In this document: in pieces, positions 1 through 64,000 of the stretch
Layout of the letters: each line of letters opens with the position of its first letter
How positions within the stretch are numbered: position 1 is the first letter of the stretch
Made by a program: the position numbers and the translations under genes
Assembly: GCA_964615375.1 (NCBI GenBank)
Contig: CAZTOW010000012.1
Location: 1-64,000, forward strand
Source of the DNA: an uncultured Enterobacterales bacterium
GTDB lineage: Bacteria; Myxococcota_A; UBA796; CAZKWG01
Reading direction: 5' to 3'
Length of the DNA stretch: 64,000 nucleotides
Notes under the pieces: generated by a model
Database searches by the model: none
The model's input: the letters and a program-made list of their open reading frames with translations, nothing else
Told to the model about the DNA's origin: nothing

Positions 1-183
1 CAAGGCGCATGCCCGACCATCCTCCTCCCGCGTCAGCGGGGGGAGGTGCCGGCGAAGCCGGCGGAGGGGGGGGCGTGTCGGAGTCCCCCCCTCCGGCCCT
101 CCGGGCCACCTCCCCCCGCTGGCGCGGGAGGAGGATCAAAGCTGCAATTCCATGGCGCTTTCGTCGTAAAAGAGCCGCACCCA
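1..183. repeat. MITE-like palindromic repeat element, copy A (left end truncated by window start)
   Basis: Bases 1-183 match the reverse complement of 32430-32653 over about 180 bp with few mismatches. Ends in TIR GAGCCGCACCC (173-183); internal nested inverted repeats (CCTCCCGCGTCAGCGGGGGGAGGTG ... CACCTCCCCCCGCTGGCGCGGGAGG). Confidence 0.75.
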
Positions 184-411
184 AGAAGGTTCCGACGGAC
201 TGAATCCGCGGCGAGATTCCGATATTTGTCGGCTGCTTCAGCGCGGAGCCCGCTGAGTTCGCAGAGCTCGCGGAGGCCTGCGCGAGCGAGGGCGAGGCGG
301 GTTGGGAGCTCGTCGCCGCGCTCGGGGTGGGGGAGGGGGCGTCGCCATCTGGGGGCGGTGAGCTTGCGACGTCGGGGGCAGGCGCGGATAGATCCCCGGT
401 GGAGGTCGCCC

Positions 412-1872
412 ATGTCCGAGCACGCGGTGGTGATCGTCGGCGCGGGGCCGACGGGGATGATGCTGGCGGGGGAGCTGGCGCTGGCGGGGGTGGAGGTGGT
501 GATCCTCGAGCGGCGCTCGAACCAGGAGATCGTGGGGACGCGGGCGCTGGGCCAGAACGCGCGGACCATCGAGGTGCTGGACCAGCGTGGGATCGCGGGG
601 CGGTTCCTGGGCGCGGGCCTGGCGATGCAGGTCGGGGGCTTCGCCTGGATGCCGCTGGACATCAGCGACCTGCCCGTGCGCCACCCCTACGGCCTCGCGC
701 TCAAGCAGAGCCGCTTCGAGGAGATCCTGGCGGAGTGGGTGCGCGAGCTGGGGGTGCCGACCCTCCACGGCGTCGAGGTGACGGGCTTCGCCCAGGACGA
801 GGCGGGCGTCACGGTGGAGGTCGCCGGCGGGCCCGCCCTCCGCGCCCGGTATCTGGTGGGCTGCGACGGGGGGCGCAGCCTGGTGCGCAAGACGGCGGGG
901 ATCGCGTTCCCGGGCTCCGACGCGACGATGAGCTTCCTCCTGGCGGAGGCCGAGATGGACGCCGCCCCGCCCTGGGGCCTGCACCGTGACACCGTCGGGG
1001 TGCTGGCCTTCGGCAAGGCCGAGGACGGCCGGTCCGTGCGCATGGTGGTGCGCGAGGAGCGCGTGGGGAGCAAGGGCCCGCCCACCCGCGAGGACCTGAG
1101 GGCCACGCTGATCGCGAAGTACGGCACCGACTTCGGCCTGCACGAGCCCGCGTGGATCTCGCGCTTCACCGACGCGACGCGGCAGGCGGCCACCTACCGC
1201 GACCGGCGCGTGCTCCTGGCGGGCGACGCGGCCCACGTTCACGCCCCGCTGGGCGGCCTCGGCCTCAACCTGGGCGTGCAGGACGCCGTGAACCTCGGCT
1301 GGAAGCTGGCGAGCGTGGTGAACGGCGCGGCCCCGGAGAGCCTGCTCGACACCTACCAGGCCGAGCGCCACCCGGTCGGCGCCCGCGTGCTGCAGATGTC
1401 GATGGCCCAGGTCCCGCTGATGCGCTCCGACGATCGCGTCGAGGCCCTCCGCGCCGTGCTGGCTGAGCTCCTGCGCCTGGGCGAGGCCCGCACCTTCCTC
1501 GGCGCGCAGATGTCCGGCCTCGACGTCCGTTACGAGCTCGGCGGCGCGCACCCGCTCGTCGGCCGCGCCATGCCCGACCTCGACCTCGTCACCCCCGAGG
1601 GCGAGGCGCGCGTGTACACGTTGCTCCACGCCGCGCGGCCCGTGCTCCTGGAGCTCGGCGAGGCGTCCGCGCTCGAGCTCGGCGCCTGGCGGGGGAGGGT
1701 CCGGCAGGTGCGGGCCCGCTACAACGGAGAGTGGAGGCTCGTGGGCGCGGGGGTCGTGTCGGCGCCGGTCGCGGCGCTGATCCGCCCCGATGGGCACGTC
1801 GCCTGGGTGAGCGAGGACGGGACGGACGCGGGGCTGGCCGACGCGCTGCAGCGCTGGTTCGGGGCGCCGTAG
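412..1872 (+). CDS. FAD-dependent aromatic-ring monooxygenase (PheA/TfdB-type)
   Basis: VVIVGAGPTGMMLAGELA dinucleotide-binding motif, DGGRSLVR, and GDAAHVHAPLGGLGLNLGVQDAVNLGWKLA FAD fingerprint. Start placed at the ATG giving MSEHAVV; the longer upstream ORF extension overlaps the repeat element. Confidence 0.85.
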   Translation: MSEHAVVIVGAGPTGMMLAGELALAGVEVVILERRSNQEIVGTRALGQNARTIEVLDQRGIAGRFLGAGLAMQVGGFAWMPLDISDLPVRHPYGLALKQSRFEEILAEWVRELGVPTLHGVEVTGFAQDEAGVTVEVAGGPALRARYLVGCDGGRSLVRKTAGIAFPGSDATMSFLLAEAEMDAAPPWGLHRDTVGVLAFGKAEDGRSVRMVVREERVGSKGPPTREDLRATLIAKYGTDFGLHEPAWISRFTDATRQAATYRDRRVLLAGDAAHVHAPLGGLGLNLGVQDAVNLGWKLASVVNGAAPESLLDTYQAERHPVGARVLQMSMAQVPLMRSDDRVEALRAVLAELLRLGEARTFLGAQMSGLDVRYELGGAHPLVGRAMPDLDLVTPEGEARVYTLLHAARPVLLELGEASALELGAWRGRVRQVRARYNGEWRLVGAGVVSAPVAALIRPDGHVAWVSEDGTDAGLADALQRWFGAP

Positions 1873-1940
1873 ACATTCGCGCGCCCCGGCCAGGGGTGGC
1901 TCTGCCCCGTTCGACGCGGTAAACTGGCCTGGGAGGCTCC

Positions 1941-3716
1941 ATGACGCTCGCCCTGCTCTCGCTGCTCGGCTGCGAGCCGACCACCGGCAAGGTCCCCGGC
2001 GTGGTCGACAGCGCCCTCGACACCGCCAGCCCCCAGGACAGCCAGCCCTCCGAGGACCCCGACCCCGCGATCGAGCCCGTCCCCGGCACGGATCTGGACG
2101 ACGAGGGCTGCCCCACGCTCTACCAGCAGGACCGCCTCCCCGTCTTCGAGCTGGAGATCACCGAGGAGGACTGGGCGGCCTTGGAGGCTGACTACAGCAC
2201 GGGCGTCGAGCAGTACCACCCGACGACCTTCCTCTACCGGAACGCCTCCGGCGGCGAGCTGCGCGTCGAGGACGCCAGCGTGCGCCTGCGCGGCAACCCC
2301 GGCTTCTCCTGGATCGGCGAGAAGATGCAGTTCGGGATCGCGTTCAACGAGGAGGACCCGGAGGGGCGCTTCCTCGGGCTGCGCCACCTGAGCCTGGACG
2401 CCGTCTGGTACGAGCCGTCCATGCTGCGCGACCGGCTGGCCTACGCCTACCTGCGCCGCCTGGGCGTGCCCGCCCCCTGCGCCAACAACGCGGAGCTCTG
2501 GGTGAACGGCGCCTATTACGGTCTCTACAAGAATGTAGAGTACCCCGACCGGGAGTGGGTGGAGCGCGTCTTCGGCGACGACGACGCGACGGGCGTGCTG
2601 TGGAAGTACGGCAGCGATCCGACCGTCAACGCCGAGAGCGCCGACGCCGCGCACATGGCCGAGTTCTGGGCCAACACCAGCGTCGCCTGGCAGGAGGCTC
2701 ACACCGACCTGGACGCCAACGTGCTGGAGTGGGCGGGGGAGGTCGTGCTCCCGCAGAACGACGGCTACTGGTGCTGCAACCACAACTTCTACTTGTATGA
2801 GCACCCCACGCGCGGCATCCTGTTCCTGCCCTGGGACATGGACTTCGCGTTTGACGACACGCCCTACTTCGCCGACCCCAACACCTTCTATCGTGACTCC
2901 AACTACCAGCCGCACCTGGACGCCGTCAGCGCCGACCCCACCTGGGGCCCGGTCTTCCTGTCCGCGCTGCGGGAGGCGGTGGACGCCTATGACCCCGACC
3001 TGATGCAGGGCTGGCTGGACGAGTGGCAGGCGCAGATCGCGGCCTCCCACGCGGCCGATCCCCACACGCCCCACTCGGTGCAGACCCAACAGGACGCCTA
3101 CGAGAGGTTGCGCGCCTATCTGCGCAACCGCCACGCCTGGATGGACGCCTGGGTGCGCTGTCGAGAGGGCGAGGGGGACGGGGACGGCGACGGCGTCGGC
3201 CCCTGCTCTGACTGCGACGACGCGGACGCCAGCATCTACCCCGGGGCGACGGAGACCTGCGACGGACGCGACACCGACTGCGACGGGCTCGTGGACGACG
3301 CGCTCGGCTGCGACACCTGCGACGCCTACAGCTTCGAGTCCGGCGAGTTCCGTCTCTGCACGACGCCGATGAGCTGGGAGGACGCGCAGGCCGCCTGCGA
3401 GGCCGAGGGGGGCGAGCTCGGGTTCCCTCTCAGCTCTGGCGAGTGGTACGTGTACTGGTTGCACCAGTACTGGCAGGAGCTCGCCTGGCTCGGCGTCAGC
3501 ACCTGGTGGCTCGGGGCCACCGACGCGGCCAGTGAGGGGACCTGGCTCACGCCGAGCGGAGAGCCCGCTTCCCCCTGGGCGAGCTGGGGCGCGGGCACCC
3601 CCAACGGCGGCGCCTCCGAGCAGTGCGCCATGACCAGCCCGTACACCTGGACCTGGGACGACGCGGACTGCGCGCTGGAGAAGCCCGCGTTCTGCCGGGT
3701 GGAGCTGGGGCCTTGA
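1941..3716 (+). CDS. CotH kinase-family lipoprotein with C-terminal MopE-like Cys/Asp motif and C-type lectin domain
   Basis: Lipobox LLSLLGC. CotH-like core (LRDRLAYAYLRRLGVPAPCANNAELWVNGAYYGLYKNVE). Acidic GEGDGDGDG linker. CSDCDDADASIYPGATETCDGRDTDCDG motif. C-type lectin signature (WLGATDAASEGTW ... CAMTSPYTWTWDDADC). Confidence 0.8.
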   Translation: MTLALLSLLGCEPTTGKVPGVVDSALDTASPQDSQPSEDPDPAIEPVPGTDLDDEGCPTLYQQDRLPVFELEITEEDWAALEADYSTGVEQYHPTTFLYRNASGGELRVEDASVRLRGNPGFSWIGEKMQFGIAFNEEDPEGRFLGLRHLSLDAVWYEPSMLRDRLAYAYLRRLGVPAPCANNAELWVNGAYYGLYKNVEYPDREWVERVFGDDDATGVLWKYGSDPTVNAESADAAHMAEFWANTSVAWQEAHTDLDANVLEWAGEVVLPQNDGYWCCNHNFYLYEHPTRGILFLPWDMDFAFDDTPYFADPNTFYRDSNYQPHLDAVSADPTWGPVFLSALREAVDAYDPDLMQGWLDEWQAQIAASHAADPHTPHSVQTQQDAYERLRAYLRNRHAWMDAWVRCREGEGDGDGDGVGPCSDCDDADASIYPGATETCDGRDTDCDGLVDDALGCDTCDAYSFESGEFRLCTTPMSWEDAQAACEAEGGELGFPLSSGEWYVYWLHQYWQELAWLGVSTWWLGATDAASEGTWLTPSGEPASPWASWGAGTPNGGASEQCAMTSPYTWTWDDADCALEKPAFCRVELGP

Positions 3717-3731
3717 GCCGTGGATCAGCCC

Positions 3732-4262
3732 TCACCGAGGCCGGATCCGCACCACGCGCGTCCCCGCGACCAGATCGTGCAGACAGCGGCGGTCCTTGCG
3801 GAAGATGAACAGGCTGTCGAGAATCAGCGCGGGCAGCGGCAGCAGCCCGCAAGAGGCCGCGCTCAGCACCCAGTACACCAGGAGCGGCAGCAGACCGCGC
3901 AACAGGAGCCGGTTCCCGGGCTTCTCTTCGCCCAGGATGTCTACGACCTGGAGCCCCAGGAGCCGCTTCCCCACGCTCTGCCCGGAGCGCCAGAGCAGGT
4001 AGAGCTGAAGGACCTGCCAGAGCGCGTAGGGCGCGATCAGGAGGGGCAAGGCGGCGTCGCTCGCGTCGAACACGTCGTTGGTGAGCCTCCACTCGCCCAC
4101 CTGCGAAGAGGCGAACATGCTCCCGATCGCCGCCAGGCTCGCGCCGCCCATGTCCACGAGCGCGGCCAGGAGCCGCTCCCCCCGGCTCGCCAGCTCGGAC
4201 AGATCGGGCTCGGGATCGGCCAGGACCGCCAGCGGAGGCTGATAGGGGTTGTGCTCGGCCAT
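3732..4262 (-). CDS. RDD family membrane protein
   Basis: GQSVGKRLLGLQVVD ... CLHDLVAGTRVV RDD motif with hydrophobic segments. The overlapping + strand ORF is a GC-frame artefact. Confidence 0.7.
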   Translation of the reverse strand: MAEHNPYQPPLAVLADPEPDLSELASRGERLLAALVDMGGASLAAIGSMFASSQVGEWRLTNDVFDASDAALPLLIAPYALWQVLQLYLLWRSGQSVGKRLLGLQVVDILGEEKPGNRLLLRGLLPLLVYWVLSAASCGLLPLPALILDSLFIFRKDRRCLHDLVAGTRVVRIRPR

Positions 4263-4314
4263 GACGCATCATAGCCCAGATGCATCGAGGCCCTCGTCGC
4301 CCGGGGAGGTCGTC

Positions 4315-5388
4315 ATGCTCACCATCCTCTTCTTCGCCTGCCACGCTGACGGCCCCGCGGTCGTCTCCGCCGAGGAGCTGGGCATCGTCAGCCAGAGCGA
4401 GGCCATCCAGGGGCGCGACGGCGGTCAGAGCGCGCGGCTGTGGGGGCGCTCGGTCTGGACCTACGGCGACACCGTGCTGAACGTGAACGACGTGGACGGA
4501 CGGAACTGGCACCACAACTCGGTGTCCTGGACCGAGGATCTGGACGCCACCGACGGCGTGGACGATCTCACCGAGCCCCTGGACGAGGTCGGCGCGCCCG
4601 CCTACCTCATCGCCCCCACCGACGACGAGCGCACGTTGAACGAGGCCCACTGGGACGACGGCGACTGCGAGGAGCCCTGCGGCGCCCGCTGGGCCGTCTG
4701 GCCCGGCAGCCCCGTCTGGGACGAGCAGAACCAGCGCGCGATCCTGTTCTATGGCCTCATCTACGCCGAGCCCGGGGACTTCAATTTCGAGGGGAAGGGG
4801 AGCTCCATCGCCCTCTGGACCGACCCCGACGGCCCCGCCGAGCGCCCCACCATCGGCCGCGTCGCCGATCATCCGGACCTGATCTGGGCCGAGGACGAGG
4901 GCGAGCTCGGCAACGGCTCCGCCATCGAGGACGGCTACCTCTACACCTTCTCCTGCCCGCAGCGCGGGTGGAGCCGACCCTGCGGGCTCGCCCGCGCGCC
5001 CCTGGATGACGTGCAGGATCACGACGCCTGGCGCTTCTGGGATGGCCGGGCCTGGGGCGAGGACATGGACGCGGCCGAGGGCCTCTTCGACGGCGCGCCC
5101 ATCCTCTCCCTCGACTACAACCCCTACCTGAATTCCTGGCTCGTGGTGTACTCGCCCACGCTGAGCAGCCAGATCGTCGCGCGCACCGCGCCCGAGCTCA
5201 CCGGCCCCTGGTCGCGCGAGGCCGTGCTCTACGAGCCCACCGGCGCGGACGAGGACCCCTACGACGCCGTCGCCCACGCCGAGCTCGCCGAGGACGACGG
5301 GCGCGTGATCTACGTCACCTGGTCGCGGAGCAACGGGGTCGGCTGGTTCGGGACGGAGTTCGCGCTGCTGCGGGTGGAATTCGAGTGA
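4315..5388 (+). CDS. hypothetical secreted lipoprotein
   Basis: Start at MLTILFFAC (lipobox). Diverse composition; W/D-rich globular protein; no domain confidently recognised. Confidence 0.6.
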   Translation: MLTILFFACHADGPAVVSAEELGIVSQSEAIQGRDGGQSARLWGRSVWTYGDTVLNVNDVDGRNWHHNSVSWTEDLDATDGVDDLTEPLDEVGAPAYLIAPTDDERTLNEAHWDDGDCEEPCGARWAVWPGSPVWDEQNQRAILFYGLIYAEPGDFNFEGKGSSIALWTDPDGPAERPTIGRVADHPDLIWAEDEGELGNGSAIEDGYLYTFSCPQRGWSRPCGLARAPLDDVQDHDAWRFWDGRAWGEDMDAAEGLFDGAPILSLDYNPYLNSWLVVYSPTLSSQIVARTAPELTGPWSREAVLYEPTGADEDPYDAVAHAELAEDDGRVIYVTWSRSNGVGWFGTEFALLRVEFE

Positions 5389-5565
5389 GGGGCGCTCCTG
5401 TCGGTCTCTGGGGTTGGCTGATGGCTGAGGTTCTGGTGAGTGTTCTGTCGTGGAAGTGTGCTTTAAAGAAGTAAGATCGCCATACGGCCATACGGTGTCA
5501 GGTTGTTCTCATTTCATTTTTCCTGCTTCTTGAACTCTCGCGACGCGCCTGGCATGTAAGGAGCG

Positions 5566-6606
5566 ATGAGCTCTCGCCTCTCCGCCGTCCTCGACCTCGA
5601 CCTCGCGCAGGCTCGCGCACAATGGGAGCGGGTGCGCGCGCGCGAGCGACGGTCGCGGCAGGAGCCCTTCCTGCCGATCGAGGTGATCCTCTGCTACGGC
5701 CTGTTCCGGTTGATCGACCCCCACCGCTTCGGCGGGAGCAACATCGGGTCCATCCCCGCAGAGGTGGCCGCCCTGGCCTCCACCCTGCAACGGTCCCCAG
5801 GGTCGCTCACCAACAAGATGTTGAACCTGGATGGATCGCGGCCGAACGCGGCGAAGGACGAGCCCGAGCTCTTCCTCCGCCTGTCGGTCGAGCCCGATCG
5901 CTTCGCGGCCCTCTACCTGTTGGTGATCCACGCCGCGCGCGAGGCCGGCCTCGACGAGCGCCAGGTCCCCGACCTGCTGGAGGGCCTGGAGGTAGACGAG
6001 ATCCCGATGCTCGGGCAGGACGAGCTCGGGAGCCGCGAGCTCGCCCTGATCGCCGATGAGCAGCGCGACGAGATCCAACGGATACACACAGACTTCGATC
6101 TCCCTGAACCTGCGACGACGCGGATCGTCGAGCAGCGTGTCCGCCTCGGCCAGCACCGCTTCGCGACGGCGGTGCTGCGGAACTATGACCATCGCTGCGC
6201 GTTCTGCGGCTTCGCCCCCAGGCGCCTGGCGCGCCATCGGATGCTGGTCGCCTCCCACATCAAGCCCTGGGCGGTCAGCAGCCCGCGCGAGCGTCTCGAC
6301 GTCCGCAACGGCATCGCCGCCTGTCCGATGCACGACAGCGCCTTCGACTCGGGGTTGATCACGGTCAATGGCGGCCTGCGCGTTCACCGCGCCGATCTGC
6401 TGGATCGCAGCATCCTGGAGGACGCCAGAGTCGGGTACTACTTCGAGGAGCCCGCTCTCCAGGACCGGCTGCTCCTCCCCGAGGGAGGCCGACGGCCGGC
6501 GGACATCTATCTGAAGTACCACCGCGAGCAGCGCTTCCGCGGCAAGGCTGATTGGGAGCTCGCGAAGGCCGGTGTCCGCCCCCTGCGCCGCCCCCCCCAC
6601 CCCTGA
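5566..6606 (+). CDS. HNH endonuclease (HNH_2-type, restriction-endonuclease-like) with N-terminal domain of unknown function
   Basis: C-terminal HRCAFCG ... ASHIKPW ... NGIAACPMHDSAFDSGLI HNH motif. Preceded by a 175-bp AT-rich spacer (5389-5565). GC slightly below neighbours. Confidence 0.75.
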   Translation: MSSRLSAVLDLDLAQARAQWERVRARERRSRQEPFLPIEVILCYGLFRLIDPHRFGGSNIGSIPAEVAALASTLQRSPGSLTNKMLNLDGSRPNAAKDEPELFLRLSVEPDRFAALYLLVIHAAREAGLDERQVPDLLEGLEVDEIPMLGQDELGSRELALIADEQRDEIQRIHTDFDLPEPATTRIVEQRVRLGQHRFATAVLRNYDHRCAFCGFAPRRLARHRMLVASHIKPWAVSSPRERLDVRNGIAACPMHDSAFDSGLITVNGGLRVHRADLLDRSILEDARVGYYFEEPALQDRLLLPEGGRRPADIYLKYHREQRFRGKADWELAKAGVRPLRRPPHP

Positions 6607-6609
6607 CCC

Positions 6610-7779
6610 TCACCCCCGCCGCAGCCGTAGGATCACCGGCGTCGCCAGCACCGCCAACCCCGACGACAGCGCCAGCGCCACCGGCGCCCCCTGCCGCTCC
6701 CACAACCACCCCAGCAGGCTCCCCCCCGTCGCCGCCCCGAGCCCCTGCACCAGGTGGAAGACCCCAAACGCCGCGCCCCGCCGCTCCGCGGGCGCCGTGT
6801 CCGCGATCAGGCTGGACATCACCCCCTGCGTCAGCCCCATGTGCAGGCCCCAGAGCGCCACGCCGACGATGACGCCCGCGAGCCCCAGCGGCAGGGCGAG
6901 CGCCAGGTTGGCCAGGACGAAGCAGCCGAAGCCGGCGGCGATGACGGCGCTCCGCCCCACGCGGTCGGAGGCCCAGCCGGCGGGCCAGGAGGAGAGGGCG
7001 TAGACGGCGCTCATCTCGGCCAGGAGCAGGGGGGTGCCGACCTCGCCCAGGCCCGCCTCGATGCCGCGGACCAGCAGCATCCCCTCGCCGTAGCGGGCGA
7101 AGGCCAGGGCGCCGACGACGGCGATGGCCAGCCAGAAGCGCCCGCCCAGGCCGCCGAGGCCTCCCCAGGGGGCGCGCCGGCTGGGCGCCCGCGACTCGGG
7201 CTCGCGCACGCCCAGGACCAGGAGCGCGACCGCGAAGACGGCGGGGACCACCGCCCAGCCCAGGACGGCCCGCACGTCGCCGCCGCTGGCCAGCATGAGC
7301 GCGCTCGCCAGCACCGGCCCGCCGATGGCGCCGACGTTGTCCAGGCTCTGGCGCAGGCCGTAGGCCCTCCCCCGCAGCGCGGGCGGCGTGACGTCGGCCA
7401 CCAGCGCGTCCCGCGGCGCCCCGCGCACGCCCTTGCCCAGGCGGTCCAGGAACCGTGCCCCCAGCACGAGCCCCGGCGTCGTGGCGTAGGGGAAGAGCGG
7501 GCGCACCAGGGCGGAGAGCCCGTAGCCAGCGACGGCGACCCACTTCCGGTGCCCCAGCCGGTCAGAGAGCGCGCCGGAGAAGACCTTGACCAGGCTGGCC
7601 GTGCCCTCGGCGATCCCGTCGATGAGCCCGACCATGGCCGGCCCGGCGCCCAGCGGGCCCATCAGGAAGGCCGGCAGGACCGCGTGCATCATCTCGGTGC
7701 CCAGGTCCATGAACAGGCTGACCAGCCCCAGCACGATGACGGCGCGTGGGATCCGCGTCGAAGCCGTCTCTTCGCTCAC
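6610..7779 (-). CDS. MFS transporter
   Basis: Multiple TM helices; MFS signature (GALSDRLGHRKW, GLVSLFMDLGTEM); about 12 hydrophobic spans. Confidence 0.8.
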   Translation of the reverse strand: MSEETASTRIPRAVIVLGLVSLFMDLGTEMMHAVLPAFLMGPLGAGPAMVGLIDGIAEGTASLVKVFSGALSDRLGHRKWVAVAGYGLSALVRPLFPYATTPGLVLGARFLDRLGKGVRGAPRDALVADVTPPALRGRAYGLRQSLDNVGAIGGPVLASALMLASGGDVRAVLGWAVVPAVFAVALLVLGVREPESRAPSRRAPWGGLGGLGGRFWLAIAVVGALAFARYGEGMLLVRGIEAGLGEVGTPLLLAEMSAVYALSSWPAGWASDRVGRSAVIAAGFGCFVLANLALALPLGLAGVIVGVALWGLHMGLTQGVMSSLIADTAPAERRGAAFGVFHLVQGLGAATGGSLLGWLWERQGAPVALALSSGLAVLATPVILRLRRG

Positions 7780-8708
7780 TCGAGCCCCTCCGCCGCCAGC
7801 CAGTCCAGCGCGTCCGCCAGGCCATCATCCAGCGAGGGCTGGGCGATCTCCCCCCAGAGCGAGCGCGCCAGGGAATGATCCCCGATCAGCGCCTCTATCT
7901 CGCCAGCCCGCCGAGGGAGCGCGCCCACCTGCACCAGTCCCGGGTCGGCGCCGGCCAGCCGGAAGACCCGCGCCACCACGTCGCGCACGCTGGCCACCTC
8001 GCCCCCGCCCAGGTTCAGCACCCGCCCCAGCGCGCCGGGGTGCGCGCCCGCCGCCACGATGCCCTCGGCCAGGGCGTCCATGTGGTTCCACTCGCGGAGC
8101 TGCGCCCCGTCGGTCATCGCGAAGGGCTCGCCGGCCAGGGCCGCGCGGGCGGCGCTGGCGATGACGCTCTGACGGTCGCCGGGCCCGTATCCGCGGAAGG
8201 GTCGTACAACCGTGGCTTGTAGTCCGGCGCTGCGGGTGAGCCCCAGCACCCAGGCCGTCGCCGCCACCTTCAGCGCCGAGTAGGGCGAGACCGGCTCCGG
8301 GGCCTGGTCCTCGCGGAAGGGCGGGGGCAGGGTGCCGTACTCCTCGCAGGTCCCCGCCGAGACCAGGCGCGCCCCCACCGCCAGGCAGGCCCGCGCCACC
8401 GCCGCCGTCCCGTCCAGGATGCCCGGCCGCAGGCGCTCGTAGAGGTGGGGGTCGCGGCGCAGGTCCACCGGGCTGGCCAGGTGGAAGACCACGGCGGGGC
8501 GCGTGGCGCCGATGACGGCCTCGGCCTCGTCGGGCAGGCTCATCGGGTGGGCGATGACGCCCTCGGGCGGCAGGCGCCGGCACCCGGTCCCGTGGACCTC
8601 GGCCCCGAGCTCCAGCAGCAGCCGCGCCACCGCCCCGCCGAGGAAGCCCGACGCGCCGGTGACCATCACCCTGACCCCGAGCCATCGGGTGGCGGAAGCC
8701 CACTCCAC
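7776..8708 (-). CDS. NAD-dependent epimerase/dehydratase family protein
   Basis: VTGASGFLGGAVARLL Rossmann motif; YSALK active-site motif. The true start may be the internal Met at about 8666. Stop overlaps the MFS start. Confidence 0.8.
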   Translation of the reverse strand: MEWASATRWLGVRVMVTGASGFLGGAVARLLLELGAEVHGTGCRRLPPEGVIAHPMSLPDEAEAVIGATRPAVVFHLASPVDLRRDPHLYERLRPGILDGTAAVARACLAVGARLVSAGTCEEYGTLPPPFREDQAPEPVSPYSALKVAATAWVLGLTRSAGLQATVVRPFRGYGPGDRQSVIASAARAALAGEPFAMTDGAQLREWNHMDALAEGIVAAGAHPGALGRVLNLGGGEVASVRDVVARVFRLAGADPGLVQVGALPRRAGEIEALIGDHSLARSLWGEIAQPSLDDGLADALDWLAAEGLE

Positions 8709-8776
8709 TGGGTACGACTCCGCGCACGAGGATACACCCTCGAGGGTCGGGCTTCGCCGAAGCCCAGGAGGCGCCC

Positions 8777-9466
8777 ATGATCCTGCTCGCCCTGCTGTTG
8801 AGCGCGTGTCGGTTCGAGGCCAGCTCGAAGATCAGCGACGACTCCGCCAGCGAGGGCGAAGGGGAGGGCGAGGGCGAGGGCGAAGGGGAGGGCGAAGGCG
8901 AAGGCGAGGGCGAGGGCGAGGGCGAGGAGCCCGACCCCGAGGACGTGGACGACGACGGCGACGGGATCACCGAGAACGACGGCGACTGCGACGACACCGA
9001 CGGCACGGTCTACCCGGGGGCCGAGGACGGCTGCGACGGCGTGGACGAGGACTGCGACGACGAGGTGGACGAGGACGCCTGGGCCGACGACGCCAACGAG
9101 CCGAACGACGACAGCGAGACCGATCTCGGCACCCTGGCCGAGGACGAGGTCATCAGCGCCTCCGGGATCCTGCACAACGACGAGGACGTGGACCTCTTCC
9201 TCTTCGACATGGAGGACTCGAGCTGGGGCTCCTTCGTGCTGACCGTGCGGCTGTCCGGCGTGCCCGACGACGCGGACTACGGGTTGAAGCTGGAGTTCCT
9301 GGACGGGGACGAGGTCATCGACCAGGTGGAGGGCGGGGGCACGCTCTCGATCGAGCTGGAGGACACGCTGGCCTACGAGGACGGCGGGACCTACCGGGTC
9401 ACCATCGACGCCGACAGCGGGGCGGACTGCAGCCGCAGCTACCTGCTCAGCCTGGATCTCGAGTAG
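8777..9466 (+). CDS. acidic lipoprotein with (GE)n linker, MopE-like Cys/Asp motif and pre-peptidase C-terminal-like domain
   Basis: RBS CAGGAGG upstream. Lipobox LLLSAC. (GE)x13 encoded by a (GAGGGC)n microsatellite. CDDTDGTVYPGAEDGCDGVDEDCDDE motif. Confidence 0.7.
   Translation: MILLALLLSACRFEASSKISDDSASEGEGEGEGEGEGEGEGEGEGEGEGEEPDPEDVDDDGDGITENDGDCDDTDGTVYPGAEDGCDGVDEDCDDEVDEDAWADDANEPNDDSETDLGTLAEDEVISASGILHNDEDVDLFLFDMEDSSWGSFVLTVRLSGVPDDADYGLKLEFLDGDEVIDQVEGGGTLSIELEDTLAYEDGGTYRVTIDADSGADCSRSYLLSLDLE
8853..8930 (+). repeat. (GAGGGC)n hexanucleotide microsatellite encoding (GE)13 linker
   Basis: Seen directly; inside the lipoprotein gene just after the lipobox. Confidence 0.9.
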
Positions 9467-9468
9467 AG

Positions 9469-11109
9469 ATGCCCGATCTCGACACGATCGTCATCGGCTC
9501 GGGGGCGGGCGGGCTCACGGCCGCGCTGGCGCTGGCGCAGGCGGGGCAGCGCGTGCTCGTGCTGGAGCAGCACTACCTCCCCGGCGGCTGGACCCACAGC
9601 TTCCCCCTGCACGGCCACCTCTTCAGCCCGGGCGTCCACTACATCGGCGGGCTGGGGCCGGACGGGGACTCGCGGCGCATCTACGAGGGCCTGGGCGTCT
9701 CGGGCGATCTGGTCTTCTGCGAGCTGAACCCGGACGGCTACGACCACATCCGCGTGGGCGAGCGGCGCGTCGATCTGGTCAAGGGCCGGGACCGCATGGC
9801 CGCGGTCCTGGGCGAGCAGTTCCCCGAGGATCGCGAGGGAATCGCCGGCTACCTGCGCGCGCACACCGAGATCGACCAGGGCGTGCGCGCGCTGAACGCC
9901 GCCCGCGGCCCCTGGGAGAAGGTCGGCGCCGTCGCCCGCCACCCGGCCCTGCCGCTGTGGGGGCTGGGCAGCCTGGACCGCATGCTCCGCCACTACGTGC
10001 GGGATCCGGTGGCGCGCATGGCGCTCTCCGCCCAGTGCGGGGATCACGGGCTCCCCCCGTCGCGGGCCCCGGCGGCGCTGCAGGCCGGGCTGTCCGCGCA
10101 CTACTTCGACGGGGCCTGGTACCCCATGGGCGGGGCGCGCTCCCTCCCGCGGGCCTTCATCCACGCCCTGCACCGGGCGGGCGGCGAGATCCGGGTAAAA
10201 GCCAGGGTGGAGAAGATCCTGGTCGAGCGGGCCGGCGGCGGCTGGAAGGCCAGCGGGGTCCAGCTGGCCGGGGGCGAGCGCATCACGGCCGCGCGGGTCA
10301 TCTCCAACGCCGACCCCGGCGTCACCTACGGGCGGCTGGTGGACCCCGAGGCCCAGGGCCCGGCGATCCGAAAGAAGCTCGGCGGCGCGCGCTGGTCGGT
10401 CTCCTGCCTCAGCCTGTTCATGGCGGCGGAGATCGACCCCGTCCAGCTCGGCCTGGACTCAGGGAACTACTGGCTCTTCGACGACGCTGACCCGGAGTCG
10501 GCCTTCCGCTTCGACGGGGGCCTGGACGGGCTGCTGCGCATGCCCGCCCTCTTCCTCACGGTCACCACGCTCAAGGACCCCACCAAGCTCAAGGGCGGGG
10601 TCCACACGATGGAGGCCTTCGCGCTGGTGCCTTACGCGCCGTTCGCCGCCTGGGCCTCGGGCGAGCCCGGGGAGCGGGGAGCCGATTACGAGGCCCTCAA
10701 GCAGCGCTTGAAGGACCGGATGATCGAGCGGCTCTCGCGCGTGCTGCCGGACCTGCGGGAGCGGCTCCACTTCGCCGAGCTCGGCACGCCGGTCACCAAC
10801 CACTACTACTGTGAGGCGACCGCGGGCTCCATGTACGGCACGGAGAAGACCATGAGCCAGCTGGGGCCCTGGTCCTTCCCCATCGAGAGCGAGATCGCCG
10901 GCCTCTACCTCTGCGGAGCCAGCACGCTCTCCCACGGCGTCATGGGGGCCACGATGTCCGGGCTGGTGGCGGCGGGGCGGGTGCTGGGCCTGCGCCGGCA
11001 GGAGCTGCTGCGCCAGCAGGGGCCCGCGCTGCGCACGGTGCCGGCCGACCACCCCGAGCGCTGGCCCGAGGACCTCCAGGCCCGGCTCAGGCGACCCGAC
11101 GAGGCCTGA
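9469..11109 (+). CDS. NAD(P)/FAD-dependent oxidoreductase, phytoene-desaturase (CrtI) family
   Basis: DTIVIGSGAGGLTAALALAQAGQRVLVLEQ FAD-binding motif. ATG lies 2 nt after the upstream stop. The long N-terminal extension in the ORF track (from 8503) is antisense to the epimerase and rejected. Confidence 0.8.
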   Translation: MPDLDTIVIGSGAGGLTAALALAQAGQRVLVLEQHYLPGGWTHSFPLHGHLFSPGVHYIGGLGPDGDSRRIYEGLGVSGDLVFCELNPDGYDHIRVGERRVDLVKGRDRMAAVLGEQFPEDREGIAGYLRAHTEIDQGVRALNAARGPWEKVGAVARHPALPLWGLGSLDRMLRHYVRDPVARMALSAQCGDHGLPPSRAPAALQAGLSAHYFDGAWYPMGGARSLPRAFIHALHRAGGEIRVKARVEKILVERAGGGWKASGVQLAGGERITAARVISNADPGVTYGRLVDPEAQGPAIRKKLGGARWSVSCLSLFMAAEIDPVQLGLDSGNYWLFDDADPESAFRFDGGLDGLLRMPALFLTVTTLKDPTKLKGGVHTMEAFALVPYAPFAAWASGEPGERGADYEALKQRLKDRMIERLSRVLPDLRERLHFAELGTPVTNHYYCEATAGSMYGTEKTMSQLGPWSFPIESEIAGLYLCGASTLSHGVMGATMSGLVAAGRVLGLRRQELLRQQGPALRTVPADHPERWPEDLQARLRRPDEA

Positions 11110-11347
11110 GAGCGAGGCCGGAGACCAGCTCCTCCATCACCAGCTGCACGTGCAGGTCCTCGCGGGCCACGGCGCGGCCGGGGTTCAGGTCGCGGATGCG
11201 GCTGGTGGCGTGCGTGACGTTCTCCTCGTCGTCCGGCCGCCCGGCCCAGCGCAGGTAGTCGCGGGCGGCGCGCTCCAGGGCCTGGGGGGCCGAGAGATCG
11301 AGCCGGTCCTGAGCGCTGAAGGGGAGGACGCCGTTTCCGCTGCGCAT
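11087..11347 (-). CDS. small hypothetical protein (86 aa)
   Basis: ATG preceded by AGGAGA RBS at correct spacing. Protein-like composition. Sits in a 320-bp gap downstream of the kinase-like gene. Confidence 0.4.
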   Translation of the reverse strand: MRSGNGVLPFSAQDRLDLSAPQALERAARDYLRWAGRPDDEENVTHATSRIRDLNPGRAVAREDLHVQLVMEELVSGLALRPRRVA

Positions 11348-11431
11348 GAGAACGTCTCCTGCGATCATCATGCGTCGCGCCCTGTCGGGTCGCAATGGCG
11401 GCGCGCGGGCCTTGCGCCTTCTTGACGACGC

Positions 11432-12610
11432 TCAGAGCCAGCTCGCGCCCTGCAGGCGGACCAGGGCGCGGAGGCGGGACATGGCGCTGAGCCAGCGGGC
11501 CATGGCGGCGGCGCCGCGGTCGTCGGTGCCCAGCAGGGCGCCCACCTCGGCGCGGTGCTCGCGGTCTCCGGCGTCGCGCTGGCTCCAGGCGCGGAGCACG
11601 GCGCGGGTGGCCTGGGCGTCCAGGCGGCCGGGCTCGTAGATGACGGGCAGGAAGCGGGCGTCGGGCTCCAGCGCCGCGCCGCCGCGCACCTGGCCGCCGT
11701 CGCTCTCCACCAGCACCAGGATGCCGTGGGGGTCGGCGCGCATGCAGAAGCGCCCGCGGGGCGGGGGGAGGGCGGTCGCCAGGGCGCGGGCCAGCTCGCC
11801 CAGGCGCTCCACGTCGGTCTGGCGGCGGGCGCGGCGGGCGCTGAGCTCGTGGCGGTGCCGCGCGTCCAGGAGCGTGGTGGCCAGCAGGCGGGACAGCAGC
11901 CTGGCCCCGTCCTCGGCGCTGGGGGGCGGTGCCGCGATCCAGTCCTGGGCCAGCAGGGCGACCGGATCCTCCTGGAGTGGATCCAGCGCGGCCACGGCGC
12001 GGCCCAGGTCGGAGAGGTCGCGCTCCGGTCCGCCCGCCGCCCCGAAGCGGTCCAGCCAGACCAGCCGGGGGCCGGCGCGCTCCTCGACGAGGTGGGCCAG
12101 GATGGGGCCTCCGTGGACCAGCCCGGCGGCGTGCAGGCGGGTCAGCGCGCGCAGCCCGGCCCCCAGCACCCGCGCCATGAAGACGGTGTCCGGCGGATCG
12201 TCGATGGGGAAGCGGTCCAGCAGCAGGGCGCCGGGGGCGTCGGCCCGCAGGTGGGGCCAGGCGCCGTCGGGGGCCCAGCGCGGCGGGTCGGGGCTCTGCT
12301 GGGCGCGGGCGAGGCGGCGCAACATCACGGCGTCCCGGCGCCACTCCGGGCGGATGCAGCGGATCAGCGCGCGCTCCCCGGTCTTCGCGTCCCAGGCGTC
12401 CCAGGTGGTGGCCAGCGCGTCGGCGGTCAGCAGGCGCCCGCGGCGGAGCCCGTCGATGACCGGCGGGAGCTGCTCGCCCGCCACCTCCAGCCCGCGCAGG
12501 CGCAGGAGGGCCTCGTCGTCGCGCGCGCGCTCGGCGGCCTCGCGCGAGGCCGTCCAGTCCGCGGGTTCCGTCGCGTAGAGATCAGCGTTCAAGGCAGGCT
12601 CGTGCGCCAC
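11432..12610 (-). CDS. hypothetical protein (possible kinase-like fold)
   Basis: Diverse composition, unlike the Arg/Pro-rich overlapping frames. In an operon with dNK and UGDH. No confident domain assignment. Confidence 0.55.
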   Translation of the reverse strand: MAHEPALNADLYATEPADWTASREAAERARDDEALLRLRGLEVAGEQLPPVIDGLRRGRLLTADALATTWDAWDAKTGERALIRCIRPEWRRDAVMLRRLARAQQSPDPPRWAPDGAWPHLRADAPGALLLDRFPIDDPPDTVFMARVLGAGLRALTRLHAAGLVHGGPILAHLVEERAGPRLVWLDRFGAAGGPERDLSDLGRAVAALDPLQEDPVALLAQDWIAAPPPSAEDGARLLSRLLATTLLDARHRHELSARRARRQTDVERLGELARALATALPPPRGRFCMRADPHGILVLVESDGGQVRGGAALEPDARFLPVIYEPGRLDAQATRAVLRAWSQRDAGDREHRAEVGALLGTDDRGAAAMARWLSAMSRLRALVRLQGASWL

Positions 12611-13239
12611 TGAGCCTCGCGGAGGAAGGAGCCCTGCAGGTACTCGCGCTCGATGACCTCGGCCATCTCGTTGACGTCCCGGAAGCGGTCCCAGTCCACC
12701 TTGATCACCGGCACCGCGCGCGAGATATCCTGGATGAAGCGCTCATACTCGTTGTAGAGCGCCGTCAGGTACTCCAGCGAGACCCCGCTCTCCACGTCGC
12801 GCGAGCGCTGCCGCACGCGCTCCATCGAGCGCTCGGGCTTGACGTCCAGGTAGACGATCACGCTGGGGCGGCACATGAAGTTGCTCATGTGCCGGAAGAG
12901 GTGCAGGTAGGTGCGGTAGTCGCGCTCCTGCATCAGCCCGAGGTCCACCAGCGTCTTGGCGAAGACGGCGTCCTCGTAGATGGTGCGGTCCTGCACGCCG
13001 CCGCCGCCGCGCCAGATGATCTCCTGGTGCTGCTGGAATCGGCGGTTCAGCAGGTAGATCTGCGTGGCGAAGGAGTAGCGGGCCGTGTCCCGGTAGAAGT
13101 CCTCCAGGTACTCGTTGTCCGCGACCGGCTCGTAGTAGACGGGCAGGGAGAGGTGCTCCCCCAGCGCCCGGGCGAGCGTGGACTTGCCCGCGCCGATGAT
13201 GCCCGCGATCCCGATGAAGAGTTCCTGAAGGTTCGCCAT
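12589..13239 (-). CDS. deoxynucleoside kinase
   Basis: P-loop IGIAGIIGAGKSTLARAL plus dNK family motifs (YLLNRRFQQ, ERS..R). Confidence 0.9.
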   Translation of the reverse strand: MANLQELFIGIAGIIGAGKSTLARALGEHLSLPVYYEPVADNEYLEDFYRDTARYSFATQIYLLNRRFQQHQEIIWRGGGGVQDRTIYEDAVFAKTLVDLGLMQERDYRTYLHLFRHMSNFMCRPSVIVYLDVKPERSMERVRQRSRDVESGVSLEYLTALYNEYERFIQDISRAVPVIKVDWDRFRDVNEMAEVIEREYLQGSFLREAQWRTSLP

Positions 13240-13261
13240 GCGGTGGAGTCTAACAGGCTCC

Positions 13262-14575
13262 TTACCAGGACGCCCCGCGCACGCCCGGCTGACCCAGCAG
13301 ACCCGGCACCCGCGCGAGATCCAGCACGGGCACCCGGGGCTCTCGCGTGGCGGCCCAGCGCTCGGAGGCCGGGGTGCGGTGCCCCACCACGATGTAGTCG
13401 GCCCAGCTCTCCAGCGCGTCGAAGCCCTGGACCAGCAGGCCCATGAAGTGCGGGATCAACGCCTCGATGTACTGACGGTTGGCCCCGGTCAGCCTCTCGG
13501 GCTGGATGTACTCGTCGTAGATGCGCAGCTGCACGCCCTTGCCGATGAGGCGCTCGGCCAGGGCGACGAAGGGGCTCTCGCGGAGGTCGTCCGTGTTCGG
13601 CTTGAAGGCGAGCCCGTAGAGGCCCACCTTGCGCGCCCCGCTGTCCAGCACGCGGCGGGTGACGCTCTCGATCTGCCGCTCGTTGCTCTGGAGCACGCCG
13701 GAGAGCAGGGGCAGGTCCAGGTCCTGGTGGCGGGCGTGGTAGGTGAGCGCGCGCAGGTCCTTGGGCAGGCAGGAGCCGCCGAACGCGAAGCCCGGCCGCA
13801 GGTAGTAGGGCGAGATGTTCAGGTGGCGGTCGGAGAGGAAGATCTCCATGACCTGGTGGCTGTCCACGCCCGCCGAGCGGCAGACCTCGCCGATCTCGTT
13901 GCCAAACGCGACCTTGGTGGCGTGCCAGGTGTTGTCCGCGTACTTGACCATCTCCGCCACCTCGGGCGGGACGACGAAGACCTGGGCCTTCAAGCGGGAG
14001 TAGATGTCGCGCAGCACGGCCTCGGCGGCGGGCGCCCGCGTGCCCAGCACGATCTTCGGTGGATCGTCGTAGTCGCGGATGGCGGTGCCCTCGCGCAGGA
14101 ACTCGGGGTTCATGGCGATGTGGAAGTGCTCGCCCTCGCGCAGGCCGCTGGCCCGCTCCAGCGCGGGCTTGACGACGGTGGCCAGAGAGCCGGGCAGCAT
14201 GGTGCTGCGCACGCAGACCACGAAGCCGGGGGCGCGGTCGCGCAGGGCGGCGCCGATCTGCTCGCAGACGCGCACCACGTAGCTGAGGTCGAGGCCGCCC
14301 AGCCGGTTGGAGGGCGTGCCCACGCAGATCAGGGCGAGGTCCGTGCTGTTCACGGCCTCGGAGATGTCCTCGGTGACCTTCAGCAGGCCGGCGTCCACGG
14401 CCCCGCGGATGAGCGCGTCCAGGCCGGGCTCGCCGATGGGGGACTCGCCGCGGCGCAGGGCGTCCAGCTTGACCGCGGACACGTCCACGCCCGTGACCGG
14501 GTGCCCGTCGCGCGCGAGGCAGGCCGCGGAGACGCAGCCGACATAGCCCATTCCGAAGACGCTGACCCGAACCAT
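13262..14575 (-). CDS. nucleotide-sugar 6-dehydrogenase (UDP-glucose/GDP-mannose dehydrogenase family)
   Basis: N-terminal VSVFGMGYVGCVSAACLA Rossmann motif; catalytic GFAFGGSCLPKD; LAFKPNTDDLRESP C-terminal domain. Confidence 0.9.
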   Translation of the reverse strand: MVRVSVFGMGYVGCVSAACLARDGHPVTGVDVSAVKLDALRRGESPIGEPGLDALIRGAVDAGLLKVTEDISEAVNSTDLALICVGTPSNRLGGLDLSYVVRVCEQIGAALRDRAPGFVVCVRSTMLPGSLATVVKPALERASGLREGEHFHIAMNPEFLREGTAIRDYDDPPKIVLGTRAPAAEAVLRDIYSRLKAQVFVVPPEVAEMVKYADNTWHATKVAFGNEIGEVCRSAGVDSHQVMEIFLSDRHLNISPYYLRPGFAFGGSCLPKDLRALTYHARHQDLDLPLLSGVLQSNERQIESVTRRVLDSGARKVGLYGLAFKPNTDDLRESPFVALAERLIGKGVQLRIYDEYIQPERLTGANRQYIEALIPHFMGLLVQGFDALESWADYIVVGHRTPASERWAATREPRVPVLDLARVPGLLGQPGVRGASW

Positions 14576-14645
14576 GCGTCGCTCCCGTCGATCGAGACCA
14601 GGTCCAGCCTAACCGCTCGGCGCGGGAGACCGTGTCAGGGCCTCG

Positions 14646-16016
14646 TCAGGGCAGCGGCGGGGGAGGGGGCGCGGGGGGAGGGGGCGGGCCGCCGGCGTTG
14701 AGCGCGCTGGCGATCTCGGCGACCTCGGTGGCGTTCTTCCAGCCGTCGAAGCCGGCGCGCCAGACGAGGTGGCGGCCCTGGGGCGCGCCCTGGATGTTGC
14801 GCACGATGTCGGCCACCGAGAGCTCACCCTGGCCCGCCGGGCCGTTGTAGTGGAACGTCAGGTTGGCGGACGGGGGCGGCGGCATCTCCGGGGGCACGAG
14901 GCTGGCGATCTCGGGCACCTGGCCCCAGGGCTTCCAGCCGGCCCAGCCAGCTGCCCAGACGTTGTGGGCGCCCTTGCGGTCCTTGGCGATGAGGGCCGCG
15001 ATCTCGGCCGCGCCGTACTCGCCCTGGCCGGAGGGGCCGTGGTAGTGGAAGCGCGCGGCGGCCGGAGGCGGCGGGGGCGCAGGAGGAGCGGGCGGGGCGG
15101 CGCCCGCGCCGGGCATGCCGGTCTGCGGGTCGAAGACGGCGCCGGGGCCGCGGGCCAGCTGGGCGCCCATCGCGCCGCCCATGGCCATGCCCATGCCCGC
15201 CTCCATCATCGGGTTGCCCGCGCCGGGGCGGTTGGCCATCGCCTCGATCGCGTTGGCGGACTGGAACTGGGTAAACGCGCCCATGTCGCCGATGATCCCC
15301 ATGCTCGTCCGCTTGTCGAGCATCTTCTCCACCTCAGGCGGGAGAGAGACGTTCTCGACCACGAAGTCGGTCAGGGCGATGCCGAAATTCTGCTCGAACC
15401 AGCCCGTCATGCGCTGGCGGAGCGCGTCGCCCACGTCCATGTAGTGGGCCGCGAGGTCCAGGACGGGGATCTTCGTCTCGCCCAGCGTGTCGGCGAAGGC
15501 GCTCACCAGCTTGCGCTTGACGTGGCCGTTGACCTCCTCGGTCGTGAACAGGCCGTTGGTCCCCACGATCTCGCGCAGGAACACCGCCGGGTCGCTGACA
15601 CGGAAGGCGTAGGAGCCAAAGGCCCGCACGCGCACCGGCCCCAGGTGGGCGTCGCGCATCATGATGGGGTTCGGCGTGCCCCACTTCTGGTTGGTGAACT
15701 GCCGCGTGCTGACGAAGTAGATGTCGCCCTTGTACGGGTAGTTCAACTGGTACTTGATGCTCTCGAAGAAGCTCCAGACCGCCTTGGTCCGGGTGGAGAG
15801 CTCATACGTGCCGGGCGTGAACACGCCGGACAGCTGGCCCTCGCTCACGAAGACCGCGGCCTGCCCCTCACGCACCACCAGCTTCCCGCCGTCCTGGATG
15901 GCCTGGTTGAAGATCGGGAAGCGGTAGACGATGGTGTCCTGCGTGTCGTCCAGCCACTGGATCACGTCCAGGAATTGCGCCTTCGCGTGCGTCTTGAGCG
16001 TGTCCCAGATGCCCAT
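14646..16016 (-). CDS. SPFH/band-7 domain protein with two C-terminal DUF4339 (GYF-like) modules
   Basis: SPFH core followed by Pro-rich linkers and two FHY(H/N)GP.GQGE...W..GW modules. Start placed at MGIWDTL. Confidence 0.75.
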   Translation of the reverse strand: MGIWDTLKTHAKAQFLDVIQWLDDTQDTIVYRFPIFNQAIQDGGKLVVREGQAAVFVSEGQLSGVFTPGTYELSTRTKAVWSFFESIKYQLNYPYKGDIYFVSTRQFTNQKWGTPNPIMMRDAHLGPVRVRAFGSYAFRVSDPAVFLREIVGTNGLFTTEEVNGHVKRKLVSAFADTLGETKIPVLDLAAHYMDVGDALRQRMTGWFEQNFGIALTDFVVENVSLPPEVEKMLDKRTSMGIIGDMGAFTQFQSANAIEAMANRPGAGNPMMEAGMGMAMGGAMGAQLARGPGAVFDPQTGMPGAGAAPPAPPAPPPPPAAARFHYHGPSGQGEYGAAEIAALIAKDRKGAHNVWAAGWAGWKPWGQVPEIASLVPPEMPPPPSANLTFHYNGPAGQGELSVADIVRNIQGAPQGRHLVWRAGFDGWKNATEVAEIASALNAGGPPPPPAPPPPPLP

Positions 16017-16169
16017 GGTGCTGTCTCCTGCAGGCTGCCCGCCGCCGAGCGGTCGGCCGGAGGGCGCCCCGTGGTCCACGAGGTCCAAGATCATTAACAC
16101 CGCTCCCGCGCTCGGCGAGACCCCACGGGGAGCGCGCGCGTCGTCGTCGCGCGGATCCTCGCCGCGGAG

Positions 16170-16976
16170 CTACTCGAAGCGCAGGCTGGAGCGGCTGGCG
16201 AACACGTAGACGTCCACCCCGCGGCTGGAGAGCTCGTCGGCCAGGGGCGTGAGCACGGTGGTGGGCATGCCCATCGAGCGCCGGACGTCGCTGACCAGAT
16301 CCGCGAGCAGCAGCCGCTTCGGGGCCAGCCGCTCGACGCGGTCCAGGAAGCCCCGCTCGTGCCCGTAGTCCACGCCGCACAGCAGCCAGTCGGCCCCGCC
16401 AAAGCGAGCCGCGGCCTCCTCCAGCCAGCCCTGGGGCGTGTCGTTGTGCAACGCCAGGTTCAGGTGGACGAAGCGCCGGCCGCTGGGGAGGGTGAGGGCG
16501 TAGGCCCGCGGCTTCGCTCGGGGGAGCCGCAGGCGGTTGTAGAGGCGCGCGGCCCCCCGGCGCGGATCGGAGAGGGCCGACCACAGCTTCCAGCCGATCT
16601 CGGTCCCCTCGGCGTAGGCGATGGGCTCGAAGGGGATGGCCTCCACGCTCACGCCGTCCAGGGTGGTGGGCGTCTCCGCCCCGCGCACCTCGCCGAACTG
16701 TTGGAGCCAGTCCAGCACCTCGGGCGGGGCGATGACCGTGGGCCTCCGCCCGTCGCGCAGGGCGTGGGCGGTGGCGACGAGGCGCTCGTGCTCGCAGAAG
16801 CTGAGCAGGACCACGTCCTCGTCGGTGATGGGCTGGGTCAGCGGCGTCTCGCCCAGGGTGGCCCAGGGCTCGTCTGGGATGGGATCGATCCGCAGGCGCC
16901 GGCCGCGCCGCTCCAGGCGCAGCGAGGCGAAGCCCTCGTGCTCGATCCGCAGCTCCCAGGGGAAGGAATCAGGCAT
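16170..16976 (-). CDS. hypothetical protein
   Basis: Protein-like composition; start overlaps rocD stop (operon). No recognised domain. Confidence 0.55.
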   Translation of the reverse strand: MPDSFPWELRIEHEGFASLRLERRGRRLRIDPIPDEPWATLGETPLTQPITDEDVVLLSFCEHERLVATAHALRDGRRPTVIAPPEVLDWLQQFGEVRGAETPTTLDGVSVEAIPFEPIAYAEGTEIGWKLWSALSDPRRGAARLYNRLRLPRAKPRAYALTLPSGRRFVHLNLALHNDTPQGWLEEAAARFGGADWLLCGVDYGHERGFLDRVERLAPKRLLLADLVSDVRRSMGMPTTVLTPLADELSSRGVDVYVFASRSSLRFE

Positions 16977-18219
16977 CAGGGCCCCGCAGCAGCACGTCCT
17001 CCACCTGGTCCAGGCCCCAGGACAGATCGTCCTCGGAGATGGTCAGGGGCGGCGCGAGCCGGATGACGCGGTCGTGGGTCTCCTTGCAGAGCACGCCGCG
17101 GCGCATCAGGGCCTCGCACCAGGGGCGGGCGCGCTGGTCGAGCTCGATGCCGATCAGCAGCCCGAGCCCGCGGATCTCCACGACGTGCTCGGCCCCCAGC
17201 GCGCGGAGCCGGCCCATCGCCATGTCGCCCAGGGCGCGGGCGCGCTCCGCCAGGTCCTCGTCCACCAGCACGTCCAGCGAGGCCAGACCCACCGCCGCCG
17301 CCAGCGGGTTCCCGCCGAAGGTGGAGCCGTGGTCGCCCGGGTGGAAGACGCCCATCAGCTCGTCGTCGGCCACGAACGCGCTGACCGGCAGCACGCCGCC
17401 GCCCAGGGCCTTGCCCAGCGACATGCAGTCCGGGCGGATGCCGTAGTGCTCAAACGCGAACATCTTGCCGGTGCGGGCGAGGCCGGTCTGGATCTCGTCC
17501 AGGAAGAGCATCACGCGGTGGCGGGTGCAGATCTCGCGAACGCGCTCCAGGTAGCCGGCCGGGGGCATGAGGATGCCGCCCTCGGCCTGGATGGGCTCCA
17601 CCAGGAAGGCCGCGGTGTTCGGGGTGATCGCCGCCTCGAGCGCGTCGGCGTCGCCGAAGGGCACCACCTTGAAGCCGGGGGTGAAGGGCCCGAAGCCCGC
17701 GCGGTACTGGGGCTCGGTGCTGAAGCTGACCACCGTGGTCGTGCGGCCGTGGAAGTTGTTCTCCGCCACGATGATCTCGGCCTGGCCGTCCGGCACGCCC
17801 TTGTGCGTATACGCCCACTTGCGGCAGGCCTTCACCCCGGTCTCCACCGCCTCGGCGCCCGTGTTCATCGGGAGCACGCGGGAGAAGCCGGAGATCTGCA
17901 CGAGGCGCTTGAGGAAGGGCCCCAGGCGGTCGTTGTGGAAGGCGCGGCTGGTCAGCGTGACGCGGTCGGCCTGGTCCTTGAGCGCCTGGATGATGCGCGG
18001 GTGGCGGTGGCCCTGGTTGATGGCCGAGTACGCCGAGAGCATGTCCAGGTAGCGCCGCCCCTCGGGATCGAAGACCCAGGACCCCTCGGCCTCGCTGACC
18101 ACGACGGGCAGCGGGTGGTAGTTGTGCGCGCCGTAGTCTTCGGCCATCTGGATGAAGGCGTCGGTGGCGAGGGTCTCGGCGGCGCGGGTCGGGGTGGGCG
18201 CCAGGGTCGCGGAGGACAT
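16969..18219 (-). CDS. rocD: ornithine aminotransferase
   Basis: Class-III PLP aminotransferase signature ([21 protein letters not shown]) with OAT-specific N-terminal region. Confidence 0.9.
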
Positions 18220-18315
18220 GAGGGCTCCTTGGGGGCGAAAGGACAGTGTGCCCTAACCCTCGCCCGGCCGCTCGGGGAGGTGGGCTCGACGGCGCGCGCA
18301 CGATACGGACAGGAA

Positions 18316-19872
18316 GTGACCGGGGGTGCCTTGACGCTCTGCCTGCTCGCCGCGGTTGCCCTGGCCGGGTCCTCCACCTTGGAGCTCGAACCCGAGGATC
18401 TGGTGCGCGTGGACGTGCCGGACTACCCTGGCGCCCTGGCCACCAGCGCGCAGGGGAGCCTGCTCCTGGCCCCGCCCGAGGACGTCGCCTGGCGCCCAGA
18501 GCCCATCGGCGTGCCCGACACCTACGACGCCTGGGAGGCGAAGGAGGCCATGGACGTCGAGCCCTGGCACGAGGCCGGGGTGGACGGCAGCGGGGTCAAG
18601 GTGGCGGTCTTCGACTACCTGTGGTTCGGCAGCACGCTGGAGACCGAGGAGCTGGGCGCCTACGCCACCCACGACTGCCTGTCCCAGCGCTCCTGCGATC
18701 TGCCCTTCGACCCGGAGAGCCCGCAGTTCGGCTGGGAGGAGGGCAGCCACGGGCTCGCCTGCGCCGAGGTCATCCGCGACCTCGCCCCGGGGGTGGAGCT
18801 GCACCTGGTCCGCGTCAACGGGCTCACCAGCCTGGAGAACGGCGTGGACTGGGCGGCGCGCGAGGGCATCGACGTCATCAGCATGTCGCTCTCCTTCTTC
18901 GGGGAGAGCTTCTACGACGGGACCGGGGCGATCTCGGCGGCGGCGGAGCGCTTCTCCGCGTCGGGCGGGGTCTTCGTGACCAGCGCGGGGAACTACGCCG
19001 AGGAGCACCTGGCCGACAGCTTCCGCGACGGGGACGCGGACGGCTGGCACGAGTGGCCGAGCGGGCTCGAGACGCTGTCGGTGGAGCTCTCCGAGGGCAC
19101 GAGCTCGGTGCTGGTCCACTGGGACGAATTCGGCGACTGCGGGCAGACGGACCTGGACGTCTACGTCCTGGACAAGAACGGGGACGTGGTCGGGCGCAGC
19201 GAGAACCTGCAGGAGCCCATCGACGAGGACACGCAGGGCTGCTCGCCCACGGAGAAGGCCAGCGTCACGGCCTCCTACGACGGCTGGTACTGGATCATGG
19301 TGCGTCGGGCGGCGGGCGAGGAGGCGCCGCGCATGGCCCTCTTCGCGCGCGGGGGCGAGCTCTACAGCCCCACGCCCGAGGGCTCCATCGTGGACCCCGG
19401 CTCCAGCGCCGCGACGTTCACGGTGGGGGCGGTGCGGGCCACCGCCAGCTACCTCTCCAACGGGCCGGAGAGCTTCTCGTCCTGGGGGCCCACGCGCGGG
19501 GGGCTCAGCAAACCGGACGTCTCGGGCCCGGACGGGCTCAGCACCTCGGTCTACGGGCCCTCGGGCTTCTACGGGACCTCGGCCGCCACCCCGGCGGTGG
19601 CGGCGGCGGTGGCCCTGGTGCTGAGCGGCGATCCCTCGCTCACGCCGCAGCAGGCGGCCGAGCGCGTGCGCGCGACGGCGTGGAGCTCGGACGCGCTCTG
19701 GGCGGAGCCCGATCCGGGGCTGGGGGCCGGGCGTGCGCGCCTTCCTCCTCCCGAAACGTCTGTCGATGAGGGCGTCGGCTGCGGCGGGCGCGGCGCCCTG
19801 CTCCCGGGGCTGCTATGGTTCATGGTCGTGCGCAAGAGGCGCCTGGAGGCCCGGTGCGAGCTCCGTCCCTGA
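18316..19872 (+). CDS. S8 family (subtilisin-like) serine peptidase with MYXO-CTERM sorting domain
   Basis: Asp/His/Ser triad contexts (AVFDY, SHGLACAEV, GTSAATPAVAAAVAL). C-terminal GCGGRGALLPGLLWFMVVRKRR. GTG start after AGGAAG. The upstream part of the 1083-aa ORF is antisense to rocD and rejected. Confidence 0.8.
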   Translation: MTGGALTLCLLAAVALAGSSTLELEPEDLVRVDVPDYPGALATSAQGSLLLAPPEDVAWRPEPIGVPDTYDAWEAKEAMDVEPWHEAGVDGSGVKVAVFDYLWFGSTLETEELGAYATHDCLSQRSCDLPFDPESPQFGWEEGSHGLACAEVIRDLAPGVELHLVRVNGLTSLENGVDWAAREGIDVISMSLSFFGESFYDGTGAISAAAERFSASGGVFVTSAGNYAEEHLADSFRDGDADGWHEWPSGLETLSVELSEGTSSVLVHWDEFGDCGQTDLDVYVLDKNGDVVGRSENLQEPIDEDTQGCSPTEKASVTASYDGWYWIMVRRAAGEEAPRMALFARGGELYSPTPEGSIVDPGSSAATFTVGAVRATASYLSNGPESFSSWGPTRGGLSKPDVSGPDGLSTSVYGPSGFYGTSAATPAVAAAVALVLSGDPSLTPQQAAERVRATAWSSDALWAEPDPGLGAGRARLPPPETSVDEGVGCGGRGALLPGLLWFMVVRKRRLEARCELRP

Positions 19873-20861
19873 TCCCCGCTCTGTCGCTCACGGGGTGCCA
19901 CCTCTTCAGCGATGGCTATATCGAGTGTACGGCCCAGGGGCCGCAGTCGTGCTTCGAGGAAGGGGACACCGACACGGACACGGACACGGACACGGACACG
20001 GACACCGACACCGACACGGATCTCCCGGAGATGTCGCTCGGGGTCTCCCTCTCGTTTGGCGGCGAGGGGCTCTGGTGGGCGCAGAGCTGGGAGCCGCCGA
20101 GCTGGGACGGGCCGAGCATCACGCGCTCGGGCGAGAGCGGCGATCTGCTGGGGCCCGCCGACTACGACGTGGACGGCGAGGCCATCTACGTCGCCTCCTC
20201 CGACGGCAAGCTCTACCGGCTGCGCGGCGCCACCTCCAGCAGCCCCACCCAGACTTTCGCGCTGGGCGACGATGTGGTCCACGATCTGGCGGTGCAGGAG
20301 GGGGTGGCCTGGCTGGCCGGCTCCAGCACGCTCTACCGCCTGGATCCGACCAGCGGCTCGGGCGTGGAGAGCGTGGCGCTGGTGACCGAGGGGGGCGAGA
20401 GCCTCTCGGTCTCCTCGCTGGGCGCGGTGGAGTCGCGGAGCGGCGGCGTGCTGATCGTCAGCACGGACGCGACGGGCAACCAGGATCTGCTCTTCCTCGA
20501 GCCGGGATCGAGCGCGACGCGGAGCTTCACGACGGTCCTGGTGGACGACTTCCTCAGCGCGGGCGCGCTGGATGTGGCCGACGTCTTCTTCGGAGAGGAC
20601 GACAGCCCCTGGATCTGCGACGTCTCGGGCGTGATCTACCAGGTCTCCGAGCTCGCCGAGGGCAACTCCGACACGGCCCTCCGCCCGAACCGCGACGAAG
20701 ACTCCGATGTGCTGACCTGCGGCTGGGACGATAGTCTTCAGATGTTCGTCTTCGTCTCGGAGGGAGGCGGCGTCTTCGGCGTGGACAGCGACGGGGAGCT
20801 GACCTCGCTGCTGGAGCCGGAGGCGCAGGGCTACGAGATTCATGGCGCCGGGCTGTTCTGA
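19815..20861 (+). CDS. hypothetical lipoprotein with (DT)8 linker
   Basis: Lipobox LSLTGC; a GTG at 19854 is an alternative start. (GACACG)n microsatellite encodes DTDTDTDT. Beta-rich Ser/Gly-rich body. Confidence 0.6.
   Translation: MVHGRAQEAPGGPVRAPSLIPALSLTGCHLFSDGYIECTAQGPQSCFEEGDTDTDTDTDTDTDTDTDTDLPEMSLGVSLSFGGEGLWWAQSWEPPSWDGPSITRSGESGDLLGPADYDVDGEAIYVASSDGKLYRLRGATSSSPTQTFALGDDVVHDLAVQEGVAWLAGSSTLYRLDPTSGSGVESVALVTEGGESLSVSSLGAVESRSGGVLIVSTDATGNQDLLFLEPGSSATRSFTTVLVDDFLSAGALDVADVFFGEDDSPWICDVSGVIYQVSELAEGNSDTALRPNRDEDSDVLTCGWDDSLQMFVFVSEGGGVFGVDSDGELTSLLEPEAQGYEIHGAGLF
19965..20018 (+). repeat. (GACACG)n hexanucleotide microsatellite encoding (DT)8-9 linker
   Basis: Seen directly; just after the lipobox of the 19815 lipoprotein. 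Confidence 0.9.
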
Positions 20862-20903
20862 GACCCGGGCGCGCGGGTAAACTTCGAGCGAGGAGATTCC
20901 AGG

Positions 20904-23234
20904 ATGCGCGCTTCCGCTCTGCTGCTTGTCCTGCTGGTCGGCTGCCCGGCTCCCACCACGGAGGTCGAGCCCGTGATGAAGGCCGTCGAGGATCTCGACC
21001 AGATCGTCGACGTCGAGGTCGTGGACGCGCTGGGCGTGGGCACCGTCGAGGTCCCCGTCCGGCTGGTCAACGACTATGGGGCCGCCATCCCGGGGGGGAA
21101 CGTGACCGTCAGCGTGGAGGGCGAGACCGCCGCGCTGGCCGCCACCTCCATCGTGGTGGACGAGGGCGGCTACGGGGTGGCCGAGGTCGCCGTGGACGGC
21201 TCGGAGGCGTTCACGCTCACGGTGGTGAGCACGGACGTCGGCGTGAGCGGCGGCGCCTCCGGGCAGGGCTTCGGGGTGGCCGGCGCCGCGCCCGACCTGG
21301 CCATCGACGCTGGGCTCGCGCTCTCCGACGACATCCACAACCCGGACTTCTTCGCCCGGGGCTCGCGGGGCTTCGCCGTGGCGAAGGACAACCTGGTCTG
21401 GTACGTGCCGGCCAGCTCGGGCACGCCGGCCCACCAGGTCGCGGCCTTCCCCTTCTCCATCGAGGGGATGTGGGCCTGCAACCTGGACACGGACGGGGTG
21501 CTGGACCTGGCGCTCTGGGGGGAGGACCAGGCGGTCTTCCTGCGCGGGCGCGCCGCGGGCGGCTACAGCTGGGGCGGGGCCTGGCAGGCGGACGCGGGCG
21601 ACGTGGTCGGCGTGGGCGTGGACGACCTGGACGGCGACCGGCTGCCCGACGTGGCGATCGGCATGAGCTCCAGCGAGTCGGGCTCGGTGCAGATCCTCAC
21701 GGGTGATGGGGCCTGGGGCTTCGAGCCCACCGACAGCCTGGACCTGAACTTCGAGATCATGGGCCTGGCCGCGGCGGACGAGGGGGACGACGGCACGGCG
21801 GAGGTCACCGTGCTGGCTACCTCCACCGGCTACCTGCGCCGCTACACGCAGTCCGAGGACGGCTGGATCGGCGCCACCGCGCCGGAGCTCGGGGAGGGCT
21901 TCCTCGACGAGTTCGCCGGGGCCACGGGCGCGGTGCTCATGCCGGCGGTGGACCTGAACGCCAACGGCGAGGAGGACTACATCCTCGTCGCCCCCACCGG
22001 GACCTCGCAGACCATCAAGTTCCTCACCATCGAGGACGAGGTCACCTACTTCACCCTGGAGTACAGCCAGGCCAACCCGACCACCGGCGACCTGGACCCG
22101 GGCTCGCCCGACGAGCTGGTGGTGCTGGACGCCGAGGGCGGCAACGTGCTGGCCTTCCAGGGAGAAGGCTCGGATCCGCAGTACCGCTCGCGCTCGATCT
22201 CGCTGGGCGACGTGCCCGCGCCCATCGCGCTGGTGGACGCGGACCAGGACGGCACCCTGGACGTCGGCGTGGCCACGGACATGGTCGCGCTCTACCGCGG
22301 GCAGGCCACGGAGGGGGTCTGGGACAACCAGGATCTGACCTGGCGCGCCTACGACGCCGACCTGAGCGGGCCGGTGGTGTACGGGGACTTCGACGGCGAC
22401 GGGCTGGTGGACTTCGCCAGCCTGACGGACGAGTCGGGCACGGCCACCCTGGAGCTCTGGTTCTTCTCGGTCGCGACGGGCGAGATCAAGCTGGTCAGCG
22501 GCGACGATCTGGACCTGGACGAGCTGGAGGGCAAGAGCCTGGCGGTGTGCCAGGAGGGCGACGACTTCATCTTCTACGCCGTCGTCAGCTCCGGCAGCAC
22601 GGACATGCTGAACCGCCTGCGCTACGAGCCGGGCACCAGCACGCTCTCGCTGGAGGCCAGCGCCATGGTGTCCGGCGATCACGTCGGCTGCGGCGACTTC
22701 GGCTCGGGCGAGGTGGCGGTGGCCAACAGCGCGGGCGCCTGGCAGGCCTACAGCTACAGCGAGGCCAGCGGGCTGACCGCCAGCACGGAGTCCGGCTCGC
22801 TGGGCTCGGTGTACGCGGCCACGGCGGCGGACACCGACGGCGACGGGATCGCCGAGATGGTGGGGTGCTCGGACAGCGGCTGCTCCATCGTGGCCGGCGA
22901 CATCGACGGGGACGGCGCGGACGAGGTCGTGACCGGCGGCAGCGCGCTGGGCTACGAGGACGACGGCAGCAGCAGCACGCTCGGCCTGGGCGGCGCGGTC
23001 TCGCTGGTGGACACCGACGGGGACGGGCACCTGGACGTGGTCTCGGTGGACGCCGAGGAGGGCCGGATCTACTTGCTGCGTGGCCTGGTGGGCGGGCTCG
23101 CCCCCGCGGTGCTGATGCACACGGAGCGCGAGATCGAGGGCACCGGCACGCTGGGCGACGTCAACGGCGACGGGACACCTGAGCTGGTGGTCGGCGGGAC
23201 CGGCGGCTCCATCCTCCACACGGACGCGGACTGA
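20904..23234 (+). CDS. FG-GAP/VCBS-repeat lipoprotein
   Basis: Lipobox LLVGC. Multiple DxDGDGxxD FG-GAP-like calcium-binding loops (DLDGDRLPD, DFDGDGLVD, DTDGDGIAE, DIDGDGADE, DTDGDGHLD, DVNGDGTPE). Confidence 0.8.
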   Translation: MRASALLLVLLVGCPAPTTEVEPVMKAVEDLDQIVDVEVVDALGVGTVEVPVRLVNDYGAAIPGGNVTVSVEGETAALAATSIVVDEGGYGVAEVAVDGSEAFTLTVVSTDVGVSGGASGQGFGVAGAAPDLAIDAGLALSDDIHNPDFFARGSRGFAVAKDNLVWYVPASSGTPAHQVAAFPFSIEGMWACNLDTDGVLDLALWGEDQAVFLRGRAAGGYSWGGAWQADAGDVVGVGVDDLDGDRLPDVAIGMSSSESGSVQILTGDGAWGFEPTDSLDLNFEIMGLAAADEGDDGTAEVTVLATSTGYLRRYTQSEDGWIGATAPELGEGFLDEFAGATGAVLMPAVDLNANGEEDYILVAPTGTSQTIKFLTIEDEVTYFTLEYSQANPTTGDLDPGSPDELVVLDAEGGNVLAFQGEGSDPQYRSRSISLGDVPAPIALVDADQDGTLDVGVATDMVALYRGQATEGVWDNQDLTWRAYDADLSGPVVYGDFDGDGLVDFASLTDESGTATLELWFFSVATGEIKLVSGDDLDLDELEGKSLAVCQEGDDFIFYAVVSSGSTDMLNRLRYEPGTSTLSLEASAMVSGDHVGCGDFGSGEVAVANSAGAWQAYSYSEASGLTASTESGSLGSVYAATAADTDGDGIAEMVGCSDSGCSIVAGDIDGDGADEVVTGGSALGYEDDGSSSTLGLGGAVSLVDTDGDGHLDVVSVDAEEGRIYLLRGLVGGLAPAVLMHTEREIEGTGTLGDVNGDGTPELVVGGTGGSILHTDAD

Positions 23235-23256
23235 GCGCGCGGGAGGGAGGTCAGCC

Positions 23257-24249
23257 GTGCGGATCTTCGTGACCGGGGCCGCGGGCCGCCTGGGCCTCCC
23301 GCTGGTGCGCGCGCTGGTGGGCTCGGGCGCGGAGGTGGTCGGGCTCGCCAGCACGAAAGAGAAAGCCGCCGAGCTGGAGAAGCTCGGGGCCAGGGCCCTG
23401 GTGGGCCGGCTCGACCGACAGGACGTGCTGGTCCAGGGGCTCCGCGGAGCGCGCCGGGTCTACCACCTGGCGGGCGGGGTGCGCGGGGCCGGCGCGGACA
23501 CCGCCGAGGTCATCAACCACCAGGGCACCCGCCACCTCTGCGACGCGCTGCGTTCGGTGGGGCACCGCGAGCTGGACGCGCTGGTGTTCACGAGCTCGGT
23601 GTCGGTCTATGGGGATCGCGCGGGGCTGTGGGTGGACGAGTCGATGCCGCCCTACCCCCAGACACTCTACGCGGAGAGCAAGGTGGCGGCCGAGCGGCTG
23701 CTGCTGCAGCTCGCCCGCGAGGAGGGGCTTCCCGCCCGGATCGTCCGGGTGGGCGCCGTCTACGGGCCGGGCTTCGGCGTGACCATGGACGCCGCCATCC
23801 GCGCCGGGCGCTGCTGGCTGCCGGGGGAGGGTCGGAACTACGTCCCCTCCTTGCACTGCGACGACGCCGTGGCTGGGCTGCTGTGCGTGGCCGATCGCGG
23901 CGCTGACGGCGAGATCTACAACCTCTCCGATCCGAACCCCGTGATCCAGCGGGAGTTCTACGCGGAGGTCGCGCGCCTGGTGGGCGGGCGCCCCCCGCGC
24001 TTCTGGTCCACCTGGATCCCCAGCTACGCCCAGCAGTGGGTGGCCAGCCGCGGCGAGGCCCTGCAGGCCCGGCTGGGGCGGCGACCCCGGCTGACCCCGG
24101 ACACGCTCAAGCTCTACACCGCCTCCGTGCGGATGAAGGTGGAGCGGCTGGAGAAGCAGCTCGGATTCACCTGGAAGTACCCGACGCACACGCTCGGGCT
24201 CGGCGCCACCTTCGCCCCCACAGGCGCGGCAGGGTCGGGCTATCCTTGA
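23257..24249 (+). CDS. NAD-dependent epimerase/dehydratase family protein
   Basis: IFVTGAAGRLG Rossmann motif; YAESK catalytic motif; GTG start. Confidence 0.8.
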   Translation: MRIFVTGAAGRLGLPLVRALVGSGAEVVGLASTKEKAAELEKLGARALVGRLDRQDVLVQGLRGARRVYHLAGGVRGAGADTAEVINHQGTRHLCDALRSVGHRELDALVFTSSVSVYGDRAGLWVDESMPPYPQTLYAESKVAAERLLLQLAREEGLPARIVRVGAVYGPGFGVTMDAAIRAGRCWLPGEGRNYVPSLHCDDAVAGLLCVADRGADGEIYNLSDPNPVIQREFYAEVARLVGGRPPRFWSTWIPSYAQQWVASRGEALQARLGRRPRLTPDTLKLYTASVRMKVERLEKQLGFTWKYPTHTLGLGATFAPTGAAGSGYP

Positions 24250-24308
24250 CCTCTGACGGTGGATGCCGTATAGAACGCTCTCAACCTCTCCCGACTCCTG
24301 GAGCCCGC

Positions 24309-25592
24309 ATGCGCCCGATGCTCGCCCTTCTTCTGGCGGGTTGCAACCCCCACGACGCGGAGGTCACCGGGACCTGGACCGTGTGGCTGGCGGCCAACTC
24401 GTCGGAGACCGTGGACGCCGAGATCGTGGACCTCTCGAGCGCCTCGCGGGTCGACTGCGCGTATGACGAGGACGATCCGCGCTCCATCGGCAACAGCGAC
24501 GGCGCGCCCTCCTGCGACGCGGTGGAGGATCTGGGCTGGCAGACCTGGCTTCAGGACGACGGCTTCTACTCGCTGAGCGACAGCCTGGAGCCCTGGCGCA
24601 CCGACGCCATCATCAACGGCGAGGGCGACTTCCAGCTCACGGTCCACCACAAGCTGGGCAACGGCGAGGACTTCCGCTTCGCCTTCTCCATCGACCCCGA
24701 CTTCGCGCCCTCGAACTGCACCTCCGACGGCGACGGCAACCTGAAGCTGGAGTACGAGGACGGGTCGAGCTGGCTGGACAAGTGGTCGGAGGACGAGGAC
24801 GGCTACACGATCTACTATCTGAACGCCGGGGCCTATCAGTACGACCCGAACAACACCTCGAACTACTGGTCCTTCGACTCGGACTGGCTGTCGGGCATCG
24901 GCGTCGCCAAGTGGAGCGACGACGACTTCTACTCCTACGGCGTGGATTACAGCTGGTTCGACCCGGACTATCCGGTCTACGTCTACTGCGAGGACGCCCG
25001 CTCCGGCGACGTGCTGCTGGACGAGTGCATCGAGTACGACGAGATCGACGCCCGCGTCCAGGAGCTCGCCGACGGCGGCGCGCGCACCAGCGAGTGCCCG
25101 TCCTCGGCCGACAGCTACAACCTGCGCCTGTTCTACCGCAGCGGCTACCACAGCACCTACTGTGAGAACACGCTGGGCGGCGAGGGGACCGAGAACTACC
25201 AGCAGGCCGTCATCGAGAAGCTGGAGGAGCGCACGGCGGTCTGGGCGGAGGAGATGACGCAGGTCTACGGGGCCGACGCCTTCGAGTTCCGCATCGAGGA
25301 CAACGCCTGGCGTGAGGCCGACTCCACCGACCAGGGCCTGGACGGCTGGGTGGACGTGCACACCTCCTGGGTCCGCATCAAGGATCCGAGCCAGCTGAAG
25401 GTGGACGGGACCCCCGAGGGCGACTTCCAGATCTACTTCTACGGCGCCGAGGCGAACTCGCACCTCCTGGTGCGCGGCAGCTTCAAGGCGGAGAAGGTCC
25501 GGGAGGACAAGTGGGCCTACGAGGACCTCGACGCCGTCAAGCGCGAGGAGAACGGCACGGAGTACTGCGGCGGCGCGACGCTGGAGCCTTGA
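24309..25592 (+). CDS. hypothetical acidic lipoprotein
   Basis: Lipobox LLLAGC; W/D/Y-rich secreted-protein composition; no recognised domain. Confidence 0.65.
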   Translation: MRPMLALLLAGCNPHDAEVTGTWTVWLAANSSETVDAEIVDLSSASRVDCAYDEDDPRSIGNSDGAPSCDAVEDLGWQTWLQDDGFYSLSDSLEPWRTDAIINGEGDFQLTVHHKLGNGEDFRFAFSIDPDFAPSNCTSDGDGNLKLEYEDGSSWLDKWSEDEDGYTIYYLNAGAYQYDPNNTSNYWSFDSDWLSGIGVAKWSDDDFYSYGVDYSWFDPDYPVYVYCEDARSGDVLLDECIEYDEIDARVQELADGGARTSECPSSADSYNLRLFYRSGYHSTYCENTLGGEGTENYQQAVIEKLEERTAVWAEEMTQVYGADAFEFRIEDNAWREADSTDQGLDGWVDVHTSWVRIKDPSQLKVDGTPEGDFQIYFYGAEANSHLLVRGSFKAEKVREDKWAYEDLDAVKREENGTEYCGGATLEP

Positions 25593-25775
25593 GCTGCAAC
25601 TGAATTCCGTTGTCAATTTCGAGGGCCGGGGATAGCTTCTCCCCGTCCACGCCTCCGTGTGTGGCCCTACGGCTGGGACCTCCTGCCCGGGACCGTGTGC
25701 ACCCCCCCCAGCACGCGGCGGTTACAGGAGGCCCGGCCATTTCTTTTTCTGGCGACCCCTCTCCGGGGCGCCCGA

Positions 25776-26327
25776 TCAGCGGATGCGCCGGCTGACCTCT
25801 CGGAAGAGCGGGGTCCCGGCGGATCCGATGAGCTCGAACAGGGCGGCCTCGGTGGTGACGACGCGCGCCCCGTCGGCGCGGGCGCGCTCCACCCCCAGGC
25901 TCCAGTCCAGGGGGCGGCGCGAGAGGCAGGCGTCGGCCACCAGCCACACGGCGTAGCCCGCCTCCAGGAGATCGCGGCAGGTCTGGGCCACGCAGATGTG
26001 GGTCTCCATGCCGCTCAGGATCACGGAGGCCCCCGGGTCGGGCCGGGCCGCCGCCAGGCGCTCCCCGAAGCCGCTCGCGCCCAGCGCCGAGAAGCTCAGC
26101 TTCTCCGCCGTGTCCGGGACCGCGAGGTCCGGCAGCGTGGGGCCCAGACCCTTGGGGTACTGCTCGGTGGCCAGGGTGGGGAGGGACAGCTCGCCCGCCA
26201 GCCAGCGGAGGTTCGCCGCGCGGGCGCGGGCCAGGTCGCGCTCGCCCTCGGGCATGGCGGTGAACAGGCGCTCCTGCCAGTCCACGAGGAGGAGGATCGC
26301 GCGGTCGGGATCGAGTCGAGCGGGCAT
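25776..26327 (-). CDS. isochorismatase-family cysteine hydrolase
   Basis: LLLVDWQ ... GMETHICVAQT catalytic Cys context typical of the isochorismatase/YcaC family. Confidence 0.8.
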   Translation of the reverse strand: MPARLDPDRAILLLVDWQERLFTAMPEGERDLARARAANLRWLAGELSLPTLATEQYPKGLGPTLPDLAVPDTAEKLSFSALGASGFGERLAAARPDPGASVILSGMETHICVAQTCRDLLEAGYAVWLVADACLSRRPLDWSLGVERARADGARVVTTEAALFELIGSAGTPLFREVSRRIR

Positions 26328-26370
26328 GAGAGCTCTTGGCAGCCGCGAGGGCCCGGTTTACGGGGAGGGG

Positions 26371-27165
26371 ATGTGGCTCCTCCTCCTCGGCGTCTTCAGC
26401 TGCAGCCCCTCTAACGAGGGCGTGCCCCCCGCGCAGGCGCCGCCCGCCGTGGAGCAGGCGCCTCCCCAGGCCGAGGTCGTCGAGCCGAAGGCGGCCACGG
26501 GCGAGGCGGCCACCGTGGACCTCACGCTGGGGGAGGGCTGGGGGGCCGTGTTCTGGCGCGACGGGGTGGCCTCGCGCTCGGGCGGCGGGGACGGGCTGCT
26601 GGGCCCGGCCGGCGCGGGCTCGGCGAAGCTCACGGGGGCGAGCGGGCCCTGCGGCGCGGTGTTGGAGGGGGCCCCCGCGCGCGCGGCCGTGGCGCTGCCC
26701 GCGGGGAAGACCCCGCCGACCCTGCCAGAGTCCCCGGCCACGCGCGCCGATCTGGTGGAGCGCGCCGCCTGGCGCCTGGACGAGGTGCTGCCGCCGCGCG
26801 ACCGCTTCTCCCCGGCCATCGAGTCGCCCGACCCGGCCCTGCAGCGCGGCGTGCGCGTGGCGAGCGTGGCCAAGACCCGGCGGACCGGCGCGCCCCCGGT
26901 GCTGCTGAGCTCGGGCGCGCGGGACTGCGTGGGCGTGGTGGCGGCGCTGGACCAGGAGGCCTCCAAGACCCTCTCCTGGGACCAGATCCCCGAGCTCTGC
27001 GAGCCGCTCTCCCTGCTGCCCGCCGCCGACCTGGACGGGGACGGGGCGCGGGAGGTGGTGGGCTACAGCGAGGCCCGGGTCATGCTCTGGCGCATCGAGG
27101 AGAAGCCCGGCGTGTTCCGCCTGATCCGCGCGGGTGACTGGCGCTGTGAGGACAGCGCGAAGTGA
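26371..27165 (+). CDS. hypothetical lipoprotein
   Basis: Lipobox LLLGVFSCS; Ala/Pro-rich; stop overlaps the murJ GTG start (GTGA). Confidence 0.6.
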   Translation: MWLLLLGVFSCSPSNEGVPPAQAPPAVEQAPPQAEVVEPKAATGEAATVDLTLGEGWGAVFWRDGVASRSGGGDGLLGPAGAGSAKLTGASGPCGAVLEGAPARAAVALPAGKTPPTLPESPATRADLVERAAWRLDEVLPPRDRFSPAIESPDPALQRGVRVASVAKTRRTGAPPVLLSSGARDCVGVVAALDQEASKTLSWDQIPELCEPLSLLPAADLDGDGAREVVGYSEARVMLWRIEEKPGVFRLIRAGDWRCEDSAK

Positions 27166-28700
27166 GCCGGCGCATCGCGATCGCCAGCGCCATCTGGGGC
27201 CTGTCCATCCTGCTGTCGCGCGTGATCGGGCTCGTGCGCGAGGCCGTGATCGGGCGCGTGCTGGGCGGCGGGGCCGAGGCCGACGTCTACCTGGCCAGCT
27301 TCGGCATCCCGGACTTCCTGAACCACCTGCTGGCCGGCGGCGCGCTGTCCATCGTGTTCATCCCCATCTTCGGGGGCTATCTGGCGCGGGGCGAGGAGGA
27401 GGAGGGCTGGCGCGTCTTCAGCCTCATCACCAACCTGCTGCTGGCGCTGATCGCGGTGGGTCTGGCGGTGTTCTGGATCTACGCGCCGGAGCTGGCGCGG
27501 CTCGTGGGCCCGGGATTCGACGAGGCGCAGCTCGCGCGGCTCACGGAGCTGACCCGCATCCTGCTGCCGGCGCAGGCCTTCCACGTCATCGGGGGGCTGC
27601 TGAGCGCGGTGCTCCAGGCCCGCGACCGCCACACCCTGCCGGCCCTGGCGCCGCTGCTGTACACGGTCTGCGTGATCGCGGGCGGGCTGCTGGCCGGGCC
27701 GGAGCTCGGCGCGGAGGGCTTCGCCTGGGGCGTGGTGGTGGGCAGCGTGATCGGCCCCTTCGGGCTCCCGCTCATCGGCTGCCTGCGAAGCGGGCTCCAC
27801 TGGCGGCCGGTCTTCGACCTGCGTCACCCGGACCTCAAGACCTACCTGGTTCGCTCGCTGCCGGTGATGGTCGGCTTCTCCATCGTGCTGGCGGACGACT
27901 GGTTCCTCCGGGCCATCGGCTCCATGCAGGGGGAGGGGGCGGTGGCCACCGTGCAGTACGCCAAGACGCTGATGCGCGTGCCGATGGGCGTGTTCGGGAT
28001 GGCGACGGGGGTCGCGGCCTATCCGACGCTCACGCGCCTCATCGCGCAGGGCAAGGACGCGGAGGCCTACGCCACCCTGAGCACGGCGACCCGGCGCATG
28101 CTCGTGCTCGCGCTGGCGAGCCAGGTGGCGCTGACGGTGGCGGGTGAGGACATCGCCCGGGTGATCTACGGGGCGCGCATCCCCGACGCGCAGTACGAGC
28201 AGATCGGGACCTGCCTCGGCCTCGTGTCGGTGGGGCTGTGGGCCTGGGCGGCGCAGACCGTGGTCTCGCGCGGCTTCTGGGCGCGGGGGCGGACCTGGGG
28301 GCCCACCCTGCTGGGGACCCTGACGGCGGCGCTCTCGCTCCCGGTGTACCTGGCGCTCGCCGAGCTCTGGGGGACGGCCGGGCTGGCGCTGGCCTCCTCG
28401 GTGGCGATGACCGTCTACGTGGTGGTGCTGATGATCTGGCTGCGCCGGGACTTCTCGGGCGCGGAGGACGGGTACCTGTCCTTCTTCCTGCGGGCGCTGC
28501 CCGCGGTGGGGGTGGGCGTGGGGGTCGGCTTCGGGCTGGAGGGCCTGCTGCCGCCGCTGGCGCCGCTCCTGCGCGGGGGGCTGCTGGCGGTGGCGGGGAT
28601 GGTCGCCTTCTTCGGCGCGGCGGCGCTGTTCCGGGTGCCCGACCTGCAGGACGTGGTGGGGCTGATCACGCGAAGGCTGAGGCGGAAGGGGAGCGCATGA
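27162..28700 (+). CDS. murJ: lipid II flippase MurJ
   Basis: MviN/MurJ N-terminal signature (SRVIGLVREAVIGRVLG, DVYLASFGIPDFL); 12+ TM helices. Confidence 0.9.
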   Translation: MSRRIAIASAIWGLSILLSRVIGLVREAVIGRVLGGGAEADVYLASFGIPDFLNHLLAGGALSIVFIPIFGGYLARGEEEEGWRVFSLITNLLLALIAVGLAVFWIYAPELARLVGPGFDEAQLARLTELTRILLPAQAFHVIGGLLSAVLQARDRHTLPALAPLLYTVCVIAGGLLAGPELGAEGFAWGVVVGSVIGPFGLPLIGCLRSGLHWRPVFDLRHPDLKTYLVRSLPVMVGFSIVLADDWFLRAIGSMQGEGAVATVQYAKTLMRVPMGVFGMATGVAAYPTLTRLIAQGKDAEAYATLSTATRRMLVLALASQVALTVAGEDIARVIYGARIPDAQYEQIGTCLGLVSVGLWAWAAQTVVSRGFWARGRTWGPTLLGTLTAALSLPVYLALAELWGTAGLALASSVAMTVYVVVLMIWLRRDFSGAEDGYLSFFLRALPAVGVGVGVGFGLEGLLPPLAPLLRGGLLAVAGMVAFFGAAALFRVPDLQDVVGLITRRLRRKGSA

Positions 28701-29719
28701 GGCGGGAGGGTGTAGCGCGACTGCAGGAGGCGGCCCTGGACGGGGTCGCCACGGGGGTCGGCAGCCTGCCGACGATGAGCCCGCGCGAGGCGGTGGCGCT
28801 CTCGGCGCGCTGCTGCCCGATCCTGCCTTTCTGGCCGCAGCTCCCGGGGCGCGGCGGGCGGGAGTCGGCCCTGGACCAGGGGCTGGCCGGGCTGGAGGAG
28901 GAGCTGGCCCCGGGGGATGGCCCCTTCCTCCACGAGATCCGCGACCGGGATCGCTTCCTGCTGGCCGCCGCCGCGCCGCCGGCCTGGGGCGCGGAGGAGG
29001 CGAGCGGGCTCCTGGAGTTTGAGGCCGCCATCGCCGATGGTCGGCTTCGTGGCGCGCGGGCGCTCAAGGGGCAGCTCATCGGCCCGGTCACGCTGGCGGC
29101 CTCGCTGCGCTGGCGCGGGCGGCCCATCTGGGAGGACGCCGGGCTCCTGCGGGCGCTGGGCGTGCGGGCGGCCTGGCAGGCGGCGGATCAGGCGGCGCGG
29201 CTGCGCCGGGGGCACGTCCCCGTGCTCCTGGTCCTGGACGAGCCGGGGCTGGGGCTGCTGCCGGCCGCCGCGCTGGCGCCGGACGGGGCGGCCTTCGAGG
29301 CCCTGGTCTGGGCCCTCGCCGCGGCGCAGGCCAACGGGGCGGTGGTCGGCGTCCACTGCTGCAGCGCGCCGCCCTGGGGCCTGCTCTCGCGCCTGCCGAT
29401 GGACCTCATCTCCTTCGACGCGAGCCGGGACGGGGCCGGCCTGCTCACGGACCCCGACGGCCGCACCCTGGCCGCCACGCGCTGGATCGCCTGGGGGCTG
29501 GTGCCCACCGATCGGCCGCCGACCGAGCTCGACCCCGAGCAGATCGCCGCGCAGTGGAGCGCCTCCATGCCGCCCGGCCTGGACCCGGCCGTGGTCGCCC
29601 GCCGGGCGCTCTTCTCCCCGGCCTGCGGGCTCGCCGGCAGCACCGTGGAGGAGGCCGAGCAGCGCCTCCGCCTCTCCGCCCAGATCGGCGAGCGGATCCG
29701 GCGCCTCAGCCTGCGTTGA
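28697..29719 (+). CDS. hypothetical protein co-transcribed with murJ
   Basis: ATGA overlap with the murJ stop; protein-like composition; no confident domain. Confidence 0.55.
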   Translation: MRREGVARLQEAALDGVATGVGSLPTMSPREAVALSARCCPILPFWPQLPGRGGRESALDQGLAGLEEELAPGDGPFLHEIRDRDRFLLAAAAPPAWGAEEASGLLEFEAAIADGRLRGARALKGQLIGPVTLAASLRWRGRPIWEDAGLLRALGVRAAWQAADQAARLRRGHVPVLLVLDEPGLGLLPAAALAPDGAAFEALVWALAAAQANGAVVGVHCCSAPPWGLLSRLPMDLISFDASRDGAGLLTDPDGRTLAATRWIAWGLVPTDRPPTELDPEQIAAQWSASMPPGLDPAVVARRALFSPACGLAGSTVEEAEQRLRLSAQIGERIRRLSLR

Positions 29720-30908
29720 GCTGGCCGGGGAAGAGGCGCTCGTAGACGCTCAGCAGGGCGCGCTGCTGGTGGTGCCAGGCCAGCACCCGCTCGACCCGCT
29801 CGCGGCCGAGCTGCCCGAGGCGCGCGCGGCGGGCGGGATCGTCGGCCAGCGCCTGCACGGCGTCCGCCAGGGCCTCGGCGGATCCGCCCGGAGCGTAGAG
29901 CGCCGCGTCTCCGCCCGACACCCGGGACTCCGTGAGATCGAAGGAGACGACGGCCTTCCCCAGCGCCATGTACTCCATCAGCTTGTTCATGGTGGAGTGG
30001 TCGTTGAGCCCGCCCGGCGGATCGGGCTGCACGCAGACGTCGCAGGCCGAGAGCGCGGCCAGCACGTCCTTCCAGGGCACGCGCCCGGTCATCTTCACCG
30101 CGTCGGTGAGCCCGTACTGATCGCGCAGCCGGCCCAGGCTGTCGAAGGAGTCGCCGGTCCCCACCATCACGAAGCCGATGTCCTTGCGCCCGCGGTCGTT
30201 GCGCAGGATGCGCGCGAGCTCCAGGAAGAGGTCCACGCCGTCCTGGGGGTTCATGTTCCCCAGGTAGCCGACCACCGTGCGGCCGAGCGCCCGCACCGCC
30301 GGATCGGGCTCGGTGGGCGGGAAGTCGCTGAGCCGCGGCCCGTTGCGCACCACCGTCACCTCCTCGGGGCGCTTGCCCCCGCGGTCCAGCGCGACCTTGC
30401 GGTAGGTCTCGTTGGTGGAGATGACGTGGTCCGCCAGCTTGAAGGTCACCTTCTCCATGGCCTTGACCATGGGGATGAGGCGGGGGTGGGCCTCGCCGAA
30501 GCGCCACTCGAAGAGCTCGGGGACCAGATCGTGGTGGTCGAAGACGAACTTCACGCCCAGCGGCTTGTAGGGCGCCGCCACGGTCCACAGCAGGTCCGGC
30601 GGGTTGGCCGCGTGGATGGCGTGGAAGCCGTGGCGCCGGTACACCAGCGCGGCGAGCGCGCTCATGCTGCTGAGCGAGACCGCGTACTCGCCCAGGTGCG
30701 CGGCGAAGCCCTCGCTGAGCGTGGGCACGGCGTAGCGGTAGACGTGGATGCCGGCCACCTCCTCGTGCCAGCTCTCGCCCTTGCCCCTCGGCGAGATCAC
30801 GCAGACCTGCGCCCCGGCGTCTCGAAGCGTGGCGGTCTCCCGCTTGATCCGGTTGTCGAAGGTGTAGGGGAGGTCCTGGGAGATGAACAGCACTTTGAGC
30901 ATGGGCAC
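29706..30908 (-). CDS. glycosyltransferase family 4
   Basis: GT-B GT4 C-terminal motif (NKLMEYMALGKAVVS, E..G.VVE.G); N-terminal KVLFISQDLPY. Confidence 0.85.
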   Translation of the reverse strand: MPMLKVLFISQDLPYTFDNRIKRETATLRDAGAQVCVISPRGKGESWHEEVAGIHVYRYAVPTLSEGFAAHLGEYAVSLSSMSALAALVYRRHGFHAIHAANPPDLLWTVAAPYKPLGVKFVFDHHDLVPELFEWRFGEAHPRLIPMVKAMEKVTFKLADHVISTNETYRKVALDRGGKRPEEVTVVRNGPRLSDFPPTEPDPAVRALGRTVVGYLGNMNPQDGVDLFLELARILRNDRGRKDIGFVMVGTGDSFDSLGRLRDQYGLTDAVKMTGRVPWKDVLAALSACDVCVQPDPPGGLNDHSTMNKLMEYMALGKAVVSFDLTESRVSGGDAALYAPGGSAEALADAVQALADDPARRARLGQLGRERVERVLAWHHQQRALLSVYERLFPGQLNAG

Positions 30909-30987
30909 GCCCCCGCTTGAAGTACCCCGCGCCCACGCCCCGGGCCAAGCGGGCCGCCGAGTGCTGGCGAAGGCTTGACCAGCGCGC

Positions 30988-32337
30988 TCAGCCCCCGCCC
31001 GTGTCCAGCTGCTCCGCGTCGAACCAGGTCAGACAGGTCTGGTCCGACAGCGCGTACACGCAGACCCGCCGGTCGCTCTCGCGCAGGAAGAGCGTCGCGT
31101 CGTCCGGCGAGAGGTTCAGGTTGGTGGGGATGAAGGGCGTCGCCAGCGTGGTCGCGACGGCGGCGCGCAGGTCGAGCGCGTACAGCCCCGGCTCCTCGTA
31201 GAAGGTGTCCGGGTGGAGCACGTAGGCCATCGCCCCGTCGCTGGAGAGCGCATAGTGGTCCAGGTAGAGCCCGGGGCCCTCGACGGCGCGGAAGGTGCCG
31301 GTCTCCAGGTCGAAGAGGGTGGTCGGCGCCTCGTTGAAGGCGCCGTCCACCAGGATGACCTGACCGTCCGGGGCGACGCTGAAGCGCGGCAGGGTGTCCC
31401 CGTACTCCGCGAAGCGGTAGCTGAGGTCCGCCCCGTCGATGATCATCAGGTGGTACTCCGCGCTGTCCTCGGCGGGCATCTGCGCGGGGTCCTCGAACAG
31501 GCTCTCGTCCCCCTGCGAGACGCTGTAGAAGGCCACCGCCGTCCAGCCGTCCGAGGAGACCGCCACGGGCCCGAAGCCGGGGAGGTTGCGCTCGAAGCCC
31601 TCCTCTCCCTCCAGGAGCGAGATCACGGACACGGGGTCCCGCGAGCAGCTCGTGGGCGCCATGAAGGCGCGCTGGGCCAGCGGCATGACGGAGAGCGTCG
31701 CGGCGCAATTCGGGACGGAGAAGCTGGTCCCCTGCCAGCTGGCCGTGTCGATGACCTCCACGGTGCTGATGGGGGACTCGCCGTGCCAGACCTCGGCCAG
31801 CACGACGAAGAGGCGCGTATCCAGGATGTCCACGTCCACGATGCGCCGGTCGAAGGCGCGGTCGTAGAGGACCAGGCCCGTGGCCGGATCGAGGACGCGG
31901 AGGTGGGCGTCGTCGTGGGTGACCAGCAGCCCGTCGGTGGCGCTCATGTCGAGCTTCAGCACATCCTTCGACGCGCTCTCCACCGGGGCCTCCCAGAGCT
32001 CCGCGCCCGTGCTCACGTCCACGGCGACCACGGTGGCCGCGCTCTCCTGTCCGACGAAGATGGTTCGGCTCGTGTTGGCGAAGGCGAGGACCGAGGGGTC
32101 GCGCGGCGAGAGCAGCTCGAGCGTGCCCGTCTGCGTCCACCCCACCGCCAGCCCGTCCCCGTGGGAGAAGACCACGTAGGAGCCATCGACGCTCACGGCG
32201 ATGTCCCCGACGCCCAGCGTCACCCCGCCTTCTTGCGAGCCCGCGCTCTGCTGGTTCGGGTTCTCACCCCCACCGCAAGCCAGGATGAGACCGCCGATGC
32301 CCACGCCGACGAGGACGAGAGGATGGTGTACGCGCAT
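30988..32337 (-). CDS. hypothetical beta-propeller-like lipoprotein
   Basis: Lipobox GGLILAC. Repeated beta-strand-rich segments. Start placed at MRVHH; an upstream Met at 32358 is also possible. Confidence 0.6.
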   Translation of the reverse strand: MRVHHPLVLVGVGIGGLILACGGGENPNQQSAGSQEGGVTLGVGDIAVSVDGSYVVFSHGDGLAVGWTQTGTLELLSPRDPSVLAFANTSRTIFVGQESAATVVAVDVSTGAELWEAPVESASKDVLKLDMSATDGLLVTHDDAHLRVLDPATGLVLYDRAFDRRIVDVDILDTRLFVVLAEVWHGESPISTVEVIDTASWQGTSFSVPNCAATLSVMPLAQRAFMAPTSCSRDPVSVISLLEGEEGFERNLPGFGPVAVSSDGWTAVAFYSVSQGDESLFEDPAQMPAEDSAEYHLMIIDGADLSYRFAEYGDTLPRFSVAPDGQVILVDGAFNEAPTTLFDLETGTFRAVEGPGLYLDHYALSSDGAMAYVLHPDTFYEEPGLYALDLRAAVATTLATPFIPTNLNLSPDDATLFLRESDRRVCVYALSDQTCLTWFDAEQLDTGGG

Positions 32338-32429
32338 GTTCTCTCCAAGAGGACCCACCCGATGCCACGATACTAAACACCGGAGCGGTGATCGCCTCCC
32401 GCCGCCGCGGAATTGCCCTGAAAAGGGTC

Positions 32430-32653
32430 GGGTGCGGCTCCTTTACGACGACGAAAACGCCATCGAGTTGCAGCTTTCATCCACCTCCCGCGCCAGCGGG
32501 GGAGGTGGCCCGGAGGGCCGGAGGGGGGACTCCGACACGAGCTCCCCCCTCCGCCGGCTTCGCCGGCACCTCCCCCCGCTGACGCGGGAGGAGGAGGATT
32601 GGGCAGGCGCCCTTGATCCGACCAACCACCTCGACGCAGAAGAGCCGCACCCA
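32430..32653. repeat. MITE-like palindromic repeat element, copy B (complete, inverted relative to copy A)
   Basis: 11-bp TIRs GGGTGCGGCTC (32430-32440) and GAGCCGCACCC (32643-32653). Interior is the reverse complement of bases 1-183 with few mismatches. Intergenic. Confidence 0.75.
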
Positions 32654-32697
32654 AAGGTTTCCGGGGCCTGTGTCGGTTAACCTCCCGACGAGCCCCC

Positions 32698-34662
32698 ATG
32701 GTCAAGCCACCCGCGAAGCTCCACTGGTACCTGAACCGCCTGCGCAGCATGCCGCCGGCCGAGCTGCCCCACCGCGCTCGGGAGCTGGTGAAGAAGCGCC
32801 TGGATCGGCACGGGGTGGCGGCGCGGCTGGCGGCGCGGCTGCCCGAGGCGGCGCTCTCGGCCCCACTGCCGGCCCTGCCCGTGGATCGCGCGCTCCTGGT
32901 GGAGAGCCTCGCGGGGGAGCGCGCGCGCCTGCGCCGGCTCACCGAGGAGCTCCTCCGGGGTGAGCTGACCCTGCTGGGGCAGCCCTGGCCCCCGGGCAGC
33001 CGGCGCGACTGGCAGCTCGACCCGGAGAGCGGCGAGCGCTGGCCCGCCGACCGGGGCTGCCACGACATCCCCTACCGGCAGGAGTCCGGTCCGGGGGACG
33101 TGAAATTCGTGTGGGAGTTGAACCGGCTCCAGCACCTCGTCGTGCTGGCGCTCGGCGCCGTGGCGCTGGACGAGCCCCGCGCGGCCGAGGCGGTCTGGGG
33201 GGACCTGGAGGCCTGGATCGACGAGAACCCGCCCTACCGCGGCGTGTCCTGGGCCTGCGGCATCGAGCTGGCCAGCCGCGTCGCCTCCATCCTGGCGGTC
33301 CTCGGGATCCTGGGCCCCGAGCGTGCGCCGGCCTCGCTGCGGCCGAAGCTGCAGCGCAGCCTGTACGCCCACGGCCTCTTCATGGCGCGCTACCCGAGCC
33401 GCTTCTCCAGCGCGAACAACCACCTGATCGCCGAGGCGGCGGCGCTGCTGCTGCTCGGGCTGCTGGCCCCCCACCTGCCGGGGGCGGCGGGCTGGGAGGC
33501 CGAGGGGCGGGAGGAGCTGGAGCGCGAGGTGCTGCTCCAGATCTTCGCCGACGGGGTGGGCGGCGAGCAGGCCCCCACCTACACGGCCTACACCCTGGAG
33601 TGGTACACGCTGGCCCGCCAGGTCGCGCGGGCCGCGGGGAGGCCGCTCTCGGAGGCGGTGGATCGGCGGCTGGGGCTCGCGCTGCTGCACCTCCACGCGA
33701 TCATGGACCGCTCGGGCAACGTGCCGCACCTGGGCGACGACGACGGGGCGGTGGTGCTGCGGGCCTCCTGGGATCGCGAGGACGACGTGCGCAGCGTCAT
33801 GGGCGCGCTGGCCGGGCTGCTGGGCCGACCCGAGCTCGCGCCCCCAGGAGCGCGACAGGACGCGCTGGCCGGGCTGCTGGGGGCGCGGGTGCCGACCGGG
33901 GGCTGGACGGCGCCGCCGGGGCGCTCCTTCGTCGAGGGCGGGGTCACGGCGCTGCGCCACGCGGAGGGCGAGCGCGAGCTGCTGGCGGTGCTGGACCACG
34001 GTCCCCTGGGCTACGGGCCCATCGCGGCCCACGGTCACGCCGACGCGCTCTCGTTGTGTGTCCACCTGGACGGGGTCCCGCTCCTGGTCGATCCCGGGGC
34101 CTACCGCTACAACCACTCCGGCGGCTGGCGCGAGCACCTGCGCAGCACGGCCGCCCACAACACCATCGAGGTGGGCGGCCTCTCCCAGAGCGTGCCCACG
34201 GGGTCCTTCAACTGGGGCGCCCGCGCCGTCTCCACCCGCGAGTCGCTGAGCCTGGGCGCGGAGCAGAGCCGCGTCGCCGCCACCCACGACGGCTACCGCG
34301 CGCGCCTGGGCGTCCTGCACCGGCGGGCGGTGTCGCTCGAGGGCCTGGCCACCCTGCGCGTGGAGGATGAGCTGCTGGGCACCGGGTCCCGGCCCGCGCG
34401 GATCACCTGGCAGCTGGGGCCGGACTGGGCGCTGGAGCCCGCGGGCGGGGGCTGGCTGGCGCGCGGGCCGCGGGGGCTGCTGGTGCGGATCTCCGTAGAG
34501 GGCGCGCCGCTCTCGGCGACGGTGCTCCAGGGCGGAGAGAGTCCAGGTTCAGGGGTGATCTCGCCCTCCTACAACCGCCTCGTCCCCGCCCCCTGCCTGG
34601 CGCTGGAGGGGGAGGCCCGCCTGCCCGCGAAGTGGGCTTGGACCTTCGTGATCACGCGCTGA
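32698..34662 (+). CDS. heparinase II/III-like (alginate-lyase superfamily) protein
   Basis: N-terminal alginate-lyase-like helical domain; C-terminal HGHADALSLCVHLDG heparinase II/III signature. Confidence 0.8.
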   Translation: MVKPPAKLHWYLNRLRSMPPAELPHRARELVKKRLDRHGVAARLAARLPEAALSAPLPALPVDRALLVESLAGERARLRRLTEELLRGELTLLGQPWPPGSRRDWQLDPESGERWPADRGCHDIPYRQESGPGDVKFVWELNRLQHLVVLALGAVALDEPRAAEAVWGDLEAWIDENPPYRGVSWACGIELASRVASILAVLGILGPERAPASLRPKLQRSLYAHGLFMARYPSRFSSANNHLIAEAAALLLLGLLAPHLPGAAGWEAEGREELEREVLLQIFADGVGGEQAPTYTAYTLEWYTLARQVARAAGRPLSEAVDRRLGLALLHLHAIMDRSGNVPHLGDDDGAVVLRASWDREDDVRSVMGALAGLLGRPELAPPGARQDALAGLLGARVPTGGWTAPPGRSFVEGGVTALRHAEGERELLAVLDHGPLGYGPIAAHGHADALSLCVHLDGVPLLVDPGAYRYNHSGGWREHLRSTAAHNTIEVGGLSQSVPTGSFNWGARAVSTRESLSLGAEQSRVAATHDGYRARLGVLHRRAVSLEGLATLRVEDELLGTGSRPARITWQLGPDWALEPAGGGWLARGPRGLLVRISVEGAPLSATVLQGGESPGSGVISPSYNRLVPAPCLALEGEARLPAKWAWTFVITR

Positions 34663-34685
34663 AGCGGCGCGGTGGAGGCGGGCAA

Positions 34686-34743
34686 TGAAGCGGACATAAT
34701 CTGTCCGCGCCAATTTTGAAGCGGACAGATTATGTCCGCATAC
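34686..34743. promoter_or_regulatory. tandem pair of 7-bp-stem hairpins (TGAAGCGGACA-N5-TGTCCGC) forming a composite inverted repeat
   Basis: Seen directly: GCGGACATAATCTGTCCGC and GCGGACAGATTATGTCCGC, 12 nt apart. The loops are reverse complements of each other. Lies 55 bp upstream of the 34799 ORF. Confidence 0.5.
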
Positions 34744-34798
34744 GCCGTCAGCACAGGAATGGCCTTGCTATGTTGAGTGGGTCAGAAATGGAGGCCCG

Positions 34799-35212
34799 AT
34801 GTCCTGCTCTCTCGCCACTCTCGTCCTCTCGCTGATCTTCGGCTTCGACAGCGCCATCGTCTGCGGGATCGGCTCCTGCGATCTGCCCGCGGAGCTGCAC
34901 CTGGAGAACGAGCGTTACGACACCCTCCCCGCCGACGAGTGGTCCTGGATGAACCACGATCTCGCGCTGGCCCGCGTGGCGCTGGCCAACGGTGATCACA
35001 ACCGCGCCGAGAACATCGGCCGATGGCTGGAGCATGCCATCGACCTGCGCATGGACGCCATGGTCGACGGGCGCGGGAAGCGCCGGGTCAAGGCCCTGAA
35101 CCGCGCGGTGAACGGGATCATCTCCGGCTCTGCCATCCGCACCGGCGGGATCGCTGGGTTCAAGGGGAGCTCTTCCGAGATCCCCGTGCATCGCCCGGGC
35201 GCTCAGGGCTGA
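34799..35212 (+). CDS. hypothetical small secreted/membrane protein
   Basis: GGAGG RBS; hydrophobic N-terminus; 137 aa; no recognised domain. Confidence 0.5.
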   Translation: MSCSLATLVLSLIFGFDSAIVCGIGSCDLPAELHLENERYDTLPADEWSWMNHDLALARVALANGDHNRAENIGRWLEHAIDLRMDAMVDGRGKRRVKALNRAVNGIISGSAIRTGGIAGFKGSSSEIPVHRPGAQG

Positions 35213-35225
35213 GCTGCGCGACGGC

Positions 35226-35450
35226 TCAGTCCTTCGGCTCCTCGCTCGCCGGCTTCGGCGGGCGCGGCCGGGAGCGATCATAGCGGCGCATCAGCTCGTC
35301 CACCGCGTCCGGGGCGCGGTCGACGGGCGCCTCCTCGGCGGCGGCCTTCGCGGCGCGGGCGGCGCGGGTCTTCCTCAGGCGGCGCGCGAGCTCCAGCGTG
35401 AGGCGCTCCGCGTCGTCGATGGGCAGCTCTGTAGATCGCTTCTTCGGCAT
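35226..35450 (-). CDS. small highly charged hypothetical protein (74 aa) downstream of the AmmeMemoRadiSam radical SAM gene
   Basis: Begins MPKKRSTELPIDD; 17-nt gap after the radical SAM stop. Lys/Arg/Glu/Ala-rich. Confidence 0.45.
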   Translation of the reverse strand: MPKKRSTELPIDDAERLTLELARRLRKTRAARAAKAAAEEAPVDRAPDAVDELMRRYDRSRPRPPKPASEEPKD

Positions 35451-35469
35451 CACGGGCTCCGAGGGCAGA

Positions 35470-36588
35470 CTAAGGGCGCTCCCCGCGCTCGCGCAAGGGG
35501 GATCGGTGCAGATCCCGCAGCCGGACGGGCAGGCGCCGCGCTCCCCAGGCGCCGGGCCGAGCCTCGAAGCGCCCGGGGATCGCCAGCCCACAGCGCGCGC
35601 AGCGGCCCGCGGGGTCCAGCCCCCAGCGCCCCAGGTGGTAGCCGTCGCGCTCGATGATCAGGGCCTGGCAGCCGGGACACCAGGTGCTGGAGCCGGCGCG
35701 ATCGGAAACGTTGCCCAGGTAGACGTAGCGCAGGCCGCTCTCCAGGGCGATCTGGCGCGCGCGCTGCAGCGTCCGGGGCGGGGTGGGCGGGCGGTTCAGC
35801 TTGAAGTCCGGGTGGTAGGCCGTAAAGTGCAGGGGCACGTTCGGGGAGAGCTCGCCCGCGACGAAGGCGCAGAGCCGCGCGATCTCCTCGTCGGAGTCGT
35901 TCTCCTCGGGGATGAGCAGGGTGGTGATCTCCGTCCAGACCTTGGACTCGTGGACCAGCCAGCGCAGGGTCTCCTTGACCGGCTCCAGGCGCCCGTAGCA
36001 GAGCTCCTTGTAAAAGCGCTCGGTGAAGCCCTTGAGATCGACGTTGGTCGCGTCCATGGCGGCGAAGAACTCGGGGCGGGCCAGCTCGCTGATGTAGCCG
36101 GCGGTGACGGCCACGGTGGCGATGCCGCGCTCCCGGCAGGCCCGCGCCACGTCGATGGCGTACTCGGCGAAGATCACGGGGTCGTTGTAGGTGAAGGCCA
36201 CGCTGCGGCTGCCGGTGAGCTGCGCGGCCTCGGCGATGTCCTCGGGGCCCGCCTCGTCCTGCAGGCGGTCGAGCTCGCGCGCCTTGGAGATGTCCCAGTT
36301 CTGGCAGAAGCGGCAGCCCAGGTTGCAGCCGGCGGTGCCAAACGAGAGCACCGGGGTGCCGGGCAGGAAGTGGAAGAGCGGCTTCTTCTCGATGGGGTCC
36401 ACGCAGAAGCCCGAGGACCGCCCGTAGGTGTCCAGCACGACGCCCTGGTCGGTGGCCTTGCGGACGAAGCAGAAGGCGCGCTGGCCCGGGCTCAGGTGGC
36501 AGCGGCGCGGGCAGAGCTCGCAGACCATCCGCTCGCCCTCCCAGCGCCACCAGCGCGCAGGGTGCGGCGAGGACGCGGTGGCGCTCAC
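35470..36588 (-). CDS. AmmeMemoRadiSam system radical SAM enzyme
   Basis: CELCPRRC N-terminal motif plus CNLGCRFCQNWDIS radical SAM cluster motif, characteristic of the AmmeMemoRadiSam radical SAM family (pyruvate-formate-lyase-activase-like). Confidence 0.85.
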   Translation of the reverse strand: MSATASSPHPARWWRWEGERMVCELCPRRCHLSPGQRAFCFVRKATDQGVVLDTYGRSSGFCVDPIEKKPLFHFLPGTPVLSFGTAGCNLGCRFCQNWDISKARELDRLQDEAGPEDIAEAAQLTGSRSVAFTYNDPVIFAEYAIDVARACRERGIATVAVTAGYISELARPEFFAAMDATNVDLKGFTERFYKELCYGRLEPVKETLRWLVHESKVWTEITTLLIPEENDSDEEIARLCAFVAGELSPNVPLHFTAYHPDFKLNRPPTPPRTLQRARQIALESGLRYVYLGNVSDRAGSSTWCPGCQALIIERDGYHLGRWGLDPAGRCARCGLAIPGRFEARPGAWGARRLPVRLRDLHRSPLRERGERP

Positions 36589-37820
36589 GGCTGAACCTCC
36601 TTGCGCACGGCGAAGCGCTCCACGGTGATCGGCTCGTGCGCGCCGATCCCGGCCTTGCGGCGGGTGATCGCGAGCTGGCGCTCTACCGTGTCCACGCCCT
36701 CGATGTCCGGCAGCAGCACGCCGCGTCGCCCGCCCGAGCTCACCACCACGCCCCAGCGCCGCGGGTCCAGGGCGCCGAGGTCCGGGGCGGGCTCGGGCGG
36801 CTCGAGCACGCTGACCTCGATGTCCAGGTCGTCCAGCTCGTGGGGTCCGAGCGGCGGGAAGCGCGGATCCTGGAACGCGCTGCTGCGGGCGACCTCGGCC
36901 ACCTCCTCGTACAGGCGGCCGCGGGTGGCGGCCATGTGGCCGATGCAGCCGCGCAGCTCGCCCTGGCGGTAGAGGGTGACGAAGACCCCGGCCGAGGGCT
37001 CGCCCCCCTCGGGCGGCAGGTACTTCCGGCCCTCCAGGCGGGCGCGGATGGAGGCGCGGGCCACGGCGTAAAGGGGCGGGCTCGGGTCGTAGAGCACGGC
37101 CTCGCTGTAGCCCACCCCCCAGGGGCCCTCGTAGGCGAGCACCTCGTCGTGCAGCGGGCCAGGGGTCGTGGCCATGGCGAAGGCGGTGCTGTCGACCACG
37201 TCCTCCGCGGCGAGCTCACGCGGGCCGGCAGCCAGCGCATCCTCCCAGCGCCCGGCGCGCAGGGCGGCCACGAAGGCGCGATCGAAGTCCTGGGCCCGCG
37301 GGTGGTAGCCCGAGGGGGCGCCGGGCTTCAGCCGGTGGCTCATGTCGCCGCTGGCGATGACGGCCGTGCGGCCGGGGAGCGCGGCCACGGCCTCGGCCAG
37401 GACCCGGGGATCCTCGCTCCTCCAGGGCAGCGCGAGGACGGCGGTGGGGCCGCGCCAGCCCTCCTCCCACAGGAAGGCGAGCGGGACCATGGCGCCGTGG
37501 TCCAGGGGGCGCGGGGCGATGGCCTCGGCCCCGGTGGCGGCGCGCACCTCGGGGGCGTCGGGCAGGTCCACCGCGATCTGCGGGGCGCGGAAGTCGGCCA
37601 GGCTGCCCTGATGGCGCCCGGTCCAGGCCCCCCAGGCGTCCTCCCGCCGCGGCGAGTGGGGCGAGACCAGCACGATCCGTTCGGGTCGGCTCCCTACCGC
37701 CCGGCGGGCGATCTCGCGCATGGCGCGGGTGGTGGACCGGCAACGATCGGCCTCGGGCCCGGCGACCGCGGGGACGACGATCGGTGCGTGACACATGAGC
37801 GCGGCGAAGCAGGTCGACAT
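36585..37820 (-). CDS. AmmeMemoRadiSam system protein B (Memo/extradiol-dioxygenase class III-like) fused to protein A (AMMECR1 domain)
   Basis: N-terminal half is Memo-like (IVLVSPHSP, ASGDMSH). C-terminal half is AMMECR1 (GVFVTLYRQGELRGCIGH). Stop overlaps the radical SAM start. Confidence 0.8.
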   Translation of the reverse strand: MSTCFAALMCHAPIVVPAVAGPEADRCRSTTRAMREIARRAVGSRPERIVLVSPHSPRREDAWGAWTGRHQGSLADFRAPQIAVDLPDAPEVRAATGAEAIAPRPLDHGAMVPLAFLWEEGWRGPTAVLALPWRSEDPRVLAEAVAALPGRTAVIASGDMSHRLKPGAPSGYHPRAQDFDRAFVAALRAGRWEDALAAGPRELAAEDVVDSTAFAMATTPGPLHDEVLAYEGPWGVGYSEAVLYDPSPPLYAVARASIRARLEGRKYLPPEGGEPSAGVFVTLYRQGELRGCIGHMAATRGRLYEEVAEVARSSAFQDPRFPPLGPHELDDLDIEVSVLEPPEPAPDLGALDPRRWGVVVSSGGRRGVLLPDIEGVDTVERQLAITRRKAGIGAHEPITVERFAVRKEVQP

Positions 37821-37855
37821 ACCCGAAGATAAGGACGGGAGAGGGGATCGGGAAC

Positions 37856-38824
37856 ATGGCGCTCTTCGTCACGGGCGGCAACGGCTTCATCGGGTCGCGG
37901 GTGGTCGCGGCGGCGCGCGCGCGCGGGGACGAGGTGCGCTGCCTGCTGCGGGCCAGCTCCAACACCTCCCGCATCGAGGGGCTCGGCTACCAGCGCCACC
38001 TGGGCGACGTCACCGACCGCGCCAGCCTCGTCGAGGGGATGCGCGGCTGCGAGGGGGTGATTCACCTTGCTAGTATATCTAGTTGGTCCCAGATCCGCAG
38101 CCCGAAGATGCGCGAGGTGGTGGTGGGCGGCACGGAGAACGTGCTGGCCGCGGCGCGCGAGGCGGGCGGGCTCCGGGTGGTCTTCGTGAGCTCGGGCACG
38201 GCCATCCAGGGGACGAAGGACCCGCGGGTGCTCGACGAGCGCGCCGCCTGGGACATGGACCGCGAGGTCTTCCTGTACGCCGCCGCCAAGCACGACGCCG
38301 AGCAGATCTGCGCCTGCTACGCCGCCGAGGGGCTGCCGGTGGTCACCGTGAACCCGTGCGAGGTCTACGGCCCGCAGGACGAGGAGCTGATCACCGCGGC
38401 CAACCTCATCGACATCCTGAAGGGCTGGCCGGCGCTCGCCGTGGAGGGCGGGACGGCGGTGGCCCACGTCGACGACGTGGCGGCGGGGATCCTGGCGGCC
38501 CTGGACCGCGGGCGGCCGGGCGAGCGCTACATCCTGGGGGGCGAGAACCTGAGCGTGCGGCAGCTCGTGGAGCTGACCCTGGAGATCGGCGGGCAGAAGA
38601 AGTGGGTGTTGCAGCTGCCGAACGGGGTCGTGAAGGGCGCGGTGGGGGCGCTGGCGAAGCTGGGGCTCCCGACGCCCGTGATCCCGGACGTGCTGGACTA
38701 CGCCTGCCTCTACTGGTGGGTGGACAGCGCCAAGGCGCAGCGCGAGCTGGGCTACCGCTACCGCCCGCCCCGGGAGGTGCTGGAGCCCACCATCGCCTGG
38801 CTGCGCGAGCGCGGGCGTGTCTGA
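37856..38824 (+). CDS. NAD-dependent epimerase/dehydratase (HpnA / dihydroflavonol-reductase-like)
   Basis: LFVTGGNGFIGSRVV Rossmann motif; YAAAK catalytic motif. Contains an odd low-GC patch at 38055-38095. Confidence 0.85.
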   Translation: MALFVTGGNGFIGSRVVAAARARGDEVRCLLRASSNTSRIEGLGYQRHLGDVTDRASLVEGMRGCEGVIHLASISSWSQIRSPKMREVVVGGTENVLAAAREAGGLRVVFVSSGTAIQGTKDPRVLDERAAWDMDREVFLYAAAKHDAEQICACYAAEGLPVVTVNPCEVYGPQDEELITAANLIDILKGWPALAVEGGTAVAHVDDVAAGILAALDRGRPGERYILGGENLSVRQLVELTLEIGGQKKWVLQLPNGVVKGAVGALAKLGLPTPVIPDVLDYACLYWWVDSAKAQRELGYRYRPPREVLEPTIAWLRERGRV

Positions 38825-38839
38825 GGCGGGCGGGCCGGC

Positions 38840-40105
38840 TCACTCCGGCCAGGGCGGCGGCACCTCCCCCGGGTGGGCCTCCGTGAGGTCCAGCAGGAGG
38901 AGGATCGCGGCGCTGAGGTAGGTGCCCTGCAGATCGTCGCCCACCACCCCCGCGTCCACCGTGGCGTCGAAGTCCGCCTTCAGGTCCGTGAGCGTGTCGC
39001 GCTCGTCCTCCGTGATCTCCTCCGATCCCAGCACCCCGGCCAGCAGGGCCGAGGCGTCCGCGGCGTCCTCCACGGACAGCTCCTGCTCGCCCTGGTCCTC
39101 GTAGCGGGCCTCGTCGTTGGCGAAGGTGGTGATCAGGTTGGCCAGGAAGCGGCTGTGATCGCGGATCGTGCGGTAGTCGATGGTCTCGGCGTCGTCGTCC
39201 ACCGTGTGGTACCAGGTCATCCCCGGGCTGACGAACCAGAAGGCCGGGACGGGCACGTCCTGCTCGTAGAAGGGGTCCTGGTCGCTGGCGAAGACGGGGA
39301 TGGGGCCGCGGTTGACGAAGGTGACGTCCATGTCGGCGGTCGCCGCGACGTCTCGCACGGCCTCCTTCAGCTCGGGGCAGCGCTCCAGCCCCAGCAGGAT
39401 GAGCGGCCAGTAGTCGGGCAGCAGGCCGCGGCCCAGCGGATCGATGGAGAAGGCCACGGCCACGTCCTCGAGGGACAGCGTCGGGTCGGAGGTCCAGTCG
39501 TAAGCGCCCTTGAGCCCGCCCTCCTCGCTGTCGGTGATGAGCAGGAGCACCGAGCGGTCCAGGCTCACGCCCTCCTCGACCAGCACGCGCGCGACCTCCA
39601 GCAGCGTCGCCACGCCGGCCGCGTCGTCGAAGGCGCCGTTGTAGACCGCGCCCTCCTCCGTCACGCCCAGGTGGTCGTAGTGCGCCATGACCACCACGGT
39701 CTCCTGCGCGCGCTCGGGGTCGGAGCCCGGCAGCAGCGCGACGAGGTTGTCGCCCACGGTGGCCTCGATGGGGTAGACCGCGCCGTCCTCGTCCAGGGCC
39801 CAGCGCTCGCGGTCCAGCTCCAGATCGAAGCGGATGGTGTAGCCGCCGTCGTCGCCCACCGGCTCCAGGCCGATGGCGGCCAGCTCGCCCGCGATGTGGT
39901 CCCGCGCGATCCCGTGCCCCAGCGAGGTCGGCGTGCGCCCGCCCAGATCGTCGGACGCCAGGAATTCGATGTCCGCCTTGATCCGTGTCAGATCGATGGC
40001 GTCCAACACCTCGTCCGGGAGCGCGCTCGTCGCCTCGTCGGCGGAGTCGGGGGGCGCGGTCTCCTTGTCGGTGTCGCAGGCCGCGAGGAGGAGGAGGGAG
40101 AGCAT
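38840..40105 (-). CDS. M28 family metallopeptidase lipoprotein
   Basis: Lipobox LLLAAC. M28 zinc-ligand motifs (MAHYDHLG, DDAAGVATLLEVAR, ITDSEEGGLKG). Confidence 0.85.
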   Translation of the reverse strand: MLSLLLLAACDTDKETAPPDSADEATSALPDEVLDAIDLTRIKADIEFLASDDLGGRTPTSLGHGIARDHIAGELAAIGLEPVGDDGGYTIRFDLELDRERWALDEDGAVYPIEATVGDNLVALLPGSDPERAQETVVVMAHYDHLGVTEEGAVYNGAFDDAAGVATLLEVARVLVEEGVSLDRSVLLLITDSEEGGLKGAYDWTSDPTLSLEDVAVAFSIDPLGRGLLPDYWPLILLGLERCPELKEAVRDVAATADMDVTFVNRGPIPVFASDQDPFYEQDVPVPAFWFVSPGMTWYHTVDDDAETIDYRTIRDHSRFLANLITTFANDEARYEDQGEQELSVEDAADASALLAGVLGSEEITEDERDTLTDLKADFDATVDAGVVGDDLQGTYLSAAILLLLDLTEAHPGEVPPPWPE

Positions 40106-40346
40106 GGTCGGATCCTGGGTTCGGGGGGAGGGAGGCTTATCCCGGCGGGTCGGGACGAAAGAGGCGCCAGGCACACAGAGCCTCGAGCACGGTCAAAAAT
40201 CTTCGCCGATGTACATGTTTGTATACATCAAGCGTACAGTTTCGCGACAGATCTGGGGACTGTGGCATGGAATGATCTCTACAGGTCGGGCGGGGTGTGG
40301 GACCTCGCGCTGGCCGAACATGAACAGTCCACTCCCAGGAGTACCC

Positions 40347-40811
40347 ATGCGCACCCTCCTCGCCCTCACCGTGCTCGCCCTGTCCAACGCCGCCTTCGCC
40401 ACGGACGCGAAGATCTATCCAGGGGTCAATTGCTATCCGACGAGCGGTAGCACGGACATTGCCTACGCTCACGGAGCCATCCTGAACACGGGCAGCAGCG
40501 CCATGATCGTGCACTGTCCGATCGTCACGGACAACACCTCCACCACCTCTCTGTACGACGCTGACGTGTACGTGCTCGATCGCAGCGGCAGCGCAAGCGT
40601 GTCCTGCACGGTCTACGCGGTCGAGGTGTCCACCCAGGACAGCGAGTCCTCGACTGGGAGCTCGTCGGGGTCGTCCGCGGACCCGATGCAGGTGGACATC
40701 GGCGAGGTGGGCACCGGCGTGCCGAGTACGCTGTACATCACCTGCAACATCCCGGCGGTCTACGGCTACTCCTCCAGCGGGATCCTGGGCTACCGGATCG
40801 AGGAGAACTGA
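40347..40811 (+). CDS. small secreted Cys-containing protein (155 aa)
   Basis: AGGAG RBS; Sec signal peptide (MRTLLALTVLALSNAAFATDA); four Cys; Ser/Thr-rich. GC lower than neighbours. Confidence 0.65.
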   Translation: MRTLLALTVLALSNAAFATDAKIYPGVNCYPTSGSTDIAYAHGAILNTGSSAMIVHCPIVTDNTSTTSLYDADVYVLDRSGSASVSCTVYAVEVSTQDSESSTGSSSGSSADPMQVDIGEVGTGVPSTLYITCNIPAVYGYSSSGILGYRIEEN

Positions 40812-40825
40812 GCGACCCCGCCTCT

Positions 40826-42676
40826 CTACGGCTCCCCTACGCCCAGCGCGTAGGCCCGGTGATCCCCCGGCGGCAGGACCAGGCGCTCGCTGATCACGGC
40901 GGGCGCTGCGGCCTCGTCCCCGCGCGCCAGGGTGAGCGAGAGCTCGCCCAGGGCCGCCGTCGAGAGGGCGTCCTCGTTGACCAGCACCAGCACGCGCTCG
41001 TCGGCCGAGGCGAGCGGCACCTCGCCCCCGTCGCCGAGCGCGCCCTCAGCCAGGACGGGTGTAGAGAGGCCGTCCAGCCAGCTCGCGTAGCCGTCCAGCG
41101 TGGTCACGAACCAGCGGACGGTGGGGGCGGCGTCCTCCACTGTGAACGTGTCCGGCCCGTAGGCCAGGCTCTCGGCGATGACGCGGCCCTCGGTGGCCTC
41201 GCCGCCCACGGTCAGCAGGAGCTCGGGCTCCAGGTCGGGCGCGAGCGCCTCGCGGGCCGTGGGGGTGGGGATCGCGCCCACGATGGAGACCTCGATCACG
41301 TCCGTCTCGCCCGCGGCGATCCCCACCGATCCGTAGGTGATCTGGCTCGAGCTCTCCGGGTAGCCGCCCGCCGGGCTGTCTACACGGAAGGCGAACTCCT
41401 GATCGGCGGTCAGCGTGAACGAGGCCACACCCTGGCTGTCGGTAGACTGCTCCCCCGCGTACCACCAGGAGGTGTCGTAAGGCGACCAGATGGAGACCAC
41501 CGCGCCGTCCACCGGCGCCCCGTTCGCGTCCGTGACGTGGACCTCCATCGTGAACCAGTTGTCCGTGTCGTCCTCCGTCACCATCAACACCCGCGCGTCG
41601 CCTCGCGTCGTGTGGTTGGCGTAGGGCGCGCCGTAGGCGTGATCGAACCACCAGTTGACCGGCTCCCAGCGCACCCAGCGCTCCGACGAGGGGTCGAAGA
41701 AGGCGTTCCAGGTGTGGTCCCAGGAGGAGGGGACCACGTTGTAGTTGGGGATCAACGCGATGCGCGACAGGGCGGTGGTCATGTCCGCCCACTCGCCGCA
41801 GTTGCCCGCCCCCAGCCCGTAGATGCGGTTCGGTTGGATGCTGCGCTCGCTGCCCGCGCCGAAATTGAACCAGCGCCCCAGCGTAGGGTCGCTGGACAGC
41901 ATGAAGCCGGCGATGGCGCCCACCGCGCCCACCCCGCCGCCGTCGGAGGACCAGAGGGTGGTGACCTCGCTCATCGCGTCGGACAGCACGGGGCAGAACT
42001 CGCCCTCGGGGCAGTCCGCCGCGGCGCCCTCCCACAGGTAGCCGCGCCAGAAGGCGCCCTCTTCGGCGGTGCTGGGGCACTCCAGCGAGCGGCGGCGGCA
42101 GCTCTCCCAGGCGTCGATGTAGAGTGGGTGCTCGTCCTCGATGCGCGGGTGGACCACGTACCAGTAGTAGTCCTCGGCGGGCAGGTCGAAGCTCTGCAGC
42201 GCACCGTCCACCTCCACCACGTAGCGGGCGGTGGTCCGGTAGTCGGCGTCCACGCCCGGCTCGCCCTCGTCGACCAGGTCCACGTAGGCCAGGGACGGGT
42301 CCACGTCGCGGAGCCATTCGACGTTCTCCAGCAACAACTGGGGGTCGAAGTCCTCGTCGTCGAGGACCTCGGGCGAGAGGTGAGCGATGATGAAGGCCAG
42401 CTCGTCGGTGAGCCAGGGGTCGTCCAGATCGACGATCAGCGCGGCGAGCTCCTCGCGGGTGTCGGCGTCCACGCGGCGCAGCGCCAGCTCGAGATCGTCC
42501 TGCAGCCAGCCCGGGGCGCGCGCCAGGGCCTCGTCGGAGAGCTCGCCCAGGGCGTGCTCGGAGAGCGCCTCGAGCGCGGGCACGGGCGCCCGGGGCTCCG
42601 CGCTGTCTTCGGCCTCGGGCGCCGGCTTCTCCGGGGTCGAGGGATCGCAGGCCAGGAGGAGGGCGAGCAGGGTCAT
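40826..42676 (-). CDS. transglutaminase-like cysteine-protease-domain lipoprotein
   Basis: Lipobox LLLACD. Transglutaminase core with Cys (GNCGEWADMTT), His (WDHTWNAFFDP) and Asp. Confidence 0.75.
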   Translation of the reverse strand: MTLLALLLACDPSTPEKPAPEAEDSAEPRAPVPALEALSEHALGELSDEALARAPGWLQDDLELALRRVDADTREELAALIVDLDDPWLTDELAFIIAHLSPEVLDDEDFDPQLLLENVEWLRDVDPSLAYVDLVDEGEPGVDADYRTTARYVVEVDGALQSFDLPAEDYYWYVVHPRIEDEHPLYIDAWESCRRRSLECPSTAEEGAFWRGYLWEGAAADCPEGEFCPVLSDAMSEVTTLWSSDGGGVGAVGAIAGFMLSSDPTLGRWFNFGAGSERSIQPNRIYGLGAGNCGEWADMTTALSRIALIPNYNVVPSSWDHTWNAFFDPSSERWVRWEPVNWWFDHAYGAPYANHTTRGDARVLMVTEDDTDNWFTMEVHVTDANGAPVDGAVVSIWSPYDTSWWYAGEQSTDSQGVASFTLTADQEFAFRVDSPAGGYPESSSQITYGSVGIAAGETDVIEVSIVGAIPTPTAREALAPDLEPELLLTVGGEATEGRVIAESLAYGPDTFTVEDAAPTVRWFVTTLDGYASWLDGLSTPVLAEGALGDGGEVPLASADERVLVLVNEDALSTAALGELSLTLARGDEAAAPAVISERLVLPPGDHRAYALGVGEP

Positions 42677-42729
42677 GGCGACTCCGGGTGACCCGATCAG
42701 GATAGCAGCTTCTCCCGGGCGCGGCGCGA

Positions 42730-43413
42730 TCAGACCCCCAACCTCCTGCGCAGCGCGCGGGCGGCGGCGCGGGAGACGGCGACCAGGGCGCCCCCGCGGA
42801 GGGTGGCGATGGCCCCGCCGTCCTCGCCGGGGCTCAGCAGGGTGATCGCGTCCAGCGAGACCAGGGCGCGGCGGCTCACGCGGAGGAAGCGGTCGGGCAG
42901 GCGGCGCTCCAGGTCACCCAGGGTGAGCGCGCAGATCAGCGGCCCCTCGCGGGTGTGGATGGTCAGGGTCTCGCCGTCCAGGGTGGCGTGGCTGATGTCC
43001 TCGGGCCGCACGAGCCGGAGCCCGCGGGCGCCGGGGATGGCGAGGGGGTCGGGGCTCGCCGCGCGGGGGCGGACGCGGGCCAGCGCGCGGGCGAGGTGTT
43101 GCGCGTCCACGGGCTTGAGCAGGTAGTCGGTGGCGCCCACCCCAAAGGCCGCCAGCGCGTGCTCGGGGTGGGCGGTGACGAAGACCACCTCCGGCCCGTC
43201 CTCCCCCAGCAGCGCGGCCAGGTCGAGGCCGCTCAGCCCGGGCATGTCGATGTCCAGGAAGGCCACGTCGCAGGGCTCCTCGCGCAGGGCGCTGAGCGCG
43301 TCGGCGGATGTGGCGCAGCTCGCCACGATCTCCACGCCGGGGAGTGAGGATACTAATCGATTTAGTCTCTGGAGCGCGAGCGCCTCGTCGTCGGCCAGGA
43401 TCACCCGGATCAC
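42730..43413 (-). CDS. LytTR-family response regulator
   Basis: REC domain (MIRVILADDE ... DIDMPGLSGLD) plus C-terminal LytTR DNA-binding domain. GTG start overlaps the kinase stop (GTGA). The 519-aa ORF-track frame is an artefact spanning both genes. Confidence 0.85.
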   Translation of the reverse strand: MIRVILADDEALALQRLNRLVSSLPGVEIVASCATSADALSALREEPCDVAFLDIDMPGLSGLDLAALLGEDGPEVVFVTAHPEHALAAFGVGATDYLLKPVDAQHLARALARVRPRAASPDPLAIPGARGLRLVRPEDISHATLDGETLTIHTREGPLICALTLGDLERRLPDRFLRVSRRALVSLDAITLLSPGEDGGAIATLRGGALVAVSRAAARALRRRLGV

Positions 43414-44411
43414 GGCGCCTCCAGCGGCGGACCGGGCAGGCTCAGGCTCAGGCGGGTCCCCCCGTCGGCCTCGCCGAGCTCCAGCGCGCTCCCGATATAG
43501 CCCAGGCTCAGGCGCCGCCGCGTCAGCGCCAGCCCCTCGCCCCCCGCTCGCGGGCCTCGACAGGGGCCGGGGTTCTGGATCTGTATCTGTACACCATCGC
43601 CCTCCGCGGTGACCGAGATCCGCACAGACCCCGCGTGCCCGGCGGCCGGGCCGTGCTTGACGGCGTTCTCCACCAGCGGCAGCAGCAGCAGGGGCGGGAC
43701 CTGGAGCGCGGGGATCTCTCCCAGGATCTCGTAGGTGTAACGTCCGGGATCGCGCGTGTGGTACAGCTCCAGCACGTCTCTGCACAACGCGAGCTCGCGC
43801 TGCAAGGGCCAGCTGGCCAGCTGAACCCCGCTCTGGATGGCCCGCAGCAGATCGGAGAGGCGCAGGATCGCGCGCTCGGCGACCAGCGGATCGCTGTGAC
43901 ACCACTCGGCGATGGCGGAGAGGGTGTTGAACAGGAAGTGCGGGTCGAGCTGGGCGCGCAGGGCGAGGAGCTCGGCCCGCTCCCGATCGCGTAACAGCGC
44001 CTCCGCCCGCGCCTCGGCTCGCTGGAGGCGCCCCTCGTCCTCGATGTCTCGCCCCAGCCCGTAGCCGGCCACCGCCAGCAGGCCGAAGACCAGGGGCATC
44101 GTGACGGGGTGCGTCAGGAAGCGGTCCTCGAAGCCCGACCATCGCGGGAGGAGGAGCGCCAGGACCAGGGTGGCCAGCAGGCAGACGAGCCCGTAGCGCA
44201 GCGGGTGAGGGGAGAGGGCGCGCCAGGCGGCGGGGGCCACGAGCAGGGTGCCCAGGATGAGCGTGAGCCCCGCCAGCACGCCGCTCCACGGGTCCTCGTT
44301 CCAGGCCGCCTGCGCCAGCAGGAGCGGGATCGCGACCAGCGTGACGGCCGCCGCCCGCCGCGGCGCCAGCAGCGCGGACCAGGTGTCGCGGACCAGCGAG
44401 AGGGTGCTCAT
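43410..44411 (-). CDS. sensor histidine kinase, LytS/YehU family
   Basis: Three to four N-terminal TM helices; HFLFNTL His_kinase motif; HATPase_c (LVENAVKHG). Confidence 0.85.
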   Translation of the reverse strand: MSTLSLVRDTWSALLAPRRAAAVTLVAIPLLLAQAAWNEDPWSGVLAGLTLILGTLLVAPAAWRALSPHPLRYGLVCLLATLVLALLLPRWSGFEDRFLTHPVTMPLVFGLLAVAGYGLGRDIEDEGRLQRAEARAEALLRDRERAELLALRAQLDPHFLFNTLSAIAEWCHSDPLVAERAILRLSDLLRAIQSGVQLASWPLQRELALCRDVLELYHTRDPGRYTYEILGEIPALQVPPLLLLPLVENAVKHGPAAGHAGSVRISVTAEGDGVQIQIQNPGPCRGPRAGGEGLALTRRRLSLGYIGSALELGEADGGTRLSLSLPGPPLEAP

Positions 44412-44421
44412 CGACGCTCCC

Positions 44422-45561
44422 CTATCCCAGCACCCGCTCCCACAGCGGCCCCGCCACCATGCCCGCCAGGATGACGGCGTCGCCCACGGCGTTGCTGGCC
44501 CGGAAGCGGCGCCGCCCCTGCTCCTCGACGGGCAGGGCGGTCACCTGCAGGGAGGCGCGCAGGGCCCGGTGCCAGCGCAGATCCCCGAAGCTCCGGGAGG
44601 CGAGGATGGCGAGGCCGGACGAGGAGGGGCTGGCCTGGAGCACGGGCAGGACGATCCCGGAGTCCACGTCCATGGCCCCGCTCACCCCGGGCGGCCACTC
44701 TCGCGCGTAGCCGAGGCCCAGCACGGTGCGGCCCAGGGCCTCGCGGGCCAGGACGTACTGCTCCTCGGCCAGATCGGCGTCGATGAGGCGCAGCATGTGG
44801 GCCACCAGCCAGATGGTCGAGCCCTCCGGCCCGTCCCCGTGCGTGCCCGACCAGGTGAAGCTGGACACCAGCATCCCCGTCCGCGGGTCGATGAGCCGCT
44901 CCCGCGCGAGGGCCGCCCAGCGCGCCCGAAAGGCGCCGTCGTCCGTGCCCTCCAGCCGGTCCATCATGCGCTGCGCCGCCAGGGCGAGCGTGTTGCAGAA
45001 GGTCCAGCACTCGTTGGGGTAGCTCTCGGCGGAGAGCATGGGGCTCGCGGCCATGGAGGCGCGGACGCTGTCTCTCAGCGCGCGGGAGCGACGGGCCAGC
45101 TCGGGGTCGTCGTCGGAGAGCAGGCGGCGGATGACCATCATCATCAGGCGCTCGCCGTCGGTGAACAGGCTGCGGCCGTCTCCCCGGCAGGTCTCGGCGG
45201 CCCAGTAGGACATGAGGAAGTACTCCTGGCCGTACCTCTGGACGTGCTCCTCGGTGTCGGCGATCATCTGGTCCAGCGCCCCGACCGCCCGCTCCTGCCA
45301 GCCGCCCGGGTCCAGCACCGCCAGATCGCCCAGGGCCAGGGCCAGGAAGGTGCGGGACATGAGGTCGTACTCCGGGTTCATGGCGTGCGCGACCCGGAGA
45401 TCGTCCTGGGGTCCGCCCTCCCAGGGCCACAGCCGGGCCTCAGCCAGCGCGGCGACCTCCCGGTCCCCATCCACCGCCCGCGCCAGCACCGGCACCGATC
45501 CAATCCCCAGCGCGCCGAGCGAGAGCGCGCCACCGAGCAGGGTCCTTCGCGTGAGCTCCAT
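44422..45561 (-). CDS. Tat-exported hypothetical protein, first gene of the LytS/LytTR operon
   Basis: Twin-arginine signal MELTRRTLLGGALSLGALG. 10-nt gap before the kinase gene. No recognised domain. Confidence 0.6.
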   Translation of the reverse strand: MELTRRTLLGGALSLGALGIGSVPVLARAVDGDREVAALAEARLWPWEGGPQDDLRVAHAMNPEYDLMSRTFLALALGDLAVLDPGGWQERAVGALDQMIADTEEHVQRYGQEYFLMSYWAAETCRGDGRSLFTDGERLMMMVIRRLLSDDDPELARRSRALRDSVRASMAASPMLSAESYPNECWTFCNTLALAAQRMMDRLEGTDDGAFRARWAALARERLIDPRTGMLVSSFTWSGTHGDGPEGSTIWLVAHMLRLIDADLAEEQYVLAREALGRTVLGLGYAREWPPGVSGAMDVDSGIVLPVLQASPSSSGLAILASRSFGDLRWHRALRASLQVTALPVEEQGRRRFRASNAVGDAVILAGMVAGPLWERVLG

Positions 45562-45692
45562 GTTGACCTCCACCCCCAGCTTCACCCGCGTCCGGAGGCG
45601 CCGGAGCGGGGATCGGGCTGAGCGGTCGGAGGTCCCGCCTGAGCGGTCGGGGGCGGGGGCTGAGCGGCGCGGCGGGCGGCGTGGTGGGGCCC

Positions 45693-46667
45693 CTACGCGT
45701 GGATCGTCACGATCACGCTGCCCTTCTTGCGCCCGGAGTCCACGACGCGGTAGGCGTCGACGATGCGATCGAAGGGGAAGCGCGCCTCGATGACGGCCTT
45801 GAACGCGCCCTCCTCGGCCAGCCTCACCAGGGTCTGAAAGTCTTCGGGGCGCTCCGAAGCCGGCCCGGCCACCATCCGATGCTTCTCCTTTCCCCCAACG
45901 AAGAGGCCGCTGAGGTTGTCGCCGAGGGTGGCGAGCACGGCCAGGAGCCGGCCGCCCGGGGCCAGGACGGGCTTCACCCGGGTGTAGGGCGCGGTGCCCG
46001 CGGTGTCGATGATGACGTCATAGCGCTCCTTGCCGGCGGCGAAGTCGGTCTTCGCGTAGTCCAGGACCTCGTCCGCGCCCAGCGCGCGCACCAGCTCCAT
46101 GTTGGCGGCGCTGCACACCGCCGTCACGTGCGCGCCGAGGTGCTTCGCCAGCTGCACCGCCGCCGAGCCCACGTTCCCCGAGGCCCCGTTGACCAGCACC
46201 CGCTCGCCCCGCTTCACGGCGCCCCGATTCAGGAAGTCCAGCGCGGTCATGCCGCCAAAGGGCAGGCCCGCCGCCTCCTCGAAGCTCATCGTCGCGGGGA
46301 TCTTCGCGATCCGGCCGTCTTCGGGCATGATCAGGTGCTCGGCGTGGCCGCCCATCGCGCTCCCGGGGAAGGCGACGACCCGGTCACCCACGGCGAAGCG
46401 GGTGACGCCCTCGCCCACGGCGTCCACGCGCCCGGCCGCGTCCGTCCCCAGCACGCCCTTCCGCGGCCCGCCGAAGCCGATCGCCACGCCGCGCAGCAGG
46501 CCGAAGCCGCTGGGCAGCACGCCGCTGCGCAGCCGCCAGTCGCCCGCCGTGACGGCGGCGGCGTGGACCTGCACGCGCACCTGTCCGGGGCCGGGGGTGG
46601 GGGAGGGGAGCTCGCGGAGCTCGACGACCTCGGGGGGACCATAGTGGGGGACATAGGCGGCTCTCAT
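45693..46667 (-). CDS. zinc-binding alcohol dehydrogenase / NADPH:quinone oxidoreductase (MDR family)
   Basis: GroES-like N-terminal domain; NAD(P) Rossmann motif VLVNGASGNVGSAAVQLAK. Confidence 0.85.
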   Translation of the reverse strand: MRAAYVPHYGPPEVVELRELPSPTPGPGQVRVQVHAAAVTAGDWRLRSGVLPSGFGLLRGVAIGFGGPRKGVLGTDAAGRVDAVGEGVTRFAVGDRVVAFPGSAMGGHAEHLIMPEDGRIAKIPATMSFEEAAGLPFGGMTALDFLNRGAVKRGERVLVNGASGNVGSAAVQLAKHLGAHVTAVCSAANMELVRALGADEVLDYAKTDFAAGKERYDVIIDTAGTAPYTRVKPVLAPGGRLLAVLATLGDNLSGLFVGGKEKHRMVAGPASERPEDFQTLVRLAEEGAFKAVIEARFPFDRIVDAYRVVDSGRKKGSVIVTIHA

Positions 46668-46698
46668 GGGTGTCGTGCTCCAGGGTGGCGTTGTTGAT

Positions 46699-46726
46699 GT
46701 TTACAGTGTAAGCTTACATCGTAAAC
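46699..46726. promoter_or_regulatory. 28-bp palindromic operator GTTTACAGTGTAAG|CTTACATCGTAAAC in the divergent MDR-oxidoreductase/TetR intergenic region
   Basis: 12 of 14 half-site positions symmetric; AT-rich in a 70% GC background; between divergent genes, one a TetR regulator. Confidence 0.6.
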
Positions 46727-46797
46727 TCGTCAAGGCCCCTGGCTGCGATAGATCTGGGGCGCTACACCGGCGGGACGCCGCCCCGCCTGGGAGCCCC

Positions 46798-47484
46798 ATG
46801 AAGACCGAGACCTCGTCACCTCGCCCGCCCCGTCAGCCGCTCACCCGCGAGCGGGTGGTGGCGGCGGCGCTGGCGCTGGTGGACCAGGGGGGGATCGAGG
46901 CGCTCTCCATGCGCGCGGTCGCCGCCGAGCTGGGCGTGGAGGCGATGTCGCTCTACCGGCACGTCTCCAGCCGGGAGGACCTGATCCTGGCCGTGGCCGA
47001 CCGCGTCCTGGACGAGGTGGAGGTGCCGCCCCCCGGGACCCCCTGGCGGGAGGCGATGCGGCGGCGGGCGCTCTCGGCGCGGGAGGTCTTTCTGCGGCAC
47101 CCGTCCTCAGCGATCGTGATGGAGAGCTGCGCCACGATGACGCCGGCCCGGCTGCGGTACTCGGACGCCATCGTCGGGCTGCTGATGGCGGACGGCTTCG
47201 ATCCCACGCTGGCCTACCGGGCGTTCCTGATGCTGGACTCCTATGTCTACGGCTTCACCATGCAGGAGCTGAGCTGGCCGCACCCCGGCTCCTCCGCCGA
47301 GCCGGTGGAGGCGGTGGCGGTGCCCCCGGAGCGCTACCCGCACTTCGCGGCGGTGATGGGGGCGGTGATGTCCAAGGTGGGGGAGCGGGGGTTGGAGCAG
47401 TCTTATGCGGACGAGTTCGTGTTCGGGCTGGAGCTCGTGTTGGACGCGTTGGGGCGGGGGCGGGCTCTATCCCGCGCGGGATAG
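46798..47484 (+). CDS. TetR/AcrR family transcriptional regulator
   Basis: N-terminal HTH (ALSMRAVAAELGVEAMSLYRHVSSREDL) and TetR C-terminal domain. Confidence 0.85.
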   Translation: MKTETSSPRPPRQPLTRERVVAAALALVDQGGIEALSMRAVAAELGVEAMSLYRHVSSREDLILAVADRVLDEVEVPPPGTPWREAMRRRALSAREVFLRHPSSAIVMESCATMTPARLRYSDAIVGLLMADGFDPTLAYRAFLMLDSYVYGFTMQELSWPHPGSSAEPVEAVAVPPERYPHFAAVMGAVMSKVGERGLEQSYADEFVFGLELVLDALGRGRALSRAG

Positions 47485-47493
47485 AGCCCTCGA

Positions 47494-48348
47494 ATGGACC
47501 TCTTCCGCACCCCCACCCGTCACGCCGGCGGCGAGGCCGACCTCGTCGTCCTCGACCCGGATCATCCCGGCTTCCGCGATCCCGCCTACCGGGCGCGCCG
47601 CGACCAGATCGCGCGCCTGGCCCTGGCGCACCAGACCGGCCAGCGCGTGGTGTCGGTGGACTACACGGCCGAGGAGCACGAGACCTGGCGCACGGTCTGG
47701 GGTCGGCTGGCGCCGCTGCACCGCGCGCGGGTGTGCCGGGAGATCCTGGAGCTCCAGGAGATCCTGCCGCTGCCGCACGAGGCCATCCCCCAGCTCGAGG
47801 ACCTGAACCCCATCGTGGACGCCGTGGCCGGCTTCCGGCTGGAGCCCGTGGCGGGCCTGGTCAGCCCGCGCACCTTCCTGCGCTACCTCGGGCGGCGGGT
47901 CTTCCTCAGCACCCAGTACATCCGCCACCCCAGCCGGCCCTTCTATACGCCCGAGCCCGACGTCGTCCACGAGCTGGTGGGCCACGTCGCGACCCTGGTC
48001 CACCCCGGGATCGCCGAGCTCAACCGCGTGCTGGGCGAGGCGGCGGAGGTGGCCGACGAGGCGGAGATGGCGCGGCTCGACCGGGTGTACTGGTACACGC
48101 TCGAGTTCGGCGTGGTCCTCCAGGACGGTGAGCCCCGGGCGTTCGGCGCCGGGCTGCTGTCGAGCGTGGGCGAGCTCGCCGAGTATGACCGGCACGCCAC
48201 CCTCACCGGCTGGGACGTGGACCGCATGGCGGCCACCCCCTTCGACCCGACGCGCTACCAGGACGTGCTCTTCGTCGCGCCCTCGTTCACGCGCCTGCTG
48301 TGCGACACGGCGGCCTGGGTGCGGACCGGGCGCTGGCGGGCGGCTTAG
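47494..48348 (+). CDS. phhA: phenylalanine 4-monooxygenase (aromatic amino acid hydroxylase)
   Basis: Iron-ligand motif PDVVHELVGHVATL ... E; biopterin hydroxylase family, monomeric bacterial size. Confidence 0.85.
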   Translation: MDLFRTPTRHAGGEADLVVLDPDHPGFRDPAYRARRDQIARLALAHQTGQRVVSVDYTAEEHETWRTVWGRLAPLHRARVCREILELQEILPLPHEAIPQLEDLNPIVDAVAGFRLEPVAGLVSPRTFLRYLGRRVFLSTQYIRHPSRPFYTPEPDVVHELVGHVATLVHPGIAELNRVLGEAAEVADEAEMARLDRVYWYTLEFGVVLQDGEPRAFGAGLLSSVGELAEYDRHATLTGWDVDRMAATPFDPTRYQDVLFVAPSFTRLLCDTAAWVRTGRWRAA

Positions 48349-51300
48349 CGCGCCTCCGACGTGTCCGCCCCGTTCGCGCACTGGGCGTCGTCGGCGTCCA
48401 CCTTCCCGTCCAGATCGTTGTCACGCCCGTCGTTGCACTGGGTGGAGCCGTAGCCGCCGGTCTCCTCCTCGACGTAGATCGAGGTGCAGACAGGGTCGTC
48501 GAGGTCAACCCAGCCGTCGTCGTCATTGTCGATCCCGTCGTTGCACTCCGTCTCTGGATCCGTCTCGTCATCATCGGTCGCGCTGATGCAGCCGAGATCG
48601 GCGGAGTCGGTGAGCCCGTCGCCGTCGTCGTCCTCGCCGTCGTTGCAGGCGGTCAGGCCGAAGATGGCGCCGTCCTCGGCGTTGTCGTCCGCGTCGGTAC
48701 AGTCGGGGTCGTCGAGGTCGTACCAGCCGTCGCCGTCGTTGTCGCTGTCGTCCTCACACTGCGGGATGTGCGTCTCATCGGTGTCGAAGGCGCTCTCGCA
48801 GCCCGGATCGGAGGCGTCGGCGTCGCCGTCGCTGTCGTCGTCCACCTCGTTGTTGCAGGTGAAGCCGTCCTCGTAGCCCAGCTCCTCGCCGGCCCAGGCG
48901 CAGTCCGGGTCGTCGTCGTCTGTCCAGCCGTCGCCGTCGCCGTCGATCCCGTCGGCGCAGTCCGCGCCTTCGACGTCCTCGGACTCCGAGCTGTCCAGCG
49001 CGCTCTCGCAGTCGGGGTCGTCCGCGTCGGCGTCGCCGTCGCCGTCGTCGTCCTCGCCGTCGTTGCACACGGTGTCGCCCGTGCCGCGCTCGGCCACGCC
49101 GCTGACGCAGTCGGGGTCGTCCACGTCGATCCATCCATCACGATCATTGTCGCTGCTGTCAGCGCAGCCGGGGCCTGTGTTGGTCTCCAACGGATCGAGC
49201 GCGCTGGTGCAGCCGTAGTCCGTCGCGTCGATGACGCCGTCGCTGTCGTCGTCCTCCTGGTTGTTGCAGGGCAGGTCGCCGTAGCCCACCTCGCTGTCGC
49301 CCACGAAGCAGTCGGGATCCTCCTCGTCGGTCCAGCCGTCGCCGTCCTCGTCGGCGCCGTCCTCGCAGGTCCCGGTGGTGGGGCCCTCCACCGTGTCGCG
49401 CGCCCTGGCGCAGTCGGGGTCCTCGGCGTCGATGAGACCGTCGTCGTCGTCGTCCTCGCCGTCGTTGCAGGCGGTGGCGCCGTAGCCCTCCTCCGTGTCT
49501 CCGCCGTCGCAGTCGGGGTCCGCCGCGTCGGTCCAGCCGTCGCCGTCCTCGTCCTCGCCGTCCGAGCAGTCCACGGAGGCGGCCTCCTCCTGCGCGTCCC
49601 AGCCGTCGGCGCAGTCCTCGTCGTCGGCGTCGGTGTAGCCGTCGCCGTCGCCGTCGTCCCCGTCGTTGCAGCCGAGGGTGGAGAGGCCGATCTCGTCGTC
49701 GTAGAGCGTGCAGTCGGGGTCCGCGAGGTCCGACCAGCCGTCGGCGTCGTCGTCGCGGCCGTTGGCGCAGGGGCCCGGGTCCGGGGCCTCGTCGTCGTCC
49801 CAGGCGGCGCCGCAGTCGGGGTCGTCGCCGTCGATGCTGTCGTCACCGTCGTCATCGACGCCGTTGCTGCAGGCGAAGTCGCTGGTGCCCGACTCGGCGT
49901 CGCCGCTCAGGCAGTCCAGGTCGTCGGTGTCGATGTAGCCGTCGCCGTCGTCGTCCGCGCCGTCCGCGCAGCTCTCGGCGTCGGCGTCCTCGACCGTGTC
50001 GAAGGCGTTGGCGCAGCCCGGGTCCGCGCCGTCCAGGCGCAGGTTGCCGTCGTCGTCCAGCCCGTTGTTGCAGGCGATGGAGCCGTAGCCGAGCTCGGCG
50101 TCGCCGTCTGCGCAGTCGGGATCCTCGGCGTCCACCCAGCCGTCCAGGTCGTTGTCCGAGCCGTCGATGCAGCCGTCCCCGCCCGCGCCGACCTCTACGT
50201 CGCCGGACGCGCAGTCGGGGTCGTCCGCGTCGGTGAGCCCGTCCTCGTCGTCGTCTACGCCGTTCTCGCACTCGGTGGTGGCGGTGGGCTCGTCGTCGGC
50301 GCCGTCGGCGCAGTCGGTGTCGGCGCTGTCGATGGCCCCGTCGCGGTCGTTGTCGAGCCCGTCGTTGCACCCGGCGTCGGAGAGGCCGAGCTCGGCGTCC
50401 CCGCTGGTCGAGCAGTCCGGGTCCTCGTCGTCGATCCAGCCGTCGGCGTCGTTGTCCTCGCCGTCCCCGCAGGGCTCGCTCTCGTCGTCGTCGCTGGCGT
50501 CCAGGCAGCCCGCGTCCTCGCCGTCGATGAGCCCGTCGTCGTCGTCGTCCTCGCCGTCGTTGCAGGCGGTGGCGCCGTAGCCCGCCTCGGGCCCGCCGCC
50601 GTCGCAGTCAGGGTCGGCGGCGTCGGTCCAGCCGTCGCCGTCGTCGTCCAGATCGTCGGCGCAGCTCCCGGACTCGTCGTCGTCCCACGCGTCGTCACAG
50701 TCGGCGTCGAAGGCGTCGATGTCGCCGTCGCCGTCGTCGTCCTCGCCGTCGCTGCACTCGGAGACGGCCTCGAACGCGCCCTCGTCGTCGTCCAGATCGT
50801 CGTCGCAGCCCGGGTCGTCCAGGTCCACCCAGCCGTCGCCGTCGCCGTCGAGCCCGTCCTCGCAGGCGTTGGCCTCGCTGTCGTCGAGCGCGTCCGCACA
50901 CGAGGGGTCGAGCCCGTCGGCGAGCCCGTCGCCGTCGTCGTCCTCGCCGTTGTTGCAGGCCAGATCGGAGTAGCCCGCCTCGGCGTCGCCGGAGGTGCAG
51001 TCGGGATCGTCGGCGTCCGTCCAGCCGTCCTCGTCGCCGTCGAGCCCGTCCTCGCAGTCGGGCTGGGCCTCGTCGTCGTCCAGCGCGTCCTCGCACTCGG
51101 GGTCGGCGCTGTCGATGGAGCCGTCACCGTCGTTGTCGGCGAGGTCATTGCAGTCGGTCCCGCCCGCCCCCAGCTCCTCGTCGCCGAACTGGCAGTCGGG
51201 ATCTTCCAGGTCCACCCAGCCGTCGCCGTCGCCGTCCTCACCGTCCGCGCAGGGATCGGCCTCGGTGGCCTCGTCGTCGTCCGCCGCGTGGTCGCAGTCG

Positions 51301-51956
51301 GGGTCCTCGCTGTCGATGGCCAGATCGCCGTCGTCGTCCTCGCCGTTGTTGCAGGCGTGGTCGCCGTAGCCCTTCTCCTCGGTGCCCGCCGCGCAGTCGG
51401 GGTCCCGCCCGTCGGTCCAGCCGTCCCCGTCGTTGTCTTCGCCGTCCTCGCAGCCGGAGACCTCCACGATTCCCGTGAGCGTGACGGACTCGCGCTGGAT
51501 CTGCTCGCCCACGAACTCGAGCGGGCCGAGCACGTCCGAGCTGCTCACCAGCGCGCCCCCGCTGAGGCCGAGGGCCCACACGTCGAAGGGGTCGTTGCCC
51601 TCTCCGGGCTGGAGCTCGATGTCGGCCAGCCAGTCGCCCTCGGTGAGCGGGCTCACGCTCACCACCAGCTCCAGGTTGGCGTCGCCGGTGTCCGCGTCGC
51701 TCAGGCTGGCGTCGTCGCCGTCGTAATCCTCGGGCTGGAGCGCGATGCCGTGCTCGTCGGAGAAGGGCAGCGACGGGTCCACCACCAGGCGCACCTCGTC
51801 GAGCTGCCCGCGCATGGCCTCGACGTCGTCGGCGACCACGCGGATCTGGATGGCCGTCCGCGGCGGCTCGCCGCAGGCCGTGAGCAGGAGCAGCAGGACA
51901 AGGGTCCTCAGGGGAGCACCACGCACGGGAGCACCACGCACGGGAGCACTACTCAT
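48345..51956 (-). CDS. giant hyper-acidic repeat lipoprotein (~30 tandem Cys-bracketed DxDxDG TSP3/MopE-like modules)
   Basis: Lipobox LLLLLTAC. About 15 alternating pairs of CxDGxDxDxDGWxDxxDPDC and ACN(D/N)GxDDDxDGxxDxxDxxC modules; roughly 35% Asp+Glu. Start ATGA-coupled to the PEGA gene. Converges stop-to-stop with phhA. Confidence 0.8.
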   Translation of the reverse strand: MSSAPVRGAPVRGAPLRTLVLLLLLTACGEPPRTAIQIRVVADDVEAMRGQLDEVRLVVDPSLPFSDEHGIALQPEDYDGDDASLSDADTGDANLELVVSVSPLTEGDWLADIELQPGEGNDPFDVWALGLSGGALVSSSDVLGPLEFVGEQIQRESVTLTGIVEVSGCEDGEDNDGDGWTDGRDPDCAAGTEEKGYGDHACNNGEDDDGDLAIDSEDPDCDHAADDDEATEADPCADGEDGDGDGWVDLEDPDCQFGDEELGAGGTDCNDLADNDGDGSIDSADPECEDALDDDEAQPDCEDGLDGDEDGWTDADDPDCTSGDAEAGYSDLACNNGEDDDGDGLADGLDPSCADALDDSEANACEDGLDGDGDGWVDLDDPGCDDDLDDDEGAFEAVSECSDGEDDDGDGDIDAFDADCDDAWDDDESGSCADDLDDDGDGWTDAADPDCDGGGPEAGYGATACNDGEDDDDDGLIDGEDAGCLDASDDDESEPCGDGEDNDADGWIDDEDPDCSTSGDAELGLSDAGCNDGLDNDRDGAIDSADTDCADGADDEPTATTECENGVDDDEDGLTDADDPDCASGDVEVGAGGDGCIDGSDNDLDGWVDAEDPDCADGDAELGYGSIACNNGLDDDGNLRLDGADPGCANAFDTVEDADAESCADGADDDGDGYIDTDDLDCLSGDAESGTSDFACSNGVDDDGDDSIDGDDPDCGAAWDDDEAPDPGPCANGRDDDADGWSDLADPDCTLYDDEIGLSTLGCNDGDDGDGDGYTDADDEDCADGWDAQEEAASVDCSDGEDEDGDGWTDAADPDCDGGDTEEGYGATACNDGEDDDDDGLIDAEDPDCARARDTVEGPTTGTCEDGADEDGDGWTDEEDPDCFVGDSEVGYGDLPCNNQEDDDSDGVIDATDYGCTSALDPLETNTGPGCADSSDNDRDGWIDVDDPDCVSGVAERGTGDTVCNDGEDDDGDGDADADDPDCESALDSSESEDVEGADCADGIDGDGDGWTDDDDPDCAWAGEELGYEDGFTCNNEVDDDSDGDADASDPGCESAFDTDETHIPQCEDDSDNDGDGWYDLDDPDCTDADDNAEDGAIFGLTACNDGEDDDGDGLTDSADLGCISATDDDETDPETECNDGIDNDDDGWVDLDDPVCTSIYVEEETGGYGSTQCNDGRDNDLDGKVDADDAQCANGADTSEAR

Positions 51957-53071
51957 GGCAGCACCACGACGGTCTCGCTCTCCGGGACCGGCTCCGGGGT
52001 CAGCGCGTTGGCCAGCAGCACGCCCCCGGCGGCGGCGGCTCCGGCGCCCAGGGTGACGCCGCCCCAGAAGGTCCAGCGCGCCAGCAGGGGGCGCTCGCGC
52101 AGGAGCTTGCCGGTGCCGCTCTCGCCCTCGCGGACCAGCTCGGCCCGGTAGAGCAGCTTGCCCTTGGGCGGGACCTCCAGCGTCTGCTCGAGGGCCTGGT
52201 ATCCCGGGGCGCTCACGCTGAGGCGGTAGCGCCCGCGCTCCAGCTCGGCGACGCGCACCACCTCACCCTCGCCGAGGAGGTGGCCCTCCAGGCGCACCGC
52301 GCCCTGCGGATGGCCGGTCTCGATGACCAGCCCCGCGCCCTCCGGGGGCAGGGAGACGGTGACCTCACCCTTCGATCCATTTGAATTGTCGAAGCGTCGA
52401 AAGACCGTCGCGTACTCGGCGAGCTCCAGGCGCACGACGTGAGCGCCGGGCGGCACGCCCTCTACCGAGAGCGGCGTGTCTCCGATGCTCTTGTCGTCCA
52501 GCCAGACGCGCGCCGGGGCGGGGGTGGAGCTCACCTGAAGCAGGCCCGCCGTGCTCTTCAGCCGCACGTTGAAGAGCAGGTTCTTCCCCTTGACGAAGGT
52601 GAAGCTGCCCTCTTCGGGCTCGTGGCCGGGAGCGCTGATGGTGTAGCGGTACTCCCCCGGGCTCAGGTCGCGCAGGCGCACCGGGGTGGGGACGGGATCG
52701 GCGCCGTTGAGCACCAGCTTCGCCCCGCCCGGCTGGACCAGGAACTCCACCGTGCCCTGGCCGGCGACGAGCTGGGCCGCGACCTCCAGGGTGGTGCCGG
52801 GGCTGACCTCGACCCGGCGCACGAAGGGGTCGTGCCCGTCGGCGGCCACGCGGATCAGGTGCATCCCGGCCGACAGGTAGCGCACGACCGGGGCCTCGCC
52901 CACCACCTCGTTGTCCACGTAGACGGTGGCGCCAGCCACGGGGCTGGTGATGCGGACGATGCCGGTGGGGGCGGCCTGCTCCTGCGCCTGGGCAGGGGGC
53001 GCGAGGCCGATCAGGGCGCCGAGGCCGAGGGCCAGGACCAGGAGCAGGGGAGCGGGGCGCTGCGCACGCAT
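51953..53071 (-). CDS. PEGA-domain protein (signal peptide, three to four PEGA repeats, C-terminal TM anchor)
   Basis: Signal peptide ending AQAQE. Repeated P(E/G)GA-type motifs (SPGEYRY, PPGAHVVR, ERGRYRL). C-terminal WTFWGGVTLGAGAAAAGGVLL TM helix. Confidence 0.75.
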   Translation of the reverse strand: MRAQRPAPLLLVLALGLGALIGLAPPAQAQEQAAPTGIVRITSPVAGATVYVDNEVVGEAPVVRYLSAGMHLIRVAADGHDPFVRRVEVSPGTTLEVAAQLVAGQGTVEFLVQPGGAKLVLNGADPVPTPVRLRDLSPGEYRYTISAPGHEPEEGSFTFVKGKNLLFNVRLKSTAGLLQVSSTPAPARVWLDDKSIGDTPLSVEGVPPGAHVVRLELAEYATVFRRFDNSNGSKGEVTVSLPPEGAGLVIETGHPQGAVRLEGHLLGEGEVVRVAELERGRYRLSVSAPGYQALEQTLEVPPKGKLLYRAELVREGESGTGKLLRERPLLARWTFWGGVTLGAGAAAAGGVLLANALTPEPVPESETVVVLP

Positions 53072-53111
53072 GACCTCTGAAGGGTATCAGAGTTCCACCT
53101 GGCCGGCAGGC

Positions 53112-54929
<1,818 letters not shown>

Positions 54930-54932
54930 GCT

Positions 54933-55880
54933 TCAGGTCCTCGTGAGCCTGCGGAAGACCTCTTCCAGGTTGCTGCGCTCCAGCGTGAGCTCCAGCAGCA
55001 CGAGGCCCTGGTCCACCGCGAGCTGGAAGAGGGCGGGGCGCAGGTCGGCGCGGGCCAGGACCTCCAGCGCCATGTGCGCGGGGTCCTCGTCCTCCAGCGT
55101 GCGGACGCGCTCGACGTCGGTCAGGGCCTCGACGGCTTGGACCACCGCCTCGCGCCGGGGCGCCACCTTGCCGGGGGCGTAGGTGACGCGCATCAGGCGC
55201 CCGCCCTGGTCGCGCAGGGTGACCTCGCCCGTGGGGCCGTCGGCCACGATCTCGCCCTTGTTGACGATGATCACGCGGTCGCAGGTGGCCTGGACCTCCG
55301 ACAGGATGTGCGTGGACAGCAGCACCGTCTTCTTGCGGCCGATCTCCCGGATCAGGTTGCGGATGTCCACGATCTGGTTCGGGTCGAGGCCGGTGGTGGG
55401 CTCGTCCAGGATGAGGATGCTCGGGTCGTGCAGCAGGGCCTGGGCGAGCCCGGTGCGCTGGCGGTAGCCCTTGGACAGCGTGCCGATGGCCTGGTCCATG
55501 CGGTCGGTGACGCCGCAGAGGCCGGCGACGCGCTCGATGGCGGTGGCGCGCTCGGCCGAGCCGAGGCCGCGGACCCGACCCACGAAGTCCAGGTAGTCGC
55601 CCACGCGCATCTCGGTGTAGAGCGGCGCGCTCTCCGGCAGGTAGCCGATCTTCGCGCGGGCCTCGATGGGCTCGTCCAGCACGTCGTGGCCCTCGATGGC
55701 GGCCTGCCCCCCGCTCGGCGTCAGGAAGCCCGTCAGGATCTTCATCGCCGTGGACTTGCCCGCGCCGTTGGGGCCCAGGAAGCCCACGACCTCGCCGTGC
55801 TCGACCGAGAAGCTGATCCCGCGCAGCGCGACGTGGTTCCCGTAGGACTTTCGGAGCTCGCGGACCTCGATGGCGGACAT
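54933..55880 (-). CDS. ABC transporter ATP-binding protein (ABC-2 type), no adjacent permease
   Basis: Walker A GPNGAGKST; signature LSKGYRQR; Walker B ILILDEP. The ORF-track 762-aa frame continues upstream antisense to the Rpn gene and is rejected beyond 55880. Confidence 0.85.
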   Translation of the reverse strand: MSAIEVRELRKSYGNHVALRGISFSVEHGEVVGFLGPNGAGKSTAMKILTGFLTPSGGQAAIEGHDVLDEPIEARAKIGYLPESAPLYTEMRVGDYLDFVGRVRGLGSAERATAIERVAGLCGVTDRMDQAIGTLSKGYRQRTGLAQALLHDPSILILDEPTTGLDPNQIVDIRNLIREIGRKKTVLLSTHILSEVQATCDRVIIVNKGEIVADGPTGEVTLRDQGGRLMRVTYAPGKVAPRREAVVQAVEALTDVERVRTLEDEDPAHMALEVLARADLRPALFQLAVDQGLVLLELTLERSNLEEVFRRLTRT

Positions 55881-56050
55881 GGGGACCCTCAGGCAGGACC
55901 ATAACACCCGATGACCGGCGGAGGCGGGGCGGGGGAGGGCTGCGATAGCTCCAGGAGGGCACATGGTCGCTGCTCGGCGCGGTCCTGGCCTCCGTCGGGC
56001 GCTCCCGGCGTTCGAGGCGAGCTCTCCGCACCTGAACACACTCCCGGTAG

Positions 56051-56070
56051 CCGGACATTTTCTGTCCGCC
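56051..56070. promoter_or_regulatory. hairpin motif CGGACA-TTTTC-TGTCCG upstream of the Rpn-family gene
   Basis: Same stem as the 34690/34721 hairpins; 41 bp upstream of the 56112 ATG. Confidence 0.45.
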
Positions 56071-56111
56071 TCATTTTGCCTGCCCGCGAGCCCAGGTCTA
56101 AGGGGGCGGGC

Positions 56112-57050
56112 ATGATGAAGCATCGAATCAACCCTCTCATCGACTGCGTGTTCAAGCGGCTGATGGGCACGGCCGAGAACCTCGACCTGCTCGCCAGCTT
56201 CCTGAACGCGCTCCTCGCTCCCCCCAACCCCATCGTCTCGCTGACGCTGGTGGACACCCACGTCAAGAAACAGACCCGCAAGGATGACACCACCATCGTG
56301 GACGTGCTGGCGACGGACAGCGCCGGCTACGTCTACCAGGTCGAGGTGCAGCTCACCCGCCACACCTGGCTGTTGGAGCGGATGCTCTACTGCTGGGCCG
56401 ACATCTACCAGGAGCAGATCCAGGCGGGCCAGGACTTCGACGTGCTGCGGCCGGTGATCTCCATCTGGATCCTGGATCGCCCCGTGTTCCGCGGTCACGG
56501 ACCCTGGCACCGACGCTTCCAGGTGCGCGACGACCACGAGGGGGCCCTGCTCAGCCCGCACCTCGACATCCACACCGTCGAGCTCAACAAGTGGCGCCCC
56601 CCGAGCGAGGCCCCCCTTGTCGCGCTGGACCGTTGGATGTACTTCTTCAAAGAGGCGCGCGCGTGGACCTCCCTGCCCGAGGTCCTCGACAGCCCGGAGA
56701 TGAGGAAGGCCATGAGCGTGATCGAGCGCTGGTCGGAGAAGGAGAGCGACTACCGCGCCTACCGCAGGCGGCTCCACGCGCTGCGCGTGAGCCGGATCCA
56801 GGAGAAGGAGCGGGTCCAGCTCCGGGAGGAGAAGAGCCAGCTTCTGGAGGAGACTGGCCTGCTTCGGGGCGAGAAGGCCGCCCTCCAAGGCGAGAAGGCC
56901 GCCCTCCAAGGCGAGAAGGCCGCCCTCCAAGGCGAGAAGGCCGCCCTCCAAGGCGAGAAGGCCGCCCTCCAAGGCGAAAACCAGCAGCTCCATACCGAGC
57001 TCGAGGCCCTCCGGGCCGAGCTCGCGCGCCTGCGCGCCGCGGGGGCCTGA
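56112..57050 (+). CDS. Rpn-family recombination-promoting nuclease / putative transposase (PD-(D/E)XK, YhgA-like) with C-terminal coiled-coil heptad repeats
   Basis: N-terminal LIDCVFKRLMG ... LLASFLNALL typical of the YhgA/Rpn family. C-terminal (GEKAALQ)x5 then ELEALRAELARLRAAGA. Confidence 0.8.
   Translation: MMKHRINPLIDCVFKRLMGTAENLDLLASFLNALLAPPNPIVSLTLVDTHVKKQTRKDDTTIVDVLATDSAGYVYQVEVQLTRHTWLLERMLYCWADIYQEQIQAGQDFDVLRPVISIWILDRPVFRGHGPWHRRFQVRDDHEGALLSPHLDIHTVELNKWRPPSEAPLVALDRWMYFFKEARAWTSLPEVLDSPEMRKAMSVIERWSEKESDYRAYRRRLHALRVSRIQEKERVQLREEKSQLLEETGLLRGEKAALQGEKAALQGEKAALQGEKAALQGEKAALQGENQQLHTELEALRAELARLRAAGA
56869..56973 (+). repeat. five perfect tandem copies of a 21-bp unit GGCGAGAAGGCCGCCCTCCAA
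   Basis: Seen directly in the sequence, inside the Rpn gene 3' region; in-frame heptad coiled-coil. Confidence 0.9.
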
Positions 57051-57111
57051 GCCGGCGGGCGTGCGCCGCGCCCGTCGCTGGGCTATCTCCCGAGCCCACG
57101 CGGAGGTGCAC

Positions 57112-57924
57112 ATGATGTCCAGGCTGGAGAAGGGCCTGCTGCGCGAGGTCGGGCGCGCCGTGAAGGACTTCCGGCTCATCGAGCCCGGCGACCGGATCAT
57201 GGTCGCGGTCTCGGGGGGCAAGGACTCCTACTCCATGCTGTCGCTGCTGCGCCGGCTGCAGGAGCGCGCGCCCATCGAGTTCTCGCTGGTGGCGGTGAAC
57301 CTGGACCAGGGGCACCCGGGCTTCCCCGGCCACCTGCTGGAGGGCTGGCTCAAGGACAACGGCTACGAGTATCGGATGATCAAGCGCGACACCTACAGCG
57401 TCGTGCTGGAGAAGATCCCTGAGGGAAAGACCTACTGCTCGCTCTGCTCGCGCCTGCGTCGCGGCATCCTCTACGACGTGGCCGTGGACCTGGGCGCGAC
57501 CAGGATCGCGCTCGGCCACCACCGCGACGACGTCATCGAGACGCTGATGCTGAACCTGCTCTACGCGGGCCAGATCAAGGCCATGCCGCCGCGCCTGCGC
57601 TCGGACGACGGCCGGAACGTGGTCATCCGGCCGCTCAGCTACTGCGCGGAGGAGGATCTGGCGGCCTACGCCGAGGAGCAGCGCTTCCCCATCCTGCCCT
57701 GCGACCTCTGCGGCTCCCAGGAGAACCTGCAGCGCAAGCGCATCAAGCGCATGATCGCCGATCTCCACGCGGAGAACCCCAACGTGAAGGGCAACCTCTT
57801 CGCCGCCCTCTCCAACGTGCGCCCCAGCCACCTGCTGGACCCGAAGCTGCGCGAGGCCATGGGCCTGGACGAGCTGGAGACCCTGGCGCGCGGGCGGGAC
57901 GAGACCCTGGACGCGCTGGGCTGA
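57112..57924 (+). CDS. ttcA: tRNA 2-thiocytidine(32) synthetase
   Basis: PP-loop SGGKDS. TtcA-specific CxxC pairs (CSLCSRLRRG, CDLCGS). GGAGGTG RBS. Confidence 0.9.
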   Translation: MMSRLEKGLLREVGRAVKDFRLIEPGDRIMVAVSGGKDSYSMLSLLRRLQERAPIEFSLVAVNLDQGHPGFPGHLLEGWLKDNGYEYRMIKRDTYSVVLEKIPEGKTYCSLCSRLRRGILYDVAVDLGATRIALGHHRDDVIETLMLNLLYAGQIKAMPPRLRSDDGRNVVIRPLSYCAEEDLAAYAEEQRFPILPCDLCGSQENLQRKRIKRMIADLHAENPNVKGNLFAALSNVRPSHLLDPKLREAMGLDELETLARGRDETLDALG

Positions 57925-57932
57925 GCCCTCCC

Positions 57933-58778
57933 TCAGACCCGGCGGAAGCGCAGCAGGTGGCAGCAGCCCGGGGTGTCGGGATCCGTCTCCTGGCGCGCCT
58001 CCAGCGCGAAGCGCTCTCCCAGCAGCTCCGCGAGCGTGTCCGCCGGAGGCAAGTACAGGCGGTCGGGGACGTCGCGGCCGTCCTCGAAGGGCAGGAAGCT
58101 CTCGGGGGGCCACCCCAGCATGCGGGCGAGCCCGACCGGATCGGGGACCTCCGCGCGCAGGGCCTGCCAGAGCGCGGAGACGGGGACCCCCTCGTCGTGC
58201 GCGTCCGAATGCAGGGCGGCGAGCAGGCGCATGCGCAGGCTCTCGGCGCTGGCCAGCTCACCCCGGCGCAGCCGCTCGAAGAGCCGCGCGGCGGGCTCGG
58301 CGGAGCGTGGTCGGGCGAAGATCCGCGTGACGAAGGCGGTCCCCGGGCGGAGGACCCGGTGAAGCTCCGCCGCCAACGCCGCCCGGTCCTCGGCGCAGAG
58401 CAGGGACAGCACCCCGTCCCCCAGGACCAGGTCCACCGATCCGTCCTCCAGGGGCAGGCGGCGCCAGTCCGCGCAGCGCGCGCGCGCCAGCGGCCCGCGA
58501 TCCCGCCACAGCGCCGCGATCATGGCCTCCGACCGATCGACCGCCACCAGCCTCCCCCGCGCCGCGGCGAGCTCGGCGAGCTCGGGCGTGACCCCCAGCA
58601 GCAGCGTGGTCCCGCCCGGCGGGAGCTCGGCGAGGGCCGCGGTGGCGGCGATCACCTCGGGGCTCGGGCGCCAGGGCGGACGCACCCGCCCCCAGGCCGC
58701 GGCCCGGCGCGCCCAGTACGCGCCCGCGGGATCGGCCGCTGGGGTCGCGGCGCCAGGGTCGCGGGCTTCGTGGCTCAT
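57933..58778 (-). CDS. class I SAM-dependent methyltransferase
   Basis: Motif I LLLGVTPELAELAA / VAVDRSEAM and motif II VDLVLGDGVL typical of small-molecule methyltransferases. Confidence 0.7.
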   Translation of the reverse strand: MSHEARDPGAATPAADPAGAYWARRAAAWGRVRPPWRPSPEVIAATAALAELPPGGTTLLLGVTPELAELAAARGRLVAVDRSEAMIAALWRDRGPLARARCADWRRLPLEDGSVDLVLGDGVLSLLCAEDRAALAAELHRVLRPGTAFVTRIFARPRSAEPAARLFERLRRGELASAESLRMRLLAALHSDAHDEGVPVSALWQALRAEVPDPVGLARMLGWPPESFLPFEDGRDVPDRLYLPPADTLAELLGERFALEARQETDPDTPGCCHLLRFRRV

Positions 58779-58854
58779 GGACGACCATCGTACCCGCTAC
58801 CCAAACAGATGTTCAATTGACGGGCCGCCGCTCTGGGGCGTTAATCGGGGTCTC

Positions 58855-60336
58855 ATGGACACCCGAGGGCCGGCGCACGTCGCGGACGCCTGGGCGAGCG
58901 CGCTCGTCCGCGCGGAGCAGCCCTACCTGATCGACGCAGCAGACGGCAGCGTATTCACCGTGGGCGAGCTGGATCTGCTCAGCCGCCGCGCCGTGAGCGC
59001 CCTGAGCGCCCTCGGCTTCGGGCCGGGAGACCGGGCCATCCTGGTCGCGCGGCCGGAGGTGGAGACGCTGCTCACCGTGCTGGGCGCGCTGCGCCTCGGG
59101 GTCACGCTGGCCCTGCTCCCGCCTCAGGCGCCCCCGACGCACGCGGAGGAGCTCGCCCGCCTCTGGGAGGGCGCGCGCACGCTGGAGCTGGACGCCGCGC
59201 TGGGGGAGGCGCTCGCCCGGCTCGAGCCCGCTCCGCCCCCCGCCCCCGTGGACCCCGACCAGGACGCCGTCGTCCTCTTCTCCTCGGGCAGCACGGGCCC
59301 CGCCCGCGGCGTGCGCCTCTCCTGGCGCGCCCTGGCCGGCGGGCTGGGGCGGCTGGCGCAGATCGAGGCCGAGAGCGAGGCCGCGCGGGTCGCCACCGGG
59401 CTCCTGCGCGCCGGCGCCCGCGAGGGCTGCGCCGCCCTGCCCCACACGGTCACCGGGTACCGCCTGCTGCTGGCGCCCCTCTATCGCGGGACGACCACCG
59501 TTTTGCTGCCGCCCGGGGCCGGCGCGGCGGAGCTCCTCGACCTCGCCGCGACCCACGCCCTGGATCTCCTACACGCCGGGCCCGGCTTCGCCCGCGCCTG
59601 CCTGCGCGCGCCCGAGCGCCACGCCGCCCTGGTGGGCCCCTCGCTGCGGGCGGTCGCCCTGGGCGGAGGCGCCATCGAGGCCGGGGATCGGCAGCGGCTC
59701 GCCGACGCGCTGGGCGTGGCCGTGATCCACACCTACGGACTCACCGAGTCCGCCGGGCTGGTGGCCGCCGCCATCGCCACCCCCGGCGGCCTCGCCCCCG
59801 TAGGGATGGGGAGGCCGATGGTGCCCGTGCGCGTGCTCGACGAGGCGGGCCGCGAGACGACGGGGGAGGGGAGGATCGAGGTGGCGCCCCCCACGGCGGC
59901 CTCGGGCTACCTGGGCGGCGGCGCGCTGTTCTCCGACGCGGCGCGGCGCTGGGTGCGCACGGGGGATCTGGGCTGGCTGGACGCGGCGGGGCGCCTGCAC
60001 GTCCGCGGACGGGCCGCGCGCCTGCTCACGCTGCCGTCTGGCGAGAAGGTGCAGCTCGAGGACGTCGAGCAGGTCATCCGCGCCGCGCTGGGCCTGGAGG
60101 TCGTCGTCGTCGCCGTGGACGGCCTGGAGCGGGAGCCCGTGCTGGGGGCCCTGGTGGTGGGGCCGCCGCTGAGCCCGGCCTGGGAGCGCCGCGCGCGCCT
60201 GACCCTCACCGAGCGGCTCTGCGCCCGGGAGCTGCCGCGCCTCTGGAGGGCCTGCGAGGCGCTGCCGCTCACGCCCACGGGGAAGGTGGACCTGCGCGCC
60301 GCCTCAGCCCTGCTGGCCGAGCCCGCCCTGCCCTGA
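58855..60336 (+). CDS. AMP-dependent synthetase/ligase (acyl-CoA synthetase-like)
   Basis: AMP-binding motifs FSSGSTGPARGV, YGLTES, TGDLG ... R, and C-terminal GKVD lysine. Confidence 0.8.
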   Translation: MDTRGPAHVADAWASALVRAEQPYLIDAADGSVFTVGELDLLSRRAVSALSALGFGPGDRAILVARPEVETLLTVLGALRLGVTLALLPPQAPPTHAEELARLWEGARTLELDAALGEALARLEPAPPPAPVDPDQDAVVLFSSGSTGPARGVRLSWRALAGGLGRLAQIEAESEAARVATGLLRAGAREGCAALPHTVTGYRLLLAPLYRGTTTVLLPPGAGAAELLDLAATHALDLLHAGPGFARACLRAPERHAALVGPSLRAVALGGGAIEAGDRQRLADALGVAVIHTYGLTESAGLVAAAIATPGGLAPVGMGRPMVPVRVLDEAGRETTGEGRIEVAPPTAASGYLGGGALFSDAARRWVRTGDLGWLDAAGRLHVRGRAARLLTLPSGEKVQLEDVEQVIRAALGLEVVVVAVDGLEREPVLGALVVGPPLSPAWERRARLTLTERLCARELPRLWRACEALPLTPTGKVDLRAASALLAEPALP

Positions 60337-61068
60337 GCGCTCTGGCGGTCGAGGAGGCCGATCCCAGGTGTGGACCCACTGATCCGAGGGCGCGAAGCCG
60401 GCGCGAGCCAGCGCGGGGCCTCCGCCCGAGGGCGCCCCCAGGGCCAGCACGAGCTCCAGCCCGGCCCGCCGCGCCAGGACCAGCCGCGCCTCCAGCAGCG
60501 CCCGATGAACGCCCTGTCTGCGCCAGCGGGGCGCCGTGACCGCCCCCCAGAGGAGCCCGATCCCGTGCCCGCCGATCACCTGGAGGGCGCCGACCCCCCG
60601 CACCTCGCCCTCGCGCTCCTCCAGGACGAGGTGGTGCGCGCTCCCCACCAGGAGCCCCCAGGGGAGGCCCGGATCCAGCGCCTCGGGCAGCCCGCGCAGG
60701 CGCAGCGCGGCCGCGCACCAGCCCCGCACCTCGCCGGCCGTCCGGGCCAGCCGCACCTCCGCCCTCGCCTCGGGCGCGGGTCTCCCCCGCAGATCCAGGC
60801 TCCAGAGCTCCACCGGGTCGCGCGGGTGATAGCCCCGCGCCTCGAGCAGCGGCCCCAGCCCGTCCAGGGCTCGCGTGACGCTCACGCGCGACCAGACGCC
60901 CGCGTGCTCCCGCGACACGAGGTCCAGGAAGCCCGGGTCCGCCACCTCCGGGCGGGCCGCGTTGAGCTGCGCGAGCGGGATCGGGTGGCTCGCGCACCAG
61001 CCCTCGGGCGTCCGGAGCGCCCGCGTCCCCGGGGCCAGCTCTTTCGGGTCGGTGACCGCGGCCAGCAT
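60304..61068 (-). CDS. GNAT family N-acetyltransferase
   Basis: Acetyl-CoA binding motif RWRRQGVHRALLEA (R/Q-x-x-G-x-G/A) in a GNAT fold-sized protein. 8 nt downstream of the MBOAT stop. Confidence 0.65.
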   Translation of the reverse strand: MLAAVTDPKELAPGTRALRTPEGWCASHPIPLAQLNAARPEVADPGFLDLVSREHAGVWSRVSVTRALDGLGPLLEARGYHPRDPVELWSLDLRGRPAPEARAEVRLARTAGEVRGWCAAALRLRGLPEALDPGLPWGLLVGSAHHLVLEEREGEVRGVGALQVIGGHGIGLLWGAVTAPRWRRQGVHRALLEARLVLARRAGLELVLALGAPSGGGPALARAGFAPSDQWVHTWDRPPRPPERSGQGGLGQQG

Positions 61069-61076
61069 CCGGGCGA

Positions 61077-62138
61077 TCAACGCTGTACCCAGGCGAGCCA
61101 GCGCGGCCAGGCCCGCAGGATCCAGAAGCCCGCCATCACCCAGCTCATCGTGAGAAGCCAGCCCAGCGGGCGCCAGCGCGGCGGGAGCTCCCGCGGGAGC
61201 AGCCGGGACCACAGCGCGAGGCCGAGCGCGTGCCAGATCCCCCAGAGCAGGTAGCCCAGGCTCAGCTCGTGCCAGAGCGCAAAGGTCGACATCGCCGCCA
61301 CCGTCGCCAGCGTCGCGCGCCGGGTGCGGGCCAGGATCGGCAGGTACACATAGGTCCGGCACCACTCCGAGACCGTGATGTGCCAGGAGCGCCAGAAGCC
61401 CGGCAGGCTGGTCTGGAGGAAGGGCGCGTCGAAGTTCTCGGGGACGCGCTGCCCGCCCAGCCGCCCGAGCCCGATGGCCACGCCGCTGAGCCCGGAGAAG
61501 GTGAGGTAGAGGCTCAGCGCGCCCAGCGTCGTCCAGAACAGCTGCTCGGGGAAGTAGCCGGCCCAGGCCGGAAGGACGGTCCCCACCAGCCAGAAGGAGA
61601 GCACGACCACCCGCACGTAGCCGTAGAGGATGCGCCGCAGCCCGAGGGCGGCGTCCTCTTCGTCCCAACGCCGGCGCCGCTCCCAGCGCAGCCAGTCGTC
61701 GAAGCGCTGCACCGGCCCCACCAGCACCGTGGGGAAGTAGAGCAGCCAGCCGATCACGTCCTGGGGGCCGTGCTCGGGCAGGTTCTCGCGCGCGGACTCG
61801 ATCCAGTAGTGGGCGAGGCGCATGATGAAGAAGCCGAAGCCGGCCGGGGCCAGCAGGGCGCCTGCGCTCAGCTCCCGCACCAGCACGCGCTCCCCCAGGA
61901 AGAGGGCCGCCAGCCCCAGCAGCCCGAGCCAGAACAGGCGCCGCCCCGGGCGCCGCCCCAGCAGCCAGGCGCCGAGCCCCAGCAGCACCGCGACCAGGGC
62001 GGCCTCGCCGTCCCACCAGCTCACGAAGCCCAGCGAGAGCAGGTCGCGGGCGACGGGCCAGCGGCGCCCCTCCAGCAGCCGCGCCGCCAGGACGAAGCCG
62101 AGCGCGAACAGCAGGAAGGTGGAGGTGACGTAGGGCAT
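61077..62138 (-). CDS. MBOAT family membrane-bound O-acyltransferase (DltB/AlgI-like)
   Basis: Multi-TM protein; conserved His context WRSWHITVSEW and C-terminal FALWHE typical of MBOAT. ATGA-coupled to the upstream gene. Confidence 0.8.
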   Translation of the reverse strand: MPYVTSTFLLFALGFVLAARLLEGRRWPVARDLLSLGFVSWWDGEAALVAVLLGLGAWLLGRRPGRRLFWLGLLGLAALFLGERVLVRELSAGALLAPAGFGFFIMRLAHYWIESARENLPEHGPQDVIGWLLYFPTVLVGPVQRFDDWLRWERRRRWDEEDAALGLRRILYGYVRVVVLSFWLVGTVLPAWAGYFPEQLFWTTLGALSLYLTFSGLSGVAIGLGRLGGQRVPENFDAPFLQTSLPGFWRSWHITVSEWCRTYVYLPILARTRRATLATVAAMSTFALWHELSLGYLLWGIWHALGLALWSRLLPRELPPRWRPLGWLLTMSWVMAGFWILRAWPRWLAWVQR

Positions 62139-62860
62139 CAGGGCTCCGCCAGCTCCTGACCGAGCCAGCGGCGGAAGGTAAACGCCCCCTCGGCGCTGAA
62201 GTGGAGCCCGTCCAGGTAGAGCGGGTCCGGCCAGCTCTCGTCCTCGGCGAGCACCTCGAGGTCGAGCGCGCGCAGGCGATCGTGCAGTGCGCGGCGCTCG
62301 GCCCACCAGCTCGCCCCCAGGCGCCCGGCCATGGTCCTGCCCATCGGCACCTCCAGCACGACCCGACGCGCCCACCACAGGCGTGAGAGCAGCTGGAGCC
62401 CGGCCTCCAGATCGGGGCCGGAGCGCTCGAAGGCCAGCAGGCGCCCCACGGGGTTGTTCTCCCGGCGCTTGGGCCCCAGCGGGAAGAGCAGGTCGATCTG
62501 CACCACCACCACGCTCGGGTGGTAGGCGACCAGCCGCCACAGGCCCTGCTCCAGCGTCGTGGCCACCAGCTCGGGGCCGAAGACCAGGTGGGTCGGGCCG
62601 TCGATGCCCGCCGCGCTGCCCACCTGGTCCGTCAGCCGGCGCTCCTGCATGGCGAAGCCGACGCGGGAATTGCCGAGGATGAGCAGGGCGTCGCCACCGC
62701 TGCGCGCCGGGGTGGTGTCGAGGGTGCTCAGCGTGGCGTCTGTGGTGGACGACGCCACGTCCCAGCTCCAGCCGATCTCACGCCCCACCTCCAGGACCAG
62801 GAGCGCGACCAGGGCCGCGACGATCCGCCAGGGCAGGAGCGGGCTCCAGGCCTCAGCCAT
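62138..62860 (-). CDS. membrane-anchored hypothetical protein in DltD/AlgJ-equivalent position
   Basis: N-terminal TM helix WRIVAALVALLVL; lies between the ligase-ACP gene and the MBOAT gene; start overlaps the ligase-ACP stop by 8 nt. Confidence 0.55.
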   Translation of the reverse strand: MAEAWSPLLPWRIVAALVALLVLEVGREIGWSWDVASSTTDATLSTLDTTPARSGGDALLILGNSRVGFAMQERRLTDQVGSAAGIDGPTHLVFGPELVATTLEQGLWRLVAYHPSVVVVQIDLLFPLGPKRRENNPVGRLLAFERSGPDLEAGLQLLSRLWWARRVVLEVPMGRTMAGRLGASWWAERRALHDRLRALDLEVLAEDESWPDPLYLDGLHFSAEGAFTFRRWLGQELAEP

Positions 62861-64000
62861 GGGCGCGCTCCAGCAGGGCCACCGCGTCGGCCAGCGAGCG
62901 CAGGCGCAGGAGGTCGCGGCCCAGGATGCGGACCTCGAAGCTGCGCTCCAGCGCGTCCACCAGATCCAGGTGCCCGAGCGAGTCCCAGCCGGGGAGCTCG
63001 CCGATGCGCGCGGAGAGGGTGAGCGTGGCCCGGTTCGCCCCGAAGACGCGGGCCGCCAGGTCCAGCACGCGCTCCTCCAGCGGATCCTCGGGGCGGGCCT
63101 GGGGCTTGCCGGTCTCGCCGCGGCGCAGGTGATCGACCAGGCGCCAGCGGCGGGGGATCTTGTGCTCGGAGAGGCGCTCGCGCAGGAAGCTCGCCAGCTC
63201 GGCCTCGCTCACGCCCTCGGCCACCACCTCGGCCGCCACGCGCTCGCCCCAGACCGGGTCGGGCTCGCCGCGGACCTGGGCGTCGCGGACGGCGGGGTGC
63301 TCCAGCAGCGCGCGCTCGACCTCGCCGGGCTCGACCTTCAAGCCGCCCACGGAGAGCATGGACTTCAGGCGCCCGTGTACGCGGACCAGGCCGTCGGGCT
63401 CGATCGTGGCGAGGTCGCCGGTGGGGTAGTAACCCTGGCGGAGGGCGCGCCCGGGGTCGGGGGGCGCGCGGGTGACGCTGGGGCCGCGGATCTCCAGCTC
63501 GCCCGGCTCGCCCACGGGCAGCGGGCTCCCCTCCGGGCTCACGACGCGGATCTCGCAGTCGCGCGGGCGGCCCACGGTCCCGATCCGGCGGGTGGCGGGA
63601 TCGGGGCCGGCGAAGAGGAGGTTGCCGGTCTCGGTGAGCCCGTAGACGTTCACCACGGGGCGCCCGGTGGTCGCCTCGACCTGGCGCCAGAGCGCGTCGG
63701 GCAGGGGCGCGGCGGTGGAGATGAAGAAACGGAAGCGTCGCGCGTCGAAGAGCTCACGGAGGTCCTCGCCCGCGCGCAGCAGCATGGAGAGCAGCGCGGG
63801 GGTGAGCACGAGGTGGGTGACGCGCTCGCGCCACACGCTGTCCAGGACCTCGCTCAGGTGCTGGAGGACCGGGCCGCGCGTGCGGACCAGCGCGCAGCCG
63901 ACGTGCTCCGCCACCAGCAGGCCCATCACGAGCCCGTCGATGTGGTGCAGGGGCAGCAGGTTCAGGAGGCGGCTCTGCGCGTCGAGCTCGAGGGCCTGGG
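62853..64000 (-). CDS. DltA-like AMP-ligase fused to a C-terminal acyl/peptidyl carrier protein domain (5' end beyond window)
   Basis: AMP-binding C-terminal half (YGLTETG, TGDLA, GKPQ) followed by a carrier domain (ARIGELPGWDSLGHLDLV). The reading frame stays open to the window end (LPLHHIDGLVMG). Confidence 0.75.
   Translation of the reverse strand, partial: QALELDAQSRLLNLLPLHHIDGLVMGLLVAEHVGCALVRTRGPVLQHLSEVLDSVWRERVTHLVLTPALLSMLLRAGEDLRELFDARRFRFFISTAAPLPDALWRQVEATTGRPVVNVYGLTETGNLLFAGPDPATRRIGTVGRPRDCEIRVVSPEGSPLPVGEPGELEIRGPSVTRAPPDPGRALRQGYYPTGDLATIEPDGLVRVHGRLKSMLSVGGLKVEPGEVERALLEHPAVRDAQVRGEPDPVWGERVAAEVVAEGVSEAELASFLRERLSEHKIPRRWRLVDHLRRGETGKPQARPEDPLEERVLDLAARVFGANRATLTLSARIGELPGWDSLGHLDLVDALERSFEVRILGRDLLRLRSLADAVALLERAHG

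Follow-up and report, generated by a model that had tools for sequence, protein, structure and literature searches.

A probable ISKra4-type MITE whose core is an inverted pair of triplex-type repeat modules, present in two copies in a GC-rich bacterial genome

ISCasp2 and ISCasp3 are insertion sequences (IS) of the ISKra4 group ('p-MULT 4') in the Mutator superfamily, which encodes a DDE transposase; the group is characterised by inverted repeats (IRs) of 18–39 bp, direct repeats (DRs) of 8–9 bp and promoter-proximal targeting, and ISKra4, ISCasp2/3 and others insert 13–17 bp upstream of sigma-A promoters (Guerillot et al. 2014, PMC3942029). According to Table S1 of that study, ISCasp3 has a length of 1734 bp, an IR of 18/18 and a DR of 9, while ISCasp2 has an IR of 19 and a DR of 9. 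Both end in ...CTAAAAGAGCCGCACCC. A 2024 review of prokaryotic MITEs mentions none of ISKra4, IS256 and Mutator (PMC10969869). The GC-rich BoxC/PIT/TMECO repeats of Proteobacteria are a separate class, capable of triplex formation, for which no association with mobile elements was found (Holder et al. 2015, PMC4666352).

The window, i.e., the entire 64-kb stretch of DNA that was analysed, contains a pair of inverted repeats (Table 1), which the original prediction had described as near-identical reverse complements, both intergenic, with the left end of the first copy cut by the window. All of these features are borne out. Local alignment of copy A with the reverse complement of copy B yields 188 columns, 169 of which are identical (90%), together with 11 mismatches, 8 gap columns and one 50-nt core stretch without differences, and a repeat search found this pair to be the longest inverted repeat of the window. 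Both copies are outside called genes and 32.2 kb apart, and the portion missing from copy A includes its left terminal inverted repeat (TIR). The end positions, previously set at 183 and 32653, had to be corrected to 182 and 32652. Copy B is located between divergent genes, one for a 449-aa protein with a lipoprotein-like N-terminus (start 32337, minus strand) and the other heparinase II/III-like (start 32698, plus strand), while the distance from copy A to the downstream gene, for a FAD-binding monooxygenase (412–1872), is 229 bp. The same element end faces the nearer downstream gene in both cases, and a consensus scan revealed no sigma-70 consensus promoter beside either copy.

Table 1. Positions in the window of the two element copies, their termini, the flanks of copy B and the core modules.
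Feature	Position	Strand	Remarks
MITE copy A	1..182	+	first ~37 nt cut off by window start; 169/188 columns identical to copy B
MITE copy B, complete, 223 bp	32430..32652	-	exact terminal 11-mer and alignment with copy A
Sites of 11-mer GGGTGCGGCTC	172-182; 32430-32440; 32642-32652	-; +; -	exact match
Copy A right TIR	159..182	-	outward-in GGGTGCGGCTCTTTTACGACGAAA; first 15 nt equal the ISCasp3 inverted repeat
Copy B TIR, right end in element orientation	32430..32453	+	GGGTGCGGCTCCTTTACGACGACG
Copy B TIR, left end in element orientation	32629..32652	-	GGGTGCGGCTCTTCTGCGTCGAGG
Copy B putative decayed 9-bp duplication, left half	32421..32429	.	AAAAGGGTC; matches right half 6/9
Copy B putative decayed 9-bp duplication, right half	32653..32661	.	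AAAGGTTTC
Copy A module 1	21..73	+	CCTCCTCCCGC-GTCA-GCGGGGGGAGG, TG, GCCGGC-GAA-GCCGGC, GGAGGGGGGGG
Copy A module 2, inverted	85..134	-	second hairpin GGCCC-GGA-GGGCC
Copy B module 1	32544..32594	-	identical to copy A module 1 over 50 nt
Copy B module 2, inverted	32484..32528	+	

The TIRs had been proposed to be 11 bp long. This is correct for their perfect portion, an 11-mer whose three occurrences in the 64 kb are all at element ends, but not for the TIR as a whole, since the imperfect repeat runs to about 24 bp: the two TIRs of copy B agree at 11/11 of the terminal positions and at 19 of the first 24. The terminus GGGTGCGGCTCTTTT is of the ISKra4 type, and is the same as in the published inverted repeats (18–19 bp) of ISCasp2 and ISCasp3. 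Fifteen positions of the 18-bp ISCasp3 IR are matched in copy A and 11–13 in copy B, and the IRs of 18–39 bp with a conserved terminal C (5'-GGGTGC...GCACCC-3') that define the ISKra4 group are present in the element. In Calothrix PCC 6303, plasmid NC_019752.1 harbours an element of 1734 bp that terminates on either side in GGGTGCGGCTCTTTTAGA and has the 9-bp duplication ATATGATTT. Its product (WP_015201118.1) is annotated as 'ISKra4-like element ISCasp3 family transposase' and matches NF033572 (E value 3.6e-124). A second intact IS copy with the same termini, and with the duplication AAATTGATT, was found in a plasmid of Nostoc carneum (AP018183.1). An autonomous partner family with matching TIRs therefore exists in the form of ISCasp2/ISCasp3 and the Nostoc relative. 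The results from tblastn analyses indicate no ISKra4 transposase in the 64-kb window, and none among the compared genome loci except L178 and L179.

The flanks of copy B agree at 6/9 positions, and the chance of at least 6 matches at this spacing in the window is 0.021. Metagenome sequences searched with the pattern TIR-N185-215-TIR gave 50 matching stretches, which after removal of duplicates included eight with 9/9 and one with 8/9 duplications. The eight relatives with perfect duplications, all AT-rich and 9 bp, are 207–236 bp long and have the same termini. The elements in this set show extended TIRs and unrelated cores of 43 to 75% GC. The termini thus recur elsewhere and bound elements with 9-bp duplications, the reverse of the situation (no target-site duplications, no conserved termini elsewhere) in which the original prediction was to be given up. 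The exact element was not found beyond its two copies by protein search, plasmid blastn or blastn of genome loci. Logan contigs end within the element or close to it, as would be expected of a repeat, although breaks of this kind could also come from the palindromic core.

In comparison with ISCasp3 and ISCasp2, the window element has the same terminus, near-symmetrical inverted repeats and a putative 9-bp AT-rich target duplication (6/9 in copy B), and the placement is likewise intergenic and promoter-proximal insofar as both window copies are in 5' intergenic positions, with no consensus promoter detected. It differs in its length of 223 bp, as opposed to 1734–1773 bp, in having no transposase gene, in showing no similarity beyond the termini, and in its host, which has a 72% GC genome and is not a cyanobacterium. 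It also shares with prokaryotic MITEs such as Correia, Nezha, Chunjie and QMITE the size class, the intergenic place, a strongly folding core, TIRs in common with an IS family and a putative target duplication (decayed in copy B), but the IS family is a different one and the core consists of two copies of a repeat that is dispersed across phyla. The IS-type termini, the duplications of the relatives and the flanks of copy B all support the earlier proposal of a non-autonomous MITE. In toto, we place at roughly 80% the probability that the element is an ISKra4-type non-autonomous MITE, mobilised in trans, with a core made of an inverted pair of triplex-type modules. The mobilising enzyme would be an ISCasp2/ISCasp3-like DDE transposase from the Mutator superfamily (ISKra4 group, 'p-MULT 4'), which would bind the TIRs over ~18–24 bp and move the element in the IS256/Mutator manner. 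Its targets would be AT-rich sites with the rough consensus A-W-N-T-S-A-N-W-T. In a genome of 72% GC, these are to be found in 5' intergenic regions, and it is there that both copies would have inserted. Because the copies have diverged by 10% and the duplication is decayed, the insertions are suggested to be old and probably inactive.

The element's core does not derive from a transposase. Four of the six frames of the 223-bp sequence contain stops and two are open, one of which, of 73 aa, matched no protein at an E value <= 0.001. The internal palindromes noted previously are real (RNA fold -161.9 kcal/mol, z = -9.9; DNA fold -82.5 kcal/mol, z = -8.2), but their nature, given as nested palindromes, is better described as two inverted copies of a separate triplex-type module of ~50 nt. 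From 5' to 3', the module consists of CCTCCCC, a variable loop or stem extension, GGGGAGG, TG, a GNA-triloop hairpin with an arbitrary stem, and GGAGGGG. The class-II order on one strand, i.e., pyrimidine, purine and mirror-purine tracts, is seen in all four window modules, and no free-standing module exists elsewhere in the 64 kb.

This block order of pyrimidine tract, purine tract and reverse-Hoogsteen purine tract is also that of BoxC/PIT/TMECO, which are likewise GC-rich, multicopy and mostly intergenic, have no strand bias and form inverted ('palindromic') pairs. However, the tracts of the module (CCTCCCC/GGGGAGG/GGAGGGG) differ from those of the TMECO consensus, CCCTCNCCC N3-6 GGGNGAGGG N3 GGGNGAGGG, and its second loop is a GNA-triloop hairpin of 13–25 nt instead of 3 nt. 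It consequently lies beyond the 1–6-nt loop limit of the ITxF search, as well as beyond the 0–10 nt of Hoyne et al. (2000). Furthermore, BoxC/PIT/TMECO have been seen only in Proteobacteria, whereas the module is found in at least seven phyla, and the window modules are situated inside a transposable element. One strand of the module may fold into a class-II intrastrand purine-motif triplex (G.G-C, A.A-T) in which the hairpin would serve as the second loop; alternatively, the two inverted modules might pair with each other to give a hairpin or cruciform of ~110 nt. By analogy with what has been reported for BoxC/TMECO, the core is most likely a structure-forming passenger that could stall polymerases or promote local instability.

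A total of 143 copies of the module were found in 109 genome loci, versus 0–1 in shuffles. They are distributed over 47 genomes, often with several copies per genome, and the taxa comprise Chloroflexota, Dormibacterota, Alphaproteobacteria, Myxococcota/Bradymonadales, Planctomycetota, Firmicutes and Rhodothermales. The modules are dispersed singly, sometimes arrayed, and mostly intergenic, with neither a strand bias nor an orientation bias relative to neighbouring genes. The stem of the second hairpin has 28 distinct sequences and is paired in 41 of 68 unbiased candidates, as against 2 after shuffling, and the hairpin loop is GAA, GCA, AAA, GTA or GGA in 133/147 modules. Among 119 unique pairs, 98 have equal G-run lengths in the two purine tracts, where permutation predicts 39, counts in which related copies are non-independent observations; by genome, the figure is 38/47, compared with 17 expected and a maximum of 27 in 5000 permutations. 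Three-way covarying variants are CCTCCCT/AGGGAGG/GGAGGGA (e.g., L023 and L108) and CCTTCCCCC/GGGGGAAGG/GGAAGGGGG (L070). Since covariation of the three tracts across 47 genomes is as expected for an intrastrand purine-motif triplex, this is apparently the structure that the module adopts; some copies, e.g., in Asticcacaulis, might conceivably form a G-quadruplex or a three-way junction instead. We tentatively suggest, at somewhat worse than even odds, that the module may represent an undescribed cross-phylum class of triplex repeats, with a hyperstable mini-hairpin as second loop and strands kept in register by selection, of which the MITE is the first carrier among transposable elements. Some free-standing copies, e.g., in L042 and L071, are translated in frame within genes. 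In this respect they resemble Rickettsia palindromic elements (RPE), which are unrelated to the module in sequence and host range, and the likeness concerns modules elsewhere and not the two window copies.

An organisation similar to that of the core is known from REPINs, the REP doublets mobilised by RAYT, in which a short palindromic unit, rich in GC, is doubled in inverted orientation to form a long hairpin. If the doublet itself were the mobile unit here, with a RAYT/HUH (Y1) transposase moving it in single-stranded form, the TIRs would be incidental. The dispersal of single modules in many genomes, at times in arrays and mostly intergenic without strand bias, would agree with this, and GNA triloops are hyperstable in single-stranded DNA. 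However, the homology between copies A and B is full-length and stops exactly at the shared right TIR (the left end of copy A being beyond the window), the first 15 nt of this TIR are a published ISKra4-group IR, and the flanks resemble a 9-bp duplication, which is not a product of HUH transposition. Moreover, the doublet is embedded between ISKra4-type TIRs, the REP-typical GTAG or CGTC tag is present in 0/80 aligned modules, and the 64 kb hold no module outside the element, all of which renders a REPIN-like origin quite unlikely. We assign a slightly lower probability still, and regard as very improbable, that the sequence is not a DNA-level mobile element but a repeated structured non-coding RNA gene or a cis-regulatory RNA, e.g., a 5'-UTR element. 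RNA from either strand is predicted to fold very stably (z = -9.9 and -7.7), and the copies are upstream of genes and present the same end to the nearer one, but a sequence of palindromic design is trivially stable, and no less so as DNA. An Rfam search of the window returned nothing at gathering thresholds; sub-threshold matches, with E values of up to 10, were to generic hairpins only, mostly miRNA precursor models. The TIRs, the duplication and the identity to IS ends belong to the DNA level, modules elsewhere have no preferred orientation relative to neighbouring genes, and the covariation implies a purine-motif triplex, a structure that cannot form in RNA, as stated in the review text of Holder et al. 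(2015, PMC4666352).

The repeat pair might also mark the boundaries of an inversion generated by recombination, or of a composite-transposon-like 32-kb unit, such that the two copies would be functionally linked. Being inverted, 32.2 kb apart and 90% identical, they would in principle suffice for a RecA-mediated inversion; inversion as such had been offered as a possibility in the original prediction. Yet the inner and outer flanks of copy B still resemble each other, which is not expected after recombination between the copies; such an event would instead predict that the inner flank of copy A (AAGAAGGTT) matches the reverse complement of the outer flank of copy B, and the agreement of only 4/9 argues against it. 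To either side of copy B the GC skew is positive, the intervening genes include chromosomal housekeeping types (e.g., MurJ, a glycosyltransferase and an MFS transporter), and window positions 285–8879 are collinear, save for one indel, with a related strain (95% nucleotide identity). Inversion of the 32-kb segment is thus possible in principle but unsupported, and a functional link between the copies appears to be every bit as improbable as the RNA explanation.

For the host genome, the ISKra4-type MITE would represent ordinary selfish DNA, i.e., two old insertions in promoter-proximal intergenic regions, and the evidence is against the pair having rearranged the intervening 32 kb. With regard to the IS family, the ISKra4-group (Mutator-type) elements evidently give rise to MITEs well beyond the cyanobacteria, in bacteria from soil and freshwater, and these MITEs retain a terminus with 15 sharply conserved nt and a palindromic, AT-rich target of 9 bp. 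The core indicates that GC-rich triplex-type repeats are able to travel inside a transposon, which is relevant to the BoxC/TMECO-type repeats, whose origin and spread are so far unexplained. If the cross-phylum interpretation of the module is true, the MITE would be a concrete vehicle for the dispersal of such repeats. The three-way covariation across phyla provides a testable argument that triplex folding, beyond hairpin folding, is under selection.

The inverted, near-identical repeats originally predicted to bracket the first 32 kb of the window (copies A and B) are indeed reverse complements of one another, and a repeat search of the 64 kb returned them as its longest inverted repeat. Local alignment of copy A with the reverse complement of copy B spans 188 columns, with 169 identities, 11 mismatches and 8 gap columns, and includes an identical stretch of 50 nt. 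Exact copies of the 11-mer GGGTGCGGCTC number three in the 64 kb, each at an element end; its one-mismatch variants elsewhere in the window are at chance level. The ends lie at 182 and 32652, not at 183 and 32653 as first proposed, and the window edge truncates copy A by approximately 37 nt, so that its left terminal inverted repeat (TIR) is missing. The TIRs are present, but they are imperfect and longer than the 11 bp initially assigned, with 19 of the first 24 positions matching in copy B. The ends of copy B are GGGTGCGGCTCTTCT... and GGGTGCGGCTCCTTT..., and the right end of copy A, GGGTGCGGCTCTTTTACGACGA, agrees at 15 of 15 positions with the terminus shared with ISCasp-type elements. Both copies are located outside called genes, copy B within a 360-bp intergenic region and copy A 229 bp upstream of a monooxygenase gene.

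Features located in the window and in the compared loci
Sequence	Feature	Position	Strand	Remarks
Window	Copy A	1-182		cut by window start
Window	FAD-binding monooxygenase gene	412-1872		copy A neighbour
Window	12-nt tandem repeat, family D7	8838-8927		GAGGGCGAAGGG-like, encoding Glu/Gly, within ORF 8503-11109
Window	449-aa protein	start 32337	-	copy B neighbour 1; lipoprotein-like N-terminus
Window	Copy B	32430-32652	opposite to copy A	complete, 223 bp; divergent intergenic region
Window	Heparinase II/III-like gene	start 32698	+	copy B neighbour 2
Window	1203-aa ORF	48345-51956	-	~99- and 201-nt repeats, families D1-D6
L143 (OGCL01009226.1)	Nested mobile DNA inside ISKra4-type ends	1545-2696		metagenome contig
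L143	Second ISKra4-type MITE	1582-1813		232 bp
L143	IS30-family element	1811-2648		5'-truncated
L128	663-bp element	2260-2922		metagenome contig, ~75% GC
L128	207-bp element	9233-9439		same contig
L129, L130, L134, L135, L144	Discounted TIR-gap-TIR matches			
L185 (Logan ERR7850096)	1.7-kb insertion	5144-6850		about 100 bp at window 5430-5536
L085	Head-to-tail module array	5960-6297		period about 87 nt
L060	Head-to-tail module array	3277-3573		period about 58 nt
L090	Head-to-tail module array	~1400-2700		5326-6590 on reverse-complement strand; period about 60 nt
L042	Free-standing module in frame	6059-7300		Chloroflexi MAG
L071	Free-standing module in frame	2433-4766		Chloroflexi MAG
	In-frame module 1			E2 acyltransferase linker, ...LLPTGGEVPAKPAEGP...
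	In-frame module 2			777-aa ORF, S9-family peptidase-like by sequence appearance, ...SLLPIHGEVPAKPAEGLLLYGYG...

An autonomous partner family with matching TIRs, which the original prediction had left to be sought, emerged when annotated plasmids were searched by blastn with a 30-nt TIR consensus: ISCasp3-type elements of Calothrix and Nostoc. The Calothrix sp. PCC 6303 plasmid NC_019752.1 carries a 1734-bp element bounded by GGGTGCGGCTCTTTTAGA with the 9-bp duplication ATATGATTT, the protein of which is annotated as 'ISKra4-like element ISCasp3 family transposase'. Its relative on the Nostoc carneum plasmid AP018183.1 is 73% identical and has the same ends, with AAATTGATT as its duplication; the Calothrix and Nostoc proteins match NCBIfam NF033572 (ISKra4 family) with E values of 3.6e-124 and 2.8e-118, respectively. 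ISCasp3 (1734 bp, IR 18/18, DR 9 bp) and ISCasp2 (IR 19 bp, DR 9 bp) both end in ...CTAAAAGAGCCGCACCC (Guerillot et al. 2014, Table S1, PMC3942029). The ISKra4 group, part of the Mutator superfamily, is described as having IRs of 18-39 bp and DRs of 8-9 bp (Guerillot et al. 2014, PMC3942029), and its members, ISCasp2/3 among them, as inserting 13-17 bp upstream of sigma-A promoters (PMC3942029). An IS30 partner had been suggested by locus L143, where GGGTGCGGCTC ends enclose an IS30-family transposase, and was rejected: the IS30 copy in locus L163, 94% identical to that in L143, has its own different TIRs (GGCGGATTCAAgttcGAAGTGCAAC), and the GGGTGCGGCTC terminus was found in 0 of 14 homologous IS30 loci. 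L143 is a nest of insertions, which is why the wrong transposase was suggested at first.

Short relatives were sought by scanning a metagenome collection with the pattern GGGTGCGGCTC-N185-215-GAGCCGCACCC, which matched 50 stretches representing 43 distinct elements. Roughly half of the latter are accounted for by long perfect palindromes or by chance hits within coding-like DNA, and were not counted as MITEs. The clear subset has extended TIRs of the form GGGTGCGGCTCTTTT[AG]N[AG]ACGAC..., a GC content of 43 to 75%, and cores unrelated to one another and to that of the window element. After removal of duplicates, perfect 9-bp direct repeats flank eight metagenome elements and an 8/9 repeat flanks one; these repeats are 73% A+T with the roughly palindromic consensus A-W-N-T-S-A-N-W-T. 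The two elements of L128 lie on one contig and have ISKra4-type ends and subterminal sequence in common; ISKra4-type MITEs therefore occur as length variants in one high-GC genome.

The 9-bp flanks of copy B, AAAAGGGTC and AAAGGTTTC, agree at 6 of 9 positions; among 9-mer pairs of equal spacing in the window, 2.1% agree at least this well. Both flanks are conspicuously AT-rich against the 72% GC genome. The 10% divergence of the copies, together with this putative decayed duplication, points to old insertions. No ISKra4-like ORF was detected in the window by tblastn, and the translation of one of the element's two open frames returned no protein homologues. Identity as a known RNA family was rejected, as Rfam returned nothing at gathering thresholds, only miRNA-like hairpin noise with E values up to 10. 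The MITE interpretation is thus supported. The window copies fit the ISKra4-group family and can be named an ISKra4-group (ISCasp-like) MITE; the element is a genuine MITE of the ISKra4/Mutator type, probably now inactive. Further 223-bp copies were found neither among the compared loci, where blastn matched the core only, nor on plasmids. Neither an empty site nor the left end of copy A was recovered from related assemblies, where the Logan contigs (7 runs) stop inside or short of the element; these breaks fit a repeat, but the palindromic core would explain them just as well. Logan contigs of two different strains both start at window ~265-285, which is about 85-105 bp beyond the right end of copy A and not within it, so a further feature that breaks assemblies may lie upstream of the monooxygenase gene.

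It had also been suggested that the pair might mediate inversion of the intervening 32 kb. Inverted repeats of 223 bp and 90% identity could in principle recombine in this way, but the evidence argues otherwise. The inner and outer flanks of copy B still match each other. An exchange between the copies would predict a match of the inner flank of copy A to the reverse complement of the copy B outer flank, and these do not match (4/9). GC skew is positive on either side of copy B, and a related strain is collinear with the first 8.9 kb of the window, one indel excepted. In the Logan contig of a related strain with 95% nucleotide identity, a 1.7-kb insertion containing a TIR-domain (PF13676) gene marks a site that varies between strains, some 5 kb away from copy A. 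Elsewhere in the window, the 1203-aa ORF consists almost wholly of repeats, the Asp/Gly/Cys-rich units of which look like thrombospondin-type-3-like calcium-binding repeats.

The core is the more interesting part of the element. Its 'nested palindromes' are real and consist of two inverted copies of a ~50-nt module, which within the 64-kb window is confined to the two MITE copies. Scanning one genome per species with the central 26-mer gave at least 109 stretches, and the matches listed come from Chloroflexota, Dormibacterota, Alphaproteobacteria (Asticcacaulis, Caulobacteraceae, Devosia, Reyranella and others), Myxococcota/Bradymonadales, Phycisphaerae, Clostridia/Oscillospiraceae and Rhodothermales; a single genome often holds many copies. 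Phage carriage was rejected: among 2.9 million viral contigs, only 2 contain the 26-mer and 1 contains the TIR, and a scan of viral sequences for the IS30 protein gave nothing. A structural search identified at least 143 modules in these loci, compared with 0-1 in shuffled sequence. Outside the positions forced by the pattern, the plan is CCTCCCC, a lineage-variable loop or paired extension, GGGGAGG, TG, a second hairpin and GGAGGGG. Among the matches listed, 38 modules have a second-hairpin stem other than the pattern-forced GCCGGC, with 28 distinct stems overall; in an unbiased set of 68 candidates, the inner segment pairs into a stem of 5 bp or more in 41, versus 2 after shuffling. The second-hairpin loop is GAA, GCA, AAA, GTA or GGA in 133 of 147 modules among the matches listed; GNA triloops of the GCGAAGC type are a classic hyperstable DNA mini-hairpin. 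By crude gene calls, about two-thirds of the modules fall between genes; they show no strand bias and are somewhat enriched beside gene 3' ends. A few lie within genes and are translated in frame. The free-standing modules of two Chloroflexi MAGs, in frame in apparently intact genes, recall the Rickettsia palindromic elements, while the head-to-tail arrays in three other loci resemble BIME-like clusters of REPs.

The 3' tract of the module and the 3' arm of the first hairpin are mirror images that co-vary. Among the matches listed, 98 of 119 unique tract pairs have G-runs of equal length (3, 4, 5 or 6), compared with 39 expected by permutation, and modal lengths are equal in 38 of 47 genomes (17 expected; maximum 27 in 5000 permutations). 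All three tracts vary jointly in Clostridia (e.g., L023 and L108; CCTCCCT/AGGGAGG/GGAGGGA) and in Reyranella (CCTTCCCCC/GGGGGAAGG/GGAAGGGGG). Such sequence covariation is the pattern expected if the module folds as an intrastrand purine-motif triplex of class II (Y-R-RH; G.G-C and A.A-T triplets), a structure possible in DNA and not in RNA (literature summarised in Holder et al. 2015, PMC4666352). As alternative folds, a three-way junction works in Asticcacaulis and fails in most lineages, and a two-tetrad G-quadruplex leaves the matching G-run lengths and the co-varying pyrimidine strand unexplained. Among known motifs, the putative triplex module comes closest to BoxC/PIT/TMECO, from which it differs in sequence and in its wider phylogenetic spread. 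Its second loop is a 13-25-nt hairpin, whereas the ITxF search for triplex motifs was limited to 1-6-nt loops, and it resides here within a transposable element, whereas Holder et al. (PMC4666352) described triplex motifs without association to mobile elements. A hairpin-looped triplex module was not found described in sequence-string literature searches, Rfam or the text of Holder et al. 2015; as text strings, both module and TIR matched only unrelated eukaryotic or viral papers. The core exposes what appears to be a hairpin-looped triplex-type module conserved across phyla, and its place in the MITE suggests that non-B-DNA repeats of a widespread class may have a transposon as their vehicle.

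Follow-up and report, generated by a model that had tools for sequence, protein, structure and literature searches.

Gene content and organization of the locus

We analyzed a 64-kb stretch of DNA (hereafter, the window), the minus strand of which carries 3 successive open reading frames (ORFs) at the coordinates given in a preliminary description of the same sequence. The first (36585–37820) encodes a 411-aa fusion protein with an N-terminal LigB-type domain and a C-terminal AMMECR1 domain; the second (35470–36588), which starts with GTG, encodes a 372-aa radical SAM enzyme of the TIGR04337 family; and the third (35226–35450), which starts with ATG, encodes a small basic protein of 74 aa and 8.4 kDa. 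On the plus strand, a gene (34799–35212) converges on the small ORF; it encodes a conserved hypothetical protein of 137 aa whose N-terminus is hydrophobic and contains Cys. The GC content at third codon positions (GC3) of the fusion gene, the radical SAM gene, and the small ORF (0.95, 0.96, and 0.92, respectively) equals that of neighboring real genes. An Rfam scan of positions 33000–39500 returned a single sub-threshold match, located within a coding region.

The stop codon of the fusion gene and the start codon of the radical SAM gene share a 4-nt overlap (GTGA) on the same strand, and the 2 genes constitute a translationally coupled two-gene module. The distance from the radical SAM stop codon to the start codon of the small ORF is 19 nt, rather than the 17 nt reported previously. 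The layout resembles the AmmeMemoRadiSam system (TIGR04335, protein A; TIGR04336, protein B; TIGR04337, radical SAM enzyme) in that the genes adjoin and overlap in one orientation and the cysteine motifs are identical, but differs from it in that the window contains no Memo-family B protein and the place beside the radical SAM gene is occupied by a LigB-type domain fused to protein A. Of the 3 families expected from the initial reading of the locus, HMM searches recovered 2, with TIGR04335 and TIGR04337 scoring above their cutoffs and TIGR04336 giving no match. The scores corroborate the identification of an AMMECR1 and TIGR04337 radical SAM module.

A LigB-type domain fused to AMMECR1

The C-terminal half of the fusion protein (aa 250–406; nt 36603–37073, minus strand) matches Pfam PF01871 with 138 bits and, across the same residues, TIGR04335 with 127.6 bits (cutoff 99). 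It carries the RGChG and DxRa motifs of AmmeMemoRadiSam protein A in the form of RGCIG (aa 290–294, within LRGCIG at 289–294) and DPRF (aa 318–321), and the fusion thus belongs to the protein A family. The N-terminal half (aa 1–245; nt 37086–37820, minus strand) matches PF02900 with 88.1 bits (gathering score 26.3) and has a LigB-like fold, which places it among the class III extradiol dioxygenases of the PCAD-Memo superfamily. The main paper on this superfamily is reportedly that of Burroughs and colleagues (2019, JBC).

The AlphaFold2 (AF2) model of the fusion (pLDDT 96, pTM 0.92) is confidently predicted as a single rigid body. The best Foldseek match of the C-terminal domain was PH0010 (1vaj; E = 3.5e-14), and that of the N-terminal domain was TK2203 (5hee; E = 4e-14), with the group of N-domain matches 5hee, 8ihg, 8iq8, 9j2l, and 1bou_B spanning E-values from 4e-14 to 1.6e-9. 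When set against TK2203 (5hee), 2-aminophenol 1,6-dioxygenase, 4,5-DOPA dioxygenase, and LigAB (1bou), the N-terminal domain shares with the LigB-type, class III extradiol dioxygenases the fold, the PF02900 match, and invariant His and Asp residues. It differs from them in being only 15% to 21% identical, in being fused to AMMECR1, and in having no aromatic-degradation genes around it. Ring cleavage is a putative activity here. Across 68 homologues of the fusion, H11, H55, D107, H108, D159, D207, Y230, G291, D318, and R320 are invariant, and C292 and H162 are conserved in at least 90%. From this conservation, H11, H55, H108, D159/H162, and D207 are candidate metal ligands of the LigB-type domain.

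The protein had been described as a Memo-like/AMMECR1 fusion, a designation that holds for the AMMECR1 half only. Were the N-terminal half a true Memo (component B), the 2 genes would make up a complete three-component AmmeMemoRadiSam system. LigB and Memo do have a common fold and ancestry; BLASTP against a Myxococcus Memo pairs SPH with GPSHH and SGDMSH with SSDLSH (E = 0.03); Foldseek recovers MEMO1 structures at E-values of about 3e-6; and JGI labels some homologues of the fusion “MEMO1 family protein.” However, the N-terminal 245 aa yielded no match to TIGR04336 or the Memo family PF01875 at E ≤ 1 in HMM searches, whereas a genuine Memo used as a control (from Myxococcus, locus L079) scored 255.5 bits on TIGR04336 against a cutoff of 26. 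By Foldseek, enzymes of the LigB clade rank far above MEMO1 (TMt 0.73 versus 0.49; identity 21% versus 10%), and the modeled domain is nearer by fold to TK2203 and LigAB than to MEMO1. Furthermore, locus L016 encodes, beside a single radical SAM gene, both a LigB-AMMECR1 fusion and a separate pair of Memo and AMMECR1; therefore, the LigB-type domain and Memo are paralogous and do not represent one component. A tblastn search with the Myxococcus Memo as the query found no Memo-family gene in the window (best E = 0.41). We consider it very unlikely that the N-terminal half is a Memo, and “fused B+A” is, strictly, a wrong description, because this half is LigB-type and matches neither Memo nor TIGR04336.

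The fusion is widespread. At E ≤ 1e-10, 1,204 database proteins match it, and PF02900 is present in all 120 of the matches listed, as is PF01871 in all of them save one truncated sequence; several of the listed matches bear the NCBI label “AmmeMemoRadiSam system protein A.” Among 80 radical SAM loci of other species, 8 carry the same kind of single-ORF fusion directly 5′ of the radical SAM gene, and in 35 a Memo gene is adjacent. AMMECR1 fusions with a neighboring ring-opening dioxygenase were described by Balaji and Aravind (2007; PMC2034487), who also proposed that a radical is relayed on a conserved cysteine. The arrangement reported there, an AMMECR1-dioxygenase fusion beside a conserved radical SAM enzyme, corresponds to the present one with no substantial difference in architecture. 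The fusion had been regarded as informative about the function of the system; because it was described in 2007 and has 1,204 database matches, it brings no new information on that question. The fusion and radical SAM pair is an already known, ordinary form of a widespread enzyme pair, here a routine copy, and the NCBI labels are automatic. For annotators, the relevant points are that entries of about 410 aa named “AmmeMemoRadiSam system protein A” carry a LigB-type domain, not Memo, and that a genuine Memo can be present alongside this domain.

The radical SAM enzyme

The radical SAM protein matches TIGR04337 over residues 12–357 with 578.4 bits (cutoff 220) and the Pfam Radical_SAM family with 67 bits. 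Both cysteine motifs recognized previously are present: the N-terminal CX2CX3C (CELCPRRC, residues 23–30) and CNLGCRFC (residues 88–95), which contains the CX3CX2C motif at C88/C92/C95. Two CX2C pairs lie toward the C-terminus (CPGC at 304 and CARC at 330).

The suggested resemblance to glycyl-radical activases was borne out: the protein matches TIGR02493 (pyruvate formate-lyase [PFL] activase) at E = 6.6e-15, and its closest solved structure by sequence is the PFL-activating enzyme 3c8f (E = 5e-7). PFL activase and other glycyl-radical activases are thus its nearest characterized relatives, whereas Balaji and Aravind (2007; PMC2034487) related the radical SAM enzyme of the neighborhood to MiaB. 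The enzyme differs from these activases in scoring far below their equivalog cutoffs (55 versus 232 bits), in possessing the additional N- and C-terminal Cys motifs, and in having no glycyl-radical enzyme nearby, the small ORF product being devoid of Gly.

The small ORF is a gene of an orphan family

The 74-aa protein is charged, as noted before, being rich in Arg, Ala, Pro, Glu, Asp, and Lys, with a pI of 9.85; it contains no Gly, Cys, or His. It consists of 2 conserved helical blocks, DAERLTLELARRL and DAVDELMRRYDRSRPR, separated by a variable linker, and the AF2 model places helices at residues 11–39 and 46–60 with low confidence. In the 11-sequence alignment of the family, Tyr, Ser, Thr, and Met residues within the 2 short conserved helices are invariant, and there is no invariant Gly. 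We found 10 homologues with 38% to 96% identity and with in-frame indels; dN/dS within the family ranges from 0.2 to 0.9.

Spurious ORFs are frequent in high-GC DNA, several overlapping ORFs occur at this very spot, and the protein is of low complexity, all of which would fit a chance open frame between 2 convergent genes in DNA of 72% GC. The evidence against that explanation makes it hardly credible: the small ORF has a coding-type GC1/GC2/GC3 pattern with a GC3 of 0.92, compared with 0.63–0.66 for the overlapping alternative frames; the GGAG box and the start codon are conserved; and gene finders predict the ORF in every lineage in which the locus was read. Because its GC3 is coding-like, it has 10 homologues, and synonymous third-position changes fall inside blocks of invariant residues, the small ORF is, judged from its sequence, a real gene. 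A longer, 121-aa version with a GTG start was discarded: it overlaps the radical SAM gene, is unconserved, and is absent from the protein collection. The small ORF had been termed unannotated, but the exact 74-aa sequence is already public (NCBI and Logan contigs).

Searches of Pfam, NCBIfam, and PDB sequences were carried out with the family members singly and as the 11-sequence alignment. No recurring Pfam match was obtained, only 5 isolated weak ones, each to one member (best E = 0.018); NCBIfam and PDB gave nothing below an E-value of about 4. When 1.84 billion representative proteins were searched with a profile, only 1 weak small homologue and 2 spurious repeat proteins were added. In JGI metagenome contigs, neither peptide patterns derived from the alignment nor a degenerate DNA pattern covering the LMxRYxRSxPR block found a match to the small ORF. 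The small ORF thus belongs to a new family of small, basic orphan proteins in this high-GC lineage, which the metagenome-assembled genome labels on related sequences suggest to be Myxococcota-like. Its product is a basic, helical protein that probably binds a partner.

Distribution and genomic context of the small ORF

The family was found only in one narrow clade. Of the 9 lineages with readable context, 7 have the small ORF directly 3′ of the radical SAM gene, in the same orientation and at a distance of 19 to 98 nt. In one of these lineages (L098–100), the radical SAM-small ORF pair is kept despite a different 3′ neighbor. Given the adjacency in 7 of 9 lineages, including the one with a changed 3′ neighbor, the linkage of the small ORF to the radical SAM gene may be under some selection. 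In the other 2 lineages (L001–5 and L091–93), the small ORF is instead preceded by a gene for an acidic double-disulfide repeat protein, and the loci of the L001 and L091 lineages contain no AMMECR1 or radical SAM gene near it. Assemblies with the small ORF but no neighboring module are NCBI GCA_964556105.1 and the Logan runs of L091–93. An earlier idea, that the small ORF travels with its 3′ neighbors only, was dropped once more lineages had been read, each junction being broken in just 1 or 2 of them.

Outside the clade, tblastn and an unfiltered profile search detected no homologue at any of the 80 radical SAM loci of other species, 8 of which contain the same fusion as one ORF. Nor did any recurrent small ORF of any kind occur 3′ of the radical SAM gene across phyla. 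Conservation downstream of the system genes, proposed as the telling comparison, therefore holds for 7 of 9 lineages of the narrow clade and fails at all 80 loci of other species.

A promoter-like motif upstream of the small ORF

Upstream of the small ORF, we found a conserved promoter-like motif, TTGCGC-N14-CCCTTAGTCTG (35466–35496, minus strand), comprising a −35-like TTGCGC (35496–35491) and a −10-like TAGTCT (35472–35467), the TAG of which doubles as the radical SAM stop codon. The motif overlaps the last 15 codons of the radical SAM gene, which extend past the end of the TIGR04337 model. It is followed on the same strand by a GGAG Shine-Dalgarno-like box (35457–35460), 6 nt before the ATG of the small ORF; of 8 aligned upstream regions, 7 retain GGAG and 1 has GGAA. 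The family form of the motif, TTGCGC-N14-18-CCCKTAGNCTG, together with GGAG, precedes the small ORF in both genomic contexts and thus persists in L001–5 and L091–93, where the upstream gene is unrelated.

The motif was spotted by eye in the aligned upstream regions and afterwards tested as a pattern. It occurs once in the window, with 0 occurrences expected from shuffles, and, among 100 loci searched, only directly upstream of small ORF homologues. Its hexamers match sigma-70 weakly, and a generic sigma-70 promoter and terminator scan of positions 34600–38100 reported no sites. From the conservation of the motif, we infer that TTGCGC/TAGTCT serves as the promoter of the small ORF, which looks independently transcribed. 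A promoter of its own does not bar the small gene from acting with its neighbor.

Relationship of the small gene to the enzyme module

We favor, with a probability of roughly 80%, the reading that the region combines a known LigB-AMMECR1/radical SAM module with an independent orphan small gene equipped with its own promoter-like element and ribosome-binding site. The small gene would lie 3′ of the radical SAM stop codon by happenstance in the source lineage and is unlikely to be a component of the system. Since it is lineage-restricted and has an apparent promoter of its own, it is probably not the missing substrate.

The small ORF had been put forward as a candidate substrate or partner of the radical SAM enzyme. 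In its lineage-specific form, this proposal would make the small protein an accessory: either the radical SAM enzyme would modify it as a substrate, or it would bind the enzyme pair as an adaptor or chaperone. The same-orientation adjacency in 7 of 9 lineages and the survival of the pair in L098–100 agree with such a role, and the 2 short conserved helices, together with their invariant Tyr, Ser, Thr, and Met residues, would be fitting features for a docking peptide. However, no family member was found at the 80 radical SAM loci of other species, 8 with the same fusion among them, or in JGI metagenome contigs; the small ORF and its motif are retained beside an unrelated gene in 2 lineages; the gene has its own conserved promoter-like element; and the protein possesses neither a Gly to hold a glycyl radical nor a Cys to carry a radical. 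Moreover, the system spans many bacterial phyla, and its core chemistry cannot hinge on a clade-restricted peptide. An accessory role is thus unlikely, and its more specific form, a docking partner or a substrate modified on the invariant Tyr, Ser, Thr, or Met, is distinctly so. Lacking Gly, the 74-aa protein does not qualify as a GrcA-like glycyl-radical carrier; nor does it behave as a RiPP-like precursor, given its absence from the 80 loci, the missing maturase neighbor in L001 and L091, and its separate motif.

The practical outcome is negative: because it is clade-restricted and apparently transcribed alone, the small ORF is a poor candidate for, and should not be chased as, the general substrate of the AmmeMemoRadiSam radical SAM enzyme. 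If the accessory role were nevertheless true, the small protein would offer a first target amenable to experiments in an enzyme family without a known substrate.

Possible chemistry of the module

Our literature search retrieved no experimental paper on the function of the AmmeMemoRadiSam system, and, as far as we are aware, none of the family members has a demonstrated substrate. We also know of no TIGR04337-type radical SAM enzyme in eukaryotes, which do have AMMECR1 and Memo. What the module might do we infer from knowledge of the families. The PFL-activase-like enzyme would cleave SAM at a [4Fe-4S] cluster bound by CX3CX2C, yielding a 5′-deoxyadenosyl radical. One possible target of this radical is the AMMECR1 domain itself, at Gly291 (invariant) and Cys292 (near-invariant) in the RGCIG loop or close to them; the other is a small substrate, nucleotide-like or isoprenoid-like, that the AMMECR1 cleft would hold. 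With its invariant His and Asp residues, the fused LigB-type domain might then carry out a metal-dependent redox step on that substrate, the fusion serving to hold the LigB-type and AMMECR1 active sites together. If the target of the radical SAM enzyme is a protein, AMMECR1, as its universal partner, would be a more economical choice than a peptide confined to one clade.

Conservation of the convergent neighbor

The 137-aa protein encoded convergently to the small ORF has a GC3 of 0.89 and no NCBIfam match. Its gene lies outside the enzyme module. Homologues with 50% to 66% identity are convergent to the small ORF in L001, L006, L091, L094, and L095, and synteny with the small ORF is kept in 8 of 9 lineages.

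Gene layout and coding signal

All three minus-strand ORFs of the preliminary description were recovered at the same coordinates: a fusion gene (36585-37820, 411 aa), a radical SAM gene (35470-36588, 372 aa, GTG start), and a small ORF (35226-35450, 74 aa). The stop codon of the fusion gene and the start codon of the radical SAM gene overlap by 4 nt, and 19 nt, not the 17 nt previously given, separate the small ORF from the radical SAM gene. Third-position GC (0.95, 0.96, and 0.92, respectively, in window DNA of 72% GC) is that of real genes here, with values of 0.96-0.97 in adjoining genes with Pfam domains and 0.63-0.66 in overlapping alternative frames. The fusion gene start lies only 35 nt (37821-37855) from a divergent NAD-dependent epimerase/dehydratase gene (37856-38824, plus strand); because the intergenic space is this short, the promoters of both genes must overlap adjacent coding regions. 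A sub-threshold match to the Rfam COG3860 RNA (39037-39088, plus strand; 23.9 bits, E 0.035; gathering score 42.5) overlaps a gene for an M28 peptidase, within its coding region and on the strand opposite to it, and is probably due to chance.

The operon encodes a radical SAM enzyme and a LigB-AMMECR1 fusion

By its sequence, the 372-aa protein is an unambiguous member of TIGR04337, the "AmmeMemoRadiSam system radical SAM enzyme" (578 bits versus a cutoff of 220). The cysteine motifs noted earlier are present (CELCPRRC at residues 23-30 and CNLGCRFC at 88-95), along with 2 C-terminal CX2C pairs. The likeness to glycyl-radical activases was also borne out, in that pyruvate formate-lyase activase and other glycyl-radical activases are the closest characterised relatives, although scores against the activase families all fall far under those families' cutoffs.

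The 411-aa protein had been described as a fusion of Memo (protein B) and AMMECR1 (protein A), a reading that holds for its second half only. Residues 250-406 match TIGR04335 (protein A) above cutoff, as well as Pfam AMMECR1, and Foldseek matches the C domain to the archaeal AMMECR1 structures 1vaj, 1zq7, and 1wsc. The N-terminal 245 residues, by contrast, match Pfam LigB (PF02900, 88 bits) and neither Pfam Memo nor TIGR04336 (protein B), even at E ≤ 1; thus, among the 3 system models, TIGR04335 and TIGR04337 exceed their cutoffs and TIGR04336 does not match. As a control, the Memo protein from a canonical Memo-AMMECR1-radical SAM operon of a Myxococcus MAG scored 255 bits on TIGR04336, the cutoff of which is only 26. 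In BLASTP, this control matched the window N domain at E 0.03 only, with the SPH and SxDxSH motifs aligned, which is homology at the superfamily level. An AlphaFold model of the 411-aa protein built on 68 homologues was a single, very confident two-domain model (pLDDT 96, pTM 0.92). Foldseek against the PDB placed TK2203 first for the N domain (5hee; E 4e-14, TMt 0.73), followed by 2-aminophenol dioxygenase, DHPA dioxygenase, DOPA dioxygenase, and LigAB, whereas MEMO1 was matched at only E of about 3e-6 (TMt 0.49, 10% identity). On the profile matches and the fold comparison, we reject the assignment of the N-terminal domain to Memo; the label "B+A fusion" is imprecise because the domain is LigB-type. 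No Memo gene was detectable elsewhere within the 64-kb window. Invariant candidate catalytic residues of the fusion are H11, H55, D107, H108, D159, D207, G291, D318, and R320; H162 and C292 are at least 90% conserved.

These family memberships, the coupled genes, the invariant candidate residues, and the confident two-domain model are the observed basis for a possible working of the module. The activase-like radical SAM enzyme would generate a 5'-deoxyadenosyl radical, which would act either on the RGCIG loop of AMMECR1 or on a small substrate held in the cleft of that domain, and the fused LigB-type metal domain may perform a redox step on the same molecule. A later analysis from the Aravind group (Burroughs and colleagues, 2019) reportedly connected such systems with the modification of nucleotide bases and isoprenoids.

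The fusion is widespread and already annotated

The fused protein had been singled out as informative, but it is matched by 1,204 database proteins (E ≤ 1e-10), one NCBI copy is 100% identical, and several among the matches listed carry the NCBI label "AmmeMemoRadiSam system protein A." In the best 120 of the 1,204 matches, PF02900 is present in all and PF01871 in all but one truncated sequence. The neighbourhood of AMMECR1, a radical SAM enzyme, and a ring-opening dioxygenase, with AMMECR1 fused to that dioxygenase in some genes, was reported by Balaji and Aravind (2007; PMC2034487), who proposed that a radical is relayed on a conserved cysteine. The two-gene operon is therefore of a known kind and already annotated.

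We compared 80 radical SAM loci from other species (60-72% identity, many phyla). A single-ORF LigB-AMMECR1 fusion lies directly upstream of the radical SAM gene in 8, the 2 parts are divided by one stop codon in 1, a canonical Memo is found nearby in 35, and neither occurs within 5 kb in 35, counts that overlap and are not exhaustive. In one locus of a Verrucomicrobiota MAG (L016; coordinates 3429-4982 and 9889-11070), the fusion immediately precedes the radical SAM gene, and a canonical Memo and AMMECR1 pair is also present on the opposite strand, about 4 kb downstream. Both partner sets can thus coexist around one radical SAM enzyme, so the LigB-type and Memo-type sets are paralogous to each other and do not represent two versions of a single component. 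In the divided locus (L031, 3066-4970), the LigB-like and AMMECR1 parts share one reading frame with a single stop codon between them, which may reflect a pair that is not fused, a recent fission or fusion event, a sequencing error, or a pseudogene.

The small ORF is a clade-restricted orphan gene

The small ORF has 10 homologues (38-96% identity) with conserved blocks DAERLTLELARRL and DAVDELM(K/R)RY(D/S)RSxPR, joined by a variable linker with in-frame indels. Synonymous third-position changes occur within the invariant blocks (TAT/TAC, GAT/GAC, TCC/TCG, CGG/CGC/CGT), and whole-gene dN/dS is 0.2-0.9. Earlier described as unannotated, the ORF is called by gene finders in each lineage for which the locus was read, and a public collection (NCBI and Logan contigs) contains an identical 74-aa sequence. 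Pfam, NCBIfam, and PDB searches returned no meaningful match, and the structure model has 2 helices at low confidence. We conclude that this ORF is a genuine gene, an orphan confined to one clade.

With all heuristics disabled, a profile search recovered the family from the window and from loci retrieved via the small ORF itself, and from no others. Conservation downstream of radical SAM genes extends to the window and 6 other lineages (L006-9, L094-100), but to 0 of the 80 other-species loci (best E about 2); nor did any other recurrent small ORF appear 3' of the radical SAM gene across the phyla compared, and 2 scans of JGI metagenome contigs yielded no homologue. In 2 further lineages (L001-5, L091-93), the small ORF follows an acidic double-disulfide repeat protein (NF033662), and their contigs contain no AMMECR1, LigB, or radical SAM sequence. 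The upstream gene in L001 (2335-5901) encodes a very acidic protein of 1188 aa with 31 copies of the repeat, and that in L091/L092 is likewise very acidic.

Aligned upstream regions share (c)TTGCGC, about 17-18 nt, TAG(T/G/C)CT, about 6 nt, GGAG, about 6 nt, and ATG. The pattern TTGCGC-N14-18-CCCKTAGNCTG has a single match in the window (35466-35496, minus strand) and none in 100 shuffles; among 100 loci, it is found only before small-ORF homologues, in both contexts, and is intergenic in L006, L095, L098, L001, and L091. The radical SAM frame of the window clade is 15 codons longer than the family model (the TIGR04337 match stops at residue 357 of 372), crosses the motif, and terminates at the TAG of the -10-like box. 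We infer, rather than assign, a putative promoter plus ribosome-binding site, because the hexamers are weak and a generic promoter scan reported nothing.

The small protein had been proposed as a substrate or partner of the radical SAM enzyme. Gly, Cys, and His are all missing from the window's protein, and the family alignment shows no invariant Gly, so the protein cannot be a GrcA-like glycyl-radical carrier. A lineage-specific accessory of the system would also account for the adjacency, but we regard this as improbable given the absence of the family from the 80 other loci, its occurrence behind unrelated acidic repeat proteins, and its own conserved promoter-like element. We therefore place the small ORF outside the system; the likeliest identity of its product is a basic, helix-forming binding protein, unrelated to the module and made from its own putative promoter, and local synteny shared by related lineages best explains why the ORF lies beside the radical SAM gene.

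On the 3' side, a convergent gene of 137-181 aa and a heparinase II/III gene are kept in 8 of 9 lineages. From the mixed 5' and 3' contexts it follows that each junction is broken in only 1 or 2 lineages and that the small gene moves as a unit in its own right. In the window, the convergent gene (34799-35212, plus strand) encodes a 137-aa member of a conserved family without annotation, with a hydrophobic N-terminus bearing a conserved Cys, invariant W48, W50, N52, and D54 (A..ADEWSWMNHDL), and a charged, variable C-terminal tail. A near-perfect inverted repeat (34690-34739; GCGGACATAATCTGTCCGCGCCAA / TTGAAGCGGACAGATTATGTCCGC) lies in the 136 nt between the end of the heparinase II/III gene (34662) and the start of the 137-aa gene (34799). 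Its 24-nt arms are 92% complementary, with a 2-nt spacer, and it may be an operator or a terminator hairpin that lacks a T-tract.

Follow-up and report, generated by a model that had tools for sequence, protein, structure and literature searches.

The locus and its giant acidic lipoprotein

What does a lipoprotein composed of dozens of cysteine-bracketed acidic repeats bind, and does its gene act together with the PEGA, selB and ABC ATPase genes beside it? The question is raised by a locus in a 64,000-nt stretch of DNA (the window) from an uncultured member of the Myxococcota, the features of which are collected in Table 1.

Table 1. Features of the giant lipoprotein locus, with coordinates in the window
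Feature	Coordinates	Strand	Basis
Giant acidic repeat lipoprotein gene	48345..51956	-	ORF, composition, NF033662, orthologues of same architecture
Array of 31 Cys-bracketed acidic modules with acidic linkers (residues 169–1193)	48378..51452	-	
N-terminal beta-sandwich domain, family-specific, 140 aa (residues 29–168)	51453..51872	-	
Signal peptide and lipobox L-T-A-C (Cys28, +2 Gly)	51873..51956	-	Sequence
15-bp tandem array, 4.1 copies, across PEGA stop and giant start	51912..51972	-	TRF, sequence
PEGA-domain protein gene, 372 aa	51953..53071	-	PF08308 E 1.2e-42, PF13620 E 2.2e-15
selB, 605 aa, 40 nt upstream of PEGA gene	53112..54929	-	TIGR00475
ABC-2-type ATPase, 315 aa, without permease gene nearby	54933..55880	-	PF00005

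The preliminary description had placed here a 1203-aa lipoprotein of very low pI, and both points are borne out. The signal peptide terminates in LLLLLTAC, with the lipobox cysteine at residue 28, and the ORF (GC3 0.95) yields a mature form of 1175 aa and 120.8 kDa. Aspartate makes up 27.7% and glutamate 8.1% of the giant protein, which contains 20 Lys and Arg residues, 4 His and 2 Met; a simple pKa model gives a pI of about 2.5 and a charge of about -413 at pH 7. The N-terminus fits the lipobox rule [LVI][ASTVI][GAS]C, which is kept in orthologues (LAAC, LTGC, LTAC, LSAC and LVGC), and the protein is thus predicted to be exported and lipid-anchored. The n-region of the signal peptide is longer through an APVRG duplication that the orthologues do not have. 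The 15-bp tandem duplication noted earlier at this point is real; the PEGA gene's own 3' end supplies its first copy, and the array is missing from the 31-module orthologue in L091.

Architecture of the repeat array

Previously described as about 30 alternating modules of some 20 aa, the array holds 31 modules of 20 aa with the consensus C-x-[DN]-G-x-D-[DN]-D-x-D-G-x-x-D-x-x-D-P-D-C, joined by linkers of 12–18 aa. Two module types, a W/Y-type and a CN[DN]G-type, do alternate, but not strictly, the pattern breaking at modules 12–13 and 18–20. The 63 cysteines of the protein comprise the lipobox residue and 62 others in 31 pairs, all exactly C-x18-C. The thrombospondin type-3-like motif DxDxDGxxDxxD (D6-x-D8-x-D10-G11-x-x-D14-x-x-D17) is found in 28–31 of the 31 modules, and all 115 modules of three orthologues have D (or D/N) at positions 3, 6, 8, 10, 14 and 17. 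At the DNA level, the array shows periods of 99 and 201 bp that match at just 61–73% (TRF), which indicates that the repeats are old. In every orthologue, 10 residues separate the end of the final module from the stop, and the array carries no distal 'head' domain. AF2 modelled modules 20–23 confidently (pLDDT 89.4) and nearly without secondary structure, AlphaFold models containing no ions.

The giant is a further member of an already known, functionally uncharacterised repeat family: NCBIfam model NF033662 (acid_disulf_rpt, 'acidic double-disulfide repeat-containing protein') recognises 21 stretches of it with 385.5 bits, far above its cutoff of 41 (E 2.4e-118). For this family we found the naming model only, and neither a function nor a publication. 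Its definition covers neither the family-specific N-domain of the giant nor its PEGA partner or selB neighbourhood.

The modules also occur in >1000 proteins together with TIG, LTD, beta-helix, PPC, Stig1, VWA or CarboxypepD_reg domains, many of them lipoproteins; in some paralogues, CarboxypepD_reg domains are fused to giant-type modules.

Correspondence with the teneurin C-rich loop

No Pfam family was assigned to the giant, whether the full-length sequence (E<=0.01) or segments of 96–132 aa (E<=10) were searched, though HMMER filters may hide weak matches. TSP_3/TSP3_bac, PF11617, LDL-A and dockerin gave no Pfam match and did not appear in PDB profile searches at E<=10. The earlier comparison with TSP3/MopE-like loops therefore stands as regards the disulfide-bracketed, calcium-type DxDxDGxxDxxD motif, but not as a profile match to these families. 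Thrombospondin type-3 repeats, which form a calcium 'wire' (1UX6), share with the giant this motif near a cysteine and, as is predicted for the giant, a fold that depends on Ca2+ and has little secondary structure, whereas their cysteine pattern and repeat length are unlike those of the giant. The MopE-type core of PF11617, CDGxDNDxDG, is likewise related to the module, but differs by an additional cysteine inside its DND-C-DG core and by a spacing after the first cysteine that is shorter by one residue. The giant's motif had also been reported from two other lipoproteins of the window. The ORFs in question, 1941–3716 (E 3.8e-11) and 8777–9466 (E 1.5e-7), each contain one related PF11617 motif, CDGxDxDCD, but with different cysteine spacing, and the 20-aa module was found nowhere else in the window.

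Profile searches of the PDB led instead to teneurins. The double and single modules matched 7plp_A at E 6e-5 and 9e-6, respectively, and the further matches (7bam, 6cmx, 8fia and 9g42) were to teneurin C-rich domains only. The module and the N-terminal loop C838–C857 of the human teneurin-4 C-rich domain (Ten4 residues 834–871, 7PLP) align at every residue, the two having C-x-D-x-x-D-N-D-x-D-G-x-x-D-x-x-D-P-D-C in common; the paired cysteines correspond to the C838–C857 disulfide, and module positions 3, 6, 7, 8, 10, 14, 17 and 19 to the Ca2+ ligands D840, D843, N844, D845, D847, D851, D854 and D856. Seven of the eight acidic Ca2+ ligands of Ten4 are thereby present, together with N844. Mean identity of the window modules to the Ten4 loop is 11.3/20 (57%), compared with 12.1/20 among themselves. 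Oxygen-only ligand sets of this kind are suitable for Mg2+, Mn2+, Fe3+ or lanthanides as well.

In Ten4, residues 835–856 alone bind three octahedral Ca2+ within a loop closed by the C838–C857 disulfide, and stability is calcium-dependent; sites I and II are thrombospondin-type-3-like (T3 coordination) and site III is LDL-A-like (PMC9058538). The glutamate E835, conserved in teneurins at -3 from the first cysteine, has an acidic equivalent in only 7 of the 31 window modules and 18 of the 115 modules of the three orthologues, while that of D856 is acidic in 22 of 31. The third Ca2+ site is thus probably incomplete in many modules.

Modules of the giant show the teneurin loop pattern Cx(D/N)xxDx(D/E)xDxxxD...(D/E)C with the disulfide bracket that the first and third cysteines form in teneurins. 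Teneurin C-rich domains, however, have six cysteines (paired 1–3, 2–5 and 4–6) and a CCxxxxCxxxxxC tail (PMC3278476, PMC9058538), whereas the giant modules have two, and neither a CC pair nor a downstream cysteine was found in them. The teneurin domain, moreover, occurs in one copy per protein with a conotoxin-like C-terminal half, in contrast to 31 tandem copies without such a half. Judged by this alignment, each 20-residue module is a form of the teneurin C-rich domain's N-terminal loop that has just two cysteines.

The conserved PEGA partner

The PEGA protein matches PF08308 over four stretches with 144.1 bits (gathering cutoff 20.8) and consists of a signal peptide, four PEGA repeats, a hydrophobic C-terminal segment and an acidic tail that is conserved and terminates in LP; the charge distribution of the hydrophobic segment is opposite to that of a normal inner-membrane anchor, a point against the envelope model proposed below. 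Its orthologues number 36 at E below 1e-59. As first noted from the sequence, the PEGA stop overlaps the ATG of the giant (ATGA), and this stop/start overlap (CTGCCATGA) is usually kept in orthologues. Coupling of the two genes holds across contexts: a PEGA gene lies upstream of the giant wherever enough sequence is available, and every relative with a PEGA gene has an intact giant gene. Giant orthologues of the same architecture (L001, L003, L091–L094 and L086) carry 31–47 modules. In L086, the pair lies directly behind thioredoxin-like and VKOR-DsbA genes, in keeping with export and disulfide formation.

In teneurins, the C-rich domain is fused to a TTR domain and packs against it (PMC9058538), whereas here transthyretin-like (PEGA) domains reside on a separate protein. 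Both this packing and the CarboxypepD_reg fusions of some paralogues speak for a partnership of the giant with the PEGA protein.

Proposed calcium function and alternative explanations

Calcium binding by the modules is a strong inference from their sequence, and it is reasonably probable that the giant is a Ca2+-loaded, disulfide-stapled rod or calcium sink of the envelope that acts with the PEGA protein. A Dsb-type oxidase would close every module loop in the oxidising environment outside the cytoplasm. Each closed loop would then hold two Ca2+ at thrombospondin-type-3-like sites, with a third bound in modules that retain the remaining ligands. Since the modules match a crystallographically proven calcium loop, one molecule is predicted to take up about 60–90 Ca2+. 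These ions, rather than a hydrophobic core, would hold the chain together, so that the polyanion would fold as an elongated, rigid, calcium-dependent rod that is lost without calcium. The conserved stop/start overlap may ensure that the giant is made in fixed proportion to the PEGA protein, which would provide four transthyretin-like beta-sandwich domains and a C-terminal anchor. The two proteins probably form one envelope structure, with the N-domain of the giant as the likely contact and a calcium-loaded structural layer or a high-capacity calcium sink as its likely role; it is the gene arrangement that points to a periplasmic or surface location and to any giant–PEGA contact.

As is proposed for the giant, calsequestrin, Asp-rich shell proteins and calcium-rigidified adhesin repeats have large numbers of low-pI Ca2+ sites on each chain and a rigidity that depends on calcium. 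The parallel would be a functional analogy, with no kinship in sequence or fold, and these proteins are without disulfide-closed loops, whereas those of the giant are predicted to be closed.

Sequestration of another hard cation (Mg2+, Mn2+, Fe3+, lanthanides or uranyl) or of copper, for storage or detoxification rather than calcium-dependent structure, appears unlikely. The ligands of the module are all carboxylate or amide oxygens and charge density is extreme, Tucker et al. aligned the module-type core of teneurins and diatoms with the Cu motif of MopE (PMC3278476), and PF11617 motifs, described as 'putative metal-binding', occur in the two lipoproteins nearby. Against this, the sole solved homologue binds Ca2+ in octahedral sites and the giant's own modules have no PF11617 match. 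Soft-metal (Cu) chemistry in particular is improbable, given the scarcity of His and Met and the placement of the cysteines as disulfide pairs.

We regard as very unlikely a role in mineral formation, in which the giant would nucleate or inhibit calcium carbonate or phosphate at the surface in the manner of mollusc Asp-rich shell proteins. The Asp content and net charge would suit such a role and, with no 'head' domain beyond the array, function must reside in the polyanion itself; yet ligands that are invariant at fixed positions and the strict C-x18-C spacing argue for discrete folded sites rather than a diffuse polyanionic template, and the flanks showed no recognisable mineralisation genes. 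There is similarly little probability that the giant is a plain calcium-stiffened spacer or adhesin stalk without a dedicated calcium-handling role. Although the modules seem to serve as such in many of the multidomain paralogues described above, the array ends so close to the stop in all orthologues that a stalk would have nothing to present.

The selB and ABC ATPase neighbourhood

The selB product scores 318.9 bits against TIGR00475 (cutoff 242.25) and has wing 2, wing 3 and beta-barrel domains (PF09106, PF09107 and PF25461). Linkage of selB to the pair, together with intergenic distances of 40 nt (selB–PEGA) and 3 nt (ABC–selB), had been described for the window. Both distances were confirmed, and the linkage proved to be conserved: selB precedes PEGA–giant in nine of ten contexts, with gaps of 30–150 nt and PEGA identity down to 45%. 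It is a conserved upstream neighbour, probably co-transcribed with the pair, and no functional link of this neighbourhood to selenocysteine was found. Despite this conserved order, a selenium-related pathway uniting selB, PEGA and giant is extremely improbable, as neither the PEGA nor the giant gene has an in-frame TGA, the window contains no tRNA (tRNA-Sec included), Rfam family, selA, selD (both already reported missing) or convincing in-frame-TGA gene that could be a selenoprotein candidate, the pair occurs without selB in L086, where the thioredoxin-like neighbour has Cys and not Sec, and L002, L004 and L005 have selB but not the pair.

Membership of the ABC ATPase in the cluster, as initially proposed, is not consistent. 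The gene precedes selB in the window and in L001, L002 and L091–L093, and is missing in L003, L089 and L094; it is a neighbour that probably lies outside the functional unit. Its nearest NCBIfam model is the gliding-motility ATPase GldA (TIGR03522), but 341.5 bits fall below the equivalog cutoff of 402.6, and the gene is assigned as a generic ABC-2-type ATPase.

Implications for calcium handling and the origin of the teneurin domain

Given 7PLP as a ready structural template, a partner that is conserved and orthologues that differ naturally in copy number, envelope calcium handling in uncultured Myxococcota becomes directly testable. If calcium binding is as predicted, the giant, with a site-bearing loop per 33 residues and 31–47 loops per chain, would be among the densest calcium-binding polypeptides predicted in bacteria.

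The giant also bears on the source of the teneurin C-rich domain. No phylum is richer in teneurin-like proteins than the Myxococcota (PMC13018210), and they also hold >1000 proteins with the giant-type loop. As a tentative and rather unlikely extension, the PEGA and acidic-array pair may be a free-living form of the C-rich/TTR unit, serving as a dedicated calcium store of high capacity or calcium-switched envelope scaffold, with ~60–140 Ca2+ on each molecule depending on the orthologue, in a lineage that would co-transcribe it with selB. On this reading, a myxobacterial origin of the domain would be a simpler account than the diatom/algal transfer put forward in 2012.

Architecture of the giant lipoprotein

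The giant gene comprises 1203 codons (GC3 0.95), and the exact sequence of its product returned no record on database look-up. The predicted N-terminus, MSSAPVRGAPVRGAPLRTLVLLLLLTAC, is a signal peptide with a lipobox, as expected of an exported lipoprotein, and is followed by a unique region of 140 residues and, from residue 169, by an array of 62 cysteines arranged as 31 pairs with a spacing of exactly 19 residues in every pair. Each pair brackets a module with the consensus C-x-[DN]-G-x-D-[DN]-D-x-D-G-x-x-D-x-x-D-P-D-C, and linkers of 12–18 residues separate the modules. Positions 1, 6, 8, 14, 17 and 20 are invariant, and positions 3 and 10 are Asp or Asn in 31/31 modules of the window. The preliminary description had reported about 30 alternating modules of ~20 residues and a very low pI, and both observations hold. 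A W/Y-type (linker xxGDxExGYGxxA) alternates with a CN[DN]G-type (linker xxAxDDDE...) except at modules 12–13 and 18–20, and the mature protein (120.8 kDa) has a computed charge of about −413 at pH 7 and a pI of ~2.5 under a simple pKa model. Asp and Glu make up 27.7% and 8.1% of the residues, with only 20 Lys and Arg combined. The array DNA repeats with 99- and 201-bp periods that match at only 61–73%, indicating an old array rather than a recent expansion.

At its 3′ end the giant gene shares stop-codon nucleotides with a convergent hydroxylase gene, leaving no space for a terminator between the two. A promoter and terminator consensus scan of the window was uninformative at its GC content of ~72%.

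Coordinates of the giant gene, its neighbours and other features (window positions unless a related locus is named)
Feature	Position	Strand	Remarks
Lipoprotein, unusual architecture	1941–3716	+	CotH kinase domain, one MopE-type PF11617 motif, C-type lectin domain
Small lipoprotein	8777–9466	+	(GE)14 run, one PF11617 motif, uncharacterised C-terminal domain
Two adjoining lipoprotein-like genes	19815–23234	+	First with (TD)n run; second 776 aa, FG-GAP/VCBS repeats
Biopterin-dependent aromatic amino-acid hydroxylase	47494–48348		PF00351, E 9e-76
Overlap of convergent stop codons	48345–48348
Giant	48345–51956	−
15-bp tandem repeat	51912–51972
PEGA gene	51953–53071	−
PEGA C-terminal segment	51953–52010	−	Also in L001, L003
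selB	53112–54929	−
ABC ATPase–selB gap	54930–54932		2–3 nt here and in L091 (7109–7112)
ABC ATPase	54933–55880	−
PD-(D/E)XK 'transposase' (Rpn-like)	55911–57050	+	PF12784, E 2e-44
Perfect 21-bp × 5.2 tandem repeat	56868–56977		In 3′ part of 'transposase'; encodes GEKAALQ heptads
selB-free context of the PEGA–giant pair	L086, 4428–7826

Relationship of the module to the teneurin calcium loop

Pfam returned no match for the whole giant or for pieces of 96–132 aa at E ≤ 10. By score, the giant belongs to NCBIfam NF033662 ('acidic double-disulfide repeat-containing protein'), reaching 385.5 bits where the cutoff is 41, in 21 stretches; a literature search found no paper using this name or treating the bacterial arrays. 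More than 1000 proteins carry the module, mostly in Myxococcota-type MAGs and many of them lipoproteins, and homologues combine it with TIG, LTD, beta-helix, PPC, Stig1, VWA and CarboxypepD_reg domains.

Against all PDB sequences, a profile of the 15 double modules (A2) and one of the 31 single modules (A4) gave meaningful matches to teneurin C-rich domains alone, headed by human teneurin-4 (Ten4; 7plp_A, E 6e-5 and 9e-6) and continuing with 7bam/7ban, 6cmx, 8fia and 9g42. The likeness to thrombospondin type-3 and MopE loops raised in the preliminary description, and the comparison with LDL-A and dockerin that it proposed, found no counterpart at profile level, with no such chain among the matches at E ≤ 10; the thrombospondin type-3 motif is common to the giant's module, but without a profile match. 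The same description had seen the motif recur in two other lipoproteins of the window, and a related motif is indeed present there, but it belongs to PF11617 and is distinct from the giant's module.

The Ten4 C-rich domain coordinates three octahedral Ca2+ ions with E835, D840, D843, N844, D845, D847, D851, D854 and D856, together with the main-chain carbonyls of A837, K842 and L849. Of the three sites, I and II are thrombospondin type-3-like and III is LDL-A-like; C838 is disulfide-bonded to C857, and the protein is stabilised by calcium (PMC9058538). The alignment printed in that study fixes C838 as module position 1 and C857 as position 20, placing the in-loop ligands at positions 3, 6, 7, 8, 10, 14, 17 and 19. 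Across three orthologues (115 modules), Asp (or Asp/Asn) occupies positions 3, 6, 8, 10, 14 and 17 in every case, Asp, Asn or Glu occupies position 7 in 109, and position 19 carries an acidic residue in 78. By alignment, the module matches the solved Ca2+ site cluster ligand for ligand; the equivalent of E835 is acidic in only 18/115. Window modules share on average 11.3/20 residues with the human teneurin loop versus 12.1/20 among themselves. Agreement rises to 15/20 with a sequence from a diatom glucanase, which Tucker et al. had set alongside the teneurin core and the MopE motif in an alignment (PMC3278476).

The teneurin C-rich domain has six cysteines and a conotoxin-like tail, whereas the giant's module lacks the other four cysteines and the tail; it departs from the domain in two defining features, the six cysteines and the upstream Glu. 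On sequence grounds the module is a minimal relative of the C-rich domain, not the full domain, and it is probably homologous to, and would work like, the calcium loop of that domain.

Orthologues, the PEGA partner and the N-domain

The giant is a real and conserved feature. True orthologues, identified by synteny and via the PEGA gene, range from 31 to 47 modules: 31 in the window (1203 aa) and in L091 (1186 aa), 38–39 in L001 (1428 aa), 39 in L092 (1428 aa) and L093 (1426 aa), 46 in L003 (1698 aa), 47 in L094 (1708 aa) and at least 35 in the split gene of L086. All contain 26–28% Asp, and array units are 55–70% identical within as well as between genomes. The array ends are collinear across orthologues, indicating that copy number changes in the middle of the array.

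For the PEGA protein, 36 orthologues lie at E < 1e-59, and wherever a context offers enough sequence the giant directly follows the PEGA gene. The ATGA overlap of PEGA stop and giant start, noted in the preliminary description, is confirmed, and the overlap CTGCCATGA is kept in the window, L001, L086 and L091–L094, which on sequence marks a conserved partner gene with the geometry of translational coupling. The 15-bp duplication noted at this junction is likewise real (4.1 copies by TRF). Its first copy is the PEGA gene's last five codons, indicating that the giant's longer signal-peptide n-region arose by slippage at the junction; the 31-module orthologue of L091 begins MRAAILLLLLTAC, without the duplication. 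In the two paralogue contexts sampled (P0003 and P0007) the neighbours are unrelated, with neither PEGA nor selB, and the coupling is therefore specific to the giant's orthologous group.

At the C-terminus of the PEGA protein lies a hydrophobic segment rich in Gly and Ala, with Arg residues before it and an acidic tail, conserved as P[DE]P[VIL]P..[DE]..V.LP, after it. For a protein that begins with a signal peptide, charges so distributed run opposite to the positive-inside rule, and the segment may thus serve in sorting or docking rather than simply anchor the protein in the membrane. PEGA domains also match the carboxypeptidase-regulatory (transthyretin-like) profile, and in teneurins the C-rich domain is placed against a transthyretin-like domain; the parallel with giant and PEGA is suggestive, though only an analogy. 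Some paralogues (P0029, P0114) carry CarboxypepD_reg domains and these acidic modules fused in a single chain, an arrangement that echoes both pairs.

The N-domain (residues 29–168) had no Pfam match, and a word-indexed homologue search was empty. Exhaustive phmmer of 1.84 billion representatives recovered 13 true relatives, all of them lipoprotein N-termini running directly into the same modules and most ending at contig ends. The domain is absent from the best 120 of the >1000 module-sharing proteins. AF2 with the 13-relative alignment predicts a confident beta-sandwich.

Genomic neighbourhood

The gaps described between selB and PEGA (40 nt) and between the ABC ATPase and selB (3 nt) were confirmed, and of the linkage drawn from them the selB part persists. 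The nearest relatives of this selB (54–63% identity) lie in uncultured Myxococcota MAGs, and selB stands upstream of the pair in the window, L001, L003, L087, L089 and L091–L094, and without the pair in L002, L004 and L005. The ABC ATPase precedes selB in the window, L001, L002 and L091–L093, always divergent from a ttcA-like gene, but is missing in L003, L089 and L094; no permease gene adjoins it in any context, and we treat it as adjacent to the system rather than part of it. Between the ABC ATPase and selB, gene calling places a small ORF (158–384 aa) on the opposite strand in L001, L002, L092 and L093. In the window, the 'transposase' separates the ttcA-like gene from the ABC ATPase; these two genes are direct divergent neighbours in L001, L002, L091 and L092, and the 'transposase' thus looks like an insertion specific to the window genome. 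At L083, the locus of a paralogous acidic-repeat lipoprotein, an FG-GAP protein is encoded just upstream.

Only the L086 pair lacks selB, coming instead immediately after a thioredoxin-like gene and a VKOR-DsbA-FGE-sulfatase fusion. These neighbours fit a protein requiring 30–47 disulfides and suggest that the array has a disulfide-forming system of its own. The thioredoxin-like gene was rejected as a selenoprotein, its motif being WCSPC, with Cys rather than Sec.

Proposed function

The giant's kind is known and its calcium chemistry predictable. The arrayed minimal form of the module, an N-domain specific to the family, the obligatory PEGA partner and the persistent selB neighbourhood of the pair are apparently undescribed in the literature searchable here.

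The calcium-loop idea of the preliminary description is well supported by homology to the solved structure 7PLP, and we consider it quite probable that the giant binds calcium. Rival readings are that the loops hold other hard metals, that the protein controls mineral or that the array is a passive stalk. A selenium link, for which the persistent selB would speak, is the weakest: as stated earlier for selA, selD and selenoproteins, the window holds none of these, nor tRNA-Sec, an Rfam family or a credible in-frame-TGA gene, and the in-frame stop junctions at 11432, 16170 (a TAG) and 20862 are ordinary gene boundaries.

In the calcium reading, each loop would be closed by its own disulfide and would hold two Ca2+ at the type-3-like sites, joined by a third in modules with acidic residues at positions −3 and 19, giving roughly 60–90 ions per molecule. 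Calcium would then be the core of the fold: the loaded chain would form a rigid rod, and the calcium-free chain a polyanion that repels itself. With the PEGA protein as putative docking site for the N-domain, the two proteins would together form a calcium-loaded envelope scaffold or calcium sink, a picture that, taken whole, we favour with moderate confidence.
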